This document shows positions 1 to 64,000 of a DNA stretch of 64,000 nt, piece by piece. Each line of letters begins with the position of its first letter. The first letter of the stretch is position 1. The DNA comes from an uncultured Clostridia bacterium (GTDB lineage: Bacteria > Bacillota > Clostridia > Christensenellales > Borkfalkiaceae): contig CANQOT010000006.1 of the NCBI GenBank assembly GCA_947625555.1, forward strand, positions 14,248-78,247, written 5' to 3'. The notes beneath the pieces are model-generated. The model was not told the DNA's origin and did no database searches. It was given only the letters and a program-made list of their open reading frames with translations. The position numbers and the translations under genes are program-made.

Positions 1-1247
1 TCGACGAGGAGCACGACGGGAGCTATCTCTCCGAGAGTTCCCCGCGCTACAATACCTTCGAAGTCGCCCGCCTCCGCGCCGTCTATAACGGGTGCAAGCT
101 CGTGCTGGGGAGCGCGACGCCCTCCGTCGAGACCTACCGCCGCGCCCGCACGGGGGAATTTGAGCTCATCACCCTGCCCGATCGGATCAACGCGCGGCCC
201 ATGCCCGAAGTACATATCGTCGATATGCGGCGGGAAGTGCGCCGCGGCAATCCCTCCGCTTTTTCTGCGGAGCTGCGCGAAAGGCTCAAACACTGCCTCG
301 ACGAGGGCAACCAGGCCATCCTCTTTCTCAACCGCAGGGGATACTCGCAGACGGTCATCTGCCGCGACTGCGGCTATGTCGCAAAGTGCGAGAACTGCGA
401 CGTATCGCTCACCTATCACAGCGAGGAGGACTGCCTCAAATGCCACTATTGCGGGGCCCGCTATAAGATGCTCTCCGCCTGTCCGCAATGCGGGGGGAAG
501 CACATCGGCTATGTCGGAACGGGCACCCAGCGCGTCGTCACGGAACTCAAAAAACTCTACCCTGCTGCGCGGATCCTGCGCATGGATATGGATACGACGG
601 GGGGCAAAGAGGGGCACTTTCGTATTCTGAAAGAATTTTCCGCGCGAAAGGCGGATATCCTCGTCGGTACGCAGATGGTGGCCAAGGGGCACGATTTCCC
701 CCAAGTCACGCTGGTCGGTATCCTCGACGCCGATATGAGCCTGCACTTCCCCGACTACCGCAGCGGGGAGCGTACCTTCCAGCTCGTCACGCAGGTCGCG
801 GGCAGGAGCGGCCGTGCGAGCGATGCGGGCGAGGTCGTCTTGCAGACTTACGACCCCGATAACTACATTCTCCGCTTCGCCGCGGCATACGACTACGAGG
901 GATTTTATGCCCACGAGATCGCGATGCGCGAGGCGACCATGTTCCCGCCCTTTGCGCGGATCGTCCGCGTCATGGTGACGGGGGACGAGGAGGGGGAGAC
1001 CCTCGAAGCCCTTCGCGCGGTATATTCCAAGCTCCAATCGCTCTATGCCGCCCGGCCCGAGGCCTTTCTCTTCTTCAACCGCATGCACGCGCCCATCAAG
1101 CGCATCCAGAACAAATTCCGCTATCAGGTGCTCATGCGCCTTGCGGGCGGCGGCGAACTCTTGCAGGAGATCTACGCGGTTTGCGCGGAGGAAAAATATA
1201 AAAACGTGCTCATCTATGTCGAGGAAAACCCCGGCAATTTGAGCTGA
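1..1247 (+). CDS. priA: Primosomal protein N' (PriA replication-restart helicase), C-terminal ~415 aa; 5' end lies outside the window
   Basis: The frame of ORF 102..1247 stays open back to nt 3, reading DEEHDGSY (DExH box). Cys pairs CRDCG..CENCD..CHYCG..CPQCG match the PriA zinc insert. Helicase C motifs ILVGTQMVAKGHDFP and QVAGRSGR are present. Position upstream of def-fmt is as in most Bacillota. Confidence 0.9.
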   Translation, partial: DEEHDGSYLSESSPRYNTFEVARLRAVYNGCKLVLGSATPSVETYRRARTGEFELITLPDRINARPMPEVHIVDMRREVRRGNPSAFSAELRERLKHCLDEGNQAILFLNRRGYSQTVICRDCGYVAKCENCDVSLTYHSEEDCLKCHYCGARYKMLSACPQCGGKHIGYVGTGTQRVVTELKKLYPAARILRMDMDTTGGKEGHFRILKEFSARKADILVGTQMVAKGHDFPQVTLVGILDADMSLHFPDYRSGERTFQLVTQVAGRSGRASDAGEVVLQTYDPDNYILRFAAAYDYEGFYAHEIAMREATMFPPFARIVRVMVTGDEEGETLEALRAVYSKLQSLYAARPEAFLFFNRMHAPIKRIQNKFRYQVLMRLAGGGELLQEIYAVCAEEKYKNVLIYVEENPGNLS

Positions 1248-1257
1248 AAGGTGAAAT

Positions 1258-1710
1258 ATGATTCGTGAAATCGTACAGGTGGGGGACCCCGTCCTCCGCA
1301 AAAAATGCGCGAACGTCACGCGCTTCGACCAAGAGCTTTGCGCCCTTCTCGACGATATGAAGGAAACCCTTCTTGCCGCCGAGGGCGCGGGCCTTGCCGC
1401 CCCGCAGGTGGGCGTATCCGTCCGCGCCGTCATCGTGAACGCCGACGAGGGGTTCTTCGAACTCATCAACCCCGTTTTCGTCTGGCAGAAGGGGGAGCAA
1501 AAGGGCCCCGAGGGGTGCCTCTCCATCCGCGGCAAGGCGGGGCAGGTCGTCCGCCCGTCCAAAGTCAAGGTCGTCTTTCAGGACCGCAAGGGGGATCGTT
1601 ATTCCCTCGTCGCACGCGATTTTCTCGCCCGCGCCGTCTGCCATGAGATCGATCATCTGGACGGCATTCTGTACACCGATAAAGCAACCGAGATCAGGAG
1701 CGAGGTCTGA
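1258..1710 (+). CDS. def: Peptide deformylase
   Basis: 150 aa. All three PDF motifs are present (GLAAPQVG, EGCLSIRG, HEIDHLDG). RBS aaaggtg lies upstream of the ATG. Confidence 0.95.
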   Translation: MIREIVQVGDPVLRKKCANVTRFDQELCALLDDMKETLLAAEGAGLAAPQVGVSVRAVIVNADEGFFELINPVFVWQKGEQKGPEGCLSIRGKAGQVVRPSKVKVVFQDRKGDRYSLVARDFLARAVCHEIDHLDGILYTDKATEIRSEV

Positions 1711-2640
1711 ATGAAGATCGTATTTGCGGGTACGCCCGAATTTGCGTGCGCGCCCCTCGGGGCCATTTTGGAGGCGGGATATGATGTCGCCGCCGTCCTC
1801 ACGCAGCCCGATAAGCCGCAGGGGAGAAAGGGCATTTTGACCCCCTCCCCCGTCAAAGAGGAGGCCGAGAGGTTGGGCATTGCCGTCCTTCAACCCGAAA
1901 AATTGCGGCTCGACTATGCCGCCCTCGCGGCCGTGAAAGCAGACCTCATGGTCACCTGCGCCTATGGGCAAATTTTGACGCAGGAAGTTTTGGACCTCTT
2001 CCCCTTGGGCGTATGGAATATCCATGCCTCCCTTCTTCCCGCCTACCGCGGCGCCGCGCCCATTGCCCGTGCCATCATCGACGGCTGCCGCGAGACGGGC
2101 GTCACCATCATGAAAACGGAGCTCGGGCTGGACACGGGGGATATTCTGCTCTCCGAGCGCTGCCCCATCTACGACAGCGACGATTGCGGCACGCTCTCAG
2201 ATCGTCTCTCCCGCCTCGGCGCGGAGCTCATCGTAGCGGCGCTGCCCCTCATCGAAAAGGGGAACTTTTCCCTTCAAAAACAGGGGCAGGGGTTCGTTTG
2301 TAAGAAGGTGGAGCGCACCGAAGTGGATTTCACGAGGCCTTCCCGCGAGGTCTCCTGCCTCATCCGCGGGCTCTCGCCCGCCCCCTTCGCCTATGCGCGC
2401 ACGGGGGAGCTTACACTCAATTTTTGGTTTGCGGAAGAGGCGGAATGCGGCGAAGATGTCCCTGCGGGAACGGTGGTTGCCGCTTCCCCCAAGGAGGGGC
2501 TCGTCGTAAAGTGCGGCGAGGGCGCGGTGCGCATCACCGAGCTGCAACCTGCGGGCGGGCGGCGCATGTCCGCACGCGATTTTTTGAACGGCAGAAAACT
2601 CGCAAAGGGGATGCAATTTGATATTCCTCGAACCGTATGA
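1711..2640 (+). CDS. fmt: Methionyl-tRNA formyltransferase
   Basis: 309 aa. N-terminus MKIVFAGTPEFA; formyltransferase core NIHASLLPAYRGAAPI. The ATG directly follows the def stop (TGAATG). Confidence 0.93.
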   Translation: MKIVFAGTPEFACAPLGAILEAGYDVAAVLTQPDKPQGRKGILTPSPVKEEAERLGIAVLQPEKLRLDYAALAAVKADLMVTCAYGQILTQEVLDLFPLGVWNIHASLLPAYRGAAPIARAIIDGCRETGVTIMKTELGLDTGDILLSERCPIYDSDDCGTLSDRLSRLGAELIVAALPLIEKGNFSLQKQGQGFVCKKVERTEVDFTRPSREVSCLIRGLSPAPFAYARTGELTLNFWFAEEAECGEDVPAGTVVAASPKEGLVVKCGEGAVRITELQPAGGRRMSARDFLNGRKLAKGMQFDIPRTV

Positions 2641-3832
2641 AGTGCTCACGAAGGTCTATAAGGGCGGCGCGCATTTGAAGATCGCCCTCTCGTCCCTTCT
2701 CGCGGGGGAAAAGGGGCGCACGGTAAAGCTCTGTTACGCCGTTTTGGAGCACGACGGCTATCTCGATCTATGCCTTGCAAGCATTGCGAAAAGGAAGCCG
2801 CAGGAGAGCCTTCGCCTCATCCTTAAAATCGCGCTTGCCGCCATGCTGTACGCGGACATGGTACCCCCCGTTGCCGTCAACGAGGCCGTCGCGCTCGCGA
2901 AGCACATCGGCAAAGGCGGGGCCGCGGGCTTTGTCAATGCCGCGCTTCGTGCCTTCAAAAAAGAGGATATCGTCCTGCCCGAGGGGGACGAGGGGCTCGC
3001 CGTCGAGAGCAATTTCCCGCGCTTTGCGATACGCGCCCTGCGCGAGCGGTACGGCGACCGCGTGCGGGACATCGTACTCGCGAGAAGCCAAGGCGTGAGC
3101 GTACGCTTTTTGCGCGGCATGGAGAACTATCTCGGGCGCGAACACCTCGATACGCCCTTCGAAAAGGTCAAGATCTTCAAGAATTTCGCGCGGGACGAGG
3201 GGTTCGATCGCGGCGATTATACCTTCCAATCGGTGGGTTCCGTCGCCGTCTGCGAAGCGATCGCCCCCTGCGAACATCTCCTCGACGCCTGCGCCGCGCC
3301 GGGCGGCAAGTCCGTCCTCCTCGCCGAAAAATGCGCCCGTATTACGGCGTGCGAGGTGCACCCGCACCGCGTCGCGCTCATGGAGAGCTATATTCGCCGC
3401 ATGGGTGCGGAAAACATCGAGGTCTTTGAAAAGGACGCTACGGCGTTCGACCCCGCATGGGAGGGGAAATTCGACGCGGTCCTGTGCGATGTCCCCTGTT
3501 CGGGGCTTGGCACCGCCTCGGAGAATCCCGACCTTGTTTTGAACAAAAACGAGGCCACCATGTCCGGGATCGTGGCTCTGCAAAGGGCCATTCTCGCGAA
3601 TTGTTCGCGCTATGTGAAGGCGGGTGGCGCGCTCTACTATGCGACCTGCTCCGTTCTTCCCGACGAAAACGACGGGGCCTGCGCCGCCTTTCTTACCGAG
3701 AGGATGCACTTTTCCGCCGAGGAAATTTCCTCCCCGCTCCCGCACGAAAAGACGACCTATGGGCTGCAATTTCTGCCCGATCGCGCATTCGGCGCGGGCT
3801 TCTATCTCGCGAAATTCAGGAGACAGGCATGA
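2618..3832 (+). CDS. rsmB: 16S rRNA m5C methyltransferase RsmB/Sun family
   Basis: 404 aa. SAM/m5C-methyltransferase motifs DACAAPGGKS, CDVPCSGLGT and YATCSV. Canonical slot after fmt. The start overlaps fmt by 23 nt, so the exact start codon is uncertain. Confidence 0.85.
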   Translation: MIFLEPYEVLTKVYKGGAHLKIALSSLLAGEKGRTVKLCYAVLEHDGYLDLCLASIAKRKPQESLRLILKIALAAMLYADMVPPVAVNEAVALAKHIGKGGAAGFVNAALRAFKKEDIVLPEGDEGLAVESNFPRFAIRALRERYGDRVRDIVLARSQGVSVRFLRGMENYLGREHLDTPFEKVKIFKNFARDEGFDRGDYTFQSVGSVAVCEAIAPCEHLLDACAAPGGKSVLLAEKCARITACEVHPHRVALMESYIRRMGAENIEVFEKDATAFDPAWEGKFDAVLCDVPCSGLGTASENPDLVLNKNEATMSGIVALQRAILANCSRYVKAGGALYYATCSVLPDENDGACAAFLTERMHFSAEEISSPLPHEKTTYGLQFLPDRAFGAGFYLAKFRRQA

Positions 3833-4869
3833 AGGGTGTTTTGCAAGATCTGAGCCTTGAAGAACTTCTCTCGCTCGTGCAAAATGCGGGCGAGAAGCCC
3901 TTCCGCGCAAAACAGATCTTCGAGGGGCTCATGCAGGGGAAAAAGCTCTCCGCGCTCCCCGTCCCGTTCGCCCTCCGCGCCTACCTCCTCGAACGCTTCG
4001 AGGACGAGCCCGTCAAGATCAAAGATACATTTGTATCGCAGGATGGGACGAAGAAGTTCTTGTTCGAGCTCGCCGACGGCAATCTCATCGAGGGCGTCCT
4101 CATGCACTACGACTACGGCAACACGCAGTGCGTCTCCACGCAGGTGGGCTGCCGCATGGGGTGCAAATTCTGCGCTTCCACGCTGGGCGGGCGCGTGCGG
4201 GACCTCTCCGCGGGCGAGATTTTGGGCGAGATCGCGGCCGTCAACCGTTTGGAAGGGGGGACTTTGAAGGAGAGGGCGGTCACCAACGTCGTCCTCATGG
4301 GCAGCGGCGAACCCTTCGACAACTACCAGAACGTCGTCAAATTTTTGCGCAATCTCACCGCCGAGGGCGGTCTCCACATGAGCGCGCGCAACATTTCTTT
4401 GTCCACCTGCGGGCTCGTGCCCGAGATGAGGCGCTTTGCCGAGGAGGGGATCCCCCTCAACCTCACCGTCTCGCTGCACGCCGTGACGGATGAAGAACGC
4501 CGCCGCACGATGCCCGTCGCGAACAAGTATCACATCGCCGAAATTCTCGACGCGTGCGCCGATTACTTCGAAAAGACGGGCCGCCGTTATATCTTCGAAT
4601 ATAGCCTCATCGAGGGGGAGAACGCGGACATGGTACATGCGGAAGCGCTCGCCGACCTCTTGAAGGGAAGGCCCTGCCATGTCAATCTCATCCGCCTCAA
4701 TCCCGTGAAGGAACGCAATTTGAAGGGGACGGACGAGCGCACCGCACAGGCCTTTTTGAAGGCGCTTTTAACGCGCGGGATCTCCGCGACCCTGCGCCGC
4801 AGCATGGGCTCCGATATCGGCGGAGCCTGCGGGCAACTTCGGGCAAAATACATCTCGAAAGACGAATAA
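3829..4869 (+). CDS. rlmN: 23S rRNA/tRNA adenine-C2 methyltransferase RlmN (radical SAM)
   Basis: 346 aa from ATG 3829, with RBS aggaga and an ATGA overlap with the rsmB stop. Radical-SAM cluster CRMGCKFCAS, plus SGEPFDN and C-terminal GGACGQL. The track ORF 3457..4869 carries a 124-codon out-of-context extension that overlaps rsmB. Confidence 0.92.
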   Translation: MKGVLQDLSLEELLSLVQNAGEKPFRAKQIFEGLMQGKKLSALPVPFALRAYLLERFEDEPVKIKDTFVSQDGTKKFLFELADGNLIEGVLMHYDYGNTQCVSTQVGCRMGCKFCASTLGGRVRDLSAGEILGEIAAVNRLEGGTLKERAVTNVVLMGSGEPFDNYQNVVKFLRNLTAEGGLHMSARNISLSTCGLVPEMRRFAEEGIPLNLTVSLHAVTDEERRRTMPVANKYHIAEILDACADYFEKTGRRYIFEYSLIEGENADMVHAEALADLLKGRPCHVNLIRLNPVKERNLKGTDERTAQAFLKALLTRGISATLRRSMGSDIGGACGQLRAKYISKDE

Positions 4870-4899
4870 CCACCCCAAACGTTCCACAAGGAGGTCACT

Positions 4900-5553
4900 A
4901 TGAATATCAAAATCGCGCCGTCCATTCTATCTGCCGACTTTGCAAAGCTCAGCGAGGAGGTCGCCCTTCTCGAAAGATGCGGCGCAGATCTTATCCATTG
5001 CGACGTCATGGACGGAAATTTTGTTCCGCCCATCACCTTCGGCGCGCAGACGGTGGGGGCCATCCGCCCGCACACGCGCCTTCCCCTCGATTGCCACCTC
5101 ATGACGCTTCACCCCGAGACGTATATCGAAGATTTCGTCAAAGCGGGCGCGGATATCATTTCCGTCCACGTCGAGGCGTGCGGCGAAAAGACTCCGGCGG
5201 TCCTTCGGACCATTCAGAGCCGCGGCGTGAAGGCGTGCGCCGTCATAAACCCCGAGACGCGGGCAGAAGCGCTCTTTCCCGCTATGGAGATCGCAGACAT
5301 GATCCTCGTGATGAGCGTCCACCCCGGCTATGCGGGGCAGAAATTCATCGTGGACGCCCTCGATAAAATCCGCACCCTCCGCGCCCATGCCGTCAAGATC
5401 GGGCGCATAGCGCTCGATATCGAAGTGGACGGCGGCATCACCGAGGGGAACGTGAAGGAGGTCATCTCTGCGGGCGCGAACGTCATCGTCGCGGGCAGTG
5501 CGATCTTTTCCTCCCCCGACAGAGAAGCGACCATTTCGAGGTTGCGCGGATGA
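4900..5553 (+). CDS. rpe: Ribulose-phosphate 3-epimerase
   Basis: 217 aa. Motifs SILSADF, HCDVMDGNFVP, MSVHPGYAGQKF and VDGGI. Strong RBS aaggagg. Confidence 0.93.
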   Translation: MNIKIAPSILSADFAKLSEEVALLERCGADLIHCDVMDGNFVPPITFGAQTVGAIRPHTRLPLDCHLMTLHPETYIEDFVKAGADIISVHVEACGEKTPAVLRTIQSRGVKACAVINPETRAEALFPAMEIADMILVMSVHPGYAGQKFIVDALDKIRTLRAHAVKIGRIALDIEVDGGITEGNVKEVISAGANVIVAGSAIFSSPDREATISRLRG

Positions 5554-6176
5554 GCGTGCAAAAACGCGCCGTCATTCTCCTCAACGGCGAGCCCTATCAA
5601 GGGGAAATTTCCGCCGAAAACGCCTACGTCATCTGTTGCGACGGGGCGTATTTTTGGGCGAAGAATAAGGTCAGGATCGACGAGAATTTGGGCGATTTCG
5701 ATTCCTTGGACGAGACGCCCGAGCCCTCGCCGCGGGAAAAATTTCCCTCCGAAAAGGACGAGACGGACGGCGAACTCGCCGTGGATAGGGCATTGGAGCT
5801 CGGCGCGGCCGAGCTCGTCTTTTACGGCGGGGGCGGGGGAAGGGAAGATCACTTCCTCGGCAATTTGCACCTTTTATACAAGGCAAAAAGGGCGGGCGCG
5901 CTTTCCGCCGTCCTTCTCACGAACGGCGCGCAAATAACCCTCTGCGGCGAGGGTGAACAGGGGTTCGCCTCAAAGAAGTGGCAAACGGTTTCCCTGTTGC
6001 CTTTCGGCGGCGACGCGCATATCATGGAGATAGAGGGGCTCAAATATGCGCCCGACGACCTGAAACTTTGCTACGGCTCCACGCGCGGCATCTCCAATCT
6101 CACCGTGGGGGAGGGCTTTTCCTTCCGGGTGAAGAAAGGTTATGTGCTCGTTATCATCAACGAGGAGGTTGTATGA
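5550..6176 (+). CDS. thiN: Thiamine pyrophosphokinase
   Basis: 208 aa. GDFDS motif (NLGDFDSLDE), GGGGGREDHFLGNL, and a C-terminal thiamine-binding-like beta domain. ATGA overlap with rpe. The rpe-thiN pairing is conserved in Bacillota. Confidence 0.8.
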   Translation: MSVQKRAVILLNGEPYQGEISAENAYVICCDGAYFWAKNKVRIDENLGDFDSLDETPEPSPREKFPSEKDETDGELAVDRALELGAAELVFYGGGGGREDHFLGNLHLLYKAKRAGALSAVLLTNGAQITLCGEGEQGFASKKWQTVSLLPFGGDAHIMEIEGLKYAPDDLKLCYGSTRGISNLTVGEGFSFRVKKGYVLVIINEEVV

Positions 6177-6234
6177 TCATCTGCTTCAAGCTGCCGAGAA
6201 TGCTCGGCTGCATCGTACGGCTGTTCTACAAGGG

Positions 6235-7128
6235 ATGAAATACATCGATCTGCACTGCGACGCTCTCACCAAACGTGAGGGCGTCTTTCAAGTTACGAAG
6301 GCGCTCCTGCATGCGGGCGGCTGCATGTTGCAGTGCTTCGCGGCGTTCATCGAAGAAAAGGATCGCCGCTTCGAACGCGCTCTTGCCCTCTGCGACCGCT
6401 TCGATGCAATGTGCGAGAAAGAGGGCTATTTGCCCGTGCGCACTTTTTCGGACATAAAAAAGGAGGGGGTCCACGCCATGCTGACGGTGGAAGAGGGCGG
6501 GGCCGTCGAGGGGAGCATCGAAAAGCTCGAAAGGCTCTACTTTCGCGGCGTGCGCATGATGACGCTCACATGGAACTATCCCAACGAAATCGGCTTTCCG
6601 CACACCTCACCCTCGGACATGGGTGGCCTCTCCTCCTTCGGAGGGGCGTGTGTGGAGCGCATGTGCGAGCTCAAAATGCTGCCCGACGTCTCTCACGGGA
6701 ACGACCGCCTCGTCTTCGATACGGCCGCCATTTGCAGGGCGAAGGGCTTCCCCCTCGTCGCGAGCCATTCCAATGCGCGCGCCGCATCCTTCCACACCCG
6801 CAATCTCTCCGACGAGGGAATCCGTACGGTCGCGGCGTGCGGCGGGGTGGTGGGGCTCAACTTCTTTGCGAATTTCCTCTCGGCGGAGGGGAGCGAAGGG
6901 GGGCAGAGGGAGGCCCTTCTTTCTCATGCGAGGCATATCCTGCGTGTCGGCGGGGAGGACGCCCTGTCGCTCGGCTCCGATTTCGACGGCGCGCCCCCCA
7001 ATCCCTATGTGAAGGACGCCGCCTGCGTCCCCAAACTTCTCGGCGATCTCGAAGAGGCCTTTGGCGGCCGCATTGCCGAAAAGATCGCCTATCGAAACGC
7101 CCTCCGCGTCTTTGAGAGCCTCGGCTGA
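6235..7128 (+). CDS. Membrane (renal-type, M19) dipeptidase family protein
   Basis: 297 aa from ATG 6235 (MKYIDLHCDALT). Motifs LTWNYPNEIG, DVSHGND, ASHSNARA and LGSDFDG. The earlier ATG at 6142 would overlap thiN and adds no family-like sequence. Confidence 0.75.
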   Translation: MKYIDLHCDALTKREGVFQVTKALLHAGGCMLQCFAAFIEEKDRRFERALALCDRFDAMCEKEGYLPVRTFSDIKKEGVHAMLTVEEGGAVEGSIEKLERLYFRGVRMMTLTWNYPNEIGFPHTSPSDMGGLSSFGGACVERMCELKMLPDVSHGNDRLVFDTAAICRAKGFPLVASHSNARAASFHTRNLSDEGIRTVAACGGVVGLNFFANFLSAEGSEGGQREALLSHARHILRVGGEDALSLGSDFDGAPPNPYVKDAACVPKLLGDLEEAFGGRIAEKIAYRNALRVFESLG

Positions 7129-7144
7129 ATTTATATGAAATAAA

Positions 7145-7182
7145 AGAAAAAAACAGCGAGAAAATTTTCCTCGCTGTTTTGC
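7145..7182. terminator. Bidirectional rho-independent terminator between the convergent dipeptidase and lipoprotein genes
   Basis: Stem aaacagcgag (7151-7160) pairs with ctcgctgttt (7170-7179). An A-run lies upstream and a T-run downstream. Confidence 0.75.
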
Positions 7183-7199
7183 TCTGAAAGGGGTTCAAA

Positions 7200-9080
7200 T
7201 TACCGTCGTCCGGGCCCCATGCCGCCAAAACCTCCGCCGAAGCCTCCCGGAGGAGTGCCGCCCGGATTGCCCATATTCCCTTGGGAACCGACCGAAGTAA
7301 TTACCGTGGAAATCGTAAAAGCACAAAGTTGCGTATCGCCGCCGTAGAGCTTGAAACTCTCGCCTACAAGAAGTTCGGGGCAGGAGACAATGATCGATTG
7401 GCAGTTCTTTTTCACGGTGATGGAGAAAATCGACGCACCGTCTTCATCGGTCAGGGACAGGACGGTATTTGCGCCGATGGCTTGATTTTGCGCATAGGAC
7501 AATACGTTCTGTTTGGAATTGCTTGCAGGCGTTTCCACCATGCCGAGAGGGCCAACCGCAAAGAGATATCCGCCGTCGATCAGGATCCCCCTGTCGGCGT
7601 CAAGCGCACCGTTGGCGCCCGAAGTCGGGCCGAACACGACGAGCGTGCCGCCCGTCATATTGATGGATCCGTTGGAATCCACACCGTCGCCTTCGGCATT
7701 GACGCAGATCTCGCCGCCGCTTATGATGATATGCTCCGTAATGCGCGCGTCGTCGCTTGCGGCGTTGATCCCATCGTCGCTCGCCGTAAGGTTTATTTTG
7801 CCGCCGGCGATCTCCACATAGCTGCCCTCGATACCCTCATAGCTCTTTGTCACGGTGATCTCGCCGCCCGAGATCTTCGTGAGGGCATCGCTCGTCAAGG
7901 CGTCGTCAAGGGTGGAAATCGTAAACGTTCCGCCGCTCACCGAAAGGTTTCCGTTGTTTGCATGGATCGCGTCGTCTGTACTGTCGATCGTGAACGTTCC
8001 GCCCTCAATCAGAATGGAGTAGTCGCCTTCCGTAACTTGAATTTCGCCGTTCTCGTTCTCGGGGTCGGGATATTCGATCCCCCCGACTTTCATTCCTTTG
8101 CAACTTTGCGAAAGTCCGTAAACGCTGTTTGAAGCATAGCGGCCGGCCTCGTCGCTTGCAATTCTCCTATATTCGCCGCTTTGTTGAATATATTTGAAAT
8201 CGGCCGCCGCCATATCATATTGGGACATCTGCGTTTTGGGAACGAATTCACCCGTAGTTTTGATATCGTAGGTCCCGCCGTCGATATAAACAACGGTGTC
8301 GGCCTGGATGCCGTCTCCCGCCGTTTTGCAGGAATACTCGACGTCTTTGAGATAAACATAGCCCTCTGCGGTCGTGAATGCCGTCGTCCCGTCGTCGCAC
8401 TCCGCTTTGATCCCATCCTTGCCCGCAGACAGAACATTTATTTTACAATTCGAGCCCGAGAGGGAGAGCGCGGAGATTGCGTAATTTGCCGCCGTGAGCG
8501 TGAGCGAGCAATCGACGATCGCAAGTTTTTTGGAAACGTTGATCGCGTTCTTGCCTTCGCTTGTGACCGACAAAGAGCCTTTTCCATTCAAAGAGAGCGC
8601 TCCCTTGATGTGAATGGCGTTCGCGCCCTCGGCCATGCAACAGACGGAATTTTCGCCGACGAGCGTAATGAGGACCTCGGCCTTTGTGTGCTCGGCGCCG
8701 TTGAGCGCGACGTCGAATGCCGACGAGATCTGTGCACCGTCAAAGATGAGGTGCACTTTCAAGCCGTCCGCGCCGAGCGCGATCCCGCCGTATTTGCCGC
8801 TGAAAAGGTATGTCCCGCTTTGGGTGATCTGATAGATTTCATCCGTCGGCGGGACTTCGGTCGCACCGTCCGAAGAAGCATTCCCCGACAATTCGGAAAA
8901 ATCCTCGTAGGAAAAGTCCTCTTTTACTCCGCCCGTAACGTCCTCGGCGTTGTCCGCGCTCTCTCCCGTGCCGCCCCCGCCGAGATAGTCGCCGGGGTTT
9001 ACAAAGGGCCCTGCCCTGCAACTTGCCAAAACGCAAACGGATAGGGTAAGCGCAAACGTCAAAGTTACAATTCGTTTCAT
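7200..9080 (-). CDS. Secreted lipoprotein, predicted parallel beta-helix (resembles the Cthe_2159 carbohydrate-binding family)
   Basis: 626 aa. Signal peptide and lipobox MKRIVTLTFALTLSVCVLASC; RBS aaaggaag. Repeated turns such as VSGGTFTISTLDDAL, IAGGKINLTASDDGINA and ISGGEICVNAEGDGVDSNG. Gly-rich C-terminal tail GNPGGTPPGGFGGGFGGMGPG. The family call is from memory and was not searched. Confidence 0.6.
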   Translation of the reverse strand: MKRIVTLTFALTLSVCVLASCRAGPFVNPGDYLGGGGTGESADNAEDVTGGVKEDFSYEDFSELSGNASSDGATEVPPTDEIYQITQSGTYLFSGKYGGIALGADGLKVHLIFDGAQISSAFDVALNGAEHTKAEVLITLVGENSVCCMAEGANAIHIKGALSLNGKGSLSVTSEGKNAINVSKKLAIVDCSLTLTAANYAISALSLSGSNCKINVLSAGKDGIKAECDDGTTAFTTAEGYVYLKDVEYSCKTAGDGIQADTVVYIDGGTYDIKTTGEFVPKTQMSQYDMAAADFKYIQQSGEYRRIASDEAGRYASNSVYGLSQSCKGMKVGGIEYPDPENENGEIQVTEGDYSILIEGGTFTIDSTDDAIHANNGNLSVSGGTFTISTLDDALTSDALTKISGGEITVTKSYEGIEGSYVEIAGGKINLTASDDGINAASDDARITEHIIISGGEICVNAEGDGVDSNGSINMTGGTLVVFGPTSGANGALDADRGILIDGGYLFAVGPLGMVETPASNSKQNVLSYAQNQAIGANTVLSLTDEDGASIFSITVKKNCQSIIVSCPELLVGESFKLYGGDTQLCAFTISTVITSVGSQGNMGNPGGTPPGGFGGGFGGMGPGRR

Positions 9081-9114
9081 AACTGCTTCCTTTTTGATGG
9101 CAGTTTATCTTTTC

Positions 9115-11307
9115 TTATTTTTGCTTGGTAAGTCCCGACCAACTTGTGCCGTTGAGGGTGATATTCAATGCGCCGACGCCCTCATCGCTCGTGGCTTTCT
9201 GCCAACTCCACTCATTTTTGAGCGTCCCCGTCACGCCTTCCGCTTCGAAGGTGATCGTCTCCGTCGTCTCGTCGTAACCCGTGACGGTCACGGAGAGATT
9301 TGTATAGCCCTTGAAGGTGATCGTGATGGTAGTGCCGTTGATGACGACGACGTTATCGCCGCTCTTGTAAGTCCCGTTCCAGCCCGTGGGCAGGGTGATC
9401 GTTCCGCTCTCTTCTTTGGCGGTAAAGCTGTAGCTATTGATCCCGATCGTGGCGGCTAAGGTCTTTTCCGCACTGTTATAGACGAGGGTGTGACCGCTCG
9501 CGCCCCAAGTGATGGTCGTTGTGTCGCCCTCCGTCGAGACCGCCGTCACATCGCCCGAGAAGGGAAATTCCCCGTTGACCGTCACGGTGTACTTTGTAAG
9601 GGTGATCGTCGCCGCGCCGCTTGTGCACACCCAGTTGATATCGAGGATCTCCTGCGGGATCTCGGCGAGGTCGATTTCTGCGAGGGTGAAGGCGACCGTC
9701 CCCGAAGGACTCGTCATGCCCGTTTCGTCCGTGGGATCGGCGATCCCGACATTGATGGTGTAAATTTTCCCCTCATCGAGGCGGAATTTTACAGTTGCGT
9801 TAACTGCGCCCATCCACTCGGAGAGGACGTTGTGCCCCGTCTCATCTTCGATGGAGATCATAGCCTCGCAGTTTGCAGTACTCACAGTGGTCACGGTGAG
9901 CTCGTACATCTTGGTCTCGGTCACGGTGACGGTGAAGAATTTCCCCTCGACCGTCGTATTCTCCGACCATGTCCTCGTTGTAAGTTCGTCCTGCGTGAGC
10001 GGGATGGGGTTGCCCTGCGTGCCGGGCGAGCGGTCGGGATGATGGCCTTCGGTGAAGAGGAAGACGCTCTCGTCCTCACCCGTTCCCCAAGCGAGGAGAA
10101 GGGAGGCGCCGTTTTCGGGGAAGGACATGGTGTAATCTTTTCCGCCAAGCGTGAAGAGATATCCGCCGTTCGTATCCGCGAGCCCGAGCTCAACGGCTGT
10201 TCCGTTATAGGTGACCGTCCATGCGTCGCCGTTCTTTGTGAGGACGACGGTATGTGTAGGATCCTCTGCAAGGTCCGTCCACGTGCCTGCATAGGCGGCG
10301 GGAATGGTGAGAGCCGTCTTGGCGATCGTGATGGGAAGATCGCCGCCCACCGCTTCGGCGCGGAAGTCCGCAAAGCGGAAGCTGTACGTCTCGCCCGCCT
10401 TGAGTTGGAAGGGATAGGATTCCGCCTTGATGTTCCAAAGGGCGATGGGGTGAAGGTGGTCGCCGTCCTTGGCAATGTTCACGTCCACGATATAGGAATC
10501 TTCATAGGTGAGGGTATAGATGGCTGTCTCCGTCGCCGTGTAGCTGTAATAGACGTACGCAGTGCCCTCATCATCCGCATAGGCGGGAAGTTTCACCGTC
10601 TGCGCGCCCGCAAAGGGGCTGGCGAAGAGGTAGGGGTTTGCGAGGGTGCCGTCGGGCGTCGGCAGCAGTTTGACGGTGATCTCCGTCTTTTCGGCCGTAA
10701 GAAGATTTTTGGGGCCGTCGACTTCGTTGTCATAGACATACCCTTCGGGAACGCCCGAGAGGATATGCACCTCGTAGGTCGCTTCGGGCGCCTCGATGGT
10801 GACCTTGCCCTGCGCGTCCGTCTTGGTCGTATCGCCGCCGAAGCAGCTGCCGCCCTCGTCGCCGACGGAGCAGATCTGGATCTCCGCGCCCTCGACGGGT
10901 TCGTCCTTATCGTTGACAACTGTGATCGTGAAGGCAACGTTCTCTTCCGTATCCGCGAGGGTGAGGGCGACGGTCACGTCGGGCTTTGCCTCGGAGACGG
11001 TGGCGGGCTCCCAAGTATATTCCTCGGGCACCCCCGAAAGTTCGACCTGATAGGTCCCGGGCGCGGCCTCGAAGGTCGCTTTGTCGGCCGTGAGCGCCTT
11101 TGCCGCGCAGCCCTCGACGGTGATGCCGTTCTCGTTCGTCAGTTCGACTTTGACGTCGTCGAGCACTGCGCTGTCGTCGCAGGTGACGGTGACGGAATAG
11201 TCGACGGTCGTCTGTTTTTCGCCGCCGCAGGCCGTTGCCACGCCGCATACGCCGAGGGCGAGGCACAGGGAGAGCGCCGAGAAAATGATTTGCTTGTAAT
11301 GTTTCAT
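9115..11307 (-). CDS. Secreted lipoprotein with two prealbumin/CarboxypepD_reg-like domains and two PPC-like beta domains; function unknown
   Basis: 730 aa from ATG 11307 (MKHYKQIIFSALSLCLALGVCGVATACGG lipobox; RBS ggagg 7 nt upstream). Ig-like segments YSVTVTCDD..VELSGVPEEY and FTITVVNDKDEPVEGAEIQI..HILSGVPEGY. Two G-[TS]-x-x-NP-initiated domains. Lies 34 nt upstream of 7200..9080, so probably the same operon. Confidence 0.7.
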   Translation of the reverse strand: MKHYKQIIFSALSLCLALGVCGVATACGGEKQTTVDYSVTVTCDDSAVLDDVKVELTNENGITVEGCAAKALTADKATFEAAPGTYQVELSGVPEEYTWEPATVSEAKPDVTVALTLADTEENVAFTITVVNDKDEPVEGAEIQICSVGDEGGSCFGGDTTKTDAQGKVTIEAPEATYEVHILSGVPEGYVYDNEVDGPKNLLTAEKTEITVKLLPTPDGTLANPYLFASPFAGAQTVKLPAYADDEGTAYVYYSYTATETAIYTLTYEDSYIVDVNIAKDGDHLHPIALWNIKAESYPFQLKAGETYSFRFADFRAEAVGGDLPITIAKTALTIPAAYAGTWTDLAEDPTHTVVLTKNGDAWTVTYNGTAVELGLADTNGGYLFTLGGKDYTMSFPENGASLLLAWGTGEDESVFLFTEGHHPDRSPGTQGNPIPLTQDELTTRTWSENTTVEGKFFTVTVTETKMYELTVTTVSTANCEAMISIEDETGHNVLSEWMGAVNATVKFRLDEGKIYTINVGIADPTDETGMTSPSGTVAFTLAEIDLAEIPQEILDINWVCTSGAATITLTKYTVTVNGEFPFSGDVTAVSTEGDTTTITWGASGHTLVYNSAEKTLAATIGINSYSFTAKEESGTITLPTGWNGTYKSGDNVVVINGTTITITFKGYTNLSVTVTGYDETTETITFEAEGVTGTLKNEWSWQKATSDEGVGALNITLNGTSWSGLTKQK

Positions 11308-11618
11308 AAAAAAACCTCCGAACATGATCGGAACGCATGCGGGAAAGTCTCGCGCGTTCCATAATTCATCTCTATCATCATATCACAGAGCGCAGAAAAA
11401 ATGCAAATGATTTTCATGATTTTCTAAAAATTTATATGTATTTTTTGTCAATTTACGCTGATATTTGCGCATAATTGCATTTTTTGATGAATTTTTACGG
11501 GCGAAGGTGACGGGCGGCGGCCGTTGGCGCGAAGGGGAGGGCGGCAAGGGTGGGCAGGGGGCGCGAAAAAGTTTGCAAACAACACACAAAAACCGTCAAT
11601 TTTTTTCAAAAAGGAGTA

Positions 11619-11647
11619 TTGACAGTGTAAATAATTGTTGCTATAAT
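11619..11647 (+). promoter_or_regulatory. Consensus sigma-70/SigA-type promoter for malQ
   Basis: TTGACA (11619-11624), exactly 17 nt spacer, TATAAT (11642-11647). It sits 50 nt upstream of the malQ ATG. Confidence 0.6.
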
Positions 11648-11697
11648 ACCTTTTGGATTTTCACAAAGTATGCATGTTTCAGTTCGGAGGGATCTCT

Positions 11698-13212
11698 ATG
11701 GAAAAGAAAAGGGTTTGCGGGATTTTGATGCCCATCTCGGCGCTGCCTTCCGCGGAAGGGATCGGGACGCTCGGCAAAGAGACGTTCGCCTTCCTCGACT
11801 TCATGCAGGAGACGGGCCAGAGCATCTGGCAGGTCCTGCCGCTCAACCCCACCAACTATGGCGACAGCCCCTATCAGTCGTGCTCGTCCAACGCGCTCAA
11901 TTACTATTTCATCGACCTCGAAACGCTGGCCGGCGAGAGGCTCCTCACCAAAAAGGAGATCAAGGAAGCCGACCTCAAAGGGGATCCCCGCCGCGTGGAC
12001 TACGGCAAGCAATTCTACAATAAGATCGTCCTCTTGAAGAAGGCCTTCTCCCGCTTCAAGCGCACCGAGGAGTTTTCCGCGTTCGTCGAAAAGGGGGAAT
12101 ATGCCGATTTCGCCCTCTTCATGGCCCTCAAAGAAAAATTCGGCCATAGGGCATGGATAGAATGGGACGAACCCTACAAAACTTATAACGAGGAGACGGT
12201 CGCCGCCTTCGAAAGGGAAGCGGCGGACGAGATCTTGTTTTGGCACTTTACGCAGTACATCTTCCTCAAACAGTGGCATGCCGTGCAGGAGTACGCCCAT
12301 GCGCGCGGCATTTCGATCATGGGGGATATCCCGCTCTACCTCGCCTACGACAGCGTGGAGATGTGGAAGTACGGGAAAAAGATCTTCCGCGTGGACGAAC
12401 ACAGGACGCCCGCCGCGGTCGCGGGGTGCCCGCCCGACGCCTTCTCGGACGACGGCCAGCTCTGGGGCAATCCCGTCTACGATTGGGAGGGGATGAAGAA
12501 GGACAACTTTTCATGGTGGAGCGCGCGGATCGACGGCAATCTCAAACTCTTCGATATCCTCCGCATCGACCATTTCCGCGGGTTCGACCGCTACTATTCC
12601 ATTCCCTACGGCGCTAAGAACGCCCGCATCGGCGAATGGGTGGACGGGCCCAAGGAGGCGCTCTTTGCAGACAAGCTCGGTTATAATATTGTCGCGGAGG
12701 ACCTCGGCGTCATCGACGACGGCGTGAGAAGGCTCATGAAGTTCGTCGGCTACCCCGGCATGAAGATCATGGAGTTCGCCTTCGACGGCTCGCCCGACAA
12801 CGAGCACAAGCCCGCCCTGTGCACCGAGAACTTCGTCGCCTACACGGGAACGCACGACAACATGCCTCTTAGGCAGTATATCGACGATCTCAAAGGGTGG
12901 GAGATGGAGCGCTTCAAGCGCGATCTTCTCGCGCAGGGGGAGGCGCTCGGCGTGAAGGTCTATACCACCTCTTCGGCCGCCATGACGAGGAGCGTCATTC
13001 GCCTCGCCTATGCCTCGCGGGCGAATACGGTGCTCATTCCCATGTGGGATCTGCTCGCAATGGGAGGGGAGGCGCGCATCAACTTGCCGTCCACCGTCTC
13101 TCCCGCGAATTGGAGTTGGCGCTTTGTGCGCAGGGATTTTACGAAGTCTGTAAAAAATTTCCTCAAAACACTTGCAATTCGCTTTGGGCGGGTGTATAAT
13201 ATTGACAAATAG
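11698..13212 (+). CDS. malQ: 4-alpha-glucanotransferase (amylomaltase, GH77)
   Basis: 504 aa from ATG 11698 (RBS ggaggg). Motifs GILMPISALPS..GIGTLG, SPYQSCS, RIDHFRGF, VAEDLG and YTGTHDN. Confidence 0.92.
   Translation: MEKKRVCGILMPISALPSAEGIGTLGKETFAFLDFMQETGQSIWQVLPLNPTNYGDSPYQSCSSNALNYYFIDLETLAGERLLTKKEIKEADLKGDPRRVDYGKQFYNKIVLLKKAFSRFKRTEEFSAFVEKGEYADFALFMALKEKFGHRAWIEWDEPYKTYNEETVAAFEREAADEILFWHFTQYIFLKQWHAVQEYAHARGISIMGDIPLYLAYDSVEMWKYGKKIFRVDEHRTPAAVAGCPPDAFSDDGQLWGNPVYDWEGMKKDNFSWWSARIDGNLKLFDILRIDHFRGFDRYYSIPYGAKNARIGEWVDGPKEALFADKLGYNIVAEDLGVIDDGVRRLMKFVGYPGMKIMEFAFDGSPDNEHKPALCTENFVAYTGTHDNMPLRQYIDDLKGWEMERFKRDLLAQGEALGVKVYTTSSAAMTRSVIRLAYASRANTVLIPMWDLLAMGGEARINLPSTVSPANWSWRFVRRDFTKSVKNFLKTLAIRFGRVYNIDK
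13172..13200 (+). promoter_or_regulatory. Near-consensus promoter inside the 3' end of malQ, reading into the ABC transporter genes
   Basis: TTGCAA (13172-13177), 17 nt spacer, TATAAT (13195-13200), with TG immediately upstream of the -10. The 12-bp perfect palindrome TTTTGCGCAAAA (13232-13243) sits about +25 to +37 from the expected start. Confidence 0.5.
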
Positions 13213-13419
13213 TTGGAACTTCTCACAAAAATTTTGCGCAAAAACGGCAAAATTTTCACAAAAGCGTGATCTTTCGGCACATCTCGGCCGCCGCACGAAG
13301 GGGTGCGGCGGGCTTCCCCGCTTGAAAGGGGGGAAATCGTTCGGTTTGACGGGGAAACCCTAAAAATACACTTCTCATCTTTTATCGTAATGATAAAAAT
13401 AAATTTGGAGGTGAATTAG

Positions 13420-14721
13420 ATGAGAAAACGTTTTATAGCTCTTTTTGCATGTAGCGCATTGGCTGCATCGAGCCTTGCGGGCTTTGCGGCATGCGGCGGC
13501 GGTGGCACCAAACTGCTTGTTTGGGGCGCTCCCAACCAGCAGAATCTTTTGAGAACGCAGGCGGAGGCATTCCAGGAAGCCAATCCCGATCTCAACGTGA
13601 AGTTCGAGTTCGGTATCTGCGGCGAGGGCGATGCTTACTCGAAAATGTCTACCGACCCCAAGTCGGGCGCGGACGTTTACGCTTTCGCGAACGACCAGCT
13701 CATCAACCTGGTGAGGGTCGGCGCTCTCGCCCCCCTCAACCCGGAGGTCGTCGCGGCGATCAAGACGACGGACTTCAACCCCGCTCTCGAGAGCAGCAAG
13801 GTTGCCGAAAACTACTACGGCTATCCCTTCACCGATAACGGCTTCTTCCTTTACTACGATAAGAGCGTCGTCTCCGAAGAAGAGGCGAAGGACCTCGATT
13901 CCATCGTCGCGGCGTGCAAAGCGAAGAACAAGAAGTTCATCTTCGAATACACGAACAGCTGGTATGCGCTCTCCCTCGCTTACGGCGCAGGCGGCTCGTA
14001 CAAAGTTACCTTCGGCGGCCAGAATGGCACGGAGCTCTTGACCGAGGAGACCACCCTCGACCAAGTCCCCGACGGCGGCAGATATTCCTATGCGTACCTC
14101 GCGGGCGTCAAGCTCAACGAGCTCGAACAGCAGAATCTCACCGTCATCTCCACGGACGGCGATACGCAGATCAGCGGTACCCTCAACTCGGGGACCTTCG
14201 GCGCATGCGTCCGCGGCGTGTGGGAAGCTGCGAACATCAAGGAAAAGCTCGGCGACAACTTCGCTGCGACCACCCTTCCTACCTGGAAGGCCGTCGACGG
14301 CAAGACCTATGAGTGGCACACCTTCGCGGGTTACAAGCTCTGGGGCGTCAACCAATATTCCAAGCACGTCGCGCTCGCGCACCAGTTCGCTTCCTTCCTC
14401 GCCAGCAAGGAGCAACAGCAGATCCGCTACGAGCAGACGGGCATCGAGCCCACCAACCTCGAACTCCGCGAGACGGACGCCATCAAGAACGACCAAGCCG
14501 TTCAGGCGATGTACGCGATGATCAACAACGGTCTCTCCATCCTGCAAGAGTCCTTCCCGCAGTCCTATTGGACGGCAGCGGAGAACTTCGCCAAGGATAT
14601 CATCAAGTGGAACCTTGACGATAAGAGCGATAAAGATATCAACGATCGCGTCAAGACGCTCTGCGAGGGTCTTACCGCCGATGTGAACGGCACTTCGCAG
14701 CCCGAAACGCCCGCCGAATGA
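13420..14721 (+). CDS. Sugar ABC transporter substrate-binding lipoprotein (maltose/maltodextrin-type by context)
   Basis: 433 aa. Lipobox FACSALAASSLAGFAACGGGG; RBS ggaggtg. SBP family-1 features (KLLVWGAP.., ENYYGYPF). Located between malQ and MalF/G-like permeases. Confidence 0.82.
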   Translation: MRKRFIALFACSALAASSLAGFAACGGGGTKLLVWGAPNQQNLLRTQAEAFQEANPDLNVKFEFGICGEGDAYSKMSTDPKSGADVYAFANDQLINLVRVGALAPLNPEVVAAIKTTDFNPALESSKVAENYYGYPFTDNGFFLYYDKSVVSEEEAKDLDSIVAACKAKNKKFIFEYTNSWYALSLAYGAGGSYKVTFGGQNGTELLTEETTLDQVPDGGRYSYAYLAGVKLNELEQQNLTVISTDGDTQISGTLNSGTFGACVRGVWEAANIKEKLGDNFAATTLPTWKAVDGKTYEWHTFAGYKLWGVNQYSKHVALAHQFASFLASKEQQQIRYEQTGIEPTNLELRETDAIKNDQAVQAMYAMINNGLSILQESFPQSYWTAAENFAKDIIKWNLDDKSDKDINDRVKTLCEGLTADVNGTSQPETPAE

Positions 14722-14740
14722 GCATCGCATAACCTTTACG

Positions 14741-14770
14741 ATATGGGGCAAAGTTTGCTTTGCCCCATAT
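14741..14770 (+). promoter_or_regulatory. Intercistronic 13-bp perfect hairpin after the binding-protein gene
   Basis: atatggggcaaag (14741-14753), loop tttg, ctttgccccatat (14758-14770). No U-tract follows. It lies 20 nt after the stop and 22 nt before the next ATG. Confidence 0.6.
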
Positions 14771-14791
14771 CCTAAATAGCGGAGGTTTTAT

Positions 14792-16303
14792 ATGGAAAAA
14801 ACAGTTTCGGAACTGGAGTACCTCGGATTGAGCGCATGGCAGAAGTTCGGCTATAACTTCTGCGCCTTTTTCCGCAAACTCCCCGCCGCCTTTTTGAGCA
14901 TCTTTACCGTCCTCATTCCCAAGCTCGCCCGCAAGGTGTGGGGAGCGATCAAATCCTTCTTCACGACGCTCTATAACGCCATGGTCCACGGCGATTGGAA
15001 AACGAGGCTTGCCTTCGTCGTCATGGGCTCTTCGCAGCTTGCGAGGAAGCAGATCGCGCGCGGGCTCATGTTCCTCGCCTTTGAAGTGCTCTTTATCCTG
15101 TACATGGTATGCTTCGGCGGCGTACAGCTCGGCGAGCTCTCGGCGCCCGACGGCTTCGTCGGTTCGCACGTTACGGCGCCCGGCGGCTGGGTGAACGGCG
15201 AATGGGTGGACCGCGACGTCGGCTCCGACAGCCGTCTCGTCCTTCTCTACGGCATCCTCACGATCATCTTCATCGTCGCCTTTGCCTACGCGTGGTATGC
15301 CAACATCAAGTCGGCCTATGCCGTGCAGCAATACCAAGAGGCGCGCCAGCACATCACGACGGCGAAGGAAGATCTCAATGCACTCGCCGATTCGCAGTAT
15401 CACAAGACGCTCCTCACCGGTCCCCTGATCGGGCTCACGATCTTCACGATCCTGCCCATCATCTTCATGGTGTTCTTGGCCTTCACCAACTTCGACCAAC
15501 AGCACATGGCGCCCGCACAGCGCTTCCAATGGATCGGGTGGGAAAACTTCAAGTCGCTGTTCTCGGGAGGCGTTGCCTTCGGCCGCGTCTTTGGGAAGCT
15601 CCTCTTGTGGACGGTCGTGTGGGCGTTCTTTGCGACGTTCACCAACTACATCCTCGGCATGATCGTCGCCCTCGTCATCAACAAGAAGGGGATCAGGCTC
15701 AAAAAACTGTGGAGAACGGTCCTCATCATGACGGTCGCTGTCCCGCAGTTCGTCTCCCTCCTTTTGATGAGCCAGATGTTCGGGCTATACGGCGCGATCA
15801 ATACGATCTTCGGCACGCATGTCAACTGGCTGGGGGGCGACCCGACGCTTGCGCGGTTCATGGTCATCCTCATCAACATCTGGGTGGGTATCCCGTTCAC
15901 CATGCTCATGGTCACGGGTATCCTCATGAATATCCCGGCCGACCTCTACGAATCTGCCAAGATCGACGGCGCGGGCCCCGTGAGAATGTACTTTAAGATC
16001 ACGCTCCCTTATGTGTGGCACGTTACGACGCCGTCGCTCATCAGCAACTTTATCGGCAACCTCAACAACTTCGGCGTCATCTTCCTTTTGACGGGCGGCG
16101 GCCCCAGCTACACCGACGGAAAATCCGACCCCGCGGGGCAGACCGACCTTCTCATTACATGGCTGTATAAACTCGTCATGGATAAGAACTTGTACGGTCT
16201 CGCCTCCGTCATCAGTATTATGATGTTCCTCATCACGGCGGTCATATCGCTTATCGTGTATAACCGGTCCAAAGCAGTCAAGAACGAGGAGGATTTCATG
16301 TGA
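14792..16303 (+). CDS. Sugar ABC transporter permease, MalF-like
   Basis: 503 aa, multi-TM. EAA loop LYESAKIDGAGPVRMYFKITLP. Large periplasmic-type insert after TM3, as in MalF. Confidence 0.85.
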   Translation: MEKTVSELEYLGLSAWQKFGYNFCAFFRKLPAAFLSIFTVLIPKLARKVWGAIKSFFTTLYNAMVHGDWKTRLAFVVMGSSQLARKQIARGLMFLAFEVLFILYMVCFGGVQLGELSAPDGFVGSHVTAPGGWVNGEWVDRDVGSDSRLVLLYGILTIIFIVAFAYAWYANIKSAYAVQQYQEARQHITTAKEDLNALADSQYHKTLLTGPLIGLTIFTILPIIFMVFLAFTNFDQQHMAPAQRFQWIGWENFKSLFSGGVAFGRVFGKLLLWTVVWAFFATFTNYILGMIVALVINKKGIRLKKLWRTVLIMTVAVPQFVSLLLMSQMFGLYGAINTIFGTHVNWLGGDPTLARFMVILINIWVGIPFTMLMVTGILMNIPADLYESAKIDGAGPVRMYFKITLPYVWHVTTPSLISNFIGNLNNFGVIFLLTGGGPSYTDGKSDPAGQTDLLITWLYKLVMDKNLYGLASVISIMMFLITAVISLIVYNRSKAVKNEEDFM

Positions 16304-17232
16304 TGGAAGCCACTACGAAACAGAAAAAGATGCGCAGCATGAAGGTGATGCGGCGCACGACGAATGCGATCATCTATGTGATCCTTGTCGTTATCAGCAT
16401 TATCTGGCTCTTCCCGTTCTTCTACCTCATCATCCAATCGTTGAGAGGGGAGACGGGCAACTACACGAATTACTTCTTCCCCAAGAAGTGGACGTTCGAT
16501 AACTACATCCACCTGTTCACCAATGAGGGATACAACTCGGGCACGGGGAAGATCGAATCTCTCCAAGCCTACAACTTCATGACATGGTACGGCAGGACGT
16601 TCCTCATCGCCGTCGTCGTCACCATTGTCCAGACGGTCATCGTTCTCGTCACGAGCTATGCGCTCTCGCGTATGCGCTTCAAGATGAGGAAGCCGCTCAT
16701 GAACCTCATGCTCATCCTCGGGATGTTCCCCGGGTTCATGTCGATGACGGCGCTCTACTTCCTCCTGCAGCTCATCGGCCTTACGCAGAATATGAGTACG
16801 GTCGGGCTCATCCTCGTCTATGTGGGGAGCTCGTGTATGGGCTACTATATCTGTAAGGGCTTCTTCGATACCATCCCCAAATCGCTGGACGAAGCTGCCC
16901 GAATAGACGGGGCGAGCCGGCAGCTCATCTTTTTCAAGATTATCCTGCCGCTCTCCAAGCCCATCATCGTCTATACGCTACTTACGGCATTCATGGGCCC
17001 TTGGGGCGACTACATGTTCGCATCGCTCATCGCCAACGGCAATCCCGCATATTGGAACGTGGCCGTCGGCTTGCGCGACATGGTACAGCCGCAGACGCTC
17101 CTGACATATTCCGATTCCTTCCAGCGTTTCTGCGCGGCAGGCGTCGTAGTCTCCCTTCCCATCACCATCCTGTTCTTCATCTTGCAGAGGTACTATGTGG
17201 AAGGCGTAACAGGCGGTTCCGTAAAGGGGTAA
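16300..17232 (+). CDS. Sugar ABC transporter permease, MalG-like
   Basis: 310 aa. EAA loop LDEAARIDGASRQLIFFKIILP. The start is GTG 16300 or ATG 16303, overlapping the upstream stop; RBS gaggagg. Confidence 0.88.
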   Translation: MMEATTKQKKMRSMKVMRRTTNAIIYVILVVISIIWLFPFFYLIIQSLRGETGNYTNYFFPKKWTFDNYIHLFTNEGYNSGTGKIESLQAYNFMTWYGRTFLIAVVVTIVQTVIVLVTSYALSRMRFKMRKPLMNLMLILGMFPGFMSMTALYFLLQLIGLTQNMSTVGLILVYVGSSCMGYYICKGFFDTIPKSLDEAARIDGASRQLIFFKIILPLSKPIIVYTLLTAFMGPWGDYMFASLIANGNPAYWNVAVGLRDMVQPQTLLTYSDSFQRFCAAGVVVSLPITILFFILQRYYVEGVTGGSVKG

Positions 17233-17253
17233 ATCCGCAAAGGAGATTTTATT

Positions 17254-19005
17254 ATGAAAAAGATTACGAAATTTTTTGCTGCAACACTTCTCTCACTCTC
17301 CTTCGTCCTGCCGCTTGCGGCATGCGGAGGGCATACCCATGTCGATAGCAATAACGACGGCTTCTGCGATAGCTGCGAAGAGCCCATGACCCAAGGGGAG
17401 GTCGGCGGCCATACCCATGTCGATAGCAATAACGACGGCTTCTGCGACAAGTGCCAAGAGCCCATGGGAAGCGGCCCCTCCACTCTCCCTCCCGTTGGCG
17501 ACACCGATCTCCTCGAAGAGGACATTATCGATGACTGCTACGATACTTATTACCAGATCTTCCCGTCCGCTTTCTGCGATACGAACGGCGATAACTACGG
17601 CGATCTCGACGGCATCACCTCCAAGCTCGAATACATCCGCGATCTGGGCTACACGGGCATTTGGCTCACGCCTATCAACGAATCGGATTCCTATCACGGC
17701 TACAACGTGATCGATTACAAGTCCATTCACCACCAGCTCGGCACGATGGAGGACTTCGACGAGCTCATTGAGAAGGCCCATTCGCTCGGCATCAAGGTCA
17801 TCATCGACCTCGTCATCAATCACTCGTCGGAAAACCATCCTTGGTTCAAGTATGCGCTCGAAGATGCGGCTTATGGCTTCGGCACCTACCTTGAATACTA
17901 CAATTACAGCTCGACGTCGAGAAGCGACTATGTCGATTACGGCGGGAAGCGCTACTTCGAGGCGCACTTCGGCAAGAACATGCCCGACCTCAACCTCGAT
18001 TGTCCAGCCCTTCAAAACGAAATCAAAGATATCGTCGAGTTCTGGATCAAGGACGAGAAGGTCGACGGGTTCCGTCTCGACGCAGCTCTCCACTTCTTCG
18101 CAGGCCAGCAAGAAAAGAGCGCGAAGTTCACCAAAAAGCTCAAAGATTGGGCGGACGCCGCCATCAAGGAGTCGAGGAACGACCCCAATGCCGAGGCCTT
18201 CATCGTCGGCGAAGTTTGGGATAACTCGAACACCATTCAAACCTTCTATAAGAACGCGGGCGGCGCAAACTTCTTCGATTTCAGTGCGGGCGGCCCGGGC
18301 GGCTCGATCGTAAATTCCGCCCGTCTTTCGACGATCAACAATCAAGCCTCCGCCGCGATGACGACCTTCTTCAATTCGATGAACGGCTCGATCACCATGT
18401 CGAGCGGCTATATTCCTTGCCCCTTCCTCGATAACCACGACGTCGACAGGATCTCCAGTGCCCTCTTGAAGAATGCCACCAGCGTCAAGTTTGCCTACGG
18501 CCTTCTCTCGCTCTTCACGGGCAACTCCTTCTCCTACTACGGCGACGAGATCGGCGTTGCGGGCTCCATAGCGGGAAGAGGGGACTGCGATGTACGCGTC
18601 GGTATGCGTTGGTCGGCGGATACGCCTTTCTTCGCTCCCGGCGGCACCTCTACGCCCGATGTGAACTACTTCTATCCGTTCGGGAGCGTCGAGGAACAGC
18701 TCGCGGATAAGAACAGCATCATCAACTACTACAAGCTCTGCAACAACGCGCGCAACGCCTTCCCCGCCCTCATGCGCGGAACGCCTTCCCGCGGTTCCTC
18801 TTCGAACAGCAACGTCCTCGTCATGACCAAGACCTATCAGGGCAAGTCGGTCACCGTCGTCGTGAACTTCTCCGCATCGCAGCAGACGGTCACGGGGCTC
18901 TCCGATACCCTCAAACTCAAACAGGGCATCTGCGTTTCGGGATCGGTCTCCGGGACCGCTTCCTCCCTCAACGTGCCCGGCTTCGGCATTGCCATCCTCG
19001 CATAA
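17254..19005 (+). CDS. GH13 alpha-amylase-family lipoprotein
   Basis: 583 aa. Lipobox LSFVLPLAACGG. GH13 regions DLVINHSS (I), GFRLDAALH (II, nucleophile Asp), VGEVWD (III, Glu) and FLDNHD (IV). Confidence 0.9.
   Translation: MKKITKFFAATLLSLSFVLPLAACGGHTHVDSNNDGFCDSCEEPMTQGEVGGHTHVDSNNDGFCDKCQEPMGSGPSTLPPVGDTDLLEEDIIDDCYDTYYQIFPSAFCDTNGDNYGDLDGITSKLEYIRDLGYTGIWLTPINESDSYHGYNVIDYKSIHHQLGTMEDFDELIEKAHSLGIKVIIDLVINHSSENHPWFKYALEDAAYGFGTYLEYYNYSSTSRSDYVDYGGKRYFEAHFGKNMPDLNLDCPALQNEIKDIVEFWIKDEKVDGFRLDAALHFFAGQQEKSAKFTKKLKDWADAAIKESRNDPNAEAFIVGEVWDNSNTIQTFYKNAGGANFFDFSAGGPGGSIVNSARLSTINNQASAAMTTFFNSMNGSITMSSGYIPCPFLDNHDVDRISSALLKNATSVKFAYGLLSLFTGNSFSYYGDEIGVAGSIAGRGDCDVRVGMRWSADTPFFAPGGTSTPDVNYFYPFGSVEEQLADKNSIINYYKLCNNARNAFPALMRGTPSRGSSSNSNVLVMTKTYQGKSVTVVVNFSASQQTVTGLSDTLKLKQGICVSGSVSGTASSLNVPGFGIAILA
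17332..17447 (+). repeat. 78-nt (26-aa) tandem duplication inside the amylase N-terminus
   Basis: The 38-nt core catacccatgtcgatagcaataacgacggcttctgcga is identical at 17332-17369 and 17410-17447. It encodes GGHTHVDSNNDGFCD(S/K)C twice. Confidence 0.9.
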
Positions 19006-19053
19006 AATGTCAGCGTCGATCAACCAAAAAATTTCAAAGAGAAGGAAATAATC

Positions 19054-21096
19054 ATGGCAAGTTTAAGCTTGAAACACATCTATAAGGTGTATCCCAACGG
19101 CGTAAAGGCGGTCAACGACTTCACGATGGAGATCGAGGATAAAGAGTTCATCGTATTCGTCGGGCCTTCGGGCTGCGGGAAATCGACGACGCTCCGCATG
19201 ATCGCGGGTCTCGAAGATATCACCGCGGGCGAACTCAAAATCGGCGACCTCGTCGTCAACGACGTCGAGCCCAAGGATCGGGATATCGCAATGGTTTTCC
19301 AGAACTACGCGCTCTATCCCCACATGACCGTCTTTGAGAACATCGCATTCGGCCTCCGCCTTCGCAAGATGCCGCGCGAGGAGATCAACCGCCGCGTCAA
19401 AGAGGCCGCCGAGATCCTCGGCATCACCGAATACCTCGGCAGGAAGCCCAAGGAGATGTCGGGCGGCCAGCGCCAGCGTGTCTCCCTCGGCCGCGCCATC
19501 GTCCGCGAACCCAAGGTCATGCTCCTCGACGAGCCGCTCTCCAACCTCGACGCAAAACTGCGTACGCAGATGCGTAGCGAGATCGCCAAGCTCCACAAGA
19601 GATTGGGTACGACGTTCATCTACGTCACCCACGACCAGATCGAAGCTATGACGATGGGTACCCGCATCGTCGTCATGAAGGACGGGTTCGTCCAGCAGAT
19701 CGATACCCCCAAGAACCTCTACAACTACCCCGGCAACAAGTTCGTCGCGGGCTTCATCGGCACGCCGCAGATGAACTTCTTCGAGGGCACTTTGAAGAAG
19801 GTCGGCGACAACGTCGAGATCGCATTCCACAACACCGACGCGAAGGTCACCGTGCCCTATTCCTACTTCTACAAGACCCGTCCCGCCTACCTCAACGGCG
19901 AGACCACCGTCATCATCGGTCTGCGTGCGGAGAACGTCTCCCTCGACCCCGAGACGGTGGCAAAGGCCGCCGCGACCATCAAGGTCAAGATCTCGCACAA
20001 GGAAGAGCTCGGCAACGAGACCCTCATCTACGGCGATATCAATATGGAAGGGGACGGCTACACCGAGAGCTCGACGCGGATCATCATCAAGAGCGCCGAC
20101 GACGTAGAGCACGTTGCGGGCGAGATCGTCGACGCGGCCCTCGACCTCGACCATGTGCACCTCTTCGACGCCGAGACCGAAGTCTCCATCCTGCCCCGCA
20201 TTCCCGAGTTCAACTATCTCGATTGCGACGTGCAGGGCAAGACCCTTTCCTTCCTCGGCCAGAGCGTAACCCTTCCTTCCGTCATCGAGTGCGAAAGCGG
20301 CGCGGGCGAACTTCTCATTCCCTCCGATGCCATCAAGCTCGGCGGCAATATCGTCGCGCAGGTCGTCGGGATCGAGGACATCCTCGGCAAGAAGCTCCTC
20401 TCGATGGAGCTGGGCGGCCGCCGCATCTTTGCGGTCGTCGACGAGGAAGTCACGACGTCTACGGTGGGCATCTCCATCGACATGAAGAAGATCACCATCC
20501 TCCGCGACGGGCAGGAGATCGTCAGCCCCATGCCCGAGGTCGTCAGTTTCGACGGCAACTTCGTCAAGAAGAAGGTCGTCGAGGACGTTCCCGAGACGGC
20601 GCAGGAGCGCGCAAAGCGCCTTGCCAAGGAGCAGAAGAAGGCGGCCAAAGCGGCCAAGGCGGCGCCCGCAGAGGGCGAACAGCCCCAAGAGGAGCCCGTC
20701 ACCATCGAGGAGACGCCCGTCGAAGAGCCCGTTCTCACCAAGCGCAAGAAGATCGTCAAGTTCTCGCTCCTCATCGAGAATGCGGAATTCCCCGCTCCCG
20801 AGGATATCGCGCAGAGGCTTATCGCGGCGCTCTCCCTCAAACGCGTGTTCGATAAGAAGTACCGTTTCGAGTGCACGCCTTACGATCTGACGCTTGCGGA
20901 AGAGGGCATCGAGGCCGAAGTCGTCGGCATCGTGGATTACGGCGAGGAGCGCTTTGCGCGTTGCCTTGTCGGCGAGAAGACGATCTATGTCAAGCTCGAC
21001 GATAGCATTGCATCTTTGAGCGGGACCGTACATCTGCTTCCCGATATCGACAAACTTGCGATCATTCAGGCCGATATGGATATCCGCCTTGTCTGA
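19054..21096 (+). CDS. MsmX/MalK-type sugar ABC transporter ATPase with ~300-aa C-terminal extension
   Basis: 680 aa. Walker A GPSGCGKST, signature MSGGQRQR, Walker B LLDEPLSNLD, H-loop VTHDQ. The canonical end (HVHLFDAETEV) is reached near nt 20190, but the frame continues for about 300 more codons. Confidence 0.9.
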   Translation: MASLSLKHIYKVYPNGVKAVNDFTMEIEDKEFIVFVGPSGCGKSTTLRMIAGLEDITAGELKIGDLVVNDVEPKDRDIAMVFQNYALYPHMTVFENIAFGLRLRKMPREEINRRVKEAAEILGITEYLGRKPKEMSGGQRQRVSLGRAIVREPKVMLLDEPLSNLDAKLRTQMRSEIAKLHKRLGTTFIYVTHDQIEAMTMGTRIVVMKDGFVQQIDTPKNLYNYPGNKFVAGFIGTPQMNFFEGTLKKVGDNVEIAFHNTDAKVTVPYSYFYKTRPAYLNGETTVIIGLRAENVSLDPETVAKAAATIKVKISHKEELGNETLIYGDINMEGDGYTESSTRIIIKSADDVEHVAGEIVDAALDLDHVHLFDAETEVSILPRIPEFNYLDCDVQGKTLSFLGQSVTLPSVIECESGAGELLIPSDAIKLGGNIVAQVVGIEDILGKKLLSMELGGRRIFAVVDEEVTTSTVGISIDMKKITILRDGQEIVSPMPEVVSFDGNFVKKKVVEDVPETAQERAKRLAKEQKKAAKAAKAAPAEGEQPQEEPVTIEETPVEEPVLTKRKKIVKFSLLIENAEFPAPEDIAQRLIAALSLKRVFDKKYRFECTPYDLTLAEEGIEAEVVGIVDYGEERFARCLVGEKTIYVKLDDSIASLSGTVHLLPDIDKLAIIQADMDIRLV

Positions 21097-21127
21097 TCGA
21101 CGAGAGCACAAACGACCAAAGTCAACG

Positions 21128-21158
21128 AAAAAAGCGGAGCCTTTCGGCTCCGCTTTTT
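21128..21158 (+). terminator. Rho-independent terminator of the maltodextrin operon
   Basis: gcggagcc (21134-21141), loop tttc, ggctccgc (21146-21153), followed by ttttt. Confidence 0.85.
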
Positions 21159-21159
21159 C

Positions 21160-21530
21160 TATGCTGTGTGTATCCTTGCCCCCTCCATGGGAGGGGGGTA
21201 GGGGGGTGGGGTGACCTGCCCTCATTCCGCCCCGCGCGCACTATTGTCTACTAAGCGCGGCACGAGGAGCGTAGCGACGAAGTAGGGGCGAAGCCCCGAG
21301 CGAATCTTGCCCCCTCCATGGGAGGGGGGTAGGGGGGTGGGGTGACATTCTAAATACGTCATGTTGAGCCGCGCGGTACGCGCGTGTCGAAACATATCCT
21401 TAATATAAGGCTTCCCCCCAAGGGGGGGAAGCTGTCACCGCAGGTGACTGATGAGGGAAAGAGCTGCCCCCTTTGAAGGGGGCGGCTCCGCCGCAGGCGG
21501 TGGTGGGGGTTGGCTTTGTCCCGCGTTTTT
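21160..21530. repeat. Cluster 1 of mosaic GC-rich hairpin repeats (modules A, M, D)
   Basis: A copies at 21179-21215 and 21310-21346 (ccccctccatgggaggggggtaggggggtggggtgac). M copy at 21357-21395. D modules at 21407-21457 and 21463-21509. No credible CDS. Confidence 0.85.
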
Positions 21531-21531
21531 C

Positions 21532-21741
21532 CTATTTTAAGCCTAAAATTTCGTCAGCGGAGAGGTCGAGCGCACGGCAAAGGCGCATAAACGTATCCAG
21601 TCGCGGCAGTTTCTTCGTCGTGGTGTACTGTGTGATCATCTCGGGCGAGACGCCCACCCGCCTTGCGATCTCAACCGTCGTGAGTCCGCTTTCTTTGAGC
21701 TCTTCCCGCAATCTTTTCTTCAATAATTCTATATCGTTCAT
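21532..21741 (-). CDS. XRE-family helix-turn-helix transcriptional regulator
   Basis: 69 aa. HTH core LTTVEIARRVGVSPEMITQYTTTKKLPRLDTFMRLCRAL. Divergent from an operator-bearing promoter. Confidence 0.85.
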   Translation of the reverse strand: MNDIELLKKRLREELKESGLTTVEIARRVGVSPEMITQYTTTKKLPRLDTFMRLCRALDLSADEILGLK

Positions 21742-21750
21742 ACAAAAAAT

Positions 21751-21804
21751 TTATAACTAATGGTTAGCAAATCGCTTGACTTCTAACCATTGGTTAGTTA
21801 TAAT
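21751..21804 (+). promoter_or_regulatory. Consensus promoter with embedded palindromic operator, plus a second related site
   Basis: TTGACT (21776-21781), 17 nt spacer, TATAAT (21799-21804). The spacer holds the palindrome CTAACCA-T-TGGTTAG (21783-21797). A related site TTATAACTAATGGTTAG lies at 21751-21767, 10-26 nt upstream of the XRE start codon. Confidence 0.7.
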
Positions 21805-21847
21805 GATAGACGAAGAACCCCCGAGAGGGGCAAAAAGGAGGAAAATT

Positions 21848-23779
21848 ATGAACAAAAAGAGTTGGCTCATTGCGGGTTTGTCGCTCGTAATGGCCGCGAC
21901 CCTCGGCGTGGGCATCTCCGCCTGCGGCGGAGAAACCCACACCCACAACTATGACGCGTGGGACTACAACGCGACGCAACACTGGAAGTATTGCGACGAA
22001 CACGGCTCCGACAAGAGCAACATCGACGAGACCACCAAGGCAAATCATGAGTTCAAAGACGGAAAATGCGTATGCGGTGCGACAGAAGGACAGGAGATCC
22101 CCGACGCCGACCTCGACACCCGCGAGTTCTGGGTCACCGGCACGGGTGCGGGCGACCTCGCAAACGCCAGCTGGACGGAACTCAAACCCAACTTCAAGCT
22201 CAAGAAAGAACCGCACAAAGATGCGGACGGCTTCACGCTCTACACCATTCAATTCAAGATTTACGCGGGTGGCGACAAGTTCAAGATCCGTCAAGATGAA
22301 AAAGACACCAACGGCGCCCTCACATGGACGAAGGGCACGTTCTTCGGGCTTACCGAGATCAAAAACAACGACGGGACTTTCATCGACATGGGCAACGAAG
22401 GCGACATCGGCGTCGCGAAGGGCAAGGACGGAATCTACAAGTTCACCGTACATACAAAACCCGCGCCCGCACCTTGGGCAGACAACTATGTGAGCTGGGA
22501 GCTCATCGAGAGCGTAGCGGCTCCCACGACAACGGAGGACATGTACATCGTCGGCACGATCAAGACACAAAAAAATTCGCAGTGGCCCGACTTTACAGAC
22601 GTTAAAAAGAACTGCATCCACATGACGTTCGACGGCACCGATACGTGGTACGCCGATGTAGAGCTTACGATTGGCGACCAATTCAAAGTGTACAACATCC
22701 TCAACAAGCAATATTACCCGAACGTTGCCAATCTCACCACTGGTGAAACATGGCTTTACCGCGTGTCATGGAAGGTCGGGCAAGACGACGTGAAAGTCGA
22801 GCACCTTCACAAGTACACGATGCAGGGCTACGACGGGGAGAACCATTGGATGAAGTGCCCGAAGGACGACGTGAGGGACGAAAGCACTGTCGAGGCACAC
22901 GACTTCACGACCAGCGATACTTGCAAGTGCGGGTTCCAGAAGGAAGCCGACCCCGATTGGAAGATCGAAGGCGGCGAACTCGTCGAATATACGGGCGACT
23001 ATGTCAATCTAAAAATCCCCGCCGATCTTGAAGTTTTCCCTGCCTATGGCAAGCTTTTCGGCATGGGTGCAAACAATAAATATGAGGACGCGAAATGCGA
23101 TGCCGCCAACCTCGCCAAAGTGCAGTCCGTGACGGTTGACCCGAAGAACGAACATTTCAAGGTCGAAAACAACGCAGTCCTTTCCAAGGACGGTACCGTC
23201 CTCTACATGTATCTCCCTTACAGCACGGAGACCGAAGTCACCTTTGAGAACGTCACGGAGATAGGAAATTCCGCATTCATCTTCAATAAGACGGTCGAGA
23301 CGGTGAACTTCCCGAACGCGATCATGATCGGAAAATACGCATTCAATGATGCAAGCAAACTGCAAACGATCTCCTTCCCGAAGGCAGAGACTCTCTCCGC
23401 ATATTGCTTCTCCGGAGCAACAATCACGAATGTTGAATTCGAGAGCGTGAAAACAATCAAATCCGATCCTTTCTATAATTGCCCGCTTGTCAGCGTCGTA
23501 TTCGGCGAAAAACTTGCCGATGTATCCGAGGGCAATATCTTCTCGATGATAGATACATTGACTTCCATTACGATCAAGGCGACGACACCTCCCGCGGCAA
23601 GCTCTTGGGGTTTCATGTTTGGATGTAAGAATGCCAAGATCTATGTTCCCGCCGAGAGCGTAGAGACCTACAAGACCGCGCAGTATTGGAGCAATCTCGC
23701 CGATAAGATCGAGGCTATCCCCACCGAGGCAGCCTCCGCGCAGGAAGTGGCTCTTCCCGCAAGCAAGAAAGAGGACTGA
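21848..23779 (+). CDS. BspA-type leucine-rich-repeat lipoprotein with two His/Cys mini-modules and two beta-rich (glycan-binding-like) domains
   Basis: 643 aa from ATG 21848 (RBS aaaaggagg). Lipobox LVMAATLGVGISACGG. C-terminal LRR_5-like units (NSAFIFNKTVETVNFPNAIMIGKYAFNDASKLQTISFPKAETLSAYCFSG). Confidence 0.85.
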   Translation: MNKKSWLIAGLSLVMAATLGVGISACGGETHTHNYDAWDYNATQHWKYCDEHGSDKSNIDETTKANHEFKDGKCVCGATEGQEIPDADLDTREFWVTGTGAGDLANASWTELKPNFKLKKEPHKDADGFTLYTIQFKIYAGGDKFKIRQDEKDTNGALTWTKGTFFGLTEIKNNDGTFIDMGNEGDIGVAKGKDGIYKFTVHTKPAPAPWADNYVSWELIESVAAPTTTEDMYIVGTIKTQKNSQWPDFTDVKKNCIHMTFDGTDTWYADVELTIGDQFKVYNILNKQYYPNVANLTTGETWLYRVSWKVGQDDVKVEHLHKYTMQGYDGENHWMKCPKDDVRDESTVEAHDFTTSDTCKCGFQKEADPDWKIEGGELVEYTGDYVNLKIPADLEVFPAYGKLFGMGANNKYEDAKCDAANLAKVQSVTVDPKNEHFKVENNAVLSKDGTVLYMYLPYSTETEVTFENVTEIGNSAFIFNKTVETVNFPNAIMIGKYAFNDASKLQTISFPKAETLSAYCFSGATITNVEFESVKTIKSDPFYNCPLVSVVFGEKLADVSEGNIFSMIDTLTSITIKATTPPAASSWGFMFGCKNAKIYVPAESVETYKTAQYWSNLADKIEAIPTEAASAQEVALPASKKED

Positions 23780-24456
23780 ATAAGGCTTCCCCTCTGCCCC
23801 CTCCATGGGAGGGGGGTAGGGGGGTGGGGTGACCTGCCCCGAATGAAAGGCTTCCCCCCAAAGGGGGGAGGCTCCGCCGCAGGCGGTGGTGAGGGCATGA
23901 TGACCTGCCCGCGTCCTACGCGTCATTCCGAGGGCGTAGCCCGAGAGAATCCCCTAAATGAAAACTCGAAAGTCGGACTACGTATTAGGGGATACACTCG
24001 GGGCGTTGCCCCTCGGTATGACAGCTAAAACAGCTTACCCTCCATAAATTCCCTTCGTCGGTGCGGGGACTCGTTCTCCGCACCGACCCCCGCAAGGGGG
24101 TGGGGAAGTTATGAGAAAAATTAAAGTACAAAAAAACCGAGGTTCCCTCGGTTTTTTTGTTATTCGCGCCCCCTCCATGGGAGGGGGATCAAGGGGGTGG
24201 GGTGACCTGCCCCTGTTTACGGGGGCGGGTGGCACGGCAAAGCCGTGACAGGTGGGGGCCTTGCTTCTAATTACGTCATTCCGAGCGCAGTCGAGGAATC
24301 TCCTTATTAAGATTCACTCGGGCTACGCCCTCGGAATGAGGGACAAGACCAACCTCTACCCTCTCCTCGGGGAGAGGGGTAGGGGTGTGGGGTGACCCGC
24401 CCCCATAAATGGGGGCAGGTCATCTGTCCTCATTCGTCATGCCCCCCGTATTGCTC
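23780..24456. repeat. Cluster 2 of mosaic GC-rich hairpin repeats
   Basis: A copies at 23797-23833, 24169-24206 and 24359-24396 (last two are variants). D copy at 23846-23895. M copies at 23921-23951 and 24274-24300. Inverted M copies at 23991-24022 and 24311-24341. Confidence 0.85.
24131..24158. terminator. Bidirectional terminator between the convergent LRR and GDPD genes
   Basis: aaaaaa, ccgagg (24137-24142), loop ttc, cctcgg (24146-24151), ttttttt. Confidence 0.8.
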
Positions 24457-25200
24457 TCATATTTCAGGCAGGTAGTTTTCGAAGATGATACCGTCGACAA
24501 ACTTCCGCGCTTGCGCCTCGTCCTCGCGCGAGCGCACCGTCCAGCCGAGTTTGACCCCCTTGAACTTCGTCACTTTCCTCCTCGGCAGGTCGGCAAAGCA
24601 GTAACTCACAAAGTCGGGCTTCACCCAAAAATTGAGGGAGAGATTTTTCACGATGCGCGCCTTGATACGCCAAAAGGGGGAGCCCCCGAAGGCGTCCTTC
24701 CCTACCTGTGCCGTCGCCAAAACGCCGCACATGACATTGGGGCAGACCTTCTTATACGCCTTCACATAGAGGGGTTGGAAGGATTGGATGGCATACTCAC
24801 CCGTGTAATCTTTGAGCGCATGCGCGAGGGCGGAGGCGATCTCTTCCCCCTTCACGCCGCCCATGTTCTTGATCTCGATGAGAAGGGGGGTGCGCCCCGC
24901 GACGCAATGCAGAAAGTCCTCGAACGTCGGAATGCGTTCCTTGCCGTCGAGCAGGAGGGCGTCAAGCTCTTCGAGGGTACAGTCGGAAACGGCGCGCCCG
25001 TCCCCCGTCATGCGATAAAGGGTATCGTCATGAAAGATGACGAGCCGTTTATCCTTGGTGAAGCGCACGTCCGTCTCGATGGGGAAGCCGCAAGCTATCG
25101 CCGCCTCGAAGGCGGGCAGGGAGTTTTCGGGCTTTTCCTTATCGTGCAGTCCGCGGTGCGCAATGGGCGTTTTCGTCAAGAAATTTTCCATAGCCATCAT
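24457..25200 (-). CDS. Glycerophosphodiester phosphodiesterase (GDPD) family protein
   Basis: 247 aa from ATG 25200 (RBS aaaggtg). Motifs IAHRGLHDKEKPENSLPAFEAA, ETDVRFTKDKRLVIFHDDTL and LLIEIK. Confidence 0.85.
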   Translation of the reverse strand: MMAMENFLTKTPIAHRGLHDKEKPENSLPAFEAAIACGFPIETDVRFTKDKRLVIFHDDTLYRMTGDGRAVSDCTLEELDALLLDGKERIPTFEDFLHCVAGRTPLLIEIKNMGGVKGEEIASALAHALKDYTGEYAIQSFQPLYVKAYKKVCPNVMCGVLATAQVGKDAFGGSPFWRIKARIVKNLSLNFWVKPDFVSYCFADLPRRKVTKFKGVKLGWTVRSREDEAQARKFVDGIIFENYLPEI

Positions 25201-25258
25201 TATACCGCACCTTTTCTGAAAATGCAACCCGCGTTTTTGCGCTTTCTTTGTAAAACGC

Positions 25259-25288
25259 TTGCAAATTTCCCCCGCCTTGTGCTATACT
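25259..25288 (+). promoter_or_regulatory. Candidate extended -10 promoter for the second LRR gene
   Basis: TTGCAA (25259-25264), 18 nt spacer, TGcTATACT (25280-25288). It would give a leader of about 190 nt. Confidence 0.4.
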
Positions 25289-25292
25289 GACA

Positions 25293-25396
25293 TTGCGACA
25301 CAAATGAATATTTTGTTGATAATGGGCTATACCATGGGCATAGGTGTATCCTTTTTTTCCCATTATCAACCGAAGGAAAAATCATTTGTGTCGCAA
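25293..25396. repeat. 104-nt nested inverted repeat in the leader/intergenic region
   Basis: Outer arms ttgcgacacaaatga (25293-25307) and tcatttgtgtcgcaa (25382-25396), 15/15 complementary. Inner arms gttgataatggg (25315-25326) and cccattatcaac (25359-25370), 12/12 complementary. Confidence 0.8.
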
Positions 25397-25475
25397 CAAT
25401 ATGGGATACTACTTACGCGGCGTCCCGTATTGGGGCGTCTTTTATTTTACAGAAAATTTTTTTGGAGGTATTCCT

Positions 25476-27536
25476 ATGAAAAGAAAGTTTTGGATCATCG
25501 TGCTCGCTATCGCGGGCGCGCTCTGCCTCGCCTTGGGCCTCGCCGCCTGCGGTGGCGGAGGCGGACCGAAGGAGAAGAAGGTCAATCTCGGCGATTCTCC
25601 CGAACAAGTCGTAAAGCTCCTCGGCGAGCCATACGAGGAAGAGAGCAGCGAGACCCACTATGTGTATCTGGGCAGTAATTATCTCTCTTTGTTGAAGAGA
25701 TCGGCAGAGCTTGAAGAGCGTATGCTGAATGTGAAGAATGAAAAGGAGTTCGAGAAGATCTTCCAGGAGATGGCGAAGCTCGAAACGACGCTCGCCTCCC
25801 TCGTCTACACCAGGACGGAGATCACCTTCTCCCGCAATGAGGAGGGGGAACTCTCGGTGAGCAGGATATGGTACGATGCGGCCTTTCATGAAAACGCGCC
25901 CGAAAAGACGCTTGCAGGTTCTTCTGTGGATTCTCAACAGTGTACGTTTGAGGAGGTCGTGCAGGGGTCGGCACAAAATCTTTCGTTCTGCGAAACATAT
26001 TCCGACGGGAGTTTCCGTAAATCGCCGATCAAAGACATGGAATTGAATTATTCCATTTCGGGGAAAAACGTCACATGGCAGTGGGAGGATTCGGAGGGCG
26101 AGCATACTTCTGCCTCTAAACTAAAAAAAGAGGGCCCCTGTAGGCTTGAAGCAGAAGGAGCATACGGCGGCGAAGCGGTTTTTGCCATTCCCGAGGGCAC
26201 TACCTCGATCCCGACTTTGGCCTTTCAAAATTGCACATGGCTTACAAATATCAAAATTCCCGATAGCGTAAAATCGATAGGCGACTATGCATTTGAAGGC
26301 ATTTATTCGATTGAAAATATCTATATCACCGACATTAACGCATGGTGCAGAATTAAATTTGGATTTGAATCTACTCCGCTCGGGACACTTAATTTGAATG
26401 GGGTGCCCGTTACGGATGTAAAAGGTCTTTCCGGCATTAAGAGAATCGATGGCGCCTTTTCTGGGAAATCGATCACAAGCATTGTAATTCCCGCAAGTGT
26501 GACAGTGATTGCAGATTTTGCATTCAGAAGTTGCGATTTGCTTGAAAGTATAACTTTTGAGGGGAACAGTAAGTTGACTACGATCGGGCGATATGCATTC
26601 GACAATTGTAGTTCACTGAAAAATATTGCGATACCAAAAAATGTGACCGAAATTGATTTTACGGCATTTGACGATTGCAGGTCGCTTGAAAAGATCGAAG
26701 TCGCAGAAGAAAATAAAAATTACAGCAGTCAAGACGGAATCTTATACGATAAAACCAAAACAAAAATTATACATATCCCGAAAGCCATAAAGGGAGCTGT
26801 GACGATCTCCGATAAGATCACCTCGATCAATGAACAGGCGTTTTACGATCGTTCTTTGCTTACAAAAATCGTGATTCCCGAGAGCGTGACTTCGATTGAA
26901 TTTGAAGCATTTCGTCATTGCACGTCGCTTACAAGTATTTTGATCAGCGCGATCTCGATTGGGGAAGGTGCGTTTGCATCCTGCACTTCGCTTGAAAGCG
27001 TGGAATTTGAAGGAAAAGGCAACTTGAAATTGATTGGGAAAAATGCATTTGAGAACTGCATTGCGCTTAAAAACTTTGTGATTCCCGAGGGTGTGACGGA
27101 AATTGGAGAGGGTGCGTTCATGCTATGCGAAAGCCTTACAAGCGTTACAATTCCCACAAGCGCGACAAAGATTGGAGATAGGGCATTTGCTTCGTGTTCT
27201 TCCCTTAAATACATTGTGATCCCCGAGGGTGTGACTTCAATCGGAGAAGATGCGTTCCGTGCTTGTCCGCTTACAAGCATTGTGATCCCCGATAGCGTGA
27301 CCTCAATCGGAGAAGATGCGTTCCTTGGGTGTAGCGGGCTGAAAAATGTCTACTATAAGGGAAAGGCCGAAACATGGAACAATATTTCGATTGGCGGAAG
27401 CAATAGCTATTTAACCGACGCCACGCGGTATTATTTCTCCGAGGGAGAACCCGATGAGGCGAAGTGGCAGGAGAGCGAAAATTGGTGGCACTTCGATGAG
27501 ACGACGGGAGAGGTCGTCGAATGGGCAAAGCCGTAA
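25476..27536 (+). CDS. BspA-type leucine-rich-repeat lipoprotein
   Basis: 686 aa from ATG 25476 (RBS ggaggt). Lipobox LCLALGLAACGGGG. Long array of about 24-aa LRR_5 units (IPDSVKSIGDYAFEG.., IPASVTVIADFAFRSC.., IPEGVTSIGEDAFRAC..). Confidence 0.88.
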   Translation: MKRKFWIIVLAIAGALCLALGLAACGGGGGPKEKKVNLGDSPEQVVKLLGEPYEEESSETHYVYLGSNYLSLLKRSAELEERMLNVKNEKEFEKIFQEMAKLETTLASLVYTRTEITFSRNEEGELSVSRIWYDAAFHENAPEKTLAGSSVDSQQCTFEEVVQGSAQNLSFCETYSDGSFRKSPIKDMELNYSISGKNVTWQWEDSEGEHTSASKLKKEGPCRLEAEGAYGGEAVFAIPEGTTSIPTLAFQNCTWLTNIKIPDSVKSIGDYAFEGIYSIENIYITDINAWCRIKFGFESTPLGTLNLNGVPVTDVKGLSGIKRIDGAFSGKSITSIVIPASVTVIADFAFRSCDLLESITFEGNSKLTTIGRYAFDNCSSLKNIAIPKNVTEIDFTAFDDCRSLEKIEVAEENKNYSSQDGILYDKTKTKIIHIPKAIKGAVTISDKITSINEQAFYDRSLLTKIVIPESVTSIEFEAFRHCTSLTSILISAISIGEGAFASCTSLESVEFEGKGNLKLIGKNAFENCIALKNFVIPEGVTEIGEGAFMLCESLTSVTIPTSATKIGDRAFASCSSLKYIVIPEGVTSIGEDAFRACPLTSIVIPDSVTSIGEDAFLGCSGLKNVYYKGKAETWNNISIGGSNSYLTDATRYYFSEGEPDEAKWQESENWWHFDETTGEVVEWAKP

Positions 27537-27569
27537 TAGACGGCGAAGAGAGAATATGAGCTGGGAGAC

Positions 27570-27608
27570 CGCCGAGGTGGGCGCCATGTCCGCCTCGGCG
27601 CGTTTTTT
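27570..27608 (+). terminator. Rho-independent terminator after the LRR gene
   Basis: cgccgagg (27570-27577), 15-nt loop, cctcggcg (27593-27600), then cgtttttt. Confidence 0.65.
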
Positions 27609-27614
27609 ATGCGA

Positions 27615-27880
27615 CGAAACCCCCTCCTTGGGGAGGGGGAAGAAAAGGGGGTGGGGCGTCGCTTCTTAATCGTCATGTTGAGCCGCGCGGTAGGGCGTGT
27701 CGAAACATCACCGCAGTATTAAAATAATGTGATACTTCGACTTCGCTACGCTACGCTCAGTATGACGATTTTAAGAATGGTGTGTCGTTTATTATAGTCC
27801 GCGGTTTCATTGAGGGGATTCTTCGGAGAGTGGCCTTGTCGGAAAGTCTTATACACTTTATTGCCTCAGAATGACGCTTT
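27615..27880. repeat. Cluster 3 of mosaic GC-rich hairpin repeats
   Basis: A variant at 27620-27660. M copy at 27671-27708. Inverted M copy at 27731-27767. Partial inverted M (ctcagaatgacg) at 27866-27877. Confidence 0.8.
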
Positions 27881-27889
27881 CCAAAATAC

Positions 27890-27918
27890 TTGCAATCTTT
27901 TTTCAAAACCGCTATAAT
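27890..27918 (+). promoter_or_regulatory. Near-consensus promoter abutting the lepA start codon
   Basis: TTGCAA (27890-27895), 17 nt spacer, TATAAT (27913-27918). The lepA ATG is at 27925, 7 nt after the -10, and no SD lies between them. Confidence 0.5.
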
Positions 27919-27924
27919 AAAACC

Positions 27925-29736
27925 ATGGCAAAACCCAGCAAGTTCTTACGCAATTTCTGCATCATCGCGCACATCGACCACGGGAAGAGCACCATTGCCG
28001 ACCGCATTATGGAGCTCACGGGGCAGGTCTCCAAGCGCGATATGGAGGAGCAACTTCTCGATAGCATGGATATCGAGCGGGAGCGCGGCATCACCATTAA
28101 GCTCGCGCCCGTCCGCATGTATTATACCGCCCTCGACGGGAACGAGTACGAGTTCAACCTCATCGATACCCCCGGCCACGTCGACTTTACCTATGAAGTG
28201 AGCCGTTCTCTCGCCGCCTGCGAAGGGGCGATTTTGGTGGTGGACGCGACCCAAGGCGTGGAGGCGCAGACGCTCGCAAACGTCTACCTCGCCCTCGAAA
28301 ACAACCTCGAAATCGTGCCCGTTATCAACAAGATCGACCTCGCCTCCGCCCGCATCGACGAGACGAAGGCGGAGATCGAGGACGTCATCGGGCTCGACGC
28401 CTCCGAAGCCCCCTGCGTTTCCGCCAAAGAGGGGACCAATATCCGCGATATTTTGGAGGCCGTCGTAAAGTTCATTTCGCCGCCCGACGGCGATACCGAC
28501 GCGCCCCTTTCCGCCCTCATCTTCGATAGCTATTACGATAACTACAAGGGCGTCATCCTCTTCGTGCGCATCAAGGACGGCAGCGTGAAGGTGGGGGACG
28601 CCATAAAGACCTTCCGCTCCGACCGCATCTACGAGGTGACCGAAGTGGGGGCCTTCGCGCCCGGGTTGCAACCCAAGGAGATCTTGAAGGCGGGGGAAGT
28701 GGGCTACATTGCCGCGAGCATCAAATCCATCGAGGACGTCGCCGTGGGCGATACGGTGACGGGCGCACTTCGGCCCGCAAACGCACCCCTGCCCGGCTAT
28801 AAGGAAGTCCAGCCCGTCGTCTTTTCGGGCATCTATCCCTTGGACGGGAGCAAGTTCCTCGACCTCAAAGAGGCCATTTTGAAGCTCAAACTCAACGATG
28901 CATCGCTCACCTTCGAGCCCGATAATTCCGTTGCGCTCGGCTTCGGCTTCCGCTGCGGATTCTTGGGGCTTCTGCATATGGAGATCGTCGAGGAGCGCAT
29001 CGAGCGGGAATTCAACCTCGAGATCATCACGACGGCGCCGTCCGTCTCTTACATTGTCCACAAGACAAACGGGGGTACCATGTCCGTGGATAACCCCTCA
29101 CATTTGCCGCCCGTCTCCGAGATCGACTACATGGAAGAGCCCATCGTGAGGGCGGAGATCTTCACCCCGCCTGACTACCTCGGCTCCATCATGGACCTCT
29201 GCCAGGACCGCCGCGGCGTGTTCAAAGATATGACCTACCTCGACACGAGGCGTGTCAAACTCGAATACCGCCTTCCCCTCAACGAGATCGTCTACGACTT
29301 CTTCGATGAGCTCAAATCGTGCACCAAGGGGTATGCGAGCTTCGATTACGAACTCGTGGGGTACGAAAAGAGCCCGCTCGTCCGCCTCGATATTCTGTTG
29401 AATGGGGAAATTTGCGACGCGCTCTCCCTCATCGTGCACGAAGAGCGGGCGTACGCGCGCGGCAGGATGCTGTGCGAAAATTTGAAGGACGCCATCCCCC
29501 GCCAGCTCTTCGAGGTGCCCGTGCAGGCGGCGATCGGCGGGAAGATCATCGCCCGCGAGACGGTGAAGGCAGTGCGGAAGGACGTCCTCGCCAAGTGTTA
29601 CGGCGGCGACATCACGAGGAAAAAGAAGCTCCTCGAAAAGCAAAAAGAGGGCAAAAAGCGCATGCGCAAGGTGGGCACCGTCGAGGTCCCCTCCGAAGTT
29701 TTCATGCAGATATTAAAGACAAATAAGGACAAGTAA
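27925..29736 (+). CDS. lepA: Elongation factor 4 (LepA)
   Basis: 603 aa. Motifs [24 protein letters not shown] and NKID. LepA-specific C-terminal domain ([25 protein letters not shown]). Confidence 0.95.
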
Positions 29737-30038
29737 TGACGTTTTTCGAAGCGGTATATGAGGCCGTTTCCCGCGTGCCCAAGGGGAAGGTGACGACGTA
29801 CGGCATGATCGCCCGCGCGATCGGGCACCCGAGGGCGGCAAGACAGGTGGGGAATGCCCTCCACCATAACCCCACGCCCATTATCGTTCCCTGCCACCGC
29901 GTGGTGAACAGGGAGGGGCGGCTCGCTCCCGCGTTTGCCTTCGGCGGCCCCGATGTGCAGGCGCGCCTTCTCGAAGAAGAGGGCGTCCCCGTCGTCGACG
30001 GCTATGTCGATTTGGAGAAATACCTTTGGCGCGAATAG
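29736..30038 (+). CDS. MGMT-family (O6-alkylguanine-DNA alkyltransferase DNA-binding/active-site domain only) protein
   Basis: 100 aa. Motifs VTTYGMIA and the active-site PCHRVV with the cysteine retained. The start overlaps the lepA stop by 1 nt (TAATG). Confidence 0.85.
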   Translation: MTFFEAVYEAVSRVPKGKVTTYGMIARAIGHPRAARQVGNALHHNPTPIIVPCHRVVNREGRLAPAFAFGGPDVQARLLEEEGVPVVDGYVDLEKYLWRE

Positions 30039-30072
30039 GCGAAGCGATCATTATACCAAAAAGGAGGCACCC

Positions 30073-31182
30073 ATGCCCGGGATATACGTTCACATTCCCT
30101 TCTGCAAACACAAATGCACGTACTGCGACTTTACGTCCTTCCCCAACCGTCTGAACTTCGCTGAGGCGTACATGGCGTGCCTTATGAAGGAAGCCGAAAT
30201 GCGCGCGAAGGAGCTCGAAAAAATCACCTTCGATACCGTGTATATCGGCGGGGGAACGCCCTCCGTCGTCGATCCCAAATATATCTATGCCCTTATGGCG
30301 AAGATCGTAAAGAGTTTTCATCTTTCCAAGGACCCCGAGGTCACCATTGAGATGAACCCCGGCACGGTGGACGCGGAGAAAATACAAATTTACAAGCGGG
30401 CGGGGATCAACCGCTTTTCGGTGGGCTTGCAGACGGCGAACGATAGGCAGCTCGAAGAGATCGGAAGGATCCACAACAGTAAGGACTTTGTCGCGTGCGC
30501 AGAACTTCTTCGCGGGGAGAATTTTTCCGCCGATATCATGCTCGGTCTCAAAGGGCAGACAAAGGAGGACGTCGCGGCGACGATTGCCCTCGCAGACGAA
30601 AACGGGGCCACCCATGTCTCGATGTATGCCCTCACGCCCGAGGACGGCACGCCCATTTACACCGACTATTTGAACGGCGAACTTCCCGACGGGGACGAGG
30701 TCGCCGCCCTCTACGACTATGGCTATGAGCTCCTCAAAAAGCGGGGCTACATGCGCTACGAGGTGAGCAATTTCTGCAAGCCCGGCTTCGGCAGCCGCCA
30801 CAACCTCAATTATTGGAAGCGTGGGGAATATATCGGGCTGGGCGTTTCTGCGAGCTCCTTCTTTTTCGGGAAGCGGTTCACGAACACCTTCGATTTGGAC
30901 GAGTATATGAAGTGCATCCTCTCGGGGCACTATCCCGTCATCGAGAGCGAGGAAGTTTCGGAGAAGGACGCGAAGTTCGAGTTCGTGATGCTGGGCCTTC
31001 GCACGGTGTTCGGCATCTCTGCGGCCGCCTACAAAAAGCAGTTCAAGAGCGACTGGAAGGAGGACTTCAAGGGGGCATACGAAAAGACGAAAACCTATCT
31101 TGAAGAGGCAGGGGACATTACGAAAATCAAGGACGAATACCTCTATGTGCAGAACCAAATTCTGACGGAATACATGGAATAA
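30073..31182 (+). CDS. hemW: Radical SAM heme chaperone HemW / oxygen-independent coproporphyrinogen oxidase-like
   Basis: 369 aa from ATG 30073 (RBS aaggagg). Motifs HIPFCKHKCTYCDF and GGGTPS. Classic position downstream of lepA. Confidence 0.9.
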   Translation: MPGIYVHIPFCKHKCTYCDFTSFPNRLNFAEAYMACLMKEAEMRAKELEKITFDTVYIGGGTPSVVDPKYIYALMAKIVKSFHLSKDPEVTIEMNPGTVDAEKIQIYKRAGINRFSVGLQTANDRQLEEIGRIHNSKDFVACAELLRGENFSADIMLGLKGQTKEDVAATIALADENGATHVSMYALTPEDGTPIYTDYLNGELPDGDEVAALYDYGYELLKKRGYMRYEVSNFCKPGFGSRHNLNYWKRGEYIGLGVSASSFFFGKRFTNTFDLDEYMKCILSGHYPVIESEEVSEKDAKFEFVMLGLRTVFGISAAAYKKQFKSDWKEDFKGAYEKTKTYLEEAGDITKIKDEYLYVQNQILTEYME

Positions 31183-31199
31183 ACGGAAGGTAAAATTGT

Positions 31200-31228
31200 G
31201 CCCCGCGCCATATCGGCGCGGGGCTTTT
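31200..31228. terminator. Bidirectional terminator between hemW and the convergent CMD/cupin gene
   Basis: gccccgcgcc (31200-31209), loop atatc, ggcgcggggc (31215-31224), tttt. Confidence 0.85.
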
Positions 31229-31280
31229 GCATTGTTCGAATTGTCATATTGCAGGGGATAGGCGTTTCGCCCCGCATGCG

Positions 31281-32033
31281 TTACGGCAACTTGTTATAAT
31301 CTTCGTCGGAGACAGGTTCGAGCCATTCGTTGGACGCATTCACGCCGAGGACCTCGACGGCAAGATGAGAAAACCAGCTGTTTTTTGCCGCCCCATGCCA
31401 GTGCTTCACGCCCGCGGAAATGTTGACGACGTCGCCCGGGTGCATTTCCACGGCGTCCTTTCCCCATTCCTGATAGTAGCCGTGCCCCGCGACGCATAAG
31501 AGGATCTGCCCGCCGCCCCTTTCGGCATGGTGAATGTGCCAGTTGTTGCGGCATGCGGGTTCGAAGGTGACGTTGAAGATGCCCACCTGCTCCTTGGAGA
31601 TGGGGGCGAGGTAGCTCTTCCCGCTGAAATACTGCGCAAAGCCATCGTTGGGCGCGCCGATGGGGAACACCATCTCGCTCGCATGCGCCGCCATCGCGGT
31701 TTGGGCGTCCTCGGTGGCCCAAATTTCTTTCGCCATGTTGAACACCGCCCATGCCTTGGGCCAGCCCGCGTAGAAGGCGACGTGGGTGACGGCGGCGGCA
31801 ATTTCCTTCCTCGTCACGCCCGCCTTTTTCGCATTCTCCAAATGGTATTTGAGCGAACTGTCCGTAATCCCCGACGCCATGAGCGCGACGACGGTGACAA
31901 GGCAGCGGGTCTTGTGGTCGAGGCCGGGATTGTTCCAATTTTCGCCGAAGAGGATATCGTCGTTGAAGTGGGCAAAATCGGGGGCGAACTCGCCGAGCGC
32001 CTTCCTTCCCGCATCCTGTGTGATCTTTTCCAT
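31281..32033 (-). CDS. Carboxymuconolactone decarboxylase (AhpD-like) domain fused to a cupin domain
   Basis: 250 aa. The N-terminal half is CMD-like (GLDHKTRCLVTVVALMASG..HLENAKKAGVTR). The C-terminal half is cupin-like (NNWHIHHAERGGGQILLCVAGHGYYQEWG). RBS aaaggag. Confidence 0.8.
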   Translation of the reverse strand: MEKITQDAGRKALGEFAPDFAHFNDDILFGENWNNPGLDHKTRCLVTVVALMASGITDSSLKYHLENAKKAGVTRKEIAAAVTHVAFYAGWPKAWAVFNMAKEIWATEDAQTAMAAHASEMVFPIGAPNDGFAQYFSGKSYLAPISKEQVGIFNVTFEPACRNNWHIHHAERGGGQILLCVAGHGYYQEWGKDAVEMHPGDVVNISAGVKHWHGAAKNSWFSHLAVEVLGVNASNEWLEPVSDEDYNKLP

Positions 32034-32150
32034 ATATTACTCCTTTATATTGATTGTTTTTCAACTTGCCGAGCGCATACGTAGCACCCATGTTCGCTAT
32101 ACATAGTCTAAAATTTCAAGATCCAAAGTCATTTTGCCTTCTTTGAATGC

Positions 32151-32447
32151 CTACTTCATGATTTCTCTAAATCGTTGCACGCGCATTTTGAGGTGATATT
32201 TTTCGCGGAGGGCGGCGATCTCTGCCATCATTGGGCTTTTATGGTGAAGCCTAAGCGCTTCCTCGCTTTCCCAAGCGTCGATGAGAAGGACTGTTTCGGG
32301 GTCGTCCACGGGGAGAAAGTAGTCATAGCGCAAGTTTCCCTTCTCGGCGCGGATCTTTTCCACAAGCCCGCTTCCGATCATCTCTTCCGCAAACCTCCGC
32401 GCACTGCCGTCCGTTCCCGTATAATAGATATTGATCGTAAGAGCCAT
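32151..32447 (-). CDS. Antibiotic-biosynthesis-monooxygenase (ABM) superfamily protein
   Basis: 98 aa. Ferredoxin-like ABM pattern (LLIDAWESEEALRLHHKSPMMAE). Confidence 0.7.
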   Translation of the reverse strand: MALTINIYYTGTDGSARRFAEEMIGSGLVEKIRAEKGNLRYDYFLPVDDPETVLLIDAWESEEALRLHHKSPMMAEIAALREKYHLKMRVQRFREIMK

Positions 32448-32510
32448 ACTTCACCCCCGCAGAGTCTTGCCGAGTTCATACGCCGCCGCCATTTACATGT
32501 ACGACGATCT

Positions 32511-32990
32511 TCATAAGCCCAGGCTTTCCACCCAAAGTTTGAGCGAGCTCTCGCTTGCACCGTTTATGAGTTTTCCTCCCTTCCAGACGGCGGAGGGGGC
32601 GCACGGCTTCAAGGCGCTCTCCGTTCTTCCCAGCCCGCTGCCGCCGCTCGTCGCAAAGAGCACGACGGTCTTGCCCGTAAAATCGTAACTTTCGAGGAAG
32701 GTCTTGATTATGGTCGGCGCGGTGTACCACCAGATGGGAAAGCCCAAGAAAACGGTGTCGTAGACGGAAACGGGGGCACCCATGTCCGCAAGTGCGGGGC
32801 GGGAGGAAGGGTCATTCATCTCCAAAGTCGAACGACTTTTTTTGTTCGTCCAATCGAGGTCGGCCGCCGTGTAGGGGACCTTGGGCTCGATCTCGTAGAG
32901 GTCGGCATCCGCGGCTCTTGCGAGCAAGGCCGCCGCCTTCTTTGTCGTACCGCTTGCCGAAAAGTAGGCCACCAAAATTTTCTTCATCAT
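32511..32990 (-). CDS. Flavodoxin
   Basis: 159 aa. FMN-binding N-terminus MMKKILVAYFSASGTTKK, and FLGFPIWWYTAP. Confidence 0.85.
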   Translation of the reverse strand: MMKKILVAYFSASGTTKKAAALLARAADADLYEIEPKVPYTAADLDWTNKKSRSTLEMNDPSSRPALADMGAPVSVYDTVFLGFPIWWYTAPTIIKTFLESYDFTGKTVVLFATSGGSGLGRTESALKPCAPSAVWKGGKLINGASESSLKLWVESLGL

Positions 32991-33436
32991 TTATCTCCTT
33001 TTGCGGCGATTTTTTGCATGTTCGCCGCCAATTTCTGCAATGTGGAAAGAAGCGCCTCGGGGTTTTCGATCTCCGCGTAAATTTGCCTTTCCCTGCGGTA
33101 GAGGTCGGATAAAATTCCGTCCGCATATTGTTTTCCGCTCGGGGTGAGCGAGACGAGGAGTTCGCGCCGCTCGCCCTTGATCTGCGAGAGCGAAACATAG
33201 CCGCTATTCTTAAAATCCTTGATGATGGTGTTCGCCGTGCTCCTCGGAATATCCCAATCCTCGCAGATCTGCTTTTGGCTGTGCCGCTCGCCGTCGTTCA
33301 GGGCGTAGAGGATCCAAAGAAGATTAGGGGAGCCGATCTTGCAACTTCTCCCGTATTCTTCGTAGGCGCCGTCGATCTTGTAGACGAGCTTCCCGAGCCG
33401 ATCGAAAAAGGTGCGTTCATCCATAGTTTGCCTCAA
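32987..33436 (-). CDS. MarR-family transcriptional regulator
   Basis: 149 aa. Winged-helix segment (QKQICEDWDIPRSTANTIIKDFKNSGYVSLSQIKGERRE). ATGA overlap with the flavodoxin gene. Confidence 0.85.
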   Translation of the reverse strand: MRQTMDERTFFDRLGKLVYKIDGAYEEYGRSCKIGSPNLLWILYALNDGERHSQKQICEDWDIPRSTANTIIKDFKNSGYVSLSQIKGERRELLVSLTPSGKQYADGILSDLYRRERQIYAEIENPEALLSTLQKLAANMQKIAAKGDK

Positions 33437-33566
33437 AAATTCTATTTCGTATTTTAATTATAATTCGGTTTCGGATTTCTGTCAAGCAATTTGAGGAAAT
33501 TTTTGCAAGAAAAAAGGCGGGGGAGGGGCTCCCGCGCCGATCGAGGGGATTTACTTGGGTGGGGGG

Positions 33567-34232
33567 CTACACGCTCTCACGGCGGGCGAGGACTTCGCCA
33601 GTCTCGCTGCCGAGGAGCAGGGAGATCGTCTTGCCCGTCTTATCGACGATGCCCACATAGTAGTAGGTCGCATCCCGCCTTAAAATGCGCACGCGGAACT
33701 CTCCGCCAAAGACGCCGTCCGTCGTCATGCGGGCAATGGCGTCCTTTTCGTGCGCGACGGCAAATTGCAGGGCCTCCTCTGCCGAAATGGTCTTTTCCGT
33801 CTTGACGGACGTCGCGACGATCTCGCGCTTTTCCTCGCCCCATTCGATGCGCATCGTCACCGAGCCCTCGGGGAAGGTTTCCAGCCCCTGCGAATAGTAA
33901 TGGTCGCCCCGCACGTTGCGATAGGAGGTCTCGCCGCCCCACTCCGTCTCGCCCGTCACGAACACGGAATAGTCGGCGTTCTCTTCGGCCACGATAGAGA
34001 TCTCGGCGAGCTTGGATCTGGGGCAGACGATGCCGTCGTCCGCATAGGGGTACTCCCGTTCGCTCAAAGAGAGGGTGACGGAAAATTCCTCCGTCTCGGC
34101 GATGAAGATATCCGATTTGATTTCGGAAAGGTGCTTGGCATAGTCGTATTTCCCTCCGCATCCCGCGAGGAGAAGAAAGAGGGGGAGCGCGCACGCGAGC
34201 GCGCATGTAAGGGCGAAAAACTTCTTTTTCAT
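33567..34232 (-). CDS. Hypothetical lipoprotein
   Basis: 221 aa. Lipobox CALPLFLLLAGCGG. No recognisable catalytic motif. Confidence 0.7.
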   Translation of the reverse strand: MKKKFFALTCALACALPLFLLLAGCGGKYDYAKHLSEIKSDIFIAETEEFSVTLSLSEREYPYADDGIVCPRSKLAEISIVAEENADYSVFVTGETEWGGETSYRNVRGDHYYSQGLETFPEGSVTMRIEWGEEKREIVATSVKTEKTISAEEALQFAVAHEKDAIARMTTDGVFGGEFRVRILRRDATYYYVGIVDKTGKTISLLLGSETGEVLARRESV

Positions 34233-34354
34233 GGTATCAAGTTATGAAAGGACACTTTTCTTCATGACAACATTCTCGATTTCTCTTGCAATTTTTTTAT
34301 ATATGTGTTACAATATGATACTGCGATAAAGATTGGAAAGAGCAAACTTACCCG

Positions 34355-35002
34355 ATGCGAGCAAGAACCATAGTTTTCAAAACCATCCTCATCACGTTCG
34401 GCGTGGTACTCATTCTGGCGATCGCCATCTTCGGCATCGTCTCTTTGGCCGCGCCCGCGACGATGATGCGCTTTACCGAATCCTTGGGGCTCACCGAAGT
34501 GAGCGGCGACTATGCCTTCCAGGAATACGAGCGCTCGGGATCCATCTCCTGCCTCGCAAATTCCTTCATCATCTCCGCCGAGCACAAGAAGGATAAGACG
34601 GCGGAGAGCCGCTTCGAACTTCTCTATCACTACGAGAGCGAAAAGACGACCTTTGCAGATTTTTGCAGGGAACAGGATGAACGCGTCACGGGGGGCACCG
34701 AGGATGCGCCCGAGCCCTACGCAGAGGGGACATACCGCGCCTATGTGTGCGGTCTGGCGGCCTGCGTCAAGTATCGCCTTGCGGAGAGCGAAGAGGATTT
34801 TGCGGCCGTCATCGAATTTGCCGTCGGCGAGACGCAAAAATCCTTCCCCGTCGGCAATCCCGCGATCGCGCTCGCAATGGAGGCGGTGAAGGCAAAGGAC
34901 GGGAGCTTCTGCAAAGAACTTCTTTCCGCGCTCGAAGCGGGTGAATTTGATGAGACCGCCGATTTTCTCGCCGTCGTCGGGATTTTAGGCGCCGTGCAAT
35001 GA
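34355..35002 (+). CDS. Hypothetical membrane-anchored protein
   Basis: 215 aa. Single N-terminal TM (ILITFGVVLILAIAIFGIVSLAA). Coding-like composition, but no family recognised. Confidence 0.55.
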   Translation: MRARTIVFKTILITFGVVLILAIAIFGIVSLAAPATMMRFTESLGLTEVSGDYAFQEYERSGSISCLANSFIISAEHKKDKTAESRFELLYHYESEKTTFADFCREQDERVTGGTEDAPEPYAEGTYRAYVCGLAACVKYRLAESEEDFAAVIEFAVGETQKSFPVGNPAIALAMEAVKAKDGSFCKELLSALEAGEFDETADFLAVVGILGAVQ

Positions 35003-35036
35003 ATTTGGCTGTGTAGCACAGGAACTTTTCAAAACA

Positions 35037-35066
35037 GGGCAGACGGCAGGTCTGCCTTTCTTCTTT
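35037..35066 (+). terminator. Rho-independent terminator
   Basis: ggcagac (35037-35043), loop ggcag, gtctgcc (35049-35055), tttcttctttt. Confidence 0.7.
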
Positions 35067-35099
35067 TGAGAAGTTCTCGGAGGGGAAGGAAGGTAAAAC

Positions 35100-35882
35100 A
35101 TGGAGAACAGAGAACTTTTACAGATCGCCATGCGACAATCCGCGATCGACCTTGGCTGCCGCGCGGAGGACTTTCTACGAACGGAAAATGTGATCGTCCG
35201 ATCCCAAAGCGATCCGCGTGCGCGCAAATACCTTGATTTGCCTTTTTCATGCAACCTTGTTTCCTATGGGAACAACATTGTTGCGTCCGTGGGAGAGTCC
35301 TATGCGGAGATCGTTGAAAATTTTCTCGCAAAATTTGAATTCTATCGTTGCTTCGAGACGCCCGCTCTGCAGATTTTAAGCGATGGACTTTCGTCGTTCG
35401 GCTTGCGGATTTGCTTTATGGCTGAATACTTCCTTCCGGACATGGGTGCCATGAAAGAGCTGAGCTGCCCGTTTTCTCTCCGCATTCTGGAGAAGGAGCA
35501 GCTTGCAACTTTTTACCTTCCGATGTGGAGCAATGCGCTCTCCATGGAGCATAGGGAGCGGGACGTGTTTGCAGTGGGTGCATTCGACGGCGACACGCTC
35601 TTGGGGCTTGCGGGCTGCAGTGCGGATTGTGATACCATGTGGCAGATCGGCGTAGATGTTTTGCCGCAATTTCGCAGAAGGGGCATCGGGAGCGCGCTTG
35701 TGAGCAGGCTTGCCCTCGAGATCCTGCGGCGCGGGGAAGTGCCCTTTTATTGTGCGGCATGGTCGAATTTGCGGTCAAAAAATACTGCGCTCAAGTGTGG
35801 ATTCCGCCCTGCTTGGGTGGAGCTTACCGCAAAGCCTGCAGCTTACACGCAAAAACTCATCGACGCAATGACTAAGAAGTGA
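35100..35882 (+). CDS. GNAT-family N-acetyltransferase
   Basis: 260 aa. Acetyl-CoA motif A QFRRRGIGSALVSRL. RBS ggaaggaagg. Confidence 0.75.
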   Translation: MENRELLQIAMRQSAIDLGCRAEDFLRTENVIVRSQSDPRARKYLDLPFSCNLVSYGNNIVASVGESYAEIVENFLAKFEFYRCFETPALQILSDGLSSFGLRICFMAEYFLPDMGAMKELSCPFSLRILEKEQLATFYLPMWSNALSMEHRERDVFAVGAFDGDTLLGLAGCSADCDTMWQIGVDVLPQFRRRGIGSALVSRLALEILRRGEVPFYCAAWSNLRSKNTALKCGFRPAWVELTAKPAAYTQKLIDAMTKK

Positions 35883-35906
35883 AAGAGATCAATAGAGGGG
35901 GAACAT

Positions 35907-36500
35907 ATGGAAAAGTGCGCATGGTGCCGCGACGGGGGGCTCAACGAACACTACCACGATACGGAGTGGGGCGTGCCCCTCTTCGACGAGAAAAAGCAAT
36001 TCGAATTTTTGATGCTCGAGGTCATGCAGTGCGGGCTCTCGTGGACGCTCATGCTCAAAAAGCGGGAGATCTTCCGCGCCGCGTTCGACGGGTTCGACTA
36101 TGAGAAGGTCGCCCGCTATACCGAGGCGGACGTGGAGCGCATTTTGCGCGCGCCCGGCATGATAAAGTCGGAGCGCAAGGTGCGGGCCGTCATCTGCAAT
36201 GCCCAAAGATTTTTGGAGATCGGGGAGGAGTTCGGCTCCTTTTCCGCCTTCATTTGGAGCTTCACGGGCGGCAAGACGTTCGTCTATCCGCGTCACAGGA
36301 CGGAATGGGTCGCGCGCAACGCACTCTCGGACATGGTGGCCTCCGAGCTCGTCAAACGGGGGTTCAAATACCTCGGTTCCGTCACCGTCTATTCCCATTT
36401 GCAGGCATGCGGCGTCATCTGCGACCACGAGGAAAACTGTCCGCGCTACGCCTTCATCACGGAGAACTTTCCCGTCGAGATCCGCGAGGGGGAATTATAG
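35907..36500 (+). CDS. tag: DNA-3-methyladenine glycosylase I
   Basis: 197 aa. Motifs CAWC..YHDTEWGVP, FEFLMLEVMQCGLSW and the C-terminal zinc ligands HLQACG. Confidence 0.92.
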   Translation: MEKCAWCRDGGLNEHYHDTEWGVPLFDEKKQFEFLMLEVMQCGLSWTLMLKKREIFRAAFDGFDYEKVARYTEADVERILRAPGMIKSERKVRAVICNAQRFLEIGEEFGSFSAFIWSFTGGKTFVYPRHRTEWVARNALSDMVASELVKRGFKYLGSVTVYSHLQACGVICDHEENCPRYAFITENFPVEIREGEL

Positions 36501-37532
36501 GCCGAAAAACTTTTTATTGAATATCACGGACGGATGATCGGGGGCGATTGCCTCCGATTTTTTGTGGCATTCGAGCGCTTTTTCCCGCTCGCCGAGGGAG
36601 TAGTAGCAGACGACGAGCTCCAAGAGGGGCGTGACGGTGCGGCAGGCGGGATATTCGAAGTCGCCCTCCGCGCTATGGTCGCGGGCATGAAGCGCCGCCT
36701 CGTACCAATACGCCGCTTCACGGTACTGTTTTTGCGCCTTGAAGAGGGCGCCGAGCTCGCACAGGACGGAGGCACGGGGCTCCCCGTAGCGGAAACTTTC
36801 GAAGAGGGCGGAGAGCGCGCCCTTCGCATCGCCCTTTGCAAGGCGGCAACGCGCAAGTACCTTGCACGCCTCGATCTTGTTCACATACCACCCGTCTCCC
36901 GCGAGCATTTCCAAAAGGACGGCCTCGGCCTGCGTGTAGAGATTGTGCTCGCAAAGTTCCCGCCCGAAGTAGAAGAGATCGCGCCCCGAGAGCTTCTCTT
37001 TTTCCGCCCATTTTTCGTAGATGAAGAGGTTCCGCATGCCCTTATCCCTTCCGCAAGGCAGGTGCAAAACGGAGAGATCGCAGTGCACGGTCTTCCCGAA
37101 CGGAGGGATGCACTCGTGGACATGCCCCCGCCATTTTGCGTCTGCACAGTTTTTTACAATGCGTTCGCGCAGGTAGACGAGGCCGCCTGTCCCGTAGGGG
37201 CACATCACGGTATCCGCGCCCGTCTCTTCGAGCATTTCGCGGAGGGCGGGGAACTTTTCCGCGCTTGCGGGCGGCAGCACGTCGTCCGCATCCAGCCACA
37301 TGAGATAGTCGCCCGAGGCTTGCGAGAAGGAGAAGTTGCGCGCCGCGGCAAAGTCGTCCTCCCACGCGAGCCGAAAGACGCGGGCGCCCAAACTTTCCGC
37401 GATCTCCCGCGTGCCGTCTGCGGAGCCCGTATCGACGACCACGATCTCGTCGACGAGCCCGCCGACACTTTCGAGGCACCGCCCGAGCACCTCTTCCTCA
37501 TCCTTCACGATCATGCAAAGCGATATCGTCAT
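36495..37532 (-). CDS. Family-2 glycosyltransferase with C-terminal TPR repeats
   Basis: 345 aa. Motifs SLCMIVKDEEEVLGRCLES, VVVDTGSADGT and WLDADD (DxD). TPR-like C-terminal half. The 3' end overlaps tag by 6 nt (convergent). Confidence 0.85.
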   Translation of the reverse strand: MTISLCMIVKDEEEVLGRCLESVGGLVDEIVVVDTGSADGTREIAESLGARVFRLAWEDDFAAARNFSFSQASGDYLMWLDADDVLPPASAEKFPALREMLEETGADTVMCPYGTGGLVYLRERIVKNCADAKWRGHVHECIPPFGKTVHCDLSVLHLPCGRDKGMRNLFIYEKWAEKEKLSGRDLFYFGRELCEHNLYTQAEAVLLEMLAGDGWYVNKIEACKVLARCRLAKGDAKGALSALFESFRYGEPRASVLCELGALFKAQKQYREAAYWYEAALHARDHSAEGDFEYPACRTVTPLLELVVCYYSLGEREKALECHKKSEAIAPDHPSVIFNKKFFGL

Positions 37533-37719
37533 ATCTTGTCACCTCGATGTTCTTTTTTACAATATGATGATATCCGACCTTTCGTGCCGCCCGCCTCCCG
37601 CGACGAAAAAATTTTTGTATATTCATTTCAAAAAATATGAATATATAAAAAAATCAGAAAAAAGTATCCCAAAAATGGCGAAAAAAAGAAAAAAAATTGA
37701 AATATTGCGTGTCATTTGT

Positions 37720-37750
37720 TTGACAACGGGTGGGGGTCGTATGCTATTAT
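37720..37750 (+). promoter_or_regulatory. Candidate promoter for the giant LRR gene
   Basis: TTGACA (37720-37725), 19 nt spacer, TGcTATTAT extended -10 (37742-37750). It lies in an AT-rich 325-nt divergent intergenic region. The spacer is long, hence the low confidence. Confidence 0.35.
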
Positions 37751-37857
37751 GGATTCATATTTTAATTAAGGATAGTTCCTGCGCCTACGGCAAACATCTC
37801 GGGATATGAATAAAAAAATTGGGCGGAGTGAATAAATTCAAAAAAGGAGTTGTAACC

Positions 37858-40800
37858 ATGAAGAAATTTGCGAAACGCTTTACACTCGCATTTCTTGCGG
37901 GGATCCTCATGGCGCTCGGCGCCGTTCTCGGCGCTTGCGGCGGCAAAGATCCCGAACCGAGCGAAGAGCAGGGCCTGTATTACTACGACGCAGGTACGGA
38001 GGAATACACGCTCGAGCTCATTCTCGGCAACACCTTCACCCTTGAGATGAAAGGGAAGGAGATGACGGGCAAATATGAATTGGACGGCGAACTTCTCACG
38101 CTCAAAGTGAAGAAGGGCGACGAGCTCTCCGCCAACTATTACGAGAACGCCGTCACGCTTACCTATGAAGAGGCTACATACCGTTTCCTCAAAAAGATCG
38201 ATTACACCGTGACGTTCCAGACGAACGGCGGCACCGCCGTCGATGCGCAGAAGGTCGTCAACGGCAAGACGGTCGCCAAGCCGGATGATCCCTCCAAGAC
38301 GGACGCCGCGACGCAGGAAGACCTCGTCTTCATCGGTTGGTACACGGATAATGGGACCTTCAAAAATCCCTATCTCTTCTCGCAGCCCGTCACGGGGGAT
38401 CTCACCCTCTATGCCCGATTTGTTGCGAATATCCACCCCGAGTTCACGGTGAAATTCGACGCGGGCGAAGGCGTTGAAGCGATCCCCGACGAGACGACGG
38501 TCGCCCACAAGCTTTTTGCCGAGCAACTTCCCACGCCCCAAAAGAAGGGCGCGGAATTCTTGGGCTGGTATGTCTCGCAGTCCTACTCAAAGAATGAACT
38601 TTCTTACCTCTACACCGCCGAGCAGGTCCTCGCGGAAAGCACCACCCTCTACGCCGTATGGGACGACGGCAGCCCCGTTGTCTCCGTCAATTCCGCAGGC
38701 GTCGAGGTGAAATTGGCGACGCTCGGCCAGCGCTACTATATCACCATTTTGGGGCCCGACGGCGGGGTTCTCGTCAACAATGTGACGAACACCGGCGCCA
38801 CCTATCCCTACAACTTTGCCTCCGGGGCGGCGGGCAAATACACGATCACCGTGACGATCGGGGAGAAGACGACGACACGTTATTTCGTCAACAAGACGCT
38901 TGCGCGCGTCTCCGTCTTCGAAGTGGAGGGCGATGTTGTCCTCTTCAACGCCGTCGAGAACGCCGCGAAGTATCTGCTCTCCGTCGAATGCGGCACCGTG
39001 GGGCACGATCATAGCGAGATCGACCTCGGCACGGAGCGCAGCTGGTCGTTTGCGGACTGCGATATGCCCGAGAACGGCTTTGTATTCACGGTCACGGCAG
39101 TCGGTGCGAACGGCTATGTAAATTCCGTCTCCGAAGCCTTCCGCTACAAGCGCGAGCTCAAGAGCGTGACGGGGATTAAGGCAGAGAGCGCCAAGGAACA
39201 GATCAAGTGGAATGCCGTCGAAGAGGCGACCTCTTACGTTGTTACGATCAAGAAGGGCGAAGAGACGGTGTTTGCACAGAATGTCGGCAACACGACTTCC
39301 ATCGATCTCAAATATTACCCCAAAGGGGAATACACCATTCTCGTTCAGCCCGTCGCACGCGGCTGGAACTCCCCCGCGGCGACTTCCTACACCTATCAAA
39401 AGACGCGTCTCGGGACGCCGAAGGACCTCACCTATGCGGAGAACAGCCTCGAATGGGAAGCCTCCGAGGGCGCAGAGAAGTATATCGTCACCGCCGACGG
39501 CGAGGAGCACATCTGCGAGGGGACGTCGGTCTCGCTCGACGAACTCAACCTCAACGGCGCAATCGAAAACCACAAAATCAGCGTGCGCGCACGGGCGCAG
39601 GGCGCCGACGATTCTCTCGAATCGGGTGTGATCACACTGCGCACGACGACGCTCGGCGAACTGACGTATCGGGGCGGCGTTCTCAGCTGGGATCCCATCA
39701 TCGGCATCGATACATATGAAGTGACGGTGGGCAGCGATGCGCCCGTCGAAGTGACGGACAGTTCCTATAACGTCGTCTTCCATCAGGCGGGCGAAGTGAC
39801 GATCACCGTCAAAGTAAAGGACGGGTCGATCTCCGATACCAAGCATATCACGGTCACCGTCTATGAGCTTGCCCTTCAAATGGACCGCGAAGGTGCGAAC
39901 CCGCTCGCCTCGCTCTATCTTGCAGACGGCGACCCCGTGAACCCCGCAACGCCCGAGTTCCCCGGCTACACGTTCACCCATTGGTATACGGGTCCCGCAA
40001 GCGTGAGCGGCCGCACGGAATTCCCGACAAACAGTCAATTCGATCATACCGGAAATGTCAACACGCTCTATGCGGGTTGGGAGGCGAACATCTACACGGT
40101 CACCTTCAACCTCGGGCGGTACGGCGATACCTCGCAGACGTTGAAAGCGGTCAAGGTCCGTTTCGGCGATATGGCGGATATCGACGGGAACCCGCTTCCC
40201 ATCGCGCTCTCGCTGGATACCAACCGCGTCTTCTCCGGATGGCACTTTAACAACGACATGGGCATTCAGCTCACAGACGCCAAGGGCGTGTTCACGACGA
40301 AGTATCTCCAACCCTCGGATATGACGCTTTATGCTTCGTATGCGGAACTGTTCCTCTTCACCACCACGACGAACGACAATGGGGCGAAGGAGGTGTCTGT
40401 CTCCGCAGGTCCCGCCATCAAGCAGGGCATCGTGACCGAAGCCAGGATCCCCGAGAGATACGAGGGGGCCCCCATCGTCCGTGTGCTCGACTTCACGTCG
40501 TGCGGCAAACTCGAATCGATCGATATCCCGGGTACCGTCACGCTCATGGTCGTCTCGGGCTCGGGCAACGTCTTCGATAAATGCACCGCGCTCAAAGCGG
40601 TCAACATCTATGATGTAACAGGCGTGGAAAAAGTTTTCTTCTCCGACGACGGCGTCTTGTATTATGAGAACAGCGTTCTCGGGGTCAAAGAACTTCGTTT
40701 CTTCCCTGTGGCGAAGGCGGGCAGCTACGAGATCCCCGCAGGGGTCGAAGTCATACAGTCGGGCGCATTCGTCAACACCGATAAACTTACGAGCCTCACG

Positions 40801-43800
40801 ATCTCCAAGGACGTCATCACCATCGAGACCGGCGCGTTCAACGGCTGCGACGGGCTCACCGATCTCATCTTCGAGAGCGGCGGCACGTTGGAACTCACCA
40901 TTCGCGAAGGTGCGTTCGACGGCTGCGACGCCCTCAGCTCCATCAATCTTCCCGCACGTCTGAAAGAATTCGATAAGACGACGTTCCGCAACTTCGAAGG
41001 GCTTACGACCATCGAAGTGGAAGCGGGCAGCACATTCTCTGCGATAGACGGGCTTCTTGTCCAACAATATGGCGAGAATGGCGGACAGTACGAGATCGTC
41101 TTTGCCCCGAGGGGCAGAGAGTTCGGCGACTACAAGATCACCGATTCTTCCATCGTCTCCATCGGCGAGGAAGCGTTCTATGAGCATAAGAAACTTACGG
41201 GCATCACCATCCCCGCATGGATCCGGAATATCGGGACGAATGCCTTCGGGCACCTCGCCGGTACAAGTACCTCCGGGTTTGGCAAGATCGTCTTCGAAGG
41301 GCAGAAGGGCGACCCCGACCTCACCATTCAGGAAAAGGCGTTCTATGCGGGCTACCTGACCACGAGCAAAATCGATAGCGGCACCAACTCACGCGTCGAT
41401 GCGCTGCGTCTTCCCGCCAACCTCGTCTCCCTCGGCGCATATGCCTTCGGCAGATATTCCAAGATCACGGAAGTCTATGTCGACGTCGATACGGGCGATA
41501 CGGGGAAGGAGATCGACTTCGAGGAAAACGCATTCTGCAGCGAGAGCGGCTCTTTGATGTATGTCACGACGGTGCACATCGGCGCAGGCTGCCCCGCATT
41601 CAGCTACTCGGGCGTGTTCGGCACCAAGCTCACCACCGTCGAGATCGACCACGATAACCCTTACGTCAAGGAGGAGAACAGCGTCGTTTACAATATCGGA
41701 TTGACGGATATCCTGTTCTATCCCAACGAGAAGGAAGGGGCATACATTGTTCCCGATACCGTTCTCGCCATTCGCTCCTCGACGTTTGCAAACAGGAAGG
41801 GGCTCACGGAGATCACCATCCCCGCATCCGTTACGAGCGTGGGCGAAAATGCCTTCAACGGCTGCACCGCTCTCAAAAAGGTCACCTTCCTCGAACCCGA
41901 AGGGGGGGAGACGGCGGAGGACCTCACCATCGAGGCACGCGCCTTCTACGGGTGCACCCAGCTCAGCGATATCGAGCTTCCCGATCGCCTCGTGCATCTC
42001 GGCTTGAACTGCTTCTACAACTGCGACGGTCTTGAAAGCATCCACTTTCCCAAGAACCTTGCGAGGATCGACGCCGTTGCGGAGACTTCGAGTACGCCCG
42101 CGCACTGGGATATCTTCCAAGGGTGCAACAATTTGAAGAACGTCACCGTCGACGAGGCGAACGAGAACTACACGGCGATCGACGGCGTGATCTACGGTCT
42201 CGAAGAGTTCAAGATCGTAAAGGATGGCACGAAGGTCGTCGAGAAGGTGCCCTATGAGGCATTCTACTGCTCGCCCGGCGCAGAGGGGACGGTCACCGTT
42301 CCCGGGACGGTGCGCAACATTGCCACCTACGCCTTCCGCGATATCAACCATGTTGAAAAGATCGTCTTTGCTCCGCTCGTCGATCTCTACGATGCGAAGA
42401 GCGAGGAAGACGCTCTCATCGATATCGAGCTCACCTTCCAGAAGTATGCCTTCTACGGGTTCAATACCGATAGTGCGACATACGGATCATACAACCAAAG
42501 CGTTAAGGAAGTCGTCTTCCCGCAGGGGATCAAGGAGATGGGGGATTATCTCCTCTATAGCTTCAAGGGGATCACCAAGCTCACCATCCCCAACACCGTG
42601 ACGAGCATCCATCCGAAGGCATTCTACGGGTGCTATGCCCTTGCGGACGTCACCTTCGAAGAGGGCGGGGAAGAGCCGCTCGTCCTCGAGGACGGCTTGT
42701 CGGAAGGCGGCGGCAGCGAGGGATCGAACATCTACGGCGTGTTCGCCGATTACTGGAGCGGCATGTCGACGACGCCGTCGGTGAACAGGTTCGAGCACAT
42801 CAAGACCATCCACTTCCCCAAGCGGCTGCAAAGGCTCGGCAAAAACACGTTCTACTACTCCAAGGTCGAAGAAGTCACATTCGCACCGGGAACGGAAAAT
42901 CTTGAGATCGGCAACAGCGCGTTCTATCGCTGTTCCAATCTCGATCCCGACTTCGTGATCCCCGAGGGGACCATCAGCATTGGGGAGAGCGTGTTCTCCT
43001 ATGTATCTCTCAACAAGATCGAGCTTCCGAGCACGCTCAAAACGCTTGCAGATTATGCGTTCTCGTCGGTGAAACTTCTTCAACCGCAGGAGACGTTCAT
43101 CGTTCCCGCAAACGTCGTGAGCATCGGCAGCTATATCTTCTCGAGCATTCCGACCGTAAAATTCAAGACCATCGACTTCTCCAAGGCGACGAAACTTGCC
43201 TCCATCGGGAATTACGCATTCTCCGGGCAAAACCAACTCACGAGCGTGAAGTTTGCGCCGCAGAGCGCGAACCCCGTTCCGCTCACGATCGGGAATTCCG
43301 CATTTGCAACCGCGACGGCGCTCGAAAGCATCACCATTCCCGCCTATGTCACCTCGCTCGGCAACTACGTCTTCCAGAACGACAGCGCGCTCAGGACCGT
43401 CACATTCGATACCTACACGGAGGGCGACAAGCAGGGCAAGAGCGATCTTGCAAGCATCGGGCAGCAGGCGTTCTCGAAGAGCGGCGTCACAAAGATCGTC
43501 TTCCCCGAGTCCACGGCAGAGGAGCTCACGCTCGGCGATAAGCTGTTCAGCTTCTGCACCAAGATCACGGAAGTGACTGTTCCCAACTCCGTACACGATA
43601 TCAATAACGTGTTCACGGGCTGCGGCAGCCTTAAAACGATCACGATCGCAGAGGGCAGCGACTACTTCTCGAACAAGGGAGATCTGCCCGTCCTCTACGA
43701 CGCACAGGGTAACTCCGTTCTCTACGTCTTCGCGGAAGTCAAGGGCGACTTCGGGACGATCGGCGGCACCACGATCGGCGAGGGCGCCTTCAACGGGCAG

Positions 43801-46800
43801 GCGAGCATCACCAAGCTCACCATCGCCTCCACCGTGCAGGAGATCGGCGCGAGCGCCTTTGCAAACTGCATCAATTTGGAAGAAGTCGTCTTCGAGCAGG
43901 GCAGCGCGCTCACCAAGATCGGCGCGAACGCCTTCGAGAACTGCTTCAAGCTCCGCTCCATCAACTTGCAGATATGCACGAATCTCACAGCCATTCCCGG
44001 GTATCTGTTCAAGAACTGCCCCTCGCTCAAAGAGATCACCCTTCCTTCCTCCGTCACGAGCCTTGCGGCATACGCACTCTCGTATGTGGGGGCGGAGACG
44101 ATCGACCTCTCGGCCTGCACGGGGCTCACCGATCTTGCAAACTACACCTTCGGGTACGATAGGCAGCTCACCGATATCAAGCTCCCGGCTTCCATCGAAT
44201 TTCTCGGGCAGAACACCTTCCGCTACTGCGATTCGCTCACGGAGCTCGACCTCTCGATGACAAAAGTCGTGCATATCTCGAATACGAAGGGATCGGCACA
44301 GGCGGAGGCCTCGTCGCCCGCCTCTCTCGGCGTTTTCGGTTCCGAGAATCTTGAGACGGTGAGACTCCCCGCGACCATTAAATCCATCGGGAACGGCACC
44401 TTCTCGGGCGCGAACAGCCTCAAATATGTCTATATCGGAAACCTCGAAGCGAACGATTTCACCACGGTCGAAAAGTTCCTCTACGGTGCATTTGCCCATT
44501 CGGGCATCACGAGCGCGAAGATCGCGGGAACGAGCACCTTCATAACGAAGGTCCGCAACTCAGCCACGACGACCACCTCGCTCAAGGGGACGTTCTCGGG
44601 TTGTGCGAACCTCACAAAGGTGGAGATCGTATCGCCCGAAAACCTCACTTCGATCCCCGACGATATGTTCGGCGGCTGCGCAAGTCTTTCCGAGTTCAAC
44701 TTCACTTCGCTTATAAACCTGACCTCCATCGGGAAATTCGCGTTCCTCGGCTGCGGATTTGAGAGCATCGACCTCTCGAAGTGCGTTGGCGGCTCGTCCT
44801 TCCTCGGCGCAGAGGGGGCGTTCCAGAACTGCACGCAGCTCTCCTCGGTGAAACTTCCCGCGACCGTCGGCACGATGGGCAACAAGGTGTTTATGAACAC
44901 CGGGTTCGTCAACATCGATCTCAAGGATTTCGCAGGCGTCACCAAGTTCGGCACCTACGCGTTTGCGGATTGCATCGCCCTCGAGACGGTGCACTTCCCC
45001 GCGAAAGTTCCGACCCTCAACACCTACATGTTCAACGGCTGCACCGAACTTGACACGGTCACCTTCGAAGAAGGCTTCAAGGCAGAGTTCCAGAACTATA
45101 TGTTCGGCAGCTGCTCGAGCCTCGAGCATATCGACTTGAGCAATGTGGACATCACCAAGTTCGGGACCTATACCTTTAACAAGTGCGTCAGCCTTCAAGA
45201 GATCGACCTCAGTAATTGCTCGGCGGTTGCACTCGGCAACTATATGTTCGACGGCTGCGAGAACTTGACTTCCGTCAAGCTCTCGAACAAGCTCAACTAC
45301 ATCGGCACCTATTCGTTCAGGAACTGCATCTCGCTTGAAACGCTCGATCTCTCCCAGACGCAGCTCAAGATCATTTCCACGAGCGCGACCACGAACGTCA
45401 CCTATTCGACGGCTGCACACACCTTCGAGAACTGCACCAGCTTGCACACGCTGAAGCTGCCCGAGGGCATCACGCAGATCGCCGGGCAGGTGTTCCTCAA
45501 CTGCACGAGCCTCAAGACCATCGAGAACCTCGACTTCGCCAACCTCACCGCGATCGGCAAAGAGGCCTTCCGCAACAGCGGCATCACGGGCACCGTCACC
45601 CTCGGCAGCGGGCTCACCGTGCTCGGCGAATATGCGTTCGTCGGCTGCGAAGGGATCGCGGCGTTCACGGGCAGCGCTTCGGGCGTGCATATGGCCTCCA
45701 CCACGGATGCTTTCGATATCGCAGGCGAAAGCAACGGGCTTCTCACCGCCACGAACACGGCAGATGGCGTGAAGACCGTCGTCGGACTTCCCAAAGATGT
45801 GGGCGTGACGGACGATACGCTCTCGCTCACGGGCGACTTTACCCTCGGCGCGTACATCTTCGACGGCTTCACGCTCACGGGCGTGACCAAGCTCGACCTC
45901 TCCGGCCTTACCGCGACGGCGATCCCGAACTATGCGTTCGCGAACAGCTCCTTCACGGAGATCGTCCTGCCCGATACGATCACCACGATCGGCACATACG
46001 CATTCGACGGCGCCGCCAACCTCACCACGGTGAATTTGCCGCAGGGGCTTCTCTCAATCGGCAACTACGCGTTCCGCGACTGCGTAAGCCTTGCAGACGT
46101 GACACTGCCCGAAGGGATCGAGACGCTCGGCACCTATCTCTTCCAGAACTGCACGAGCCTCACGAAGATCAATATCCCCGCGAGCCTCAAGGCGATCCCG
46201 AACTATGCGTTCGCCGGCACGTCGCTCACCGACCTCAAGATCCCCGAAACTCTCGAGAGCATCGGCATGTATGCGTACCAGTCGACCAAGCTCGGAGACG
46301 TCGTCATCCCCGCAACGCTCACAAAACTCGGGGAGTACGCCTTCCAGCTCAGCACGATCAAATCCGTCACGTTCGAGGGCAGCACGATCGAGCCCGTCGA
46401 TACGAACGGTGCGCCGTACACGATCGCCTACTGGTTCGACCAGTGCGCAGAACTCAAGGACGTCGACTTCGGACCGCGCACCGTCATCTACTCGCGTGAG
46501 TTCCAGAAGAGCGGCATCGAGGAGATCACCATCCCCGCGACCATTCAGTCCTTCAGCGGCGGTTACGTCTTCTGGGAGTGCCAGAACCTCACGACGGTGA
46601 CCTTCAAGAGTAATCCAATCGACGGATCGTCTTCGGTCCCGAGCTACCTGTTCAAGGATTGCACCGCGCTTACGACCGTCGAGCTTCCCGAAGATCTCGT
46701 CACGATCGGTTCGAGCATGTTCGAAAACTGCCCGATGCTCACAAACATCACCATCCCCGAGACCGTCACGACGATCAACGGCAGCGCATTCAAGGGTTGC

Positions 46801-47055
46801 ACCTCGCTCAAGGGCGACATCGTCCTTTCGGACAACGTTATTTCGATCAGCGGCAACGCCTTTGCGGACTGCACGGGGATCGACAGCATCGAGCTCTCGG
46901 CGGGCGTCGGCAACATCGTCAATACCGTCTTTGCGAACTGGACCGCAGATCAGGAGGTCCGCTTCCGCAACAGCGCGTTCGAAGTGTGCGCATCCTGCGG
47001 CGTCGCATGGCTCGTCGACTTCTTGCCGACCGTGGTCTACAACTACGGCGCATAA
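37858..47055 (+). CDS. Giant (3065 aa) lipid-anchored surface protein: Listeria-Bacteroides repeats + Fn3-like domains + very long BspA-type LRR array
   Basis: ATG 37858 (RBS aaaggag). Lipobox LMALGAVLGACGG. Flg_new-type repeats (FIGWYTDNGTFKNPYLF.., FLGWYVSQSY.., FTHWYTGP.., FSGWHFNND..). Fn3-like units marked by A(A/T/E)KY/SY-x-V. LRR_5 units run continuously from about 40440 to 47000. Confidence 0.9.
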   Translation: MKKFAKRFTLAFLAGILMALGAVLGACGGKDPEPSEEQGLYYYDAGTEEYTLELILGNTFTLEMKGKEMTGKYELDGELLTLKVKKGDELSANYYENAVTLTYEEATYRFLKKIDYTVTFQTNGGTAVDAQKVVNGKTVAKPDDPSKTDAATQEDLVFIGWYTDNGTFKNPYLFSQPVTGDLTLYARFVANIHPEFTVKFDAGEGVEAIPDETTVAHKLFAEQLPTPQKKGAEFLGWYVSQSYSKNELSYLYTAEQVLAESTTLYAVWDDGSPVVSVNSAGVEVKLATLGQRYYITILGPDGGVLVNNVTNTGATYPYNFASGAAGKYTITVTIGEKTTTRYFVNKTLARVSVFEVEGDVVLFNAVENAAKYLLSVECGTVGHDHSEIDLGTERSWSFADCDMPENGFVFTVTAVGANGYVNSVSEAFRYKRELKSVTGIKAESAKEQIKWNAVEEATSYVVTIKKGEETVFAQNVGNTTSIDLKYYPKGEYTILVQPVARGWNSPAATSYTYQKTRLGTPKDLTYAENSLEWEASEGAEKYIVTADGEEHICEGTSVSLDELNLNGAIENHKISVRARAQGADDSLESGVITLRTTTLGELTYRGGVLSWDPIIGIDTYEVTVGSDAPVEVTDSSYNVVFHQAGEVTITVKVKDGSISDTKHITVTVYELALQMDREGANPLASLYLADGDPVNPATPEFPGYTFTHWYTGPASVSGRTEFPTNSQFDHTGNVNTLYAGWEANIYTVTFNLGRYGDTSQTLKAVKVRFGDMADIDGNPLPIALSLDTNRVFSGWHFNNDMGIQLTDAKGVFTTKYLQPSDMTLYASYAELFLFTTTTNDNGAKEVSVSAGPAIKQGIVTEARIPERYEGAPIVRVLDFTSCGKLESIDIPGTVTLMVVSGSGNVFDKCTALKAVNIYDVTGVEKVFFSDDGVLYYENSVLGVKELRFFPVAKAGSYEIPAGVEVIQSGAFVNTDKLTSLTISKDVITIETGAFNGCDGLTDLIFESGGTLELTIREGAFDGCDALSSINLPARLKEFDKTTFRNFEGLTTIEVEAGSTFSAIDGLLVQQYGENGGQYEIVFAPRGREFGDYKITDSSIVSIGEEAFYEHKKLTGITIPAWIRNIGTNAFGHLAGTSTSGFGKIVFEGQKGDPDLTIQEKAFYAGYLTTSKIDSGTNSRVDALRLPANLVSLGAYAFGRYSKITEVYVDVDTGDTGKEIDFEENAFCSESGSLMYVTTVHIGAGCPAFSYSGVFGTKLTTVEIDHDNPYVKEENSVVYNIGLTDILFYPNEKEGAYIVPDTVLAIRSSTFANRKGLTEITIPASVTSVGENAFNGCTALKKVTFLEPEGGETAEDLTIEARAFYGCTQLSDIELPDRLVHLGLNCFYNCDGLESIHFPKNLARIDAVAETSSTPAHWDIFQGCNNLKNVTVDEANENYTAIDGVIYGLEEFKIVKDGTKVVEKVPYEAFYCSPGAEGTVTVPGTVRNIATYAFRDINHVEKIVFAPLVDLYDAKSEEDALIDIELTFQKYAFYGFNTDSATYGSYNQSVKEVVFPQGIKEMGDYLLYSFKGITKLTIPNTVTSIHPKAFYGCYALADVTFEEGGEEPLVLEDGLSEGGGSEGSNIYGVFADYWSGMSTTPSVNRFEHIKTIHFPKRLQRLGKNTFYYSKVEEVTFAPGTENLEIGNSAFYRCSNLDPDFVIPEGTISIGESVFSYVSLNKIELPSTLKTLADYAFSSVKLLQPQETFIVPANVVSIGSYIFSSIPTVKFKTIDFSKATKLASIGNYAFSGQNQLTSVKFAPQSANPVPLTIGNSAFATATALESITIPAYVTSLGNYVFQNDSALRTVTFDTYTEGDKQGKSDLASIGQQAFSKSGVTKIVFPESTAEELTLGDKLFSFCTKITEVTVPNSVHDINNVFTGCGSLKTITIAEGSDYFSNKGDLPVLYDAQGNSVLYVFAEVKGDFGTIGGTTIGEGAFNGQASITKLTIASTVQEIGASAFANCINLEEVVFEQGSALTKIGANAFENCFKLRSINLQICTNLTAIPGYLFKNCPSLKEITLPSSVTSLAAYALSYVGAETIDLSACTGLTDLANYTFGYDRQLTDIKLPASIEFLGQNTFRYCDSLTELDLSMTKVVHISNTKGSAQAEASSPASLGVFGSENLETVRLPATIKSIGNGTFSGANSLKYVYIGNLEANDFTTVEKFLYGAFAHSGITSAKIAGTSTFITKVRNSATTTTSLKGTFSGCANLTKVEIVSPENLTSIPDDMFGGCASLSEFNFTSLINLTSIGKFAFLGCGFESIDLSKCVGGSSFLGAEGAFQNCTQLSSVKLPATVGTMGNKVFMNTGFVNIDLKDFAGVTKFGTYAFADCIALETVHFPAKVPTLNTYMFNGCTELDTVTFEEGFKAEFQNYMFGSCSSLEHIDLSNVDITKFGTYTFNKCVSLQEIDLSNCSAVALGNYMFDGCENLTSVKLSNKLNYIGTYSFRNCISLETLDLSQTQLKIISTSATTNVTYSTAAHTFENCTSLHTLKLPEGITQIAGQVFLNCTSLKTIENLDFANLTAIGKEAFRNSGITGTVTLGSGLTVLGEYAFVGCEGIAAFTGSASGVHMASTTDAFDIAGESNGLLTATNTADGVKTVVGLPKDVGVTDDTLSLTGDFTLGAYIFDGFTLTGVTKLDLSGLTATAIPNYAFANSSFTEIVLPDTITTIGTYAFDGAANLTTVNLPQGLLSIGNYAFRDCVSLADVTLPEGIETLGTYLFQNCTSLTKINIPASLKAIPNYAFAGTSLTDLKIPETLESIGMYAYQSTKLGDVVIPATLTKLGEYAFQLSTIKSVTFEGSTIEPVDTNGAPYTIAYWFDQCAELKDVDFGPRTVIYSREFQKSGIEEITIPATIQSFSGGYVFWECQNLTTVTFKSNPIDGSSSVPSYLFKDCTALTTVELPEDLVTIGSSMFENCPMLTNITIPETVTTINGSAFKGCTSLKGDIVLSDNVISISGNAFADCTGIDSIELSAGVGNIVNTVFANWTADQEVRFRNSAFEVCASCGVAWLVDFLPTVVYNYGA

Positions 47056-47097
47056 AGCGATCAAAGCGTAACTTTCGGTAAAATTTACCCAAGAAAA

Positions 47098-47147
47098 GCG
47101 TCTCCCCCCGCGAATTTCCCTCAAAGATCTTCGCGGAGGGTCTACGC
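47098..47147 (+). other. Imperfect GC-rich hairpin without U-tract between the giant gene and the MoxR operon
   Basis: gcgtctccccccgcgaa (47098-47114) pairs with ttcgcggagggtctacgc (47130-47147). The inner 7 bp are perfect and the outer part is mismatched. No recognisable promoter lies in 47056-47190. Confidence 0.3.
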
Positions 47148-47190
47148 ATTTCATACGGAGAACAAAAAAATGTCAAAAGGAGCGAACAAT

Positions 47191-48405
47191 ATGGAAAAGA
47201 AAACGCTATTCAAGAAATACCATAGACGTATCGTGAAAGAGGGGATCTTGAAGTCGCTCTTCTACGGACTCATCGCGGGCAGCGGCGCGCTTCTCATCTC
47301 ATCGCTTTTCAGTTGGTTCTTCGGCTTCCGCGAGGGGATCTGGCTCTCGATCGCACTCTTCGCCGTCGGGCTTGCGGCAACTTCTCTCCCGCTCTACTTC
47401 TTGAAGTTCCGCCCCACGACCAAACAGATCGCGGTCCGCGTGGATGCCTTGGGGCTCGAAGAACGTCTGCTCACCATGATCGAGCTCGAAAACGACGATA
47501 GCTACATCGCAGCCCGGCAGAGGGACGACGCCATCCGCGCCATGAACTCCGTCGATTCGATGTTGCTCAAGATCGTCGTCTCCGTCGCACTCATCACAAT
47601 GCTCGTCGTCTCCCTCGTCATAGGGCTTGTGGGCGGCACCGCCGTCTCCTCGCTCTACTATGCGGGCGCGATCGAAAGCGGGGTGGACCTCATCGAAGGG
47701 CCCGAACACTTCTACACCTTCACCTGCCAATATAAGATGGGCACGCAGGCGGACTCGGGCATGATCGTGCTCTGGACAGATACCCTCGCCTCCACCGCGG
47801 GAGACCCCTACGACCCGCTCGCAGGGCTCGAAGCGGTGGATACCGCGATCAAAGTGAAGGAAGGGGAGGATGCTCCCGCCGTCTATGCCATCCCCGCATT
47901 CGGGTATGCGTTCGCGGGCTGGTCGGACGGTGTCACCGATCCCTACCGGCAGGATACGAACGTGCTCGGCAATATCGACGTCTCGGCGCGCTTCATCGCC
48001 ATAGGCATCAGTGTGGAGGATCCCGTTGGAGATTTTTACATGGATCCGAATGGCGAACCCGGCAACAACAACGGCAACGACAATTCGGGCAATCTCCGGC
48101 TTCCGCCCCTCAGGGATCAGAATGAGCCCGAAGATCCCAACGAGGATGACGAGGACGAGAAACGTAACGACGATCCCACCCAGCAGATCCAAGACGGGAA
48201 ACACTTCTACGGCGATTCCTTCGAAGATTCCTATGGCGATGCGCAGGACCGTCTCGGTTCCGACAGCAACATTCCCGACGAGCTCAAGGGTTGGATCTCC
48301 GATTACTACGGAAACATCGGTACGGGCGGTTCCGATCAAGGCGGCGGAACGGGCGGCGAAGGCGGCGAAGGCGGCATTGGCGGCGGCTCGAATACAAATC
48401 CCTGA
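47191..48405 (+). CDS. 3-TM membrane protein with extracellular Listeria-Bacteroides-type repeat and acidic/Gly-rich tail
   Basis: 404 aa from ATG 47191 (RBS aaaggag). TM hairpin at the N-terminus and a third TM (IVVSVALITMLVVSLVIGLVGG). FAGWSDGVTDPYRQD repeat. Tail NEPEDPNEDDEDEKRNDD...GGGTGGEGGEGGIGGG. Confidence 0.75.
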   Translation: MEKKTLFKKYHRRIVKEGILKSLFYGLIAGSGALLISSLFSWFFGFREGIWLSIALFAVGLAATSLPLYFLKFRPTTKQIAVRVDALGLEERLLTMIELENDDSYIAARQRDDAIRAMNSVDSMLLKIVVSVALITMLVVSLVIGLVGGTAVSSLYYAGAIESGVDLIEGPEHFYTFTCQYKMGTQADSGMIVLWTDTLASTAGDPYDPLAGLEAVDTAIKVKEGEDAPAVYAIPAFGYAFAGWSDGVTDPYRQDTNVLGNIDVSARFIAIGISVEDPVGDFYMDPNGEPGNNNGNDNSGNLRLPPLRDQNEPEDPNEDDEDEKRNDDPTQQIQDGKHFYGDSFEDSYGDAQDRLGSDSNIPDELKGWISDYYGNIGTGGSDQGGGTGGEGGEGGIGGGSNTNP

Positions 48406-48441
48406 CTTCATAAAAGAAATCCAATAAAAGAGAGATACAAA

Positions 48442-49437
48442 ATGGTAACAGAAAACGACATCACCCAATTCAGCGAACAATGCAACAAGATCTTCGAGCA
48501 ACTCGCACGCGACGTCATCGGACAGGAAAAGGTCGTGCAGGGCACCGTCATTGCGATGATCGCGGGCGGCAACGTGCTTTTGGAAGGTGTGCCCGGCGTC
48601 GGCAAGACGCGTCTTGTGAGAAGCCTCGGCAGGGTGTTCTCCCTTCCCTTCTCCCGTATCCAGTTCACGCCCGACCTCATGCCCGCCGACGTCACGGGTA
48701 CCAACATCATCATCAAGGACGAGAAGGGCAACTCGACGTTCTCCTTCCAGCCCGGTCCCATCTTCTCGAACATCATCCTCGCCGACGAGATCAACCGTGC
48801 GACCCCCAAGACGCAGTCCGCCCTTTTGGAGGCGATGCAGGAGCACACGGTCACGGTCATGGGCGTTTCGAGAAAGCTCAACGAGCCCTTCTTCGTCCTC
48901 GCGACGCAGAACCCCATCGAGCAGGACGGTACCTATCCGCTTCCCGAAGCGCAGATGGACCGCTTCATGTTCAAACTTCTCGTGCCCGATCCCTCGCTCG
49001 ACGAGCTGCTTCAAATCGTCAATCTGACGCAGAAGACGATGGCGGAGGTCGCGGATGCGGCTTGCACGGGCGAAGAACTTTTGAAGATGCGCGAGATCGC
49101 CTCCCAGATCCCCGTAGCGGAAGATGTCTTGAAATACGCGATGTACCTCGTCGCGGCGACGCACCCCGAAGGCGAATGTGCGACGGATGCGGCGAAAAAA
49201 TACATCCGCGTCGGCGCATCCCCCCGTGCGGGACAGGCGATCATCTCCGCGGCAAAGGTCCTTGCCCTCATCAAGGGCAGGTTCAACGTTGCCTATAACG
49301 ATCTGATCGAACTCGCTTACCCCGTTCTCCGTCATAGGATCAAGCTCAACTTCGAGGCGGTCGCAGACCGTATCTCGGCAGACGAGGTCATCTCCATGGT
49401 CATCGGAGAGGTTGAAAAAAAGTACAAAAAATCCTAA
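48442..49437 (+). CDS. MoxR-family AAA+ ATPase
   Basis: 331 aa. Walker A LLEGVPGVGKT, RIQFTPDLMPADVTG, Walker B ILADEINRATPKTQSALLEAMQE. MoxR-type C-terminal lid. Confidence 0.92.
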   Translation: MVTENDITQFSEQCNKIFEQLARDVIGQEKVVQGTVIAMIAGGNVLLEGVPGVGKTRLVRSLGRVFSLPFSRIQFTPDLMPADVTGTNIIIKDEKGNSTFSFQPGPIFSNIILADEINRATPKTQSALLEAMQEHTVTVMGVSRKLNEPFFVLATQNPIEQDGTYPLPEAQMDRFMFKLLVPDPSLDELLQIVNLTQKTMAEVADAACTGEELLKMREIASQIPVAEDVLKYAMYLVAATHPEGECATDAAKKYIRVGASPRAGQAIISAAKVLALIKGRFNVAYNDLIELAYPVLRHRIKLNFEAVADRISADEVISMVIGEVEKKYKKS

Positions 49438-49454
49438 ATAAAGGCTGAATATAA

Positions 49455-50354
49455 GTGAAAGGTTCCCTCTTAAACGACGCGTTCTTCTCGAGACTCGAGA
49501 CGATGTCGTTGAATTTGAAATCCTCCCTTGCCGGTTATTTCGGCGGAAAACACCTTGTCCGTACCTATGGGCAGACGGTGGAATTTGCCGATTTCAGAGA
49601 ATACCAGCTCGGAGACGATATTCGCCGCATCGACTGGAATCTGTTCAGCCGTTTCGAGAAGTACTTTTTAAGGCTCTATACCGATGAGAGGCAGATGCAG
49701 GTCCAGCTGTTTTTGGATTGTTCCGCATCCATGGGGAGCGCGGATCCGCGCAAGGCGGCCTATGCCGTTGCCGCGACCGCCGCACTCGGCTTTTTGGCCG
49801 TGCAGAACATGGATAAACTTACCATCAACTTTATGCGGGGCGACCAAGCGATCAACCCCTTCGGCACGATGGTGGGCAAGAATGCCTTCTTCCGTGCGAT
49901 GGGGGAGCTCGAAGAGACGGTGTTCGAGGGTGAGACGGATATCGAAAAGGCCGTCAAGAGCTGCACGGATACGGGCGAGAACAACGGGCTTTCCGTCATC
50001 ATCACCGATTTCTTTACCGATAGCGATTGGAAGAAAGCCGTCGATTACCTCCTCTATAAGAAGCGGCAGGTCCTCCTCTTGCAAATCCTCACGCGCGAAG
50101 AGGCGGATCCCGTCTACGACGGACGCGTCAACCTCATCGACTCGGAATCCGTCGATGCTTCGGATACGCGCAACATGAAGATCAGGATCACCCGTGCGAT
50201 GCAGGATGCCTACTTTGAGGCATTCCGTGATTTTGAGGAGGATATCCGCTCGTTCGCAAAGAAGCGGGGGGCGAATTTCCTCACCGTACGTACAGACGAG
50301 GCGATCGAGCGTGTCCTCTTCGGAGAGCTCTTAAAGGTAGGTGTTATGTCATGA
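49455..50354 (+). CDS. DUF58 domain protein (MoxR-associated)
   Basis: 299 aa from GTG 49455. Hallmark EFADFREYQLGDDIRRIDWN, followed by a degenerate VWA-like fold (LFLDCSASMG). Confidence 0.85.
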   Translation: MKGSLLNDAFFSRLETMSLNLKSSLAGYFGGKHLVRTYGQTVEFADFREYQLGDDIRRIDWNLFSRFEKYFLRLYTDERQMQVQLFLDCSASMGSADPRKAAYAVAATAALGFLAVQNMDKLTINFMRGDQAINPFGTMVGKNAFFRAMGELEETVFEGETDIEKAVKSCTDTGENNGLSVIITDFFTDSDWKKAVDYLLYKKRQVLLLQILTREEADPVYDGRVNLIDSESVDASDTRNMKIRITRAMQDAYFEAFRDFEEDIRSFAKKRGANFLTVRTDEAIERVLFGELLKVGVMS

Positions 50355-52366
50355 TGCAGTTACTATTGCCGTTGGGGCTTCTGTCCCTTCTCGGCGTCAT
50401 CGCACTCATCATCATCTATATCATCAAGCCCAATTACCAGCTCAAACATGTCTCGAGTACCCATATCTGGAAATTGAGTTTGAAATACAAGAAAAGACGT
50501 CTGCCCACGAGCAAATTGCGCGATATTTTGCTCTTTATCTTGCAGGCGCTCATTCTCGTGGCAATGGCCTTGATCTTGGCGAAGCCCGCCATCGTGTTTG
50601 AGAGCCAGGGCGACGCGAACGAACTCATCGCCGTGATCGATTCCTCGATGAGCATGTACACAAGTGCGCAGGACGGGACTACGCGCTTCACCCGCGCAGT
50701 GGATAAAGCCATTGCGGACTGCAACAGCGTATTCGGCGCGGAGGGGCAGGTCTCCGTCATCCTCGCCGACGATTCGCCCGAATTTCTCTATCAGCGGGAA
50801 TCCGCCGAGAATAGGAGCACGGTCATCCGTAAACTCAACGAGCTCAAGGGCGACGAAGAGGGGAAGGTGGCATGTTCCTATGGAAAGTCCGATCTCGACA
50901 AGGCGATGGAGCTGAGCGAGGCGGTGCTCGCACAAAACCCGAACGCGCAGGTCAAGATCTACACGGATAAGAATTACGAATATGTGCCCGACGACGTCAC
51001 CATCGTGCCCGTGGGCGGAGAGGATGAGAGCGAAGGGGCGTTCAACGTCGCCATTCTCGATGCACGGGCGGAATACGATGACGGCTATTACACGCTCACC
51101 GTCGAGCTCGCATGCTACGGCGCGACACGTTCCGTCGATCTGAACGTCGTCGTGTATGGCGCAAACGCCGTGGATGCGGATGAAGGCGGCGTGGACCGCC
51201 CTCCCATCACGCACACCGTGTTCTGCGACGGCGACCGCACGAAGACGGTCATCTTCCGCAACGGCGGCGGGGAGGAGACGCAGGATATCTTCTATCACGA
51301 TCTCGAGGCGACGCAGCGGTTCTACACCTTCCGTTCCATCGAGGTCTTCGTGGACGAAGAGGACAGCCTCAAGATCGACAACAGCTTCTATATCTACGGC
51401 GGACTTAAAGAAGTCCTGAAAGTGCAATATGCGAGCGGCGACAATTCGCAGGTAGGCGCCAACCCCTTCGTCAACGGCGTGCTTCCCGTCATGGTCGACG
51501 CCTTTGCCGATCGTTGGGACATCAAGGTCACCGAGGTCCAGAAGGGCGCAGAGCCCGCACTCACCGGCTTCGACTTCTACATCTTCGAGCACACCATGCC
51601 CGAGGCGCTTCCTACGGACGGCGTAGTCCTGCTTCTCGACCCGTCCACCGCGCCCATCGGATCGGATATCTATGTGCGAAGGCAGGTATCGCTCGGATCC
51701 GCATATACGACCCTCAAAATTTCCGAAGGCGCGGAGGATCATCCCTTGCTCCGCAACATCAATGCGGGCAGCATACAGGTGAGCGCCTATCGCGAGATCG
51801 ACCATGCCACCGATTACAAGGTTCTCATGACGTTCGGCAACGGCGCCCCCGCGCTGATCGCCCGCAACGAGAAGAACAGCAAGACGGCGGTCATGGGATT
51901 CAGCGTGCACAATTCCACCTTCGTCATGTTGCCCGACTGGACCCTCATGTGGTACAATCTCTTCGATTACTTCCTTCCCTCTACGGTGGTGGGGAGCACC
52001 TTCGAGATCGGAGAAAACATCGTGGTGAACGGCCGCGGCGAGAAAGTGATCTTCGAAAACGCACAGTCGATGGACGACCCCGAAGAGATCACGGACTTCC
52101 CGCATATCATCGATTCGATCGAAACGCCGGGCACCTATACGTTCGACGTTACGACGTACTTCGGGAAAAAGGCGCCGACGGAGCGCATCTTCGTGCGTCC
52201 GCCCAGAGAGGAGAGCAACATCTTCTATGTGGAAGAGGCGCTCACGGATCCCTATGCGGAGAAAGATATCATCCAAAACTACGACGATCTTCTCGTCTAC
52301 TTCGCCGCCGCGCTCGTCGGCTTGCTCTTTGTGGAGTGGGCGATCAAATCCATACAAAAATCATAA
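50351..52366 (+). CDS. BatA-like membrane protein: N-terminal double-TM (BatA_N) + VWA domain + C-terminal TM
   Basis: 671 aa. ATGA overlap with the DUF58 gene. N-terminus MMQLLLPLGLLSLLGVIALIIIYIIKP. MIDAS DSSMS (Asp codon at 50639). C-terminal TM LLVYFAAALVGLLFVEWAI. Confidence 0.8.
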   Translation: MMQLLLPLGLLSLLGVIALIIIYIIKPNYQLKHVSSTHIWKLSLKYKKRRLPTSKLRDILLFILQALILVAMALILAKPAIVFESQGDANELIAVIDSSMSMYTSAQDGTTRFTRAVDKAIADCNSVFGAEGQVSVILADDSPEFLYQRESAENRSTVIRKLNELKGDEEGKVACSYGKSDLDKAMELSEAVLAQNPNAQVKIYTDKNYEYVPDDVTIVPVGGEDESEGAFNVAILDARAEYDDGYYTLTVELACYGATRSVDLNVVVYGANAVDADEGGVDRPPITHTVFCDGDRTKTVIFRNGGGEETQDIFYHDLEATQRFYTFRSIEVFVDEEDSLKIDNSFYIYGGLKEVLKVQYASGDNSQVGANPFVNGVLPVMVDAFADRWDIKVTEVQKGAEPALTGFDFYIFEHTMPEALPTDGVVLLLDPSTAPIGSDIYVRRQVSLGSAYTTLKISEGAEDHPLLRNINAGSIQVSAYREIDHATDYKVLMTFGNGAPALIARNEKNSKTAVMGFSVHNSTFVMLPDWTLMWYNLFDYFLPSTVVGSTFEIGENIVVNGRGEKVIFENAQSMDDPEEITDFPHIIDSIETPGTYTFDVTTYFGKKAPTERIFVRPPREESNIFYVEEALTDPYAEKDIIQNYDDLLVYFAAALVGLLFVEWAIKSIQKS

Positions 52367-52378
52367 AGGAGGAAGAAG

Positions 52379-55225
52379 ATGCACGGACTTACGGTAAACT
52401 TCACACATCCTTGGCTACTTCTGCTCCTTATCCCCGCGGCGGTACTCACCCTATTGCCGTACTTCTTGCTATCCAAACGGTACAGGCGCACGCGCAACCG
52501 CATCATCTCCATGATCATGCACGGCGTCGCCTTGACGCTGGCGATCTTCGCCCTCTCGGGCATGACGTTCAGCTATACCATACACAACGACGAAAACGAG
52601 ATCTTGCTTCTTGTAGACGTCTCGGATACGGAGGAGAAGAACTGCGCGGCAAGCCGCGACTTGTTTGTGCAGGATCTCGTGGATTCGAGCGCATACGACG
52701 GATACCGCATCGGCATCGTGACGTTCGGCTTCGACCAGAGTTACACCGTTCCCTTCTCCACCGATCCTTCCGCGATCATGGACGCCTACTATAAGGCGGT
52801 GCAGAAGGAAGAGGGTGGGCCGGATAAGACGGCGACGAACATCGCGGGCGCCCTGCGCTATGCGACGACCCTTCTCCGCTATCCCGAATCCGCGAAGCTC
52901 GTGCTCGTGACGGACGGCATGCAGACGGACGAAAACGCCCGTTCCGTTATCCGTGCCATTGCGGCACAGGGCATCCGCGTCGATACCGTGAACATTTCCG
53001 AAAGCTACGATGACGACCACATCCGCGTGACGGGGATCGGCTTCCCCGACTATCACGTCGGCCTGAACGAGGAATTCAACCTCAACGTCGAACTTTTCAG
53101 CACGGTGAACGACAAAACGGCGACCATCGAGATCCGCGACAATGGGGTATTGATGGACGAGGCGGAACAGATCGTCGAACTCATCGGCGGTTCGCAGAGC
53201 GTCACCTTCCGCAAGTCCTTCACCGAGAGGGGGGTGCACGCGATCGAAGTGGTAGCGCGGGTCAACGGCGATACCCTCGAACAGAACAATACCTACTGTT
53301 CCTACTTCAATGTGGAAGTCTTTACCGACATCCTCATTCTTGAGCAGCAGGACCAATCCGAGCAGCTCTGCTCCATCCTCGAAGAGACGGAGGGGATCGA
53401 ATATGATATCGACGTCGTGAACATTTCGGATACTTCCAAGGTCCCTTCCACGCTCGATGCGCTCTGCCAATACGACCAGGTCATTTTGAACAACATTTCG
53501 AATGCGGACCTTCCGGCAGGGTTCGACGAGCTGCTCTATAACTACGTCTATTCCGCGGGCGGCGGCGTCTTTACGACGGGCGGCATGAAGGAGGGCGTCG
53601 CGAACGCCTACAACCGCCAAGACCTCGCGAACACGATCTACCAGCAGATCCTGCCCGTGCAGGCGATCGCCTATACGCCCCCCGTCGGGGTGGAGTTCGT
53701 CATCGACGTCTCGGGTTCCATGAGCGGCGGCGGTAAGCTCGACGCCGCGAAGGAGGGCGCCATTGCCTGCCTCGACGTGCTCACCGAGCGCGACTATGTC
53801 GGCGTCGTCACCCTTTCTTCCAGCTATGGCACCGTTCTGCAACCCACCCGCCGCACGCAGGAGCAGGTGATCAAAGATGCGATCAACTCGGTAAAGTCGC
53901 AGGGGAGCACGGTCTTCTCCAACGCGATCAAACGCGCGGGCGACGCGCTCAGATCTTTGAAGTCCTCGGGCAAGGTGGAAAACTGCCACATCATCCTCGT
54001 CACGGACGGTGCGCCGACCGAGGACGAGGACGTCTATCTCGACGTCGTGCAGCGCCTCAATCAGGAAAGCGGCATCACGATCTCCGTCGTGCTCATCGGC
54101 AGCCGCGATTCGCTCAGCAGCGCCTACGATAAGATGGTGACGCTCACGAGCGAACAATACGGCAACGGGCAATGCTATCTGGAAGAGCCCAATATGATCG
54201 CCAAAGTCATGCAGGACGATATCCGCGCGAAGCAGATCGAAGAGACCGAGCAGGTGGATTTCCACCCCGTCATCACCGATCCGCTCTCCAATCTCGCCGC
54301 AGGGCTCACGCACGAGACATTCGACGAGGAGGATAACTCCGGGCAGCTCGTCACCCATTGGCGGCTCTCCACCGTTCTCAAAGGATTTTACGGCACCCGT
54401 GCGCGTTCGAGCGCGCAGACCGTCATGACGGGCGAATACGGCGTTCCCATCTATTCGCAATGGCGGTTCGGCAGGGGCATGGTGGGAAGTTTTATGTGTG
54501 ACCTTTACGGAGAGTGGTCGGGCGAGTTCATCCGCGATGCCAACGGGAAACGCTTCATCCAGAACGTCGTCGCGGGGCTCATGCCCATCGAGAGCATCCG
54601 CTCGCAGGAGATCAAGCTCAACCTGCACGAAGAGAACTATATCAACCAGCTCGGCGTCTCCGTCTCCCTCGGGGAGGGGGATCGGGTAGAGGCACGCATC
54701 GTGCCGATCACAAGCAACGGCACCGCCGATGTGAGCGCCGCAGTCTCCCTCATCCAAAACCCCGATGAGATCTTACGCGACGACGTGTATGTGACGACCT
54801 ATTTGAGCGCAGCCAACCGCTATTCGCGCTGCGACTTCGTCATCAAGACGCCCGGCATATATCGCATCGAGATCATGCGCTACAATGCGGCAAACGAAAA
54901 GACGGCCGAAGCCTACGTCTACAAGACGCTCTCCTATTCCAAAGAATATACGGATTGGGTGGATACGGACGGCACGACGGACGGGACGAATCTGCTCAAA
55001 GAACTTGCCCAAAACGGGGGAGGAAAGGTCGTCGACTCATTCGATCCGTTTGCGGTATTCGACGGGCTCATCCCCGAGATCCACAGGACGTACGACCCGA
55101 GGATCATGTTCATGGTCATCGCCATCGTGGCGTTCCTGCTCGACATTCTCGTGAGAAAGTTCAAATTCAAATGGCCGCACGAGCTCTACCGTGAATACAA
55201 ACAGAGGAAGGAGGAAGAAAAATGA
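52379..55225 (+). CDS. BatB-like membrane protein: BatA_N + two VWA domains + beta-rich region + C-terminal TM
   Basis: 948 aa. RBS aaaggagg. N-terminus FTHPWLLLLLIPAAVLTLLPYFLL. First VWA has DVSDT; the second has a canonical MIDAS, IDVSGSMSGGGKL. C-terminal TM IMFMVIAIVAFLLDILV. Confidence 0.85.
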   Translation: MHGLTVNFTHPWLLLLLIPAAVLTLLPYFLLSKRYRRTRNRIISMIMHGVALTLAIFALSGMTFSYTIHNDENEILLLVDVSDTEEKNCAASRDLFVQDLVDSSAYDGYRIGIVTFGFDQSYTVPFSTDPSAIMDAYYKAVQKEEGGPDKTATNIAGALRYATTLLRYPESAKLVLVTDGMQTDENARSVIRAIAAQGIRVDTVNISESYDDDHIRVTGIGFPDYHVGLNEEFNLNVELFSTVNDKTATIEIRDNGVLMDEAEQIVELIGGSQSVTFRKSFTERGVHAIEVVARVNGDTLEQNNTYCSYFNVEVFTDILILEQQDQSEQLCSILEETEGIEYDIDVVNISDTSKVPSTLDALCQYDQVILNNISNADLPAGFDELLYNYVYSAGGGVFTTGGMKEGVANAYNRQDLANTIYQQILPVQAIAYTPPVGVEFVIDVSGSMSGGGKLDAAKEGAIACLDVLTERDYVGVVTLSSSYGTVLQPTRRTQEQVIKDAINSVKSQGSTVFSNAIKRAGDALRSLKSSGKVENCHIILVTDGAPTEDEDVYLDVVQRLNQESGITISVVLIGSRDSLSSAYDKMVTLTSEQYGNGQCYLEEPNMIAKVMQDDIRAKQIEETEQVDFHPVITDPLSNLAAGLTHETFDEEDNSGQLVTHWRLSTVLKGFYGTRARSSAQTVMTGEYGVPIYSQWRFGRGMVGSFMCDLYGEWSGEFIRDANGKRFIQNVVAGLMPIESIRSQEIKLNLHEENYINQLGVSVSLGEGDRVEARIVPITSNGTADVSAAVSLIQNPDEILRDDVYVTTYLSAANRYSRCDFVIKTPGIYRIEIMRYNAANEKTAEAYVYKTLSYSKEYTDWVDTDGTTDGTNLLKELAQNGGGKVVDSFDPFAVFDGLIPEIHRTYDPRIMFMVIAIVAFLLDILVRKFKFKWPHELYREYKQRKEEEK

Positions 55226-58059
55226 AAAAGATAAGTCTGATCATCTCTGCCATCCTGATCCTGACCCTCTCTTTTGCCTTTACCGGCTGCTCGCATGAGA
55301 CGCTCTCCACACCCGTCAATCTGTATGCGAACGAAGAGGAAAATCTCATTTGGTCTCCCGTAGACAACGCCCGCAGCTATGAGGTAAAGATCACCGATAT
55401 CGCGTCAGGGACCTCCTCGACGCGCAGTGCGCGCCGCCCTTCCTACGGGCTCGCGACGCTCGCCGAAGGGGACTACGATATCTGTGTGCGCGCGTGCGGT
55501 CTGCACAACGTCTATTCGGAATGGTCGCTCACCCTCTCCTTCAAAAAGGAGAAGGATATGGGCTACACCTTCATGGCGTTGAACGACGGGTCCGCGTGGG
55601 CGCTCACGTCTGCGCGCGTCTCTGCGGGGGATGTGACGATCCCGGATAACTATCGCGGCAAGCACATCATCGAGATCGCAGACGGTGCCTTCCGCAACAA
55701 CCAGCAGATCACTTCCGTTAAGTTCGGCAAATATGTGCGCGCCTTCGGAAGCCGCGTGTTCTACAACTGCATCGGGCTCAAATCGGTGGAGATCCCCAAG
55801 GAGCTCGTCCGCTTCGGCGATTCCAATTTCCAGAACTGCGCGCTGCTCGAGAGCGTCGAACTTCCCGAGACGCTCGATAGCATTCCCGACTTCACCTTCG
55901 CCTATTGCGGCTCGCTCACATCCTATACCATCTCCGAAAACGTGAAGAGCATCGGGGAATCGGCGTTCTATTACTGCTCGTCGATCAAAGAGATCGTTCT
56001 TCCCGACAGCGTGGAGACCATCGGAGAGTACGCCTTTGCGCACGACGATGCACTCGTCTCCGTCGAACTCGGCGAGGGGGTAAAGTCCATCGGTCCGACT
56101 GCGTTTTACAGCAACGAGGCCCTCACCTCGGTGACCTTCCGCGGGACATCCTACGAAGGGCTTCAGCTCGGGGATGGCGCGTTCTCGAATTGCCCCATAC
56201 TTGTGGACATCGAACTTCCCGAGGGGACGGAGAGTATCCCCGAGAGCTGTTTCGAAGGGGATACGAACCTTACGGATATCCAAATTCCCGAGAGCGTGGG
56301 CAGCGTGGGAAGCAACGCCTTCCTCGATACGCCCGCCTATGCGAATGCCGCGACGGAAGCGGTATATGTGGACGGCTGGCTCGTCTCCTACCCGCAGGAG
56401 CAGAAGGCGACGCTCTCGGAGCTTTTCCCCGACGATTTCCAAACCGGTACGGTCGGGATCGCCGAGAATGTCTTCATTTCTTGCACAGAGCTGATGCAAG
56501 TGACGATCCCGAGCAGTCTGAAATATGTCGGGCGCGCCGCCTTCGCAGCGTGCGAGAAACTATGGAAGTTTATGACGGAGGAGCATTCAAAGATCGAGAC
56601 GATCGGGGAGCTCGCTTTCTACTATTGCAGGCGGCTTTCGCAAGTCGGGTTCCGCTGCGCATCCGATGCGGGGCTCAAATCGATCGAAGACTATGCCTTC
56701 TACGGCTGCACGCCGCTCGACAACAACGCGACCGATCCCACCCTTCTCGTTCCCGAGACGGTGACCCATATCGGAGACAGGGTATTCGAAGGCACGGGGA
56801 TCACTGCAAATGCGGACATGTATGGCTTATATTACGCCGGAGACTGGGTAGTCGGCTTCGATCCCGATCGCGAAGTGAGGAACGTCACTTTGCGGGACGG
56901 CGTGACCAATGGTACGCGTGCCGTGCGCGGCATCGCCGATTATGCTTTCTATAACGATGAAGTCCTCACGACGATCGACGGGATCGCGCGCGTGCGCTAT
57001 ATCGGCGAAGATGCGTTCATGTTCTGCTCCGAGCTTCAACAGATCACCCTGAACACCAACATGACCGAGATCGCGCCCGGCGCATTCTTCCAATGTTCGC
57101 ATATGACGATCGCCGGCGGATTCCCGGAGGGGCTTACCTCCATCGGCGAGATGGCGTTCTTCCAGTGCGACAGCCTGACCCGCATCGACCTCTCCGGCAC
57201 GGAAGTCAAGGAGATCGGGTCGCTCGCATTTTTCAGCTGCGGCTCCCCCGTGCAGAACGGTCCGTCTGCATCGCCCCTCGAGATCAAACTTCCCGAAGGG
57301 CTCACCACGATCGGAGATTATGCCTTCTGCCTGTGTTCGGAAGTCTCCGTCGAGATCCCGGGATCTGTGCGGAATTTCGGCTTTGAGGCTTTCGGGGAGA
57401 GCCCGTTCCTCTCCTCGCTCACGCTACACGAGGGGCTTGAAGAGATCCCGGCGTATGCCTTCCGCAACGCGGGGATCGTCTCGCTCGAACTGCCCGATTC
57501 CCTCAAGCGCATCGGGGTTGGCGCCTTCTACCAATGCGCCGGCCTCGAAGAGATCAGCTTCGGAAACGGGCTCGAGGAGATCGACGATTACGCCTTCGCC
57601 TTTGCCCTGTCGCTCAAGTCGCTCGAACTTCCCGAAACCATCAGATCGATCGGGGACGGCGCGTTCCTCTATTGCTTGGAACTCCCTGCCGTCATCCTGC
57701 CCGAGAGCCTCGGATATCTCGGGAACAATGTCTTCTACGGCACGGATACAACGTTCTATACCGCCCTCGACGCGATGCCCGAGGCATGGAGCGCAAGATG
57801 GAACGCATCCTACCGCCCCGTCGTATGGGGGGCGGAGCTCTCCGAGGGAGGGGACTATGTCGTATCCGTTTCCGCACTTATGCTCAAGGGCGTGAAGGTG
57901 CGCGGCGGCCTGAAAGTTCCCGCACGCGCAGGCTTTGAATTCCTCGGCTGGTCGACGCAGCAGAATGCGACACAGCCCGAATATGAAGCGGGTAGCGATC
58001 TTTCCTCGCTTCCCGATGAAACCATTCTCTACGCGGTCTACGGGTCGTCGGTACAATAA
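55222..58059 (+). CDS. BspA-type LRR lipoprotein (945 aa) with N-terminal Fn3-like and C-terminal Listeria-Bacteroides repeat
   Basis: ATGA overlap with the upstream VWA gene. Lipobox LTLSFAFTGCSHE. ARSYEVKITD Fn3-like unit. LRR_5 units (IPDNYRGKHIIEIADGAF.., LPDSVETIGEYAFAH..). C-terminal GFEFLGWSTQQN. Confidence 0.88.
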   Translation: MKKISLIISAILILTLSFAFTGCSHETLSTPVNLYANEEENLIWSPVDNARSYEVKITDIASGTSSTRSARRPSYGLATLAEGDYDICVRACGLHNVYSEWSLTLSFKKEKDMGYTFMALNDGSAWALTSARVSAGDVTIPDNYRGKHIIEIADGAFRNNQQITSVKFGKYVRAFGSRVFYNCIGLKSVEIPKELVRFGDSNFQNCALLESVELPETLDSIPDFTFAYCGSLTSYTISENVKSIGESAFYYCSSIKEIVLPDSVETIGEYAFAHDDALVSVELGEGVKSIGPTAFYSNEALTSVTFRGTSYEGLQLGDGAFSNCPILVDIELPEGTESIPESCFEGDTNLTDIQIPESVGSVGSNAFLDTPAYANAATEAVYVDGWLVSYPQEQKATLSELFPDDFQTGTVGIAENVFISCTELMQVTIPSSLKYVGRAAFAACEKLWKFMTEEHSKIETIGELAFYYCRRLSQVGFRCASDAGLKSIEDYAFYGCTPLDNNATDPTLLVPETVTHIGDRVFEGTGITANADMYGLYYAGDWVVGFDPDREVRNVTLRDGVTNGTRAVRGIADYAFYNDEVLTTIDGIARVRYIGEDAFMFCSELQQITLNTNMTEIAPGAFFQCSHMTIAGGFPEGLTSIGEMAFFQCDSLTRIDLSGTEVKEIGSLAFFSCGSPVQNGPSASPLEIKLPEGLTTIGDYAFCLCSEVSVEIPGSVRNFGFEAFGESPFLSSLTLHEGLEEIPAYAFRNAGIVSLELPDSLKRIGVGAFYQCAGLEEISFGNGLEEIDDYAFAFALSLKSLELPETIRSIGDGAFLYCLELPAVILPESLGYLGNNVFYGTDTTFYTALDAMPEAWSARWNASYRPVVWGAELSEGGDYVVSVSALMLKGVKVRGGLKVPARAGFEFLGWSTQQNATQPEYEAGSDLSSLPDETILYAVYGSSVQ

Positions 58060-58076
58060 AAAGAAGGAGAACTTCT

Positions 58077-61000
58077 ATGATGAAGAGAGCAACAAGAAAC
58101 ATTTTGACTTGCATTTTGCTTGCACTCAGTGTGCTTTGCCTCGTGCTTGCGGGATGCGGATCCAAAGGTGTCAAATTCAAATTTGAGACCAACGGCGCAG
58201 ATCCCATCGATGCGATCGAGGCGAAAGCAGGCGACGAGGTGGAACTTCCCACCCCCGAATGGGAGGGGCACAGCTTCGAGGGCTGGTACGAAAATGCCGA
58301 GCTCAGCGGCAGCCCCGTGACGAAGTTCACCGCCGAAAAGAGCAAGACCTTCTACGCAAAGTGGGAACAGCTCTACGAAGTCACCCTCTCCGTGGGCGGC
58401 GGCACGCTCGCAGAGCATCCCAAGATCTGGCTGAAAGCGGGGGCGAACCTTGCGGAGGCAGTGAAGGACTATGTGCCCACCTATGCCGATCACACCTTCG
58501 GCGAATGGCTCATGAACGGGACTGCGCTCCAAGAGAGCGCCGTCATGCCCGCGGCAAACGTCACGCTCACCGCGCACTATAAGGTGAAATATACCGTTCA
58601 TGTATGGCTTCAAAACGTTGCACAAAACGGGTACGAAGCGGGCGAGGATATCACGGGATATGATTATCCCGCACAGGACTACACGCCCGAAGTCACTGTC
58701 CACGGGTTCGAAGTGGCGACCCATGAAGGGGAGAACAAGACCCACGCGCTCACGGATACGGTCGCGCAGAACGACTACACGTTCTATATGAACAGGAAGA
58801 CGATCGCGCTCACCCTCCGCACCAACTATCCCGACGGCAAAGAGGATGCGACGAAGAGCATCAGCTACGTCTTCGGGCAGGAGGTGGACCTTCCCGATCC
58901 CATGCACACCGACGAGGCGTTCCCGCTCGAGACGGAGGGCTATCTCTTCGTGGGTTGGGCAAAGAGTATCACGGGCAGCGTTGAATATGCCTCCCAATGG
59001 TTGCAGGGGCAATTCCAAAACGTGTCCGCCGAGGCGGAGAGGGATTCCTTCGCGGTGGATGCGGAGAGGCTCTATGCCGTATGGGCAGAGGGCGCAAAAG
59101 ATATCTTCGGCGGCGAGGACCTCATCTTTCACACCGAGACGGATGCGGAGCACGTAGTTATGTTGCGGCAGGGCGACTACTACAGAGGAAGCTATCGTGC
59201 CAATTCCAAGTCCTTTACATTCGATCTCGGAGGGGAAAAGACCCTGCAAGGCAAGTTCTACGATGGCACATATGCCTACTACAACGAGAACAGACAGGGG
59301 CAGTACCTCGAATATACGTCGCAGAACGGCGTCGACACAACGCGTTCCATCACCCTCGGCTTTTACAACGAGATCACATTTACCGTTCACTCGAGCATGA
59401 GCGCGACGGCTTCGGAGGGCTCCTACACCTTCGACGACGACGGGAACCTCGTGGCGTTCTTCGATGAGGGCGAGCTGGCGGGCGTTACGTGGACGATGAT
59501 GCTCGGCTATGTCACCAATTCGTCGTCGGGAACGTCCACCAGAGTGTTCTTGGTGCGCAACGAAGAGGAATATGAATACGGCCCGCTCATGCTTTGCAGC
59601 GTCTCGGGAGGAAAGCTCGGCTACTATTCCGCCATCCTCACGATGGACGGCTTCGGCAATGCCAACATTGTCTCGCAATCCATATCCGGCACCATCTCCC
59701 AAACGAACTACATCTACGTTTCGAGAGGGGATATTATCAGCCTCTACACCACGTCAAACCGCTCCCTCTATGGTACATTCAAGCACCTCACCATTGACGG
59801 CAACGAGTATTTTGCGGTCTACGAATCTTCGATCGACAATACCTTTACGGCCGCAAACGGCGAAACGCTCACCCTCGACGGGACTTTCAACGCGACCTAC
59901 ACTGCGGGCAGCACCGTGATCGATGGGTATTACGAGGCGGCCGAAAGCGTTTTCGGCGGATACATCATCACCCTTACCGAAGAGAACGGAACGCAGCATC
60001 TCTTCCGCATCTATACGGGGACCCGGGAAGTCACGGATCCGGGGACGGGCAGACCGACGACGCAGAGGACCTATCTCCTCGAAGTCAAAGATCAAGCATA
60101 TAAGGAATACATCTACAACAACGAGGAAAACAACTACCGTTCGCCCCTTCTCGTCATCGAAGACGCGAAGAACGCCTCCCTCTACGGCTACACCCGCCAA
60201 GGGGTCTATGTCAAGGTCGCCGAGGGTGAATACAGTTACAGCGCAACGACGGGCAACTACACCTTCACCGTCAAGACACCCATCGCGACGGAGGAAGATC
60301 TCTTCCGCGAGCCCATCGATGTGACGCTGGTGGAATCCTTCGTCTACTCGGTCGGCGTCGCCTCCGGCATGGACGTGACCTATTGGCACTCCGTGACCTA
60401 TCGAGAGGAAGAACCCACAAACTTCGAAAAGAAATACACGAACGCAGACGGCGGCACGCTCTATCTCGTCGGCGGGTTTGCGATCTACAAGGCGGCGGAT
60501 GCCGCCGAGAGCGTGACGAGCGTCTTTACGGAAGTGAACGGCTACGAGAACACCATCCGCATCACCGTCGGTGAAAGCTATGTCTACTTCGAGCTCACCG
60601 AGGGCGCGGAGGGCGCGGCAGGCACTTATGCCATCCTCGAGAAGCTGCTCGGCGGTGCGACGGAACGCCTTGCCGACGGCACGTCGAACAGAAGCGTCAC
60701 CTTCACCTTCGACGGCAAGGGCGGCGCAACGCTTACGACGGCGCAGAGCGAAGGCGATCCCGTTGTCGTGGAAGGCAGCTACGAAGAGACCGACGCGACG
60801 AAGTTCGAGACGAAAGTCTATCACTTCACGCCGAAGGATGGCACGGATGGCTTTGATTTCATCCTGCTCTCCTCTTCCTCCGCGACCTATTTCGCCCGGT
60901 TCAATCGGGATGTTGCGCTTGAGCTCACCTCCGCGGAAGACGGCGGCAAACTCACCCTCGACGGCTATTCCTACATGGCGGAATACACCCTTCCCGAAGG

Positions 61001-63290
61001 CGAAGCGGAAGAGGGGGAAGGCGTCATCCGCGGGTTGTATGCCGTCAATGGAGACGCCATCGAGCTCACCGTGCCGCTTACAAACGGCAGCAGCGTTATC
61101 CTCTACTTCGACCTCGATGAAAGCGACCACACGAAGTTCACCCTGCGCGGGGGCGAGGCGGGCACTTATCTGCGCTTCGACAACCAATACATGAACGGGA
61201 TCTCCTACGCGCTCGACGGGCACGGACACGTTACCGTGTCGAAGTATGATCTGGATGCCGAAGAGCTGCAAGAACCGACCGTCATCGATGAAAACGGGAC
61301 CTATACCTACGACGAAGCCACGGAGCAGTACACCATCAAATATCACGACGGCGGCGATGAGATCATCGTGGTAGGCATTCTCGGTACCTATCCCATCTCC
61401 AACACGCAGTCTCTCCGCATCTTCATCATCGAACAGAAGGAAGCATTCCTCCGCAAGTATGTCAACAAGGCGGATTGGACGGTGTTCATTCCCGATAGCA
61501 TCGGCAACGCCGTTCGCTACACCGAGCTGGGCGTCAGAGAGAGGGGGACCTACGTTATCATCGAGGAAACCGACGGGAAAGGCCTCCTCTACTATGTCAA
61601 CAGCGCGGGCACCGACGCTTGCCTCTACCGCTACGATACGTCATTGGGCACCGTTGAGAAGATCGTCTATAAGGAACGCGGCTACTACACGCAGGATCTG
61701 CGCTCGCTCCGCTTCACGCCCTACGGCTTCATGATCATGGACGGCGAGACCCGCTACTACTACACCGTGGACGGCGACGGAAAGATCACCACCTATCTGC
61801 TCGATCCCGAAAATACGGCTGCGAACGAATTTGGCTACGTGGTGGGTGAGCTCGGGAGCTTCGAGAAGACGATCACGATCGAAGGCACGATTTATTACAA
61901 CAACAACGACGGCTATGCCATCCATTTCTACCGCGACACGGCGTCGCAGGACGACTTCCCCCTGAAGGATGAAGAGGGGAATGTTGTGCGCGGCACGCTC
62001 GGCGAGCTGACCTTCACGCCCACGGGTGCGGCGGAATTCCGCGTTCGGGGCACTGTCGAGATCGAAGGTGAGGCCGTCGTCTGCACGGTTGTCCGTGCGA
62101 ATACAAGCGCAGAGGGCGAAGAGGCCGTCTACGAGCTCTATGTTCTCATCGAAAACGACCGCTACTATATCGATGTGGCCTATACGGGAGATACGCAAAA
62201 TTCCTACGCAGTTTCGGCGCTCAGCAACTACATCTCCGTATATAACAATAACTTCTATCAGGACTACTATTTACTTTACGCGCTTCTGCAATTGTTCGGC
62301 GGATCGACGTCGATCCTCAATTCTCTCGATCCGACGCAGTATGGCACGCTCACCATCATCTGCGAGTACGATAAGGACGGAATGCCGGCTGATCCTTATA
62401 TCGACGCAGAGCTCAGCGCAGGCGCCCTCGTTTTGGAGGACGGCACCGTCGTCACCTCTCTCAAGCACGTGCCCTACGAGTTCGATGAGGAGACGAACTA
62501 CTACATCGCAGATTATCAAGGCGCGGACGGCGAGAATTACAAGTTCTACTTCGGGATCCTTCCCAACAGCGCCTTCGGGGTCTACGCCTACAATCTGTTT
62601 GCCTGCACGAAGACGCAGACGCTCACAGACGGCATCTACAAGGTGGAGGTCGAGCGCGTCGTTGCGACTGACTATCAAAGCGTTTCGCGCGGAGGGATCT
62701 GGACCATCAAGCTCTTTGAGAACGGGCAGGAGATCGAGCTTGAAGACGACAGCTTCTTCGTCTTGGGTAAATTCTATGCCATAACGCGCACCCGTCAGCA
62801 CCTCAGCACGGATGCCGAAGGCGTGGACACCGGGAAGATCACGGGTACGACCTACTACATCATCACCCTCACAGAGGCGACGGTGGAAGAGACGCCCGCT
62901 CCCGGCGGCGACGAAGAGACGGAAGAGACCCCCGGCGGCGAGACGGAGGAAGGCGGCGAACAGACGCCCGCCACCCCTCAGCCCATTGCGCCCTACGAGT
63001 CCGTGACTGTGGAAAAACACGAGATGAAGACGGTCTACTTCCTCGTCAACGGCACGGAGAGTCCGTTCTACTTCGTCGATATCTACAAGGACGATAACGA
63101 CAAGGGCGTTGCGTTCTACTACTACGGCGGTTCGTGGCACTTTGCCGAGAGCTGCACCTACGACGAGGCGACCAAGACGTACACTGCAACCCTTTACAAC
63201 GAGGGCATGCAGGTCCGGATCACGATCTCCACGACGGAGGAAGGCAGGGAGCAGGCGACGCTCACCACTGTGCAGACATCCAATCCCTGA
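58077..63290 (+). CDS. Giant (1737 aa) lipoprotein: three Listeria-Bacteroides repeats followed by ~1350 aa of unassignable Tyr/Thr/Gly/Glu-rich sequence
   Basis: RBS aaggag. Lipobox LCLVLAGCGS. Repeats FEGWYENAELSG, FGEWLMNG and FVGWAKS in the first ~330 aa. Acidic Pro/Glu linker near the C-terminus (EETPAPGGDEETEETPGGETEEGGEQTPATPQP). Confidence 0.85.
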   Translation: MMKRATRNILTCILLALSVLCLVLAGCGSKGVKFKFETNGADPIDAIEAKAGDEVELPTPEWEGHSFEGWYENAELSGSPVTKFTAEKSKTFYAKWEQLYEVTLSVGGGTLAEHPKIWLKAGANLAEAVKDYVPTYADHTFGEWLMNGTALQESAVMPAANVTLTAHYKVKYTVHVWLQNVAQNGYEAGEDITGYDYPAQDYTPEVTVHGFEVATHEGENKTHALTDTVAQNDYTFYMNRKTIALTLRTNYPDGKEDATKSISYVFGQEVDLPDPMHTDEAFPLETEGYLFVGWAKSITGSVEYASQWLQGQFQNVSAEAERDSFAVDAERLYAVWAEGAKDIFGGEDLIFHTETDAEHVVMLRQGDYYRGSYRANSKSFTFDLGGEKTLQGKFYDGTYAYYNENRQGQYLEYTSQNGVDTTRSITLGFYNEITFTVHSSMSATASEGSYTFDDDGNLVAFFDEGELAGVTWTMMLGYVTNSSSGTSTRVFLVRNEEEYEYGPLMLCSVSGGKLGYYSAILTMDGFGNANIVSQSISGTISQTNYIYVSRGDIISLYTTSNRSLYGTFKHLTIDGNEYFAVYESSIDNTFTAANGETLTLDGTFNATYTAGSTVIDGYYEAAESVFGGYIITLTEENGTQHLFRIYTGTREVTDPGTGRPTTQRTYLLEVKDQAYKEYIYNNEENNYRSPLLVIEDAKNASLYGYTRQGVYVKVAEGEYSYSATTGNYTFTVKTPIATEEDLFREPIDVTLVESFVYSVGVASGMDVTYWHSVTYREEEPTNFEKKYTNADGGTLYLVGGFAIYKAADAAESVTSVFTEVNGYENTIRITVGESYVYFELTEGAEGAAGTYAILEKLLGGATERLADGTSNRSVTFTFDGKGGATLTTAQSEGDPVVVEGSYEETDATKFETKVYHFTPKDGTDGFDFILLSSSSATYFARFNRDVALELTSAEDGGKLTLDGYSYMAEYTLPEGEAEEGEGVIRGLYAVNGDAIELTVPLTNGSSVILYFDLDESDHTKFTLRGGEAGTYLRFDNQYMNGISYALDGHGHVTVSKYDLDAEELQEPTVIDENGTYTYDEATEQYTIKYHDGGDEIIVVGILGTYPISNTQSLRIFIIEQKEAFLRKYVNKADWTVFIPDSIGNAVRYTELGVRERGTYVIIEETDGKGLLYYVNSAGTDACLYRYDTSLGTVEKIVYKERGYYTQDLRSLRFTPYGFMIMDGETRYYYTVDGDGKITTYLLDPENTAANEFGYVVGELGSFEKTITIEGTIYYNNNDGYAIHFYRDTASQDDFPLKDEEGNVVRGTLGELTFTPTGAAEFRVRGTVEIEGEAVVCTVVRANTSAEGEEAVYELYVLIENDRYYIDVAYTGDTQNSYAVSALSNYISVYNNNFYQDYYLLYALLQLFGGSTSILNSLDPTQYGTLTIICEYDKDGMPADPYIDAELSAGALVLEDGTVVTSLKHVPYEFDEETNYYIADYQGADGENYKFYFGILPNSAFGVYAYNLFACTKTQTLTDGIYKVEVERVVATDYQSVSRGGIWTIKLFENGQEIELEDDSFFVLGKFYAITRTRQHLSTDAEGVDTGKITGTTYYIITLTEATVEETPAPGGDEETEETPGGETEEGGEQTPATPQPIAPYESVTVEKHEMKTVYFLVNGTESPFYFVDIYKDDNDKGVAFYYYGGSWHFAESCTYDEATKTYTATLYNEGMQVRITISTTEEGREQATLTTVQTSNP

Positions 63291-63307
63291 TGCGGGATAA
63301 AAAGAAA

Positions 63308-63339
63308 AGAGGCGGGTCCTTCGGGGTCCGCCTCTTTTG
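63308..63339 (+). terminator. Rho-independent terminator closing the 47.2-63.3 kb operon
   Basis: agaggcgggtcc, loop ttcg, gggtccgcctct (two G-U wobbles in RNA), followed by tttgt. Confidence 0.75.
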
Positions 63340-63453
63340 TACGGTTTGTCAAGGAGACGGGGCGGCGCATAAGATGAGATAGGGCGTTTTGTTGCGGCGC
63401 CCGATATTTATGAGCGCTCCCCGCGGGCGCGGGGAGCCCAACAGGAGGTTACT

Positions 63454-64000
63454 ATGATGATTTACAGACGTTGCTCCGTCTGCGGGAACTGCCCTTGCAC
63501 GTGCGGCTGCAACCAATGGCGTCCGTGCTGTACGGGGCAGCGCGGCGCAACGGGTCCCACGGGTCCCACGGGCCCGCAGGGCCCCGCCACGATCACGGTA
63601 GGGCAGACGATCACGGGCGAACCCGGCACGGCGGCTTCCGTCACTTCGACGGGCGGCGCGAATGCCGTGCTCACCTTCACCATCCCGCGCGGCGCGACGG
63701 GTGCGACGGGCGCGACGGGCCCGACCGGTCCGCAGGGCGTGCAGGGGTTGCAGGGCGTACAGGGCCCGCAAGGTCCCCAAGGCGCGCAGGGCGTCGCCGG
63801 TCCCCAAGGCCCCATAGGTCCCACCGGTCCCACGGGCGCAACGGGTGCGACGGGCCCCGCAGGTTCCGCAAGCGCGACGGGTGCGACGGGCCCCACCGGT
63901 CCCACCGGAGCGACGGGTGAAACGGGTCCCACCGGGCCTACCGGAGCCACGGGTGAAACGGGCCCCACCGGTCCCACCGGAGCTACGGGTGAAACGGGTC
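63454..64000 (+). CDS. Collagen-like triple-helix-repeat protein (BclA/exosporium- or phage-fibre-like), 3' end outside the window
   Basis: Not in the ORF track, because the frame is open to the window end. RBS aggagg (63443-63448), ATG 63454. Reads [110 protein letters not shown]..., continuing as G-X-Y repeats to nt 64000. Confidence 0.85.

Follow-up and report, generated by a model that had tools for sequence, protein, structure and literature searches.

We observed that a MoxR-type AAA+ ATPase, a DUF58 protein and two VWA membrane proteins are encoded together with three giant lipoproteins in an eight-gene, plus-strand cluster (G0 to G7), and that this colinear one-strand order is kept in essentially all of the ~80 species-level gut MAG loci with sufficient contig reach. 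The cluster spans ~25.5 kb, from position 37858 to 63290 of the window, i.e. the whole 64,000-nt stretch of DNA that was analysed. Judged from the sequence, it is about as likely as not that G0 to G7 are a single operon and that their products assemble into one complex, anchored in the membrane at the cell surface. Such a complex would, we infer, be controlled from inside the cell, as opposed to MoxR acting directly on the VWA and LRR ectodomains.

Layout and boundaries of the cluster

The sequence-only reading of this DNA had described a seven-gene unit, G1 to G7. These seven genes are real, but the unit comprises eight and begins with the gene for a 3,065-aa LRR lipoprotein, G0, whose true start is the ATG at 37858 (Table 1). 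ORF, Pfam and fold checks bore out nearly everything else in that reading, including the order and spacing of the genes, their motifs and domains, the lipoboxes and the terminator. The quoted motifs LLEGVPGVGKT, ILADEINRA, EFADFREYQLGDDIRRIDW, DSSMS, DVSDT and DVSGSMS are all present in the translations. Of the proposed domains, Pfam recognised AAA_3/MoxR, DUF58, VWA, LRR_5, Flg_new and the BatA_N of G4, but did not call the BatA_N claimed for the 948-aa G5, although the same double-TM hairpin is present there.

Table 1. Components and boundary elements of the cluster (positions in the window)
Feature	Start	End	Strand	Description
Promoter-like site	37536	37563	+	TTGTCA-16-TACAAT, 10/12, consensus match only; in 325-nt divergent intergenic region, 5' of G0
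G0	37858	47055	+	Giant LRR_5 lipoprotein, 3,065 aa, lipobox LGAC; N-terminal Flg_new repeats, 16 LRR_5 stretches (E = 3.4e-282)
G1	47191	48405	+	3-TM membrane protein, 404 aa (ORF start 47170/47191); TM hairpin, third TM, outside Flg_new_2 domain, acidic/Gly-rich tail
G2 (MoxR)	48442	49437	+	MoxR-type AAA+ ATPase; AAA_3 1.4e-61, AAA_lid_2 1.2e-16; predicted cytoplasmic
G3 (DUF58)	49455	50354	+	VWA-like, E = 1.3e-33; conserved DxSxS (D88, S90, S92); predicted cytoplasmic
G4	50351	52366	+	Long BatA-type VWA protein, 671 aa; BatA_N double-TM hairpin, outside MIDAS VWA, orphan ~420 aa, C-terminal TM
G5	52379	55225	+	Double-VWA membrane protein, 948 aa; TM hairpin, VWA1, beta-sandwich, GATase1-like, VWA2 (BatB-like), beta domains, TM, tail
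G6	55222	58059	+	LRR_5 (BspA-type) lipoprotein, 945 aa, lipobox FTGC; conserved N-terminal domain, LRR_5 x6 (E = 7.4e-131), C-terminal Flg_new-like domain
G7	58077	63290	+	Lipoprotein, 1,737 aa, lipobox LAGC; N-terminal Flg_new repeats (E = 2.5e-12), orphan all-beta core ~1,400 aa
Intrinsic terminator	63308	63339	+	15-bp hairpin, UUCG loop, then UUUU; dG -25.8, z -3.5

From G1 to G7 the intergenic gaps measure 36, 17, -4, 12, -4 and 17 nt; the stop of G3 overlaps the start of G4 in an ATGA, the start of G6 overlaps the stop of G5, and a Shine-Dalgarno sequence is found at every start. The gap between G0 and G1 is 135 nt. As claimed earlier, neither a promoter nor a terminator was found in it on the plus strand by a pattern scanner, and an Rfam scan of the whole window returned zero matches, leaving the gap without a known riboswitch or leader. 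Co-transcription of G0 with G1 to G7 is nevertheless uncertain, because this gap ranges from ~24 to 700 nt among genomes.

G0 is preceded by its own divergent promoter region, across which lies a minus-strand Glycos_transf_2 gene (36495-37532). A 368-aa plus-strand ORF (36534-37640) was considered as a ninth gene and rejected, as the gene caller and Pfam favour the minus-strand glycosyltransferase. At the distal end the terminator call rests on the RNA fold; the site is missing from the pattern scanner's list, and by that scanner terminator-like sites elsewhere are no more frequent than in shuffled sequence. Two further LRR_5 genes are located elsewhere in the window.

Domains, predicted compartments and a proposed mechanism

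G0 and G6 both carry tandem LRR_5 repeats on a predicted exported, lipid-anchored protein, as BspA-type proteins do. A strict-pattern lipobox was found in 67 of 80 G6 orthologues and variant Cys boxes in most others; a lipobox or signal anchor is kept among the orthologues of G6 and G7. Assignment of G6 to the streptococcal HupY/LrrG equivalog (NF047961) was rejected, since a match of 192.5 bits (1e-56), far under the cut-off of 1250, denotes a shared repeat type and not orthology. Flg_new-type domains occur in all four non-VWA outside components (G0, G1, G6 and G7). A search of 1.84 billion representatives gave only 249 relatives of the G7 core; of the 150 matches listed, nearly all are full-length, and the family occurs essentially only in these clusters. 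Its conserved residues are scattered Gly, Tyr, Phe and Asp, with no catalytic-looking motif among the conserved positions. G7 gave zero PDB sequence matches and its core no Pfam match. Rhs/YD-repeat or teneurin shells were the top Foldseek matches to the core, but were rejected at TM-scores of at most 0.11 and an rmsd of 30-40 Å; Foldseek returned low-TM all-beta matches only, hence no fold was assigned.

Topology was called from hydropathy and charge. G1 is predicted to keep its basic N-terminus and a conserved segment of ~50 aa, between the TM hairpin and the third TM, in the cytoplasm; its Flg_new_2 match (24 bits) is barely over the Pfam cut-off. For G4, Pfam called BatA_N (32.6 bits, cut-off 25.9) and VWA_2, with MIDAS residues D97, S99 and S101 and TM segments at 4-22, 59-77 and 647-665, and a PDB sequence search gave nothing meaningful. 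G5 contains two Pfam VWA stretches (VWA_2, 1e-25). Its VWA2 matches the BatB structure 3ibs (E = 6e-12), and Foldseek on the G5 model returned generic VWA proteins only. Searched against Pfam at E<=5, the TM part of G1, the C-terminal 420 aa of G4, the C-terminal region of G5, the G0 N-terminus and the G6 N-terminal domain yielded sub-threshold noise only, with weak lipocalin-like hints in G0.

DUF58, G4 and each of the two G5 VWA domains have kept their MIDAS residues. In G4 and G5 the VWA portion is preceded by an N-out TM hairpin whose cytoplasmic loop is basic and followed by a C-terminal TM with a basic tail, and the positive-inside rule puts all three of these MIDAS-bearing VWA domains outside the cell, together with the lipoproteins. 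This predicted placement is consistent with BatA-like BB0173 of Borrelia, whose VWA domain is periplasmic by experimental mapping (PMC5700661). MoxR and DUF58 have neither a TM segment nor a signal peptide, and DUF58 is predicted to be the sole VWA-like protein in MoxR's compartment. With the VWA ectodomains outside, any coupling must therefore cross the membrane. The cytoplasmic segments appear to be the best-conserved parts of G1, G4 and G5, with the G5 tail RKFKFKWPHE invariant, including its Glu. These strongly conserved loops and tails are most likely the route of trans-membrane coupling, as far as sequence conservation can tell; alternatively, the conserved basic loops could be topogenic signals instead of docking sites.

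In the mechanism we propose, DUF58 would be the MIDAS adaptor of a MoxR hexamer, like CbbO for CbbQ and NorD for NorQ, and would engage the cytoplasmic segments that are conserved in G1, G4 and G5, for instance the RKFKFKWPHE tail with its invariant Glu. These three would be integral membrane proteins with large outside domains, G4 and G5 contributing three MIDAS-competent VWA domains, and G0, G6 and G7 would be lipid-anchored giants in the same compartment as the VWA ectodomains. ATP hydrolysis may drive assembly or conformational switching of this outside VWA platform, which would hold or present the LRR lipoproteins, an inside-out arrangement resembling that of integrins. The likely output would be adhesion or surface display in the gut, where the adhesin role of LRR_5 proteins is assumed from other organisms. 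The fullest version of this mechanism, an ATP-controlled, integrin-like adhesion organelle in which MoxR-DUF58 grips the tails of the VWA proteins and switches MIDAS presentation of the LRR giants and G7, is a tentative proposal that we consider unlikely.

Conservation and competing readings

The linkage of MoxR, DUF58 and VWA genes with LRR genes, first noticed in this one genome, recurs as a colinear block in 46 to 78 loci depending on position, and the prospect that the adjacency was confined to this genome did not hold, as synteny is kept across the ~80 gut MAG loci. Counting each position only where the contig reaches it, G0 was present in 46/46 loci, G1 in 49/49, G4 in 73/73, full-length G6 in 78/78 and G7 in 71/72. 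G0 orthologues, 2,750-4,000 aa long, lie directly 5' of G1 in all 46 loci with room. The loci span 31-61% GC, with identities down to 41% for G5 and 27% for G7. DUF58 and G4 share the 4-nt overlap in 61 of 62 loci; G4 and G5 are never more than 24 nt apart (75 of 75), and G5 overlaps G6 in 41 of 80. Around the block, the longest downstream ORFs belong to 37 families across 54 loci, and the upstream genes differ in each of the four genomes examined. MoxR-DUF58 has relocated behind G7, still within the block, in two to three genomes (including L076 and L073). In six MAGs the complete cluster is present twice; both copies are old, and each includes a MoxR of its own. A 1.8-Mb contig carries one copy of the cluster, whose length is ~25.5 kb. 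Vertical inheritance contributes to the synteny, because all relatives are MAGs of one broad lineage, and the closest MoxR-DUF58-VWA matches listed are all in-family. MoxR is 73-92% identical to its orthologues (median 82%), against median identities of 28-38% for the surface components. Divergences of the components correlate (Spearman 0.23-0.79), which reflects shared phylogeny and is not evidence of co-evolution.

These patterns bear on whether the cluster is instead a Bat-like envelope-maintenance or stress module, with the giants forming a structural envelope layer or coat in place of adhesins and a phenotype of integrity or stress tolerance. Mutants of Bat and MoxR-DUF58-VWA operons in other bacteria have stress or aerotolerance phenotypes, without known molecular function (PMC3557215, PMC11834572). 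The housekeeping-like conservation of the cluster, its location on a 1.8-Mb contig and the G7 pattern of scattered Gly, Tyr, Phe and Asp without a catalytic-looking motif would also fit. Against this, the surface components diverge far faster than MoxR, which counts against an envelope layer because such divergence is usual for exposed interaction proteins. LRR_5/BspA proteins are binding modules where studied, and two diverged copies per genome fit specificity diversification better than a structural layer. We regard an envelope module as unlikely.

The sequence-only reading had MoxR remodelling or metal-loading the VWA MIDAS sites of G4 and G5, or folding and loading the giant LRR proteins. 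MoxR-VWA pairing is the rule in characterised systems (RavA-ViaA, CbbQ-CbbO, NorQ-NorD and BchI-BchD), and the MIDAS motifs of G4 and G5 are intact. Direct action is nonetheless quite improbable: MoxR is predicted to be cytoplasmic, having no TM segment or signal peptide, whereas the G4 and G5 VWA domains are predicted outside, as mapped for the homologous BB0173. Lipoproteins are exported unfolded via the Sec pathway, and DUF58 is the sole VWA-like protein to share MoxR's compartment.

Also improbable, and already disfavoured, is the view that a Bat-like cassette and a set of LRR surface genes are unconnected units, side by side only because of shared ancestry in an LRR-rich genome. LRR_5 genes are indeed frequent, with two more in the window, and all loci come from one broad lineage. 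Yet G0, G6 and G7 are position-specific full-length orthologues and not arbitrary LRR genes, the block stays intact through complete flank turnover, the relocated MoxR-DUF58 remained inside it, duplications occurred en bloc, and half of the loci keep the G5/G6 start-stop overlap.

An ATP-powered 'leg' or other machine for surface motility, loosely comparable to the Gli proteins of Mycoplasma mobile or the SprB track of Bacteroidetes, would account for giant surface proteins paired with a dedicated ATPase and for a local match of G6 to the NCBIfam Gli349 model. We consider it very improbable, as that match reaches 86 bits against a cut-off of 1750, with its best stretch covering ~60 residues of the repeat region, the cluster has no motor, track or secretion component, and we know of no MoxR ATPase that is a motor. 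Least credible, and already disfavoured, is a role in conflict or defence like that of the MoxR-vWA systems reportedly catalogued by Kaur, Burroughs, Iyer and Aravind: a weak bpMoxR match (34.5 bits) stands against 206.6 bits for AAA_3, Pfam found no effector, beta-propeller or nuclease/protease domain that would make a ternary MoxR-vWA-beta-propeller system, a PADLOC scan gave zero defence-system matches, and the cluster is chromosomal, syntenic and vertically conserved instead of patchy.

Related systems and significance

The closest known relative is the Bacteroides aerotolerance (Bat) operon with its homologues in spirochaetes, Leptospira bat and Borrelia bb0170-bb0176. Both have an MRP-subfamily MoxR (here AAA_3 plus AAA_lid_2) and DUF58 (here directly 3' of moxR, after a 17-nt gap). 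In both, a pair of membrane proteins combines a double-TM hairpin of the BatA_N type with a C-terminal TM and a MIDAS VWA that lies outside the cytoplasmic membrane (by prediction here, as for BB0173). G4 has the BatA/BatB architecture, and G5 has the same topology without the Pfam BatA_N call. In contrast, the cluster's VWA proteins are longer, at 671 and 948 aa compared with about 330 aa, and include additional GATase1-like and beta domains and another VWA; the hosts are uncultured Christensenellales-like Clostridia, presumably monoderm. The eight products gave no TPR (BatC/BatE) or BatD Pfam match at E<=0.01, and the fixed membership takes in three giant lipoproteins plus a Flg_new membrane protein. 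The absence of BatC/D/E noted earlier thus stands, but not the idea that LRR giants simply take their place, because G0 and G6 are specific orthologues and G7 belongs to a cluster-confined family.

The Bifidobacterium PFNA cluster (pkb2-fn3-MoxR-duf58-tgm) likewise combines, in a single operon of a gut commensal lineage, an MRP MoxR and DUF58 with a fast-evolving surface-adhesion protein (PMC6803598). Its partners are a polytopic transglutaminase, a Ser/Thr kinase and an FN3 protein, and it lacks BatA-type VWA membrane proteins, LRR_5 and giant lipoproteins; conversely, our cluster gave zero kinase, FN3 or transglutaminase Pfam matches. CbbQ-CbbO, NorQ-NorD, RavA-ViaA and BchI-BchD, in each of which the MoxR hexamer has a VWA/MIDAS adaptor gripping the client by an acidic residue, provide the template for MoxR-DUF58. 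Their clients, soluble or membrane enzymes, share a compartment with them. Most of the conserved partners here are extracytoplasmic, and coupling would therefore cross the membrane, unlike in those pairs. BspA-type proteins (Tannerella BspA, Treponema LrrA, Streptococcus HupY/LrrG) share LRR_5 with G0 and G6 but are encoded by stand-alone genes, and we know of no report that places one in a fixed operon alongside an ATPase/VWA module. As a functional analogy only, integrins also have a MIDAS VWA ectodomain adjoining beta-sandwich domains, span the membrane with one C-terminal TM and carry a short cytoplasmic tail that is membrane-proximal, basic/aromatic and highly conserved; homology is limited to the VWA fold, and AAA+ ATPase control of the cluster is hypothetical.

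The sequence-only reading knew of no report of such a linkage, and our search of 8 million full texts likewise found no earlier description of a MoxR-VWA-giant LRR lipoprotein operon. Cassettes of the MoxR-DUF58-BatA/B type occur widely among bacteria, and their links to stress and virulence phenotypes go back 25 years; to our knowledge, neither their client nor their mechanism is known. In this lineage a Bat-like module always comes with the same extracellular partners, the first to be defined for such an ATPase module, so that the targets of Bat modules can be sought by testing protein-protein contacts. The adhesion organelle, if true, would for the first time give a Bat-type MoxR module a concrete mechanism and a set of clients. 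The ~1,700-aa G7 family, being essentially cluster-confined, offers a clean genomic marker. The carriers, gut bacteria of humans, rabbits and ruminants, belong to a poorly known but widespread group, and since the cluster is large, conserved and sometimes duplicated, it is likely central to their attachment to, or interaction with, their surroundings.

The eight-gene unit in the window

We found that the ORF list, with starts chosen behind Shine-Dalgarno sequences, reproduces the coordinates and spacing proposed in the sequence-only reading for seven plus-strand genes and the 9.2-kb gene upstream, the gaps from G0 to G7 being 135, 36, 17, -4, 12, -4 and 17 nt. Since the glycosyltransferase gene 5' of G0 is divergent, with a promoter-like site (10/12 match) in the 325-nt spacer, the unit comprises eight genes and ~25.5 kb. 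Between G0 and G1 a pattern scanner detected neither promoter nor terminator on the plus strand, as that reading had stated, and it placed terminator-like sites inside genes at the chance rate. The terminator proposed behind G7 is absent from the scanner's list and is supported by its RNA fold (dG -25.8, z -3.5).

Pfam and NCBIfam recovered the MoxR, DUF58, VWA, LRR_5 and Flg_new domains proposed in that reading, and every sequence motif that it quoted was found. MoxR (G2) carries AAA_3 (1.4e-61) plus AAA_lid_2, and G3 the DUF58 domain (1.3e-33). BatA_N had been assigned to both VWA proteins; Pfam calls it, with VWA_2, in the BatA-like G4 (671 aa) but not in the double-VWA G5 (948 aa, two VWA stretches), though G5 has the same double-TM hairpin. 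The lipoprotein G6 (945 aa) contains six LRR_5 stretches (7e-131), and the giant lipoprotein G0 (lipobox LGAC) combines Flg_new repeats with 16 LRR_5 stretches. Flg_new-type domains are common to G0, G6, the lipoprotein G7 (1,737 aa) and the three-TM protein G1, where Flg_new_2 scores barely over the cut-off. A local 86-bit match of G6 residues about 710-770 to the NCBIfam model of Gli349, a Mycoplasma mobile gliding protein (cut-off 1750), probably reflects a shared repeat type.

The AlphaFold model of G5 (pLDDT 81.6) consists of the TM hairpin, VWA1, a beta-sandwich, a GATase1-like domain, VWA2, more beta domains, a TM helix and a cytoplasmic helix. VWA2 matches the BatB structure 3ibs (6e-12), the GATase1-like part matches STM1381-type proteins, and Foldseek with G5 returned VWA proteins only. 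The G7 core (residues 339-1538) is all beta in the predicted model (pLDDT 86), with no confident structural neighbour (TM <=0.11); G7 has no PDB sequence match and no Pfam domain except Flg_new.

Features of the window and of related loci (L numbers; coordinates inside each locus)
Sequence	Positions	Strand	Feature
Window	37858-63290	+	Eight-gene unit, from the ATG of G0 to G7
Window		divergent	Glycosyltransferase gene upstream of G0
Window	37930-38200		G0 N-terminus just past the lipobox; sub-threshold lipocalin-like matches (DUF4923, Lipocalin_4; E about 0.02-0.05)
Window	47056-47190		G0-G1 spacer; long imperfect hairpin predicted (dG -33.7), without U-tract
Window	63308-63339		Terminator hairpin: 15-bp, UUCG, then U4
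Window	63454-64000		Gene starting past the terminator and running off the window end; Cys-rich N-terminus, then collagen triple-helix (GxT/GPQ) repeats (Collagen 2.6e-17)
Window	25344-27536		LRR_5 gene (730 aa), 40-47% GC vs about 57% for the genome; may be horizontally acquired
Window	21776-23779		Second stand-alone LRR_5 gene
Window	7200-11325	-	Cthe_2159 carbohydrate-binding-domain protein (626 aa) adjoining a 736-aa ORF without Pfam match
L076	20657-22612		MoxR(-DUF58) 3' of G7
L073	20689-20799		MoxR(-DUF58) 3' of G7
L010	9758-11320		Large serine recombinase gene
L005	20898-22805	as G7	Ninth giant gene
L087	15453-23246	as G7	Ninth giant gene

A conserved, self-contained gene block

G0-G7 constitute a conserved, self-contained block: its flanks vary, its genes are tightly packed, it has been duplicated en bloc and one component is specific to the cluster. 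Full-length homologues of G5 number more than 1,000 (41-61% identity), all of them from uncultured Clostridia, and around three of these (61%, 47% and 45% identity) the eight genes keep their order. Scanning 185,579 species-representative genomes brought up 408 related stretches, of which we compared the best 80 loci. These derive from gut MAGs of rabbit, roe deer, buffalo, yak, goat and humans, a few labelled Christensenellaceae, Ca. Borkfalkiaceae or 'Subdoligranulum sp. CAG:314'. Using tblastn with the window proteins, and counting only loci whose contig reaches the expected place, we located G0 in 46/46, G1 in 49/49, MoxR in 52/55, DUF58 in 61/64, G4 in 73/73, G6 in 78/78 and G7 in 71/72, with colinear, full-length alignments. 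Because the block recurs in other genomes, with each component in its expected place in all or nearly all of the best 80 loci whose contigs reach it, the linkage first seen in the window is not peculiar to this genome.

In L076 and L073, and probably in L033, whose contig ends there, MoxR(-DUF58) lies directly behind G7; in the first two it remains within the block. In this sub-lineage MoxR and DUF58 are missing between G1 and G4. In L010, the recombinase gene follows G6 in G7's expected place and the contig ends soon after; a mobile element may have inserted here, or the assembly may be broken. Even where G7 identity is lowest among those found (27%), the gene still lies in this cluster. GC content spans 31-61%; the clusters at 31-34% (L025 and L037, also L065, L074 and L079) sit in MAGs labelled Prevotella sp. 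and Anaeroplasma bactoclasticum; either these are mislabelled or the cluster reaches beyond Christensenellales-like Clostridia.

The longest downstream ORFs fall into 37 unrelated groups over 54 loci, and upstream genes differ in each of four genomes examined. With start codons picked heuristically, the 4-nt DUF58/G4 overlap recurs in 61/62 loci, a G4-G5 gap of <=24 nt in 75/75 and a G5/G6 overlap in 41/80; in relatives the G0-G1 spacer can be as short as about 24 nt or as long as about 700 nt. Six MAGs hold two cluster copies. These are old (G5 46-51%, G7 30-36% identical between copies) and both complete wherever contigs permit checking, and in L031/L081, the only pair with both moxR genes readable, each copy has its own. 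That the genes are independent neighbours is the weaker reading.

When 1.84 billion representatives were searched in full with HMMER, only 249 G7 relatives came back, 207 of them below 1e-30; among the 150 listed, nearly all are 1,630-1,860 aa and colinear. Every full-length relative with visible surroundings lies within these clusters, and one partial paralogue, which is fused to LRR_5, is found on its own. The lipobox Cys is almost always present in G6 and G7 orthologues, a few G7 orthologues having a signal anchor instead. Right after G7 and on its strand, 15/54 related loci contain a ninth giant gene, absent from the window, for a 2,461-2,597-aa protein (Peptidase_S8, PA, fn3_5 and LRR_5) that the system may include as an optional protease.

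Predicted topology and pattern of conservation

By hydropathy and the positive-inside rule, G4 and G5 are each predicted to begin outside and to cross the membrane three times: a basic cytoplasmic loop separates TM1 from TM2, the large domain between TM2 and the third TM faces outwards, and the tail is basic and cytoplasmic. G1 is also predicted to have three TMs, with ~50 aa in the cytoplasm between the second and the third and a domain outside after the third. No TM segment was evident by hydropathy in MoxR or DUF58. The G4/G5 prediction agrees with experimental mapping of the BatA-like Borrelia protein BB0173, which placed its VWA domain in the periplasm (PMC5700661).

Mean identity to the window protein over 50-71 orthologues is 82% for MoxR, 71% for DUF58, 47% for G5, 45% for G4, 38% for G6, 37% for G1 and 32% for G7; for G0 the median best-HSP identity is about 28%. 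Within G1, G4 and G5, the best-conserved stretches are the predicted cytoplasmic ones: residues 80-120 of G1, the TM1-loop-TM2 region of G4, and in G5 the loop (K33, R36, R39, N40, R41) and tail (RKFKFKW.HE). Conservation extends to the MIDAS residues of DUF58 (D88, S90, S92), G4 (D97, S99, S101), G5 VWA1 (D80, S82, with T153, D179) and G5 VWA2 (D443, S445, S447, with T511, D543).

Relation to known systems and a possible surface complex

We class the MoxR-DUF58-BatA/B core as Bat-like, but no BatC/D/E genes accompany it and its VWA proteins have two to three times the length of those in Bat operons. Bat function is itself still undefined (PMC3557215), and a Bat-like envelope role is a weaker explanation than a surface complex. 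A link between MoxR-DUF58 and a rapidly evolving surface protein has a precedent in the Bifidobacterium PFNA cluster, although the partners there differ (PMC6803598). Full-text literature searches yielded nothing relevant linking MoxR, DUF58 or VWA to LRR, BspA, Christensenellales or lipoprotein adhesins. A motility machine or a defence system also explains the block less well. The sequence-only reading had MoxR directly remodelling the VWA and LRR proteins, which conflicts with the predicted topology.

Instead, we infer that the G0-G7 products form a single surface complex. Its three giant lipoproteins would be outside, together with three MIDAS VWA domains, and MoxR-DUF58 would work from inside via the conserved cytoplasmic segments. 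CbbQ-CbbO and NorQ-NorD are known pairs with a MIDAS adaptor; with these as template, DUF58 may serve as the adaptor for MoxR. Candidate outputs of such a complex would be adhesion, display or an envelope layer.
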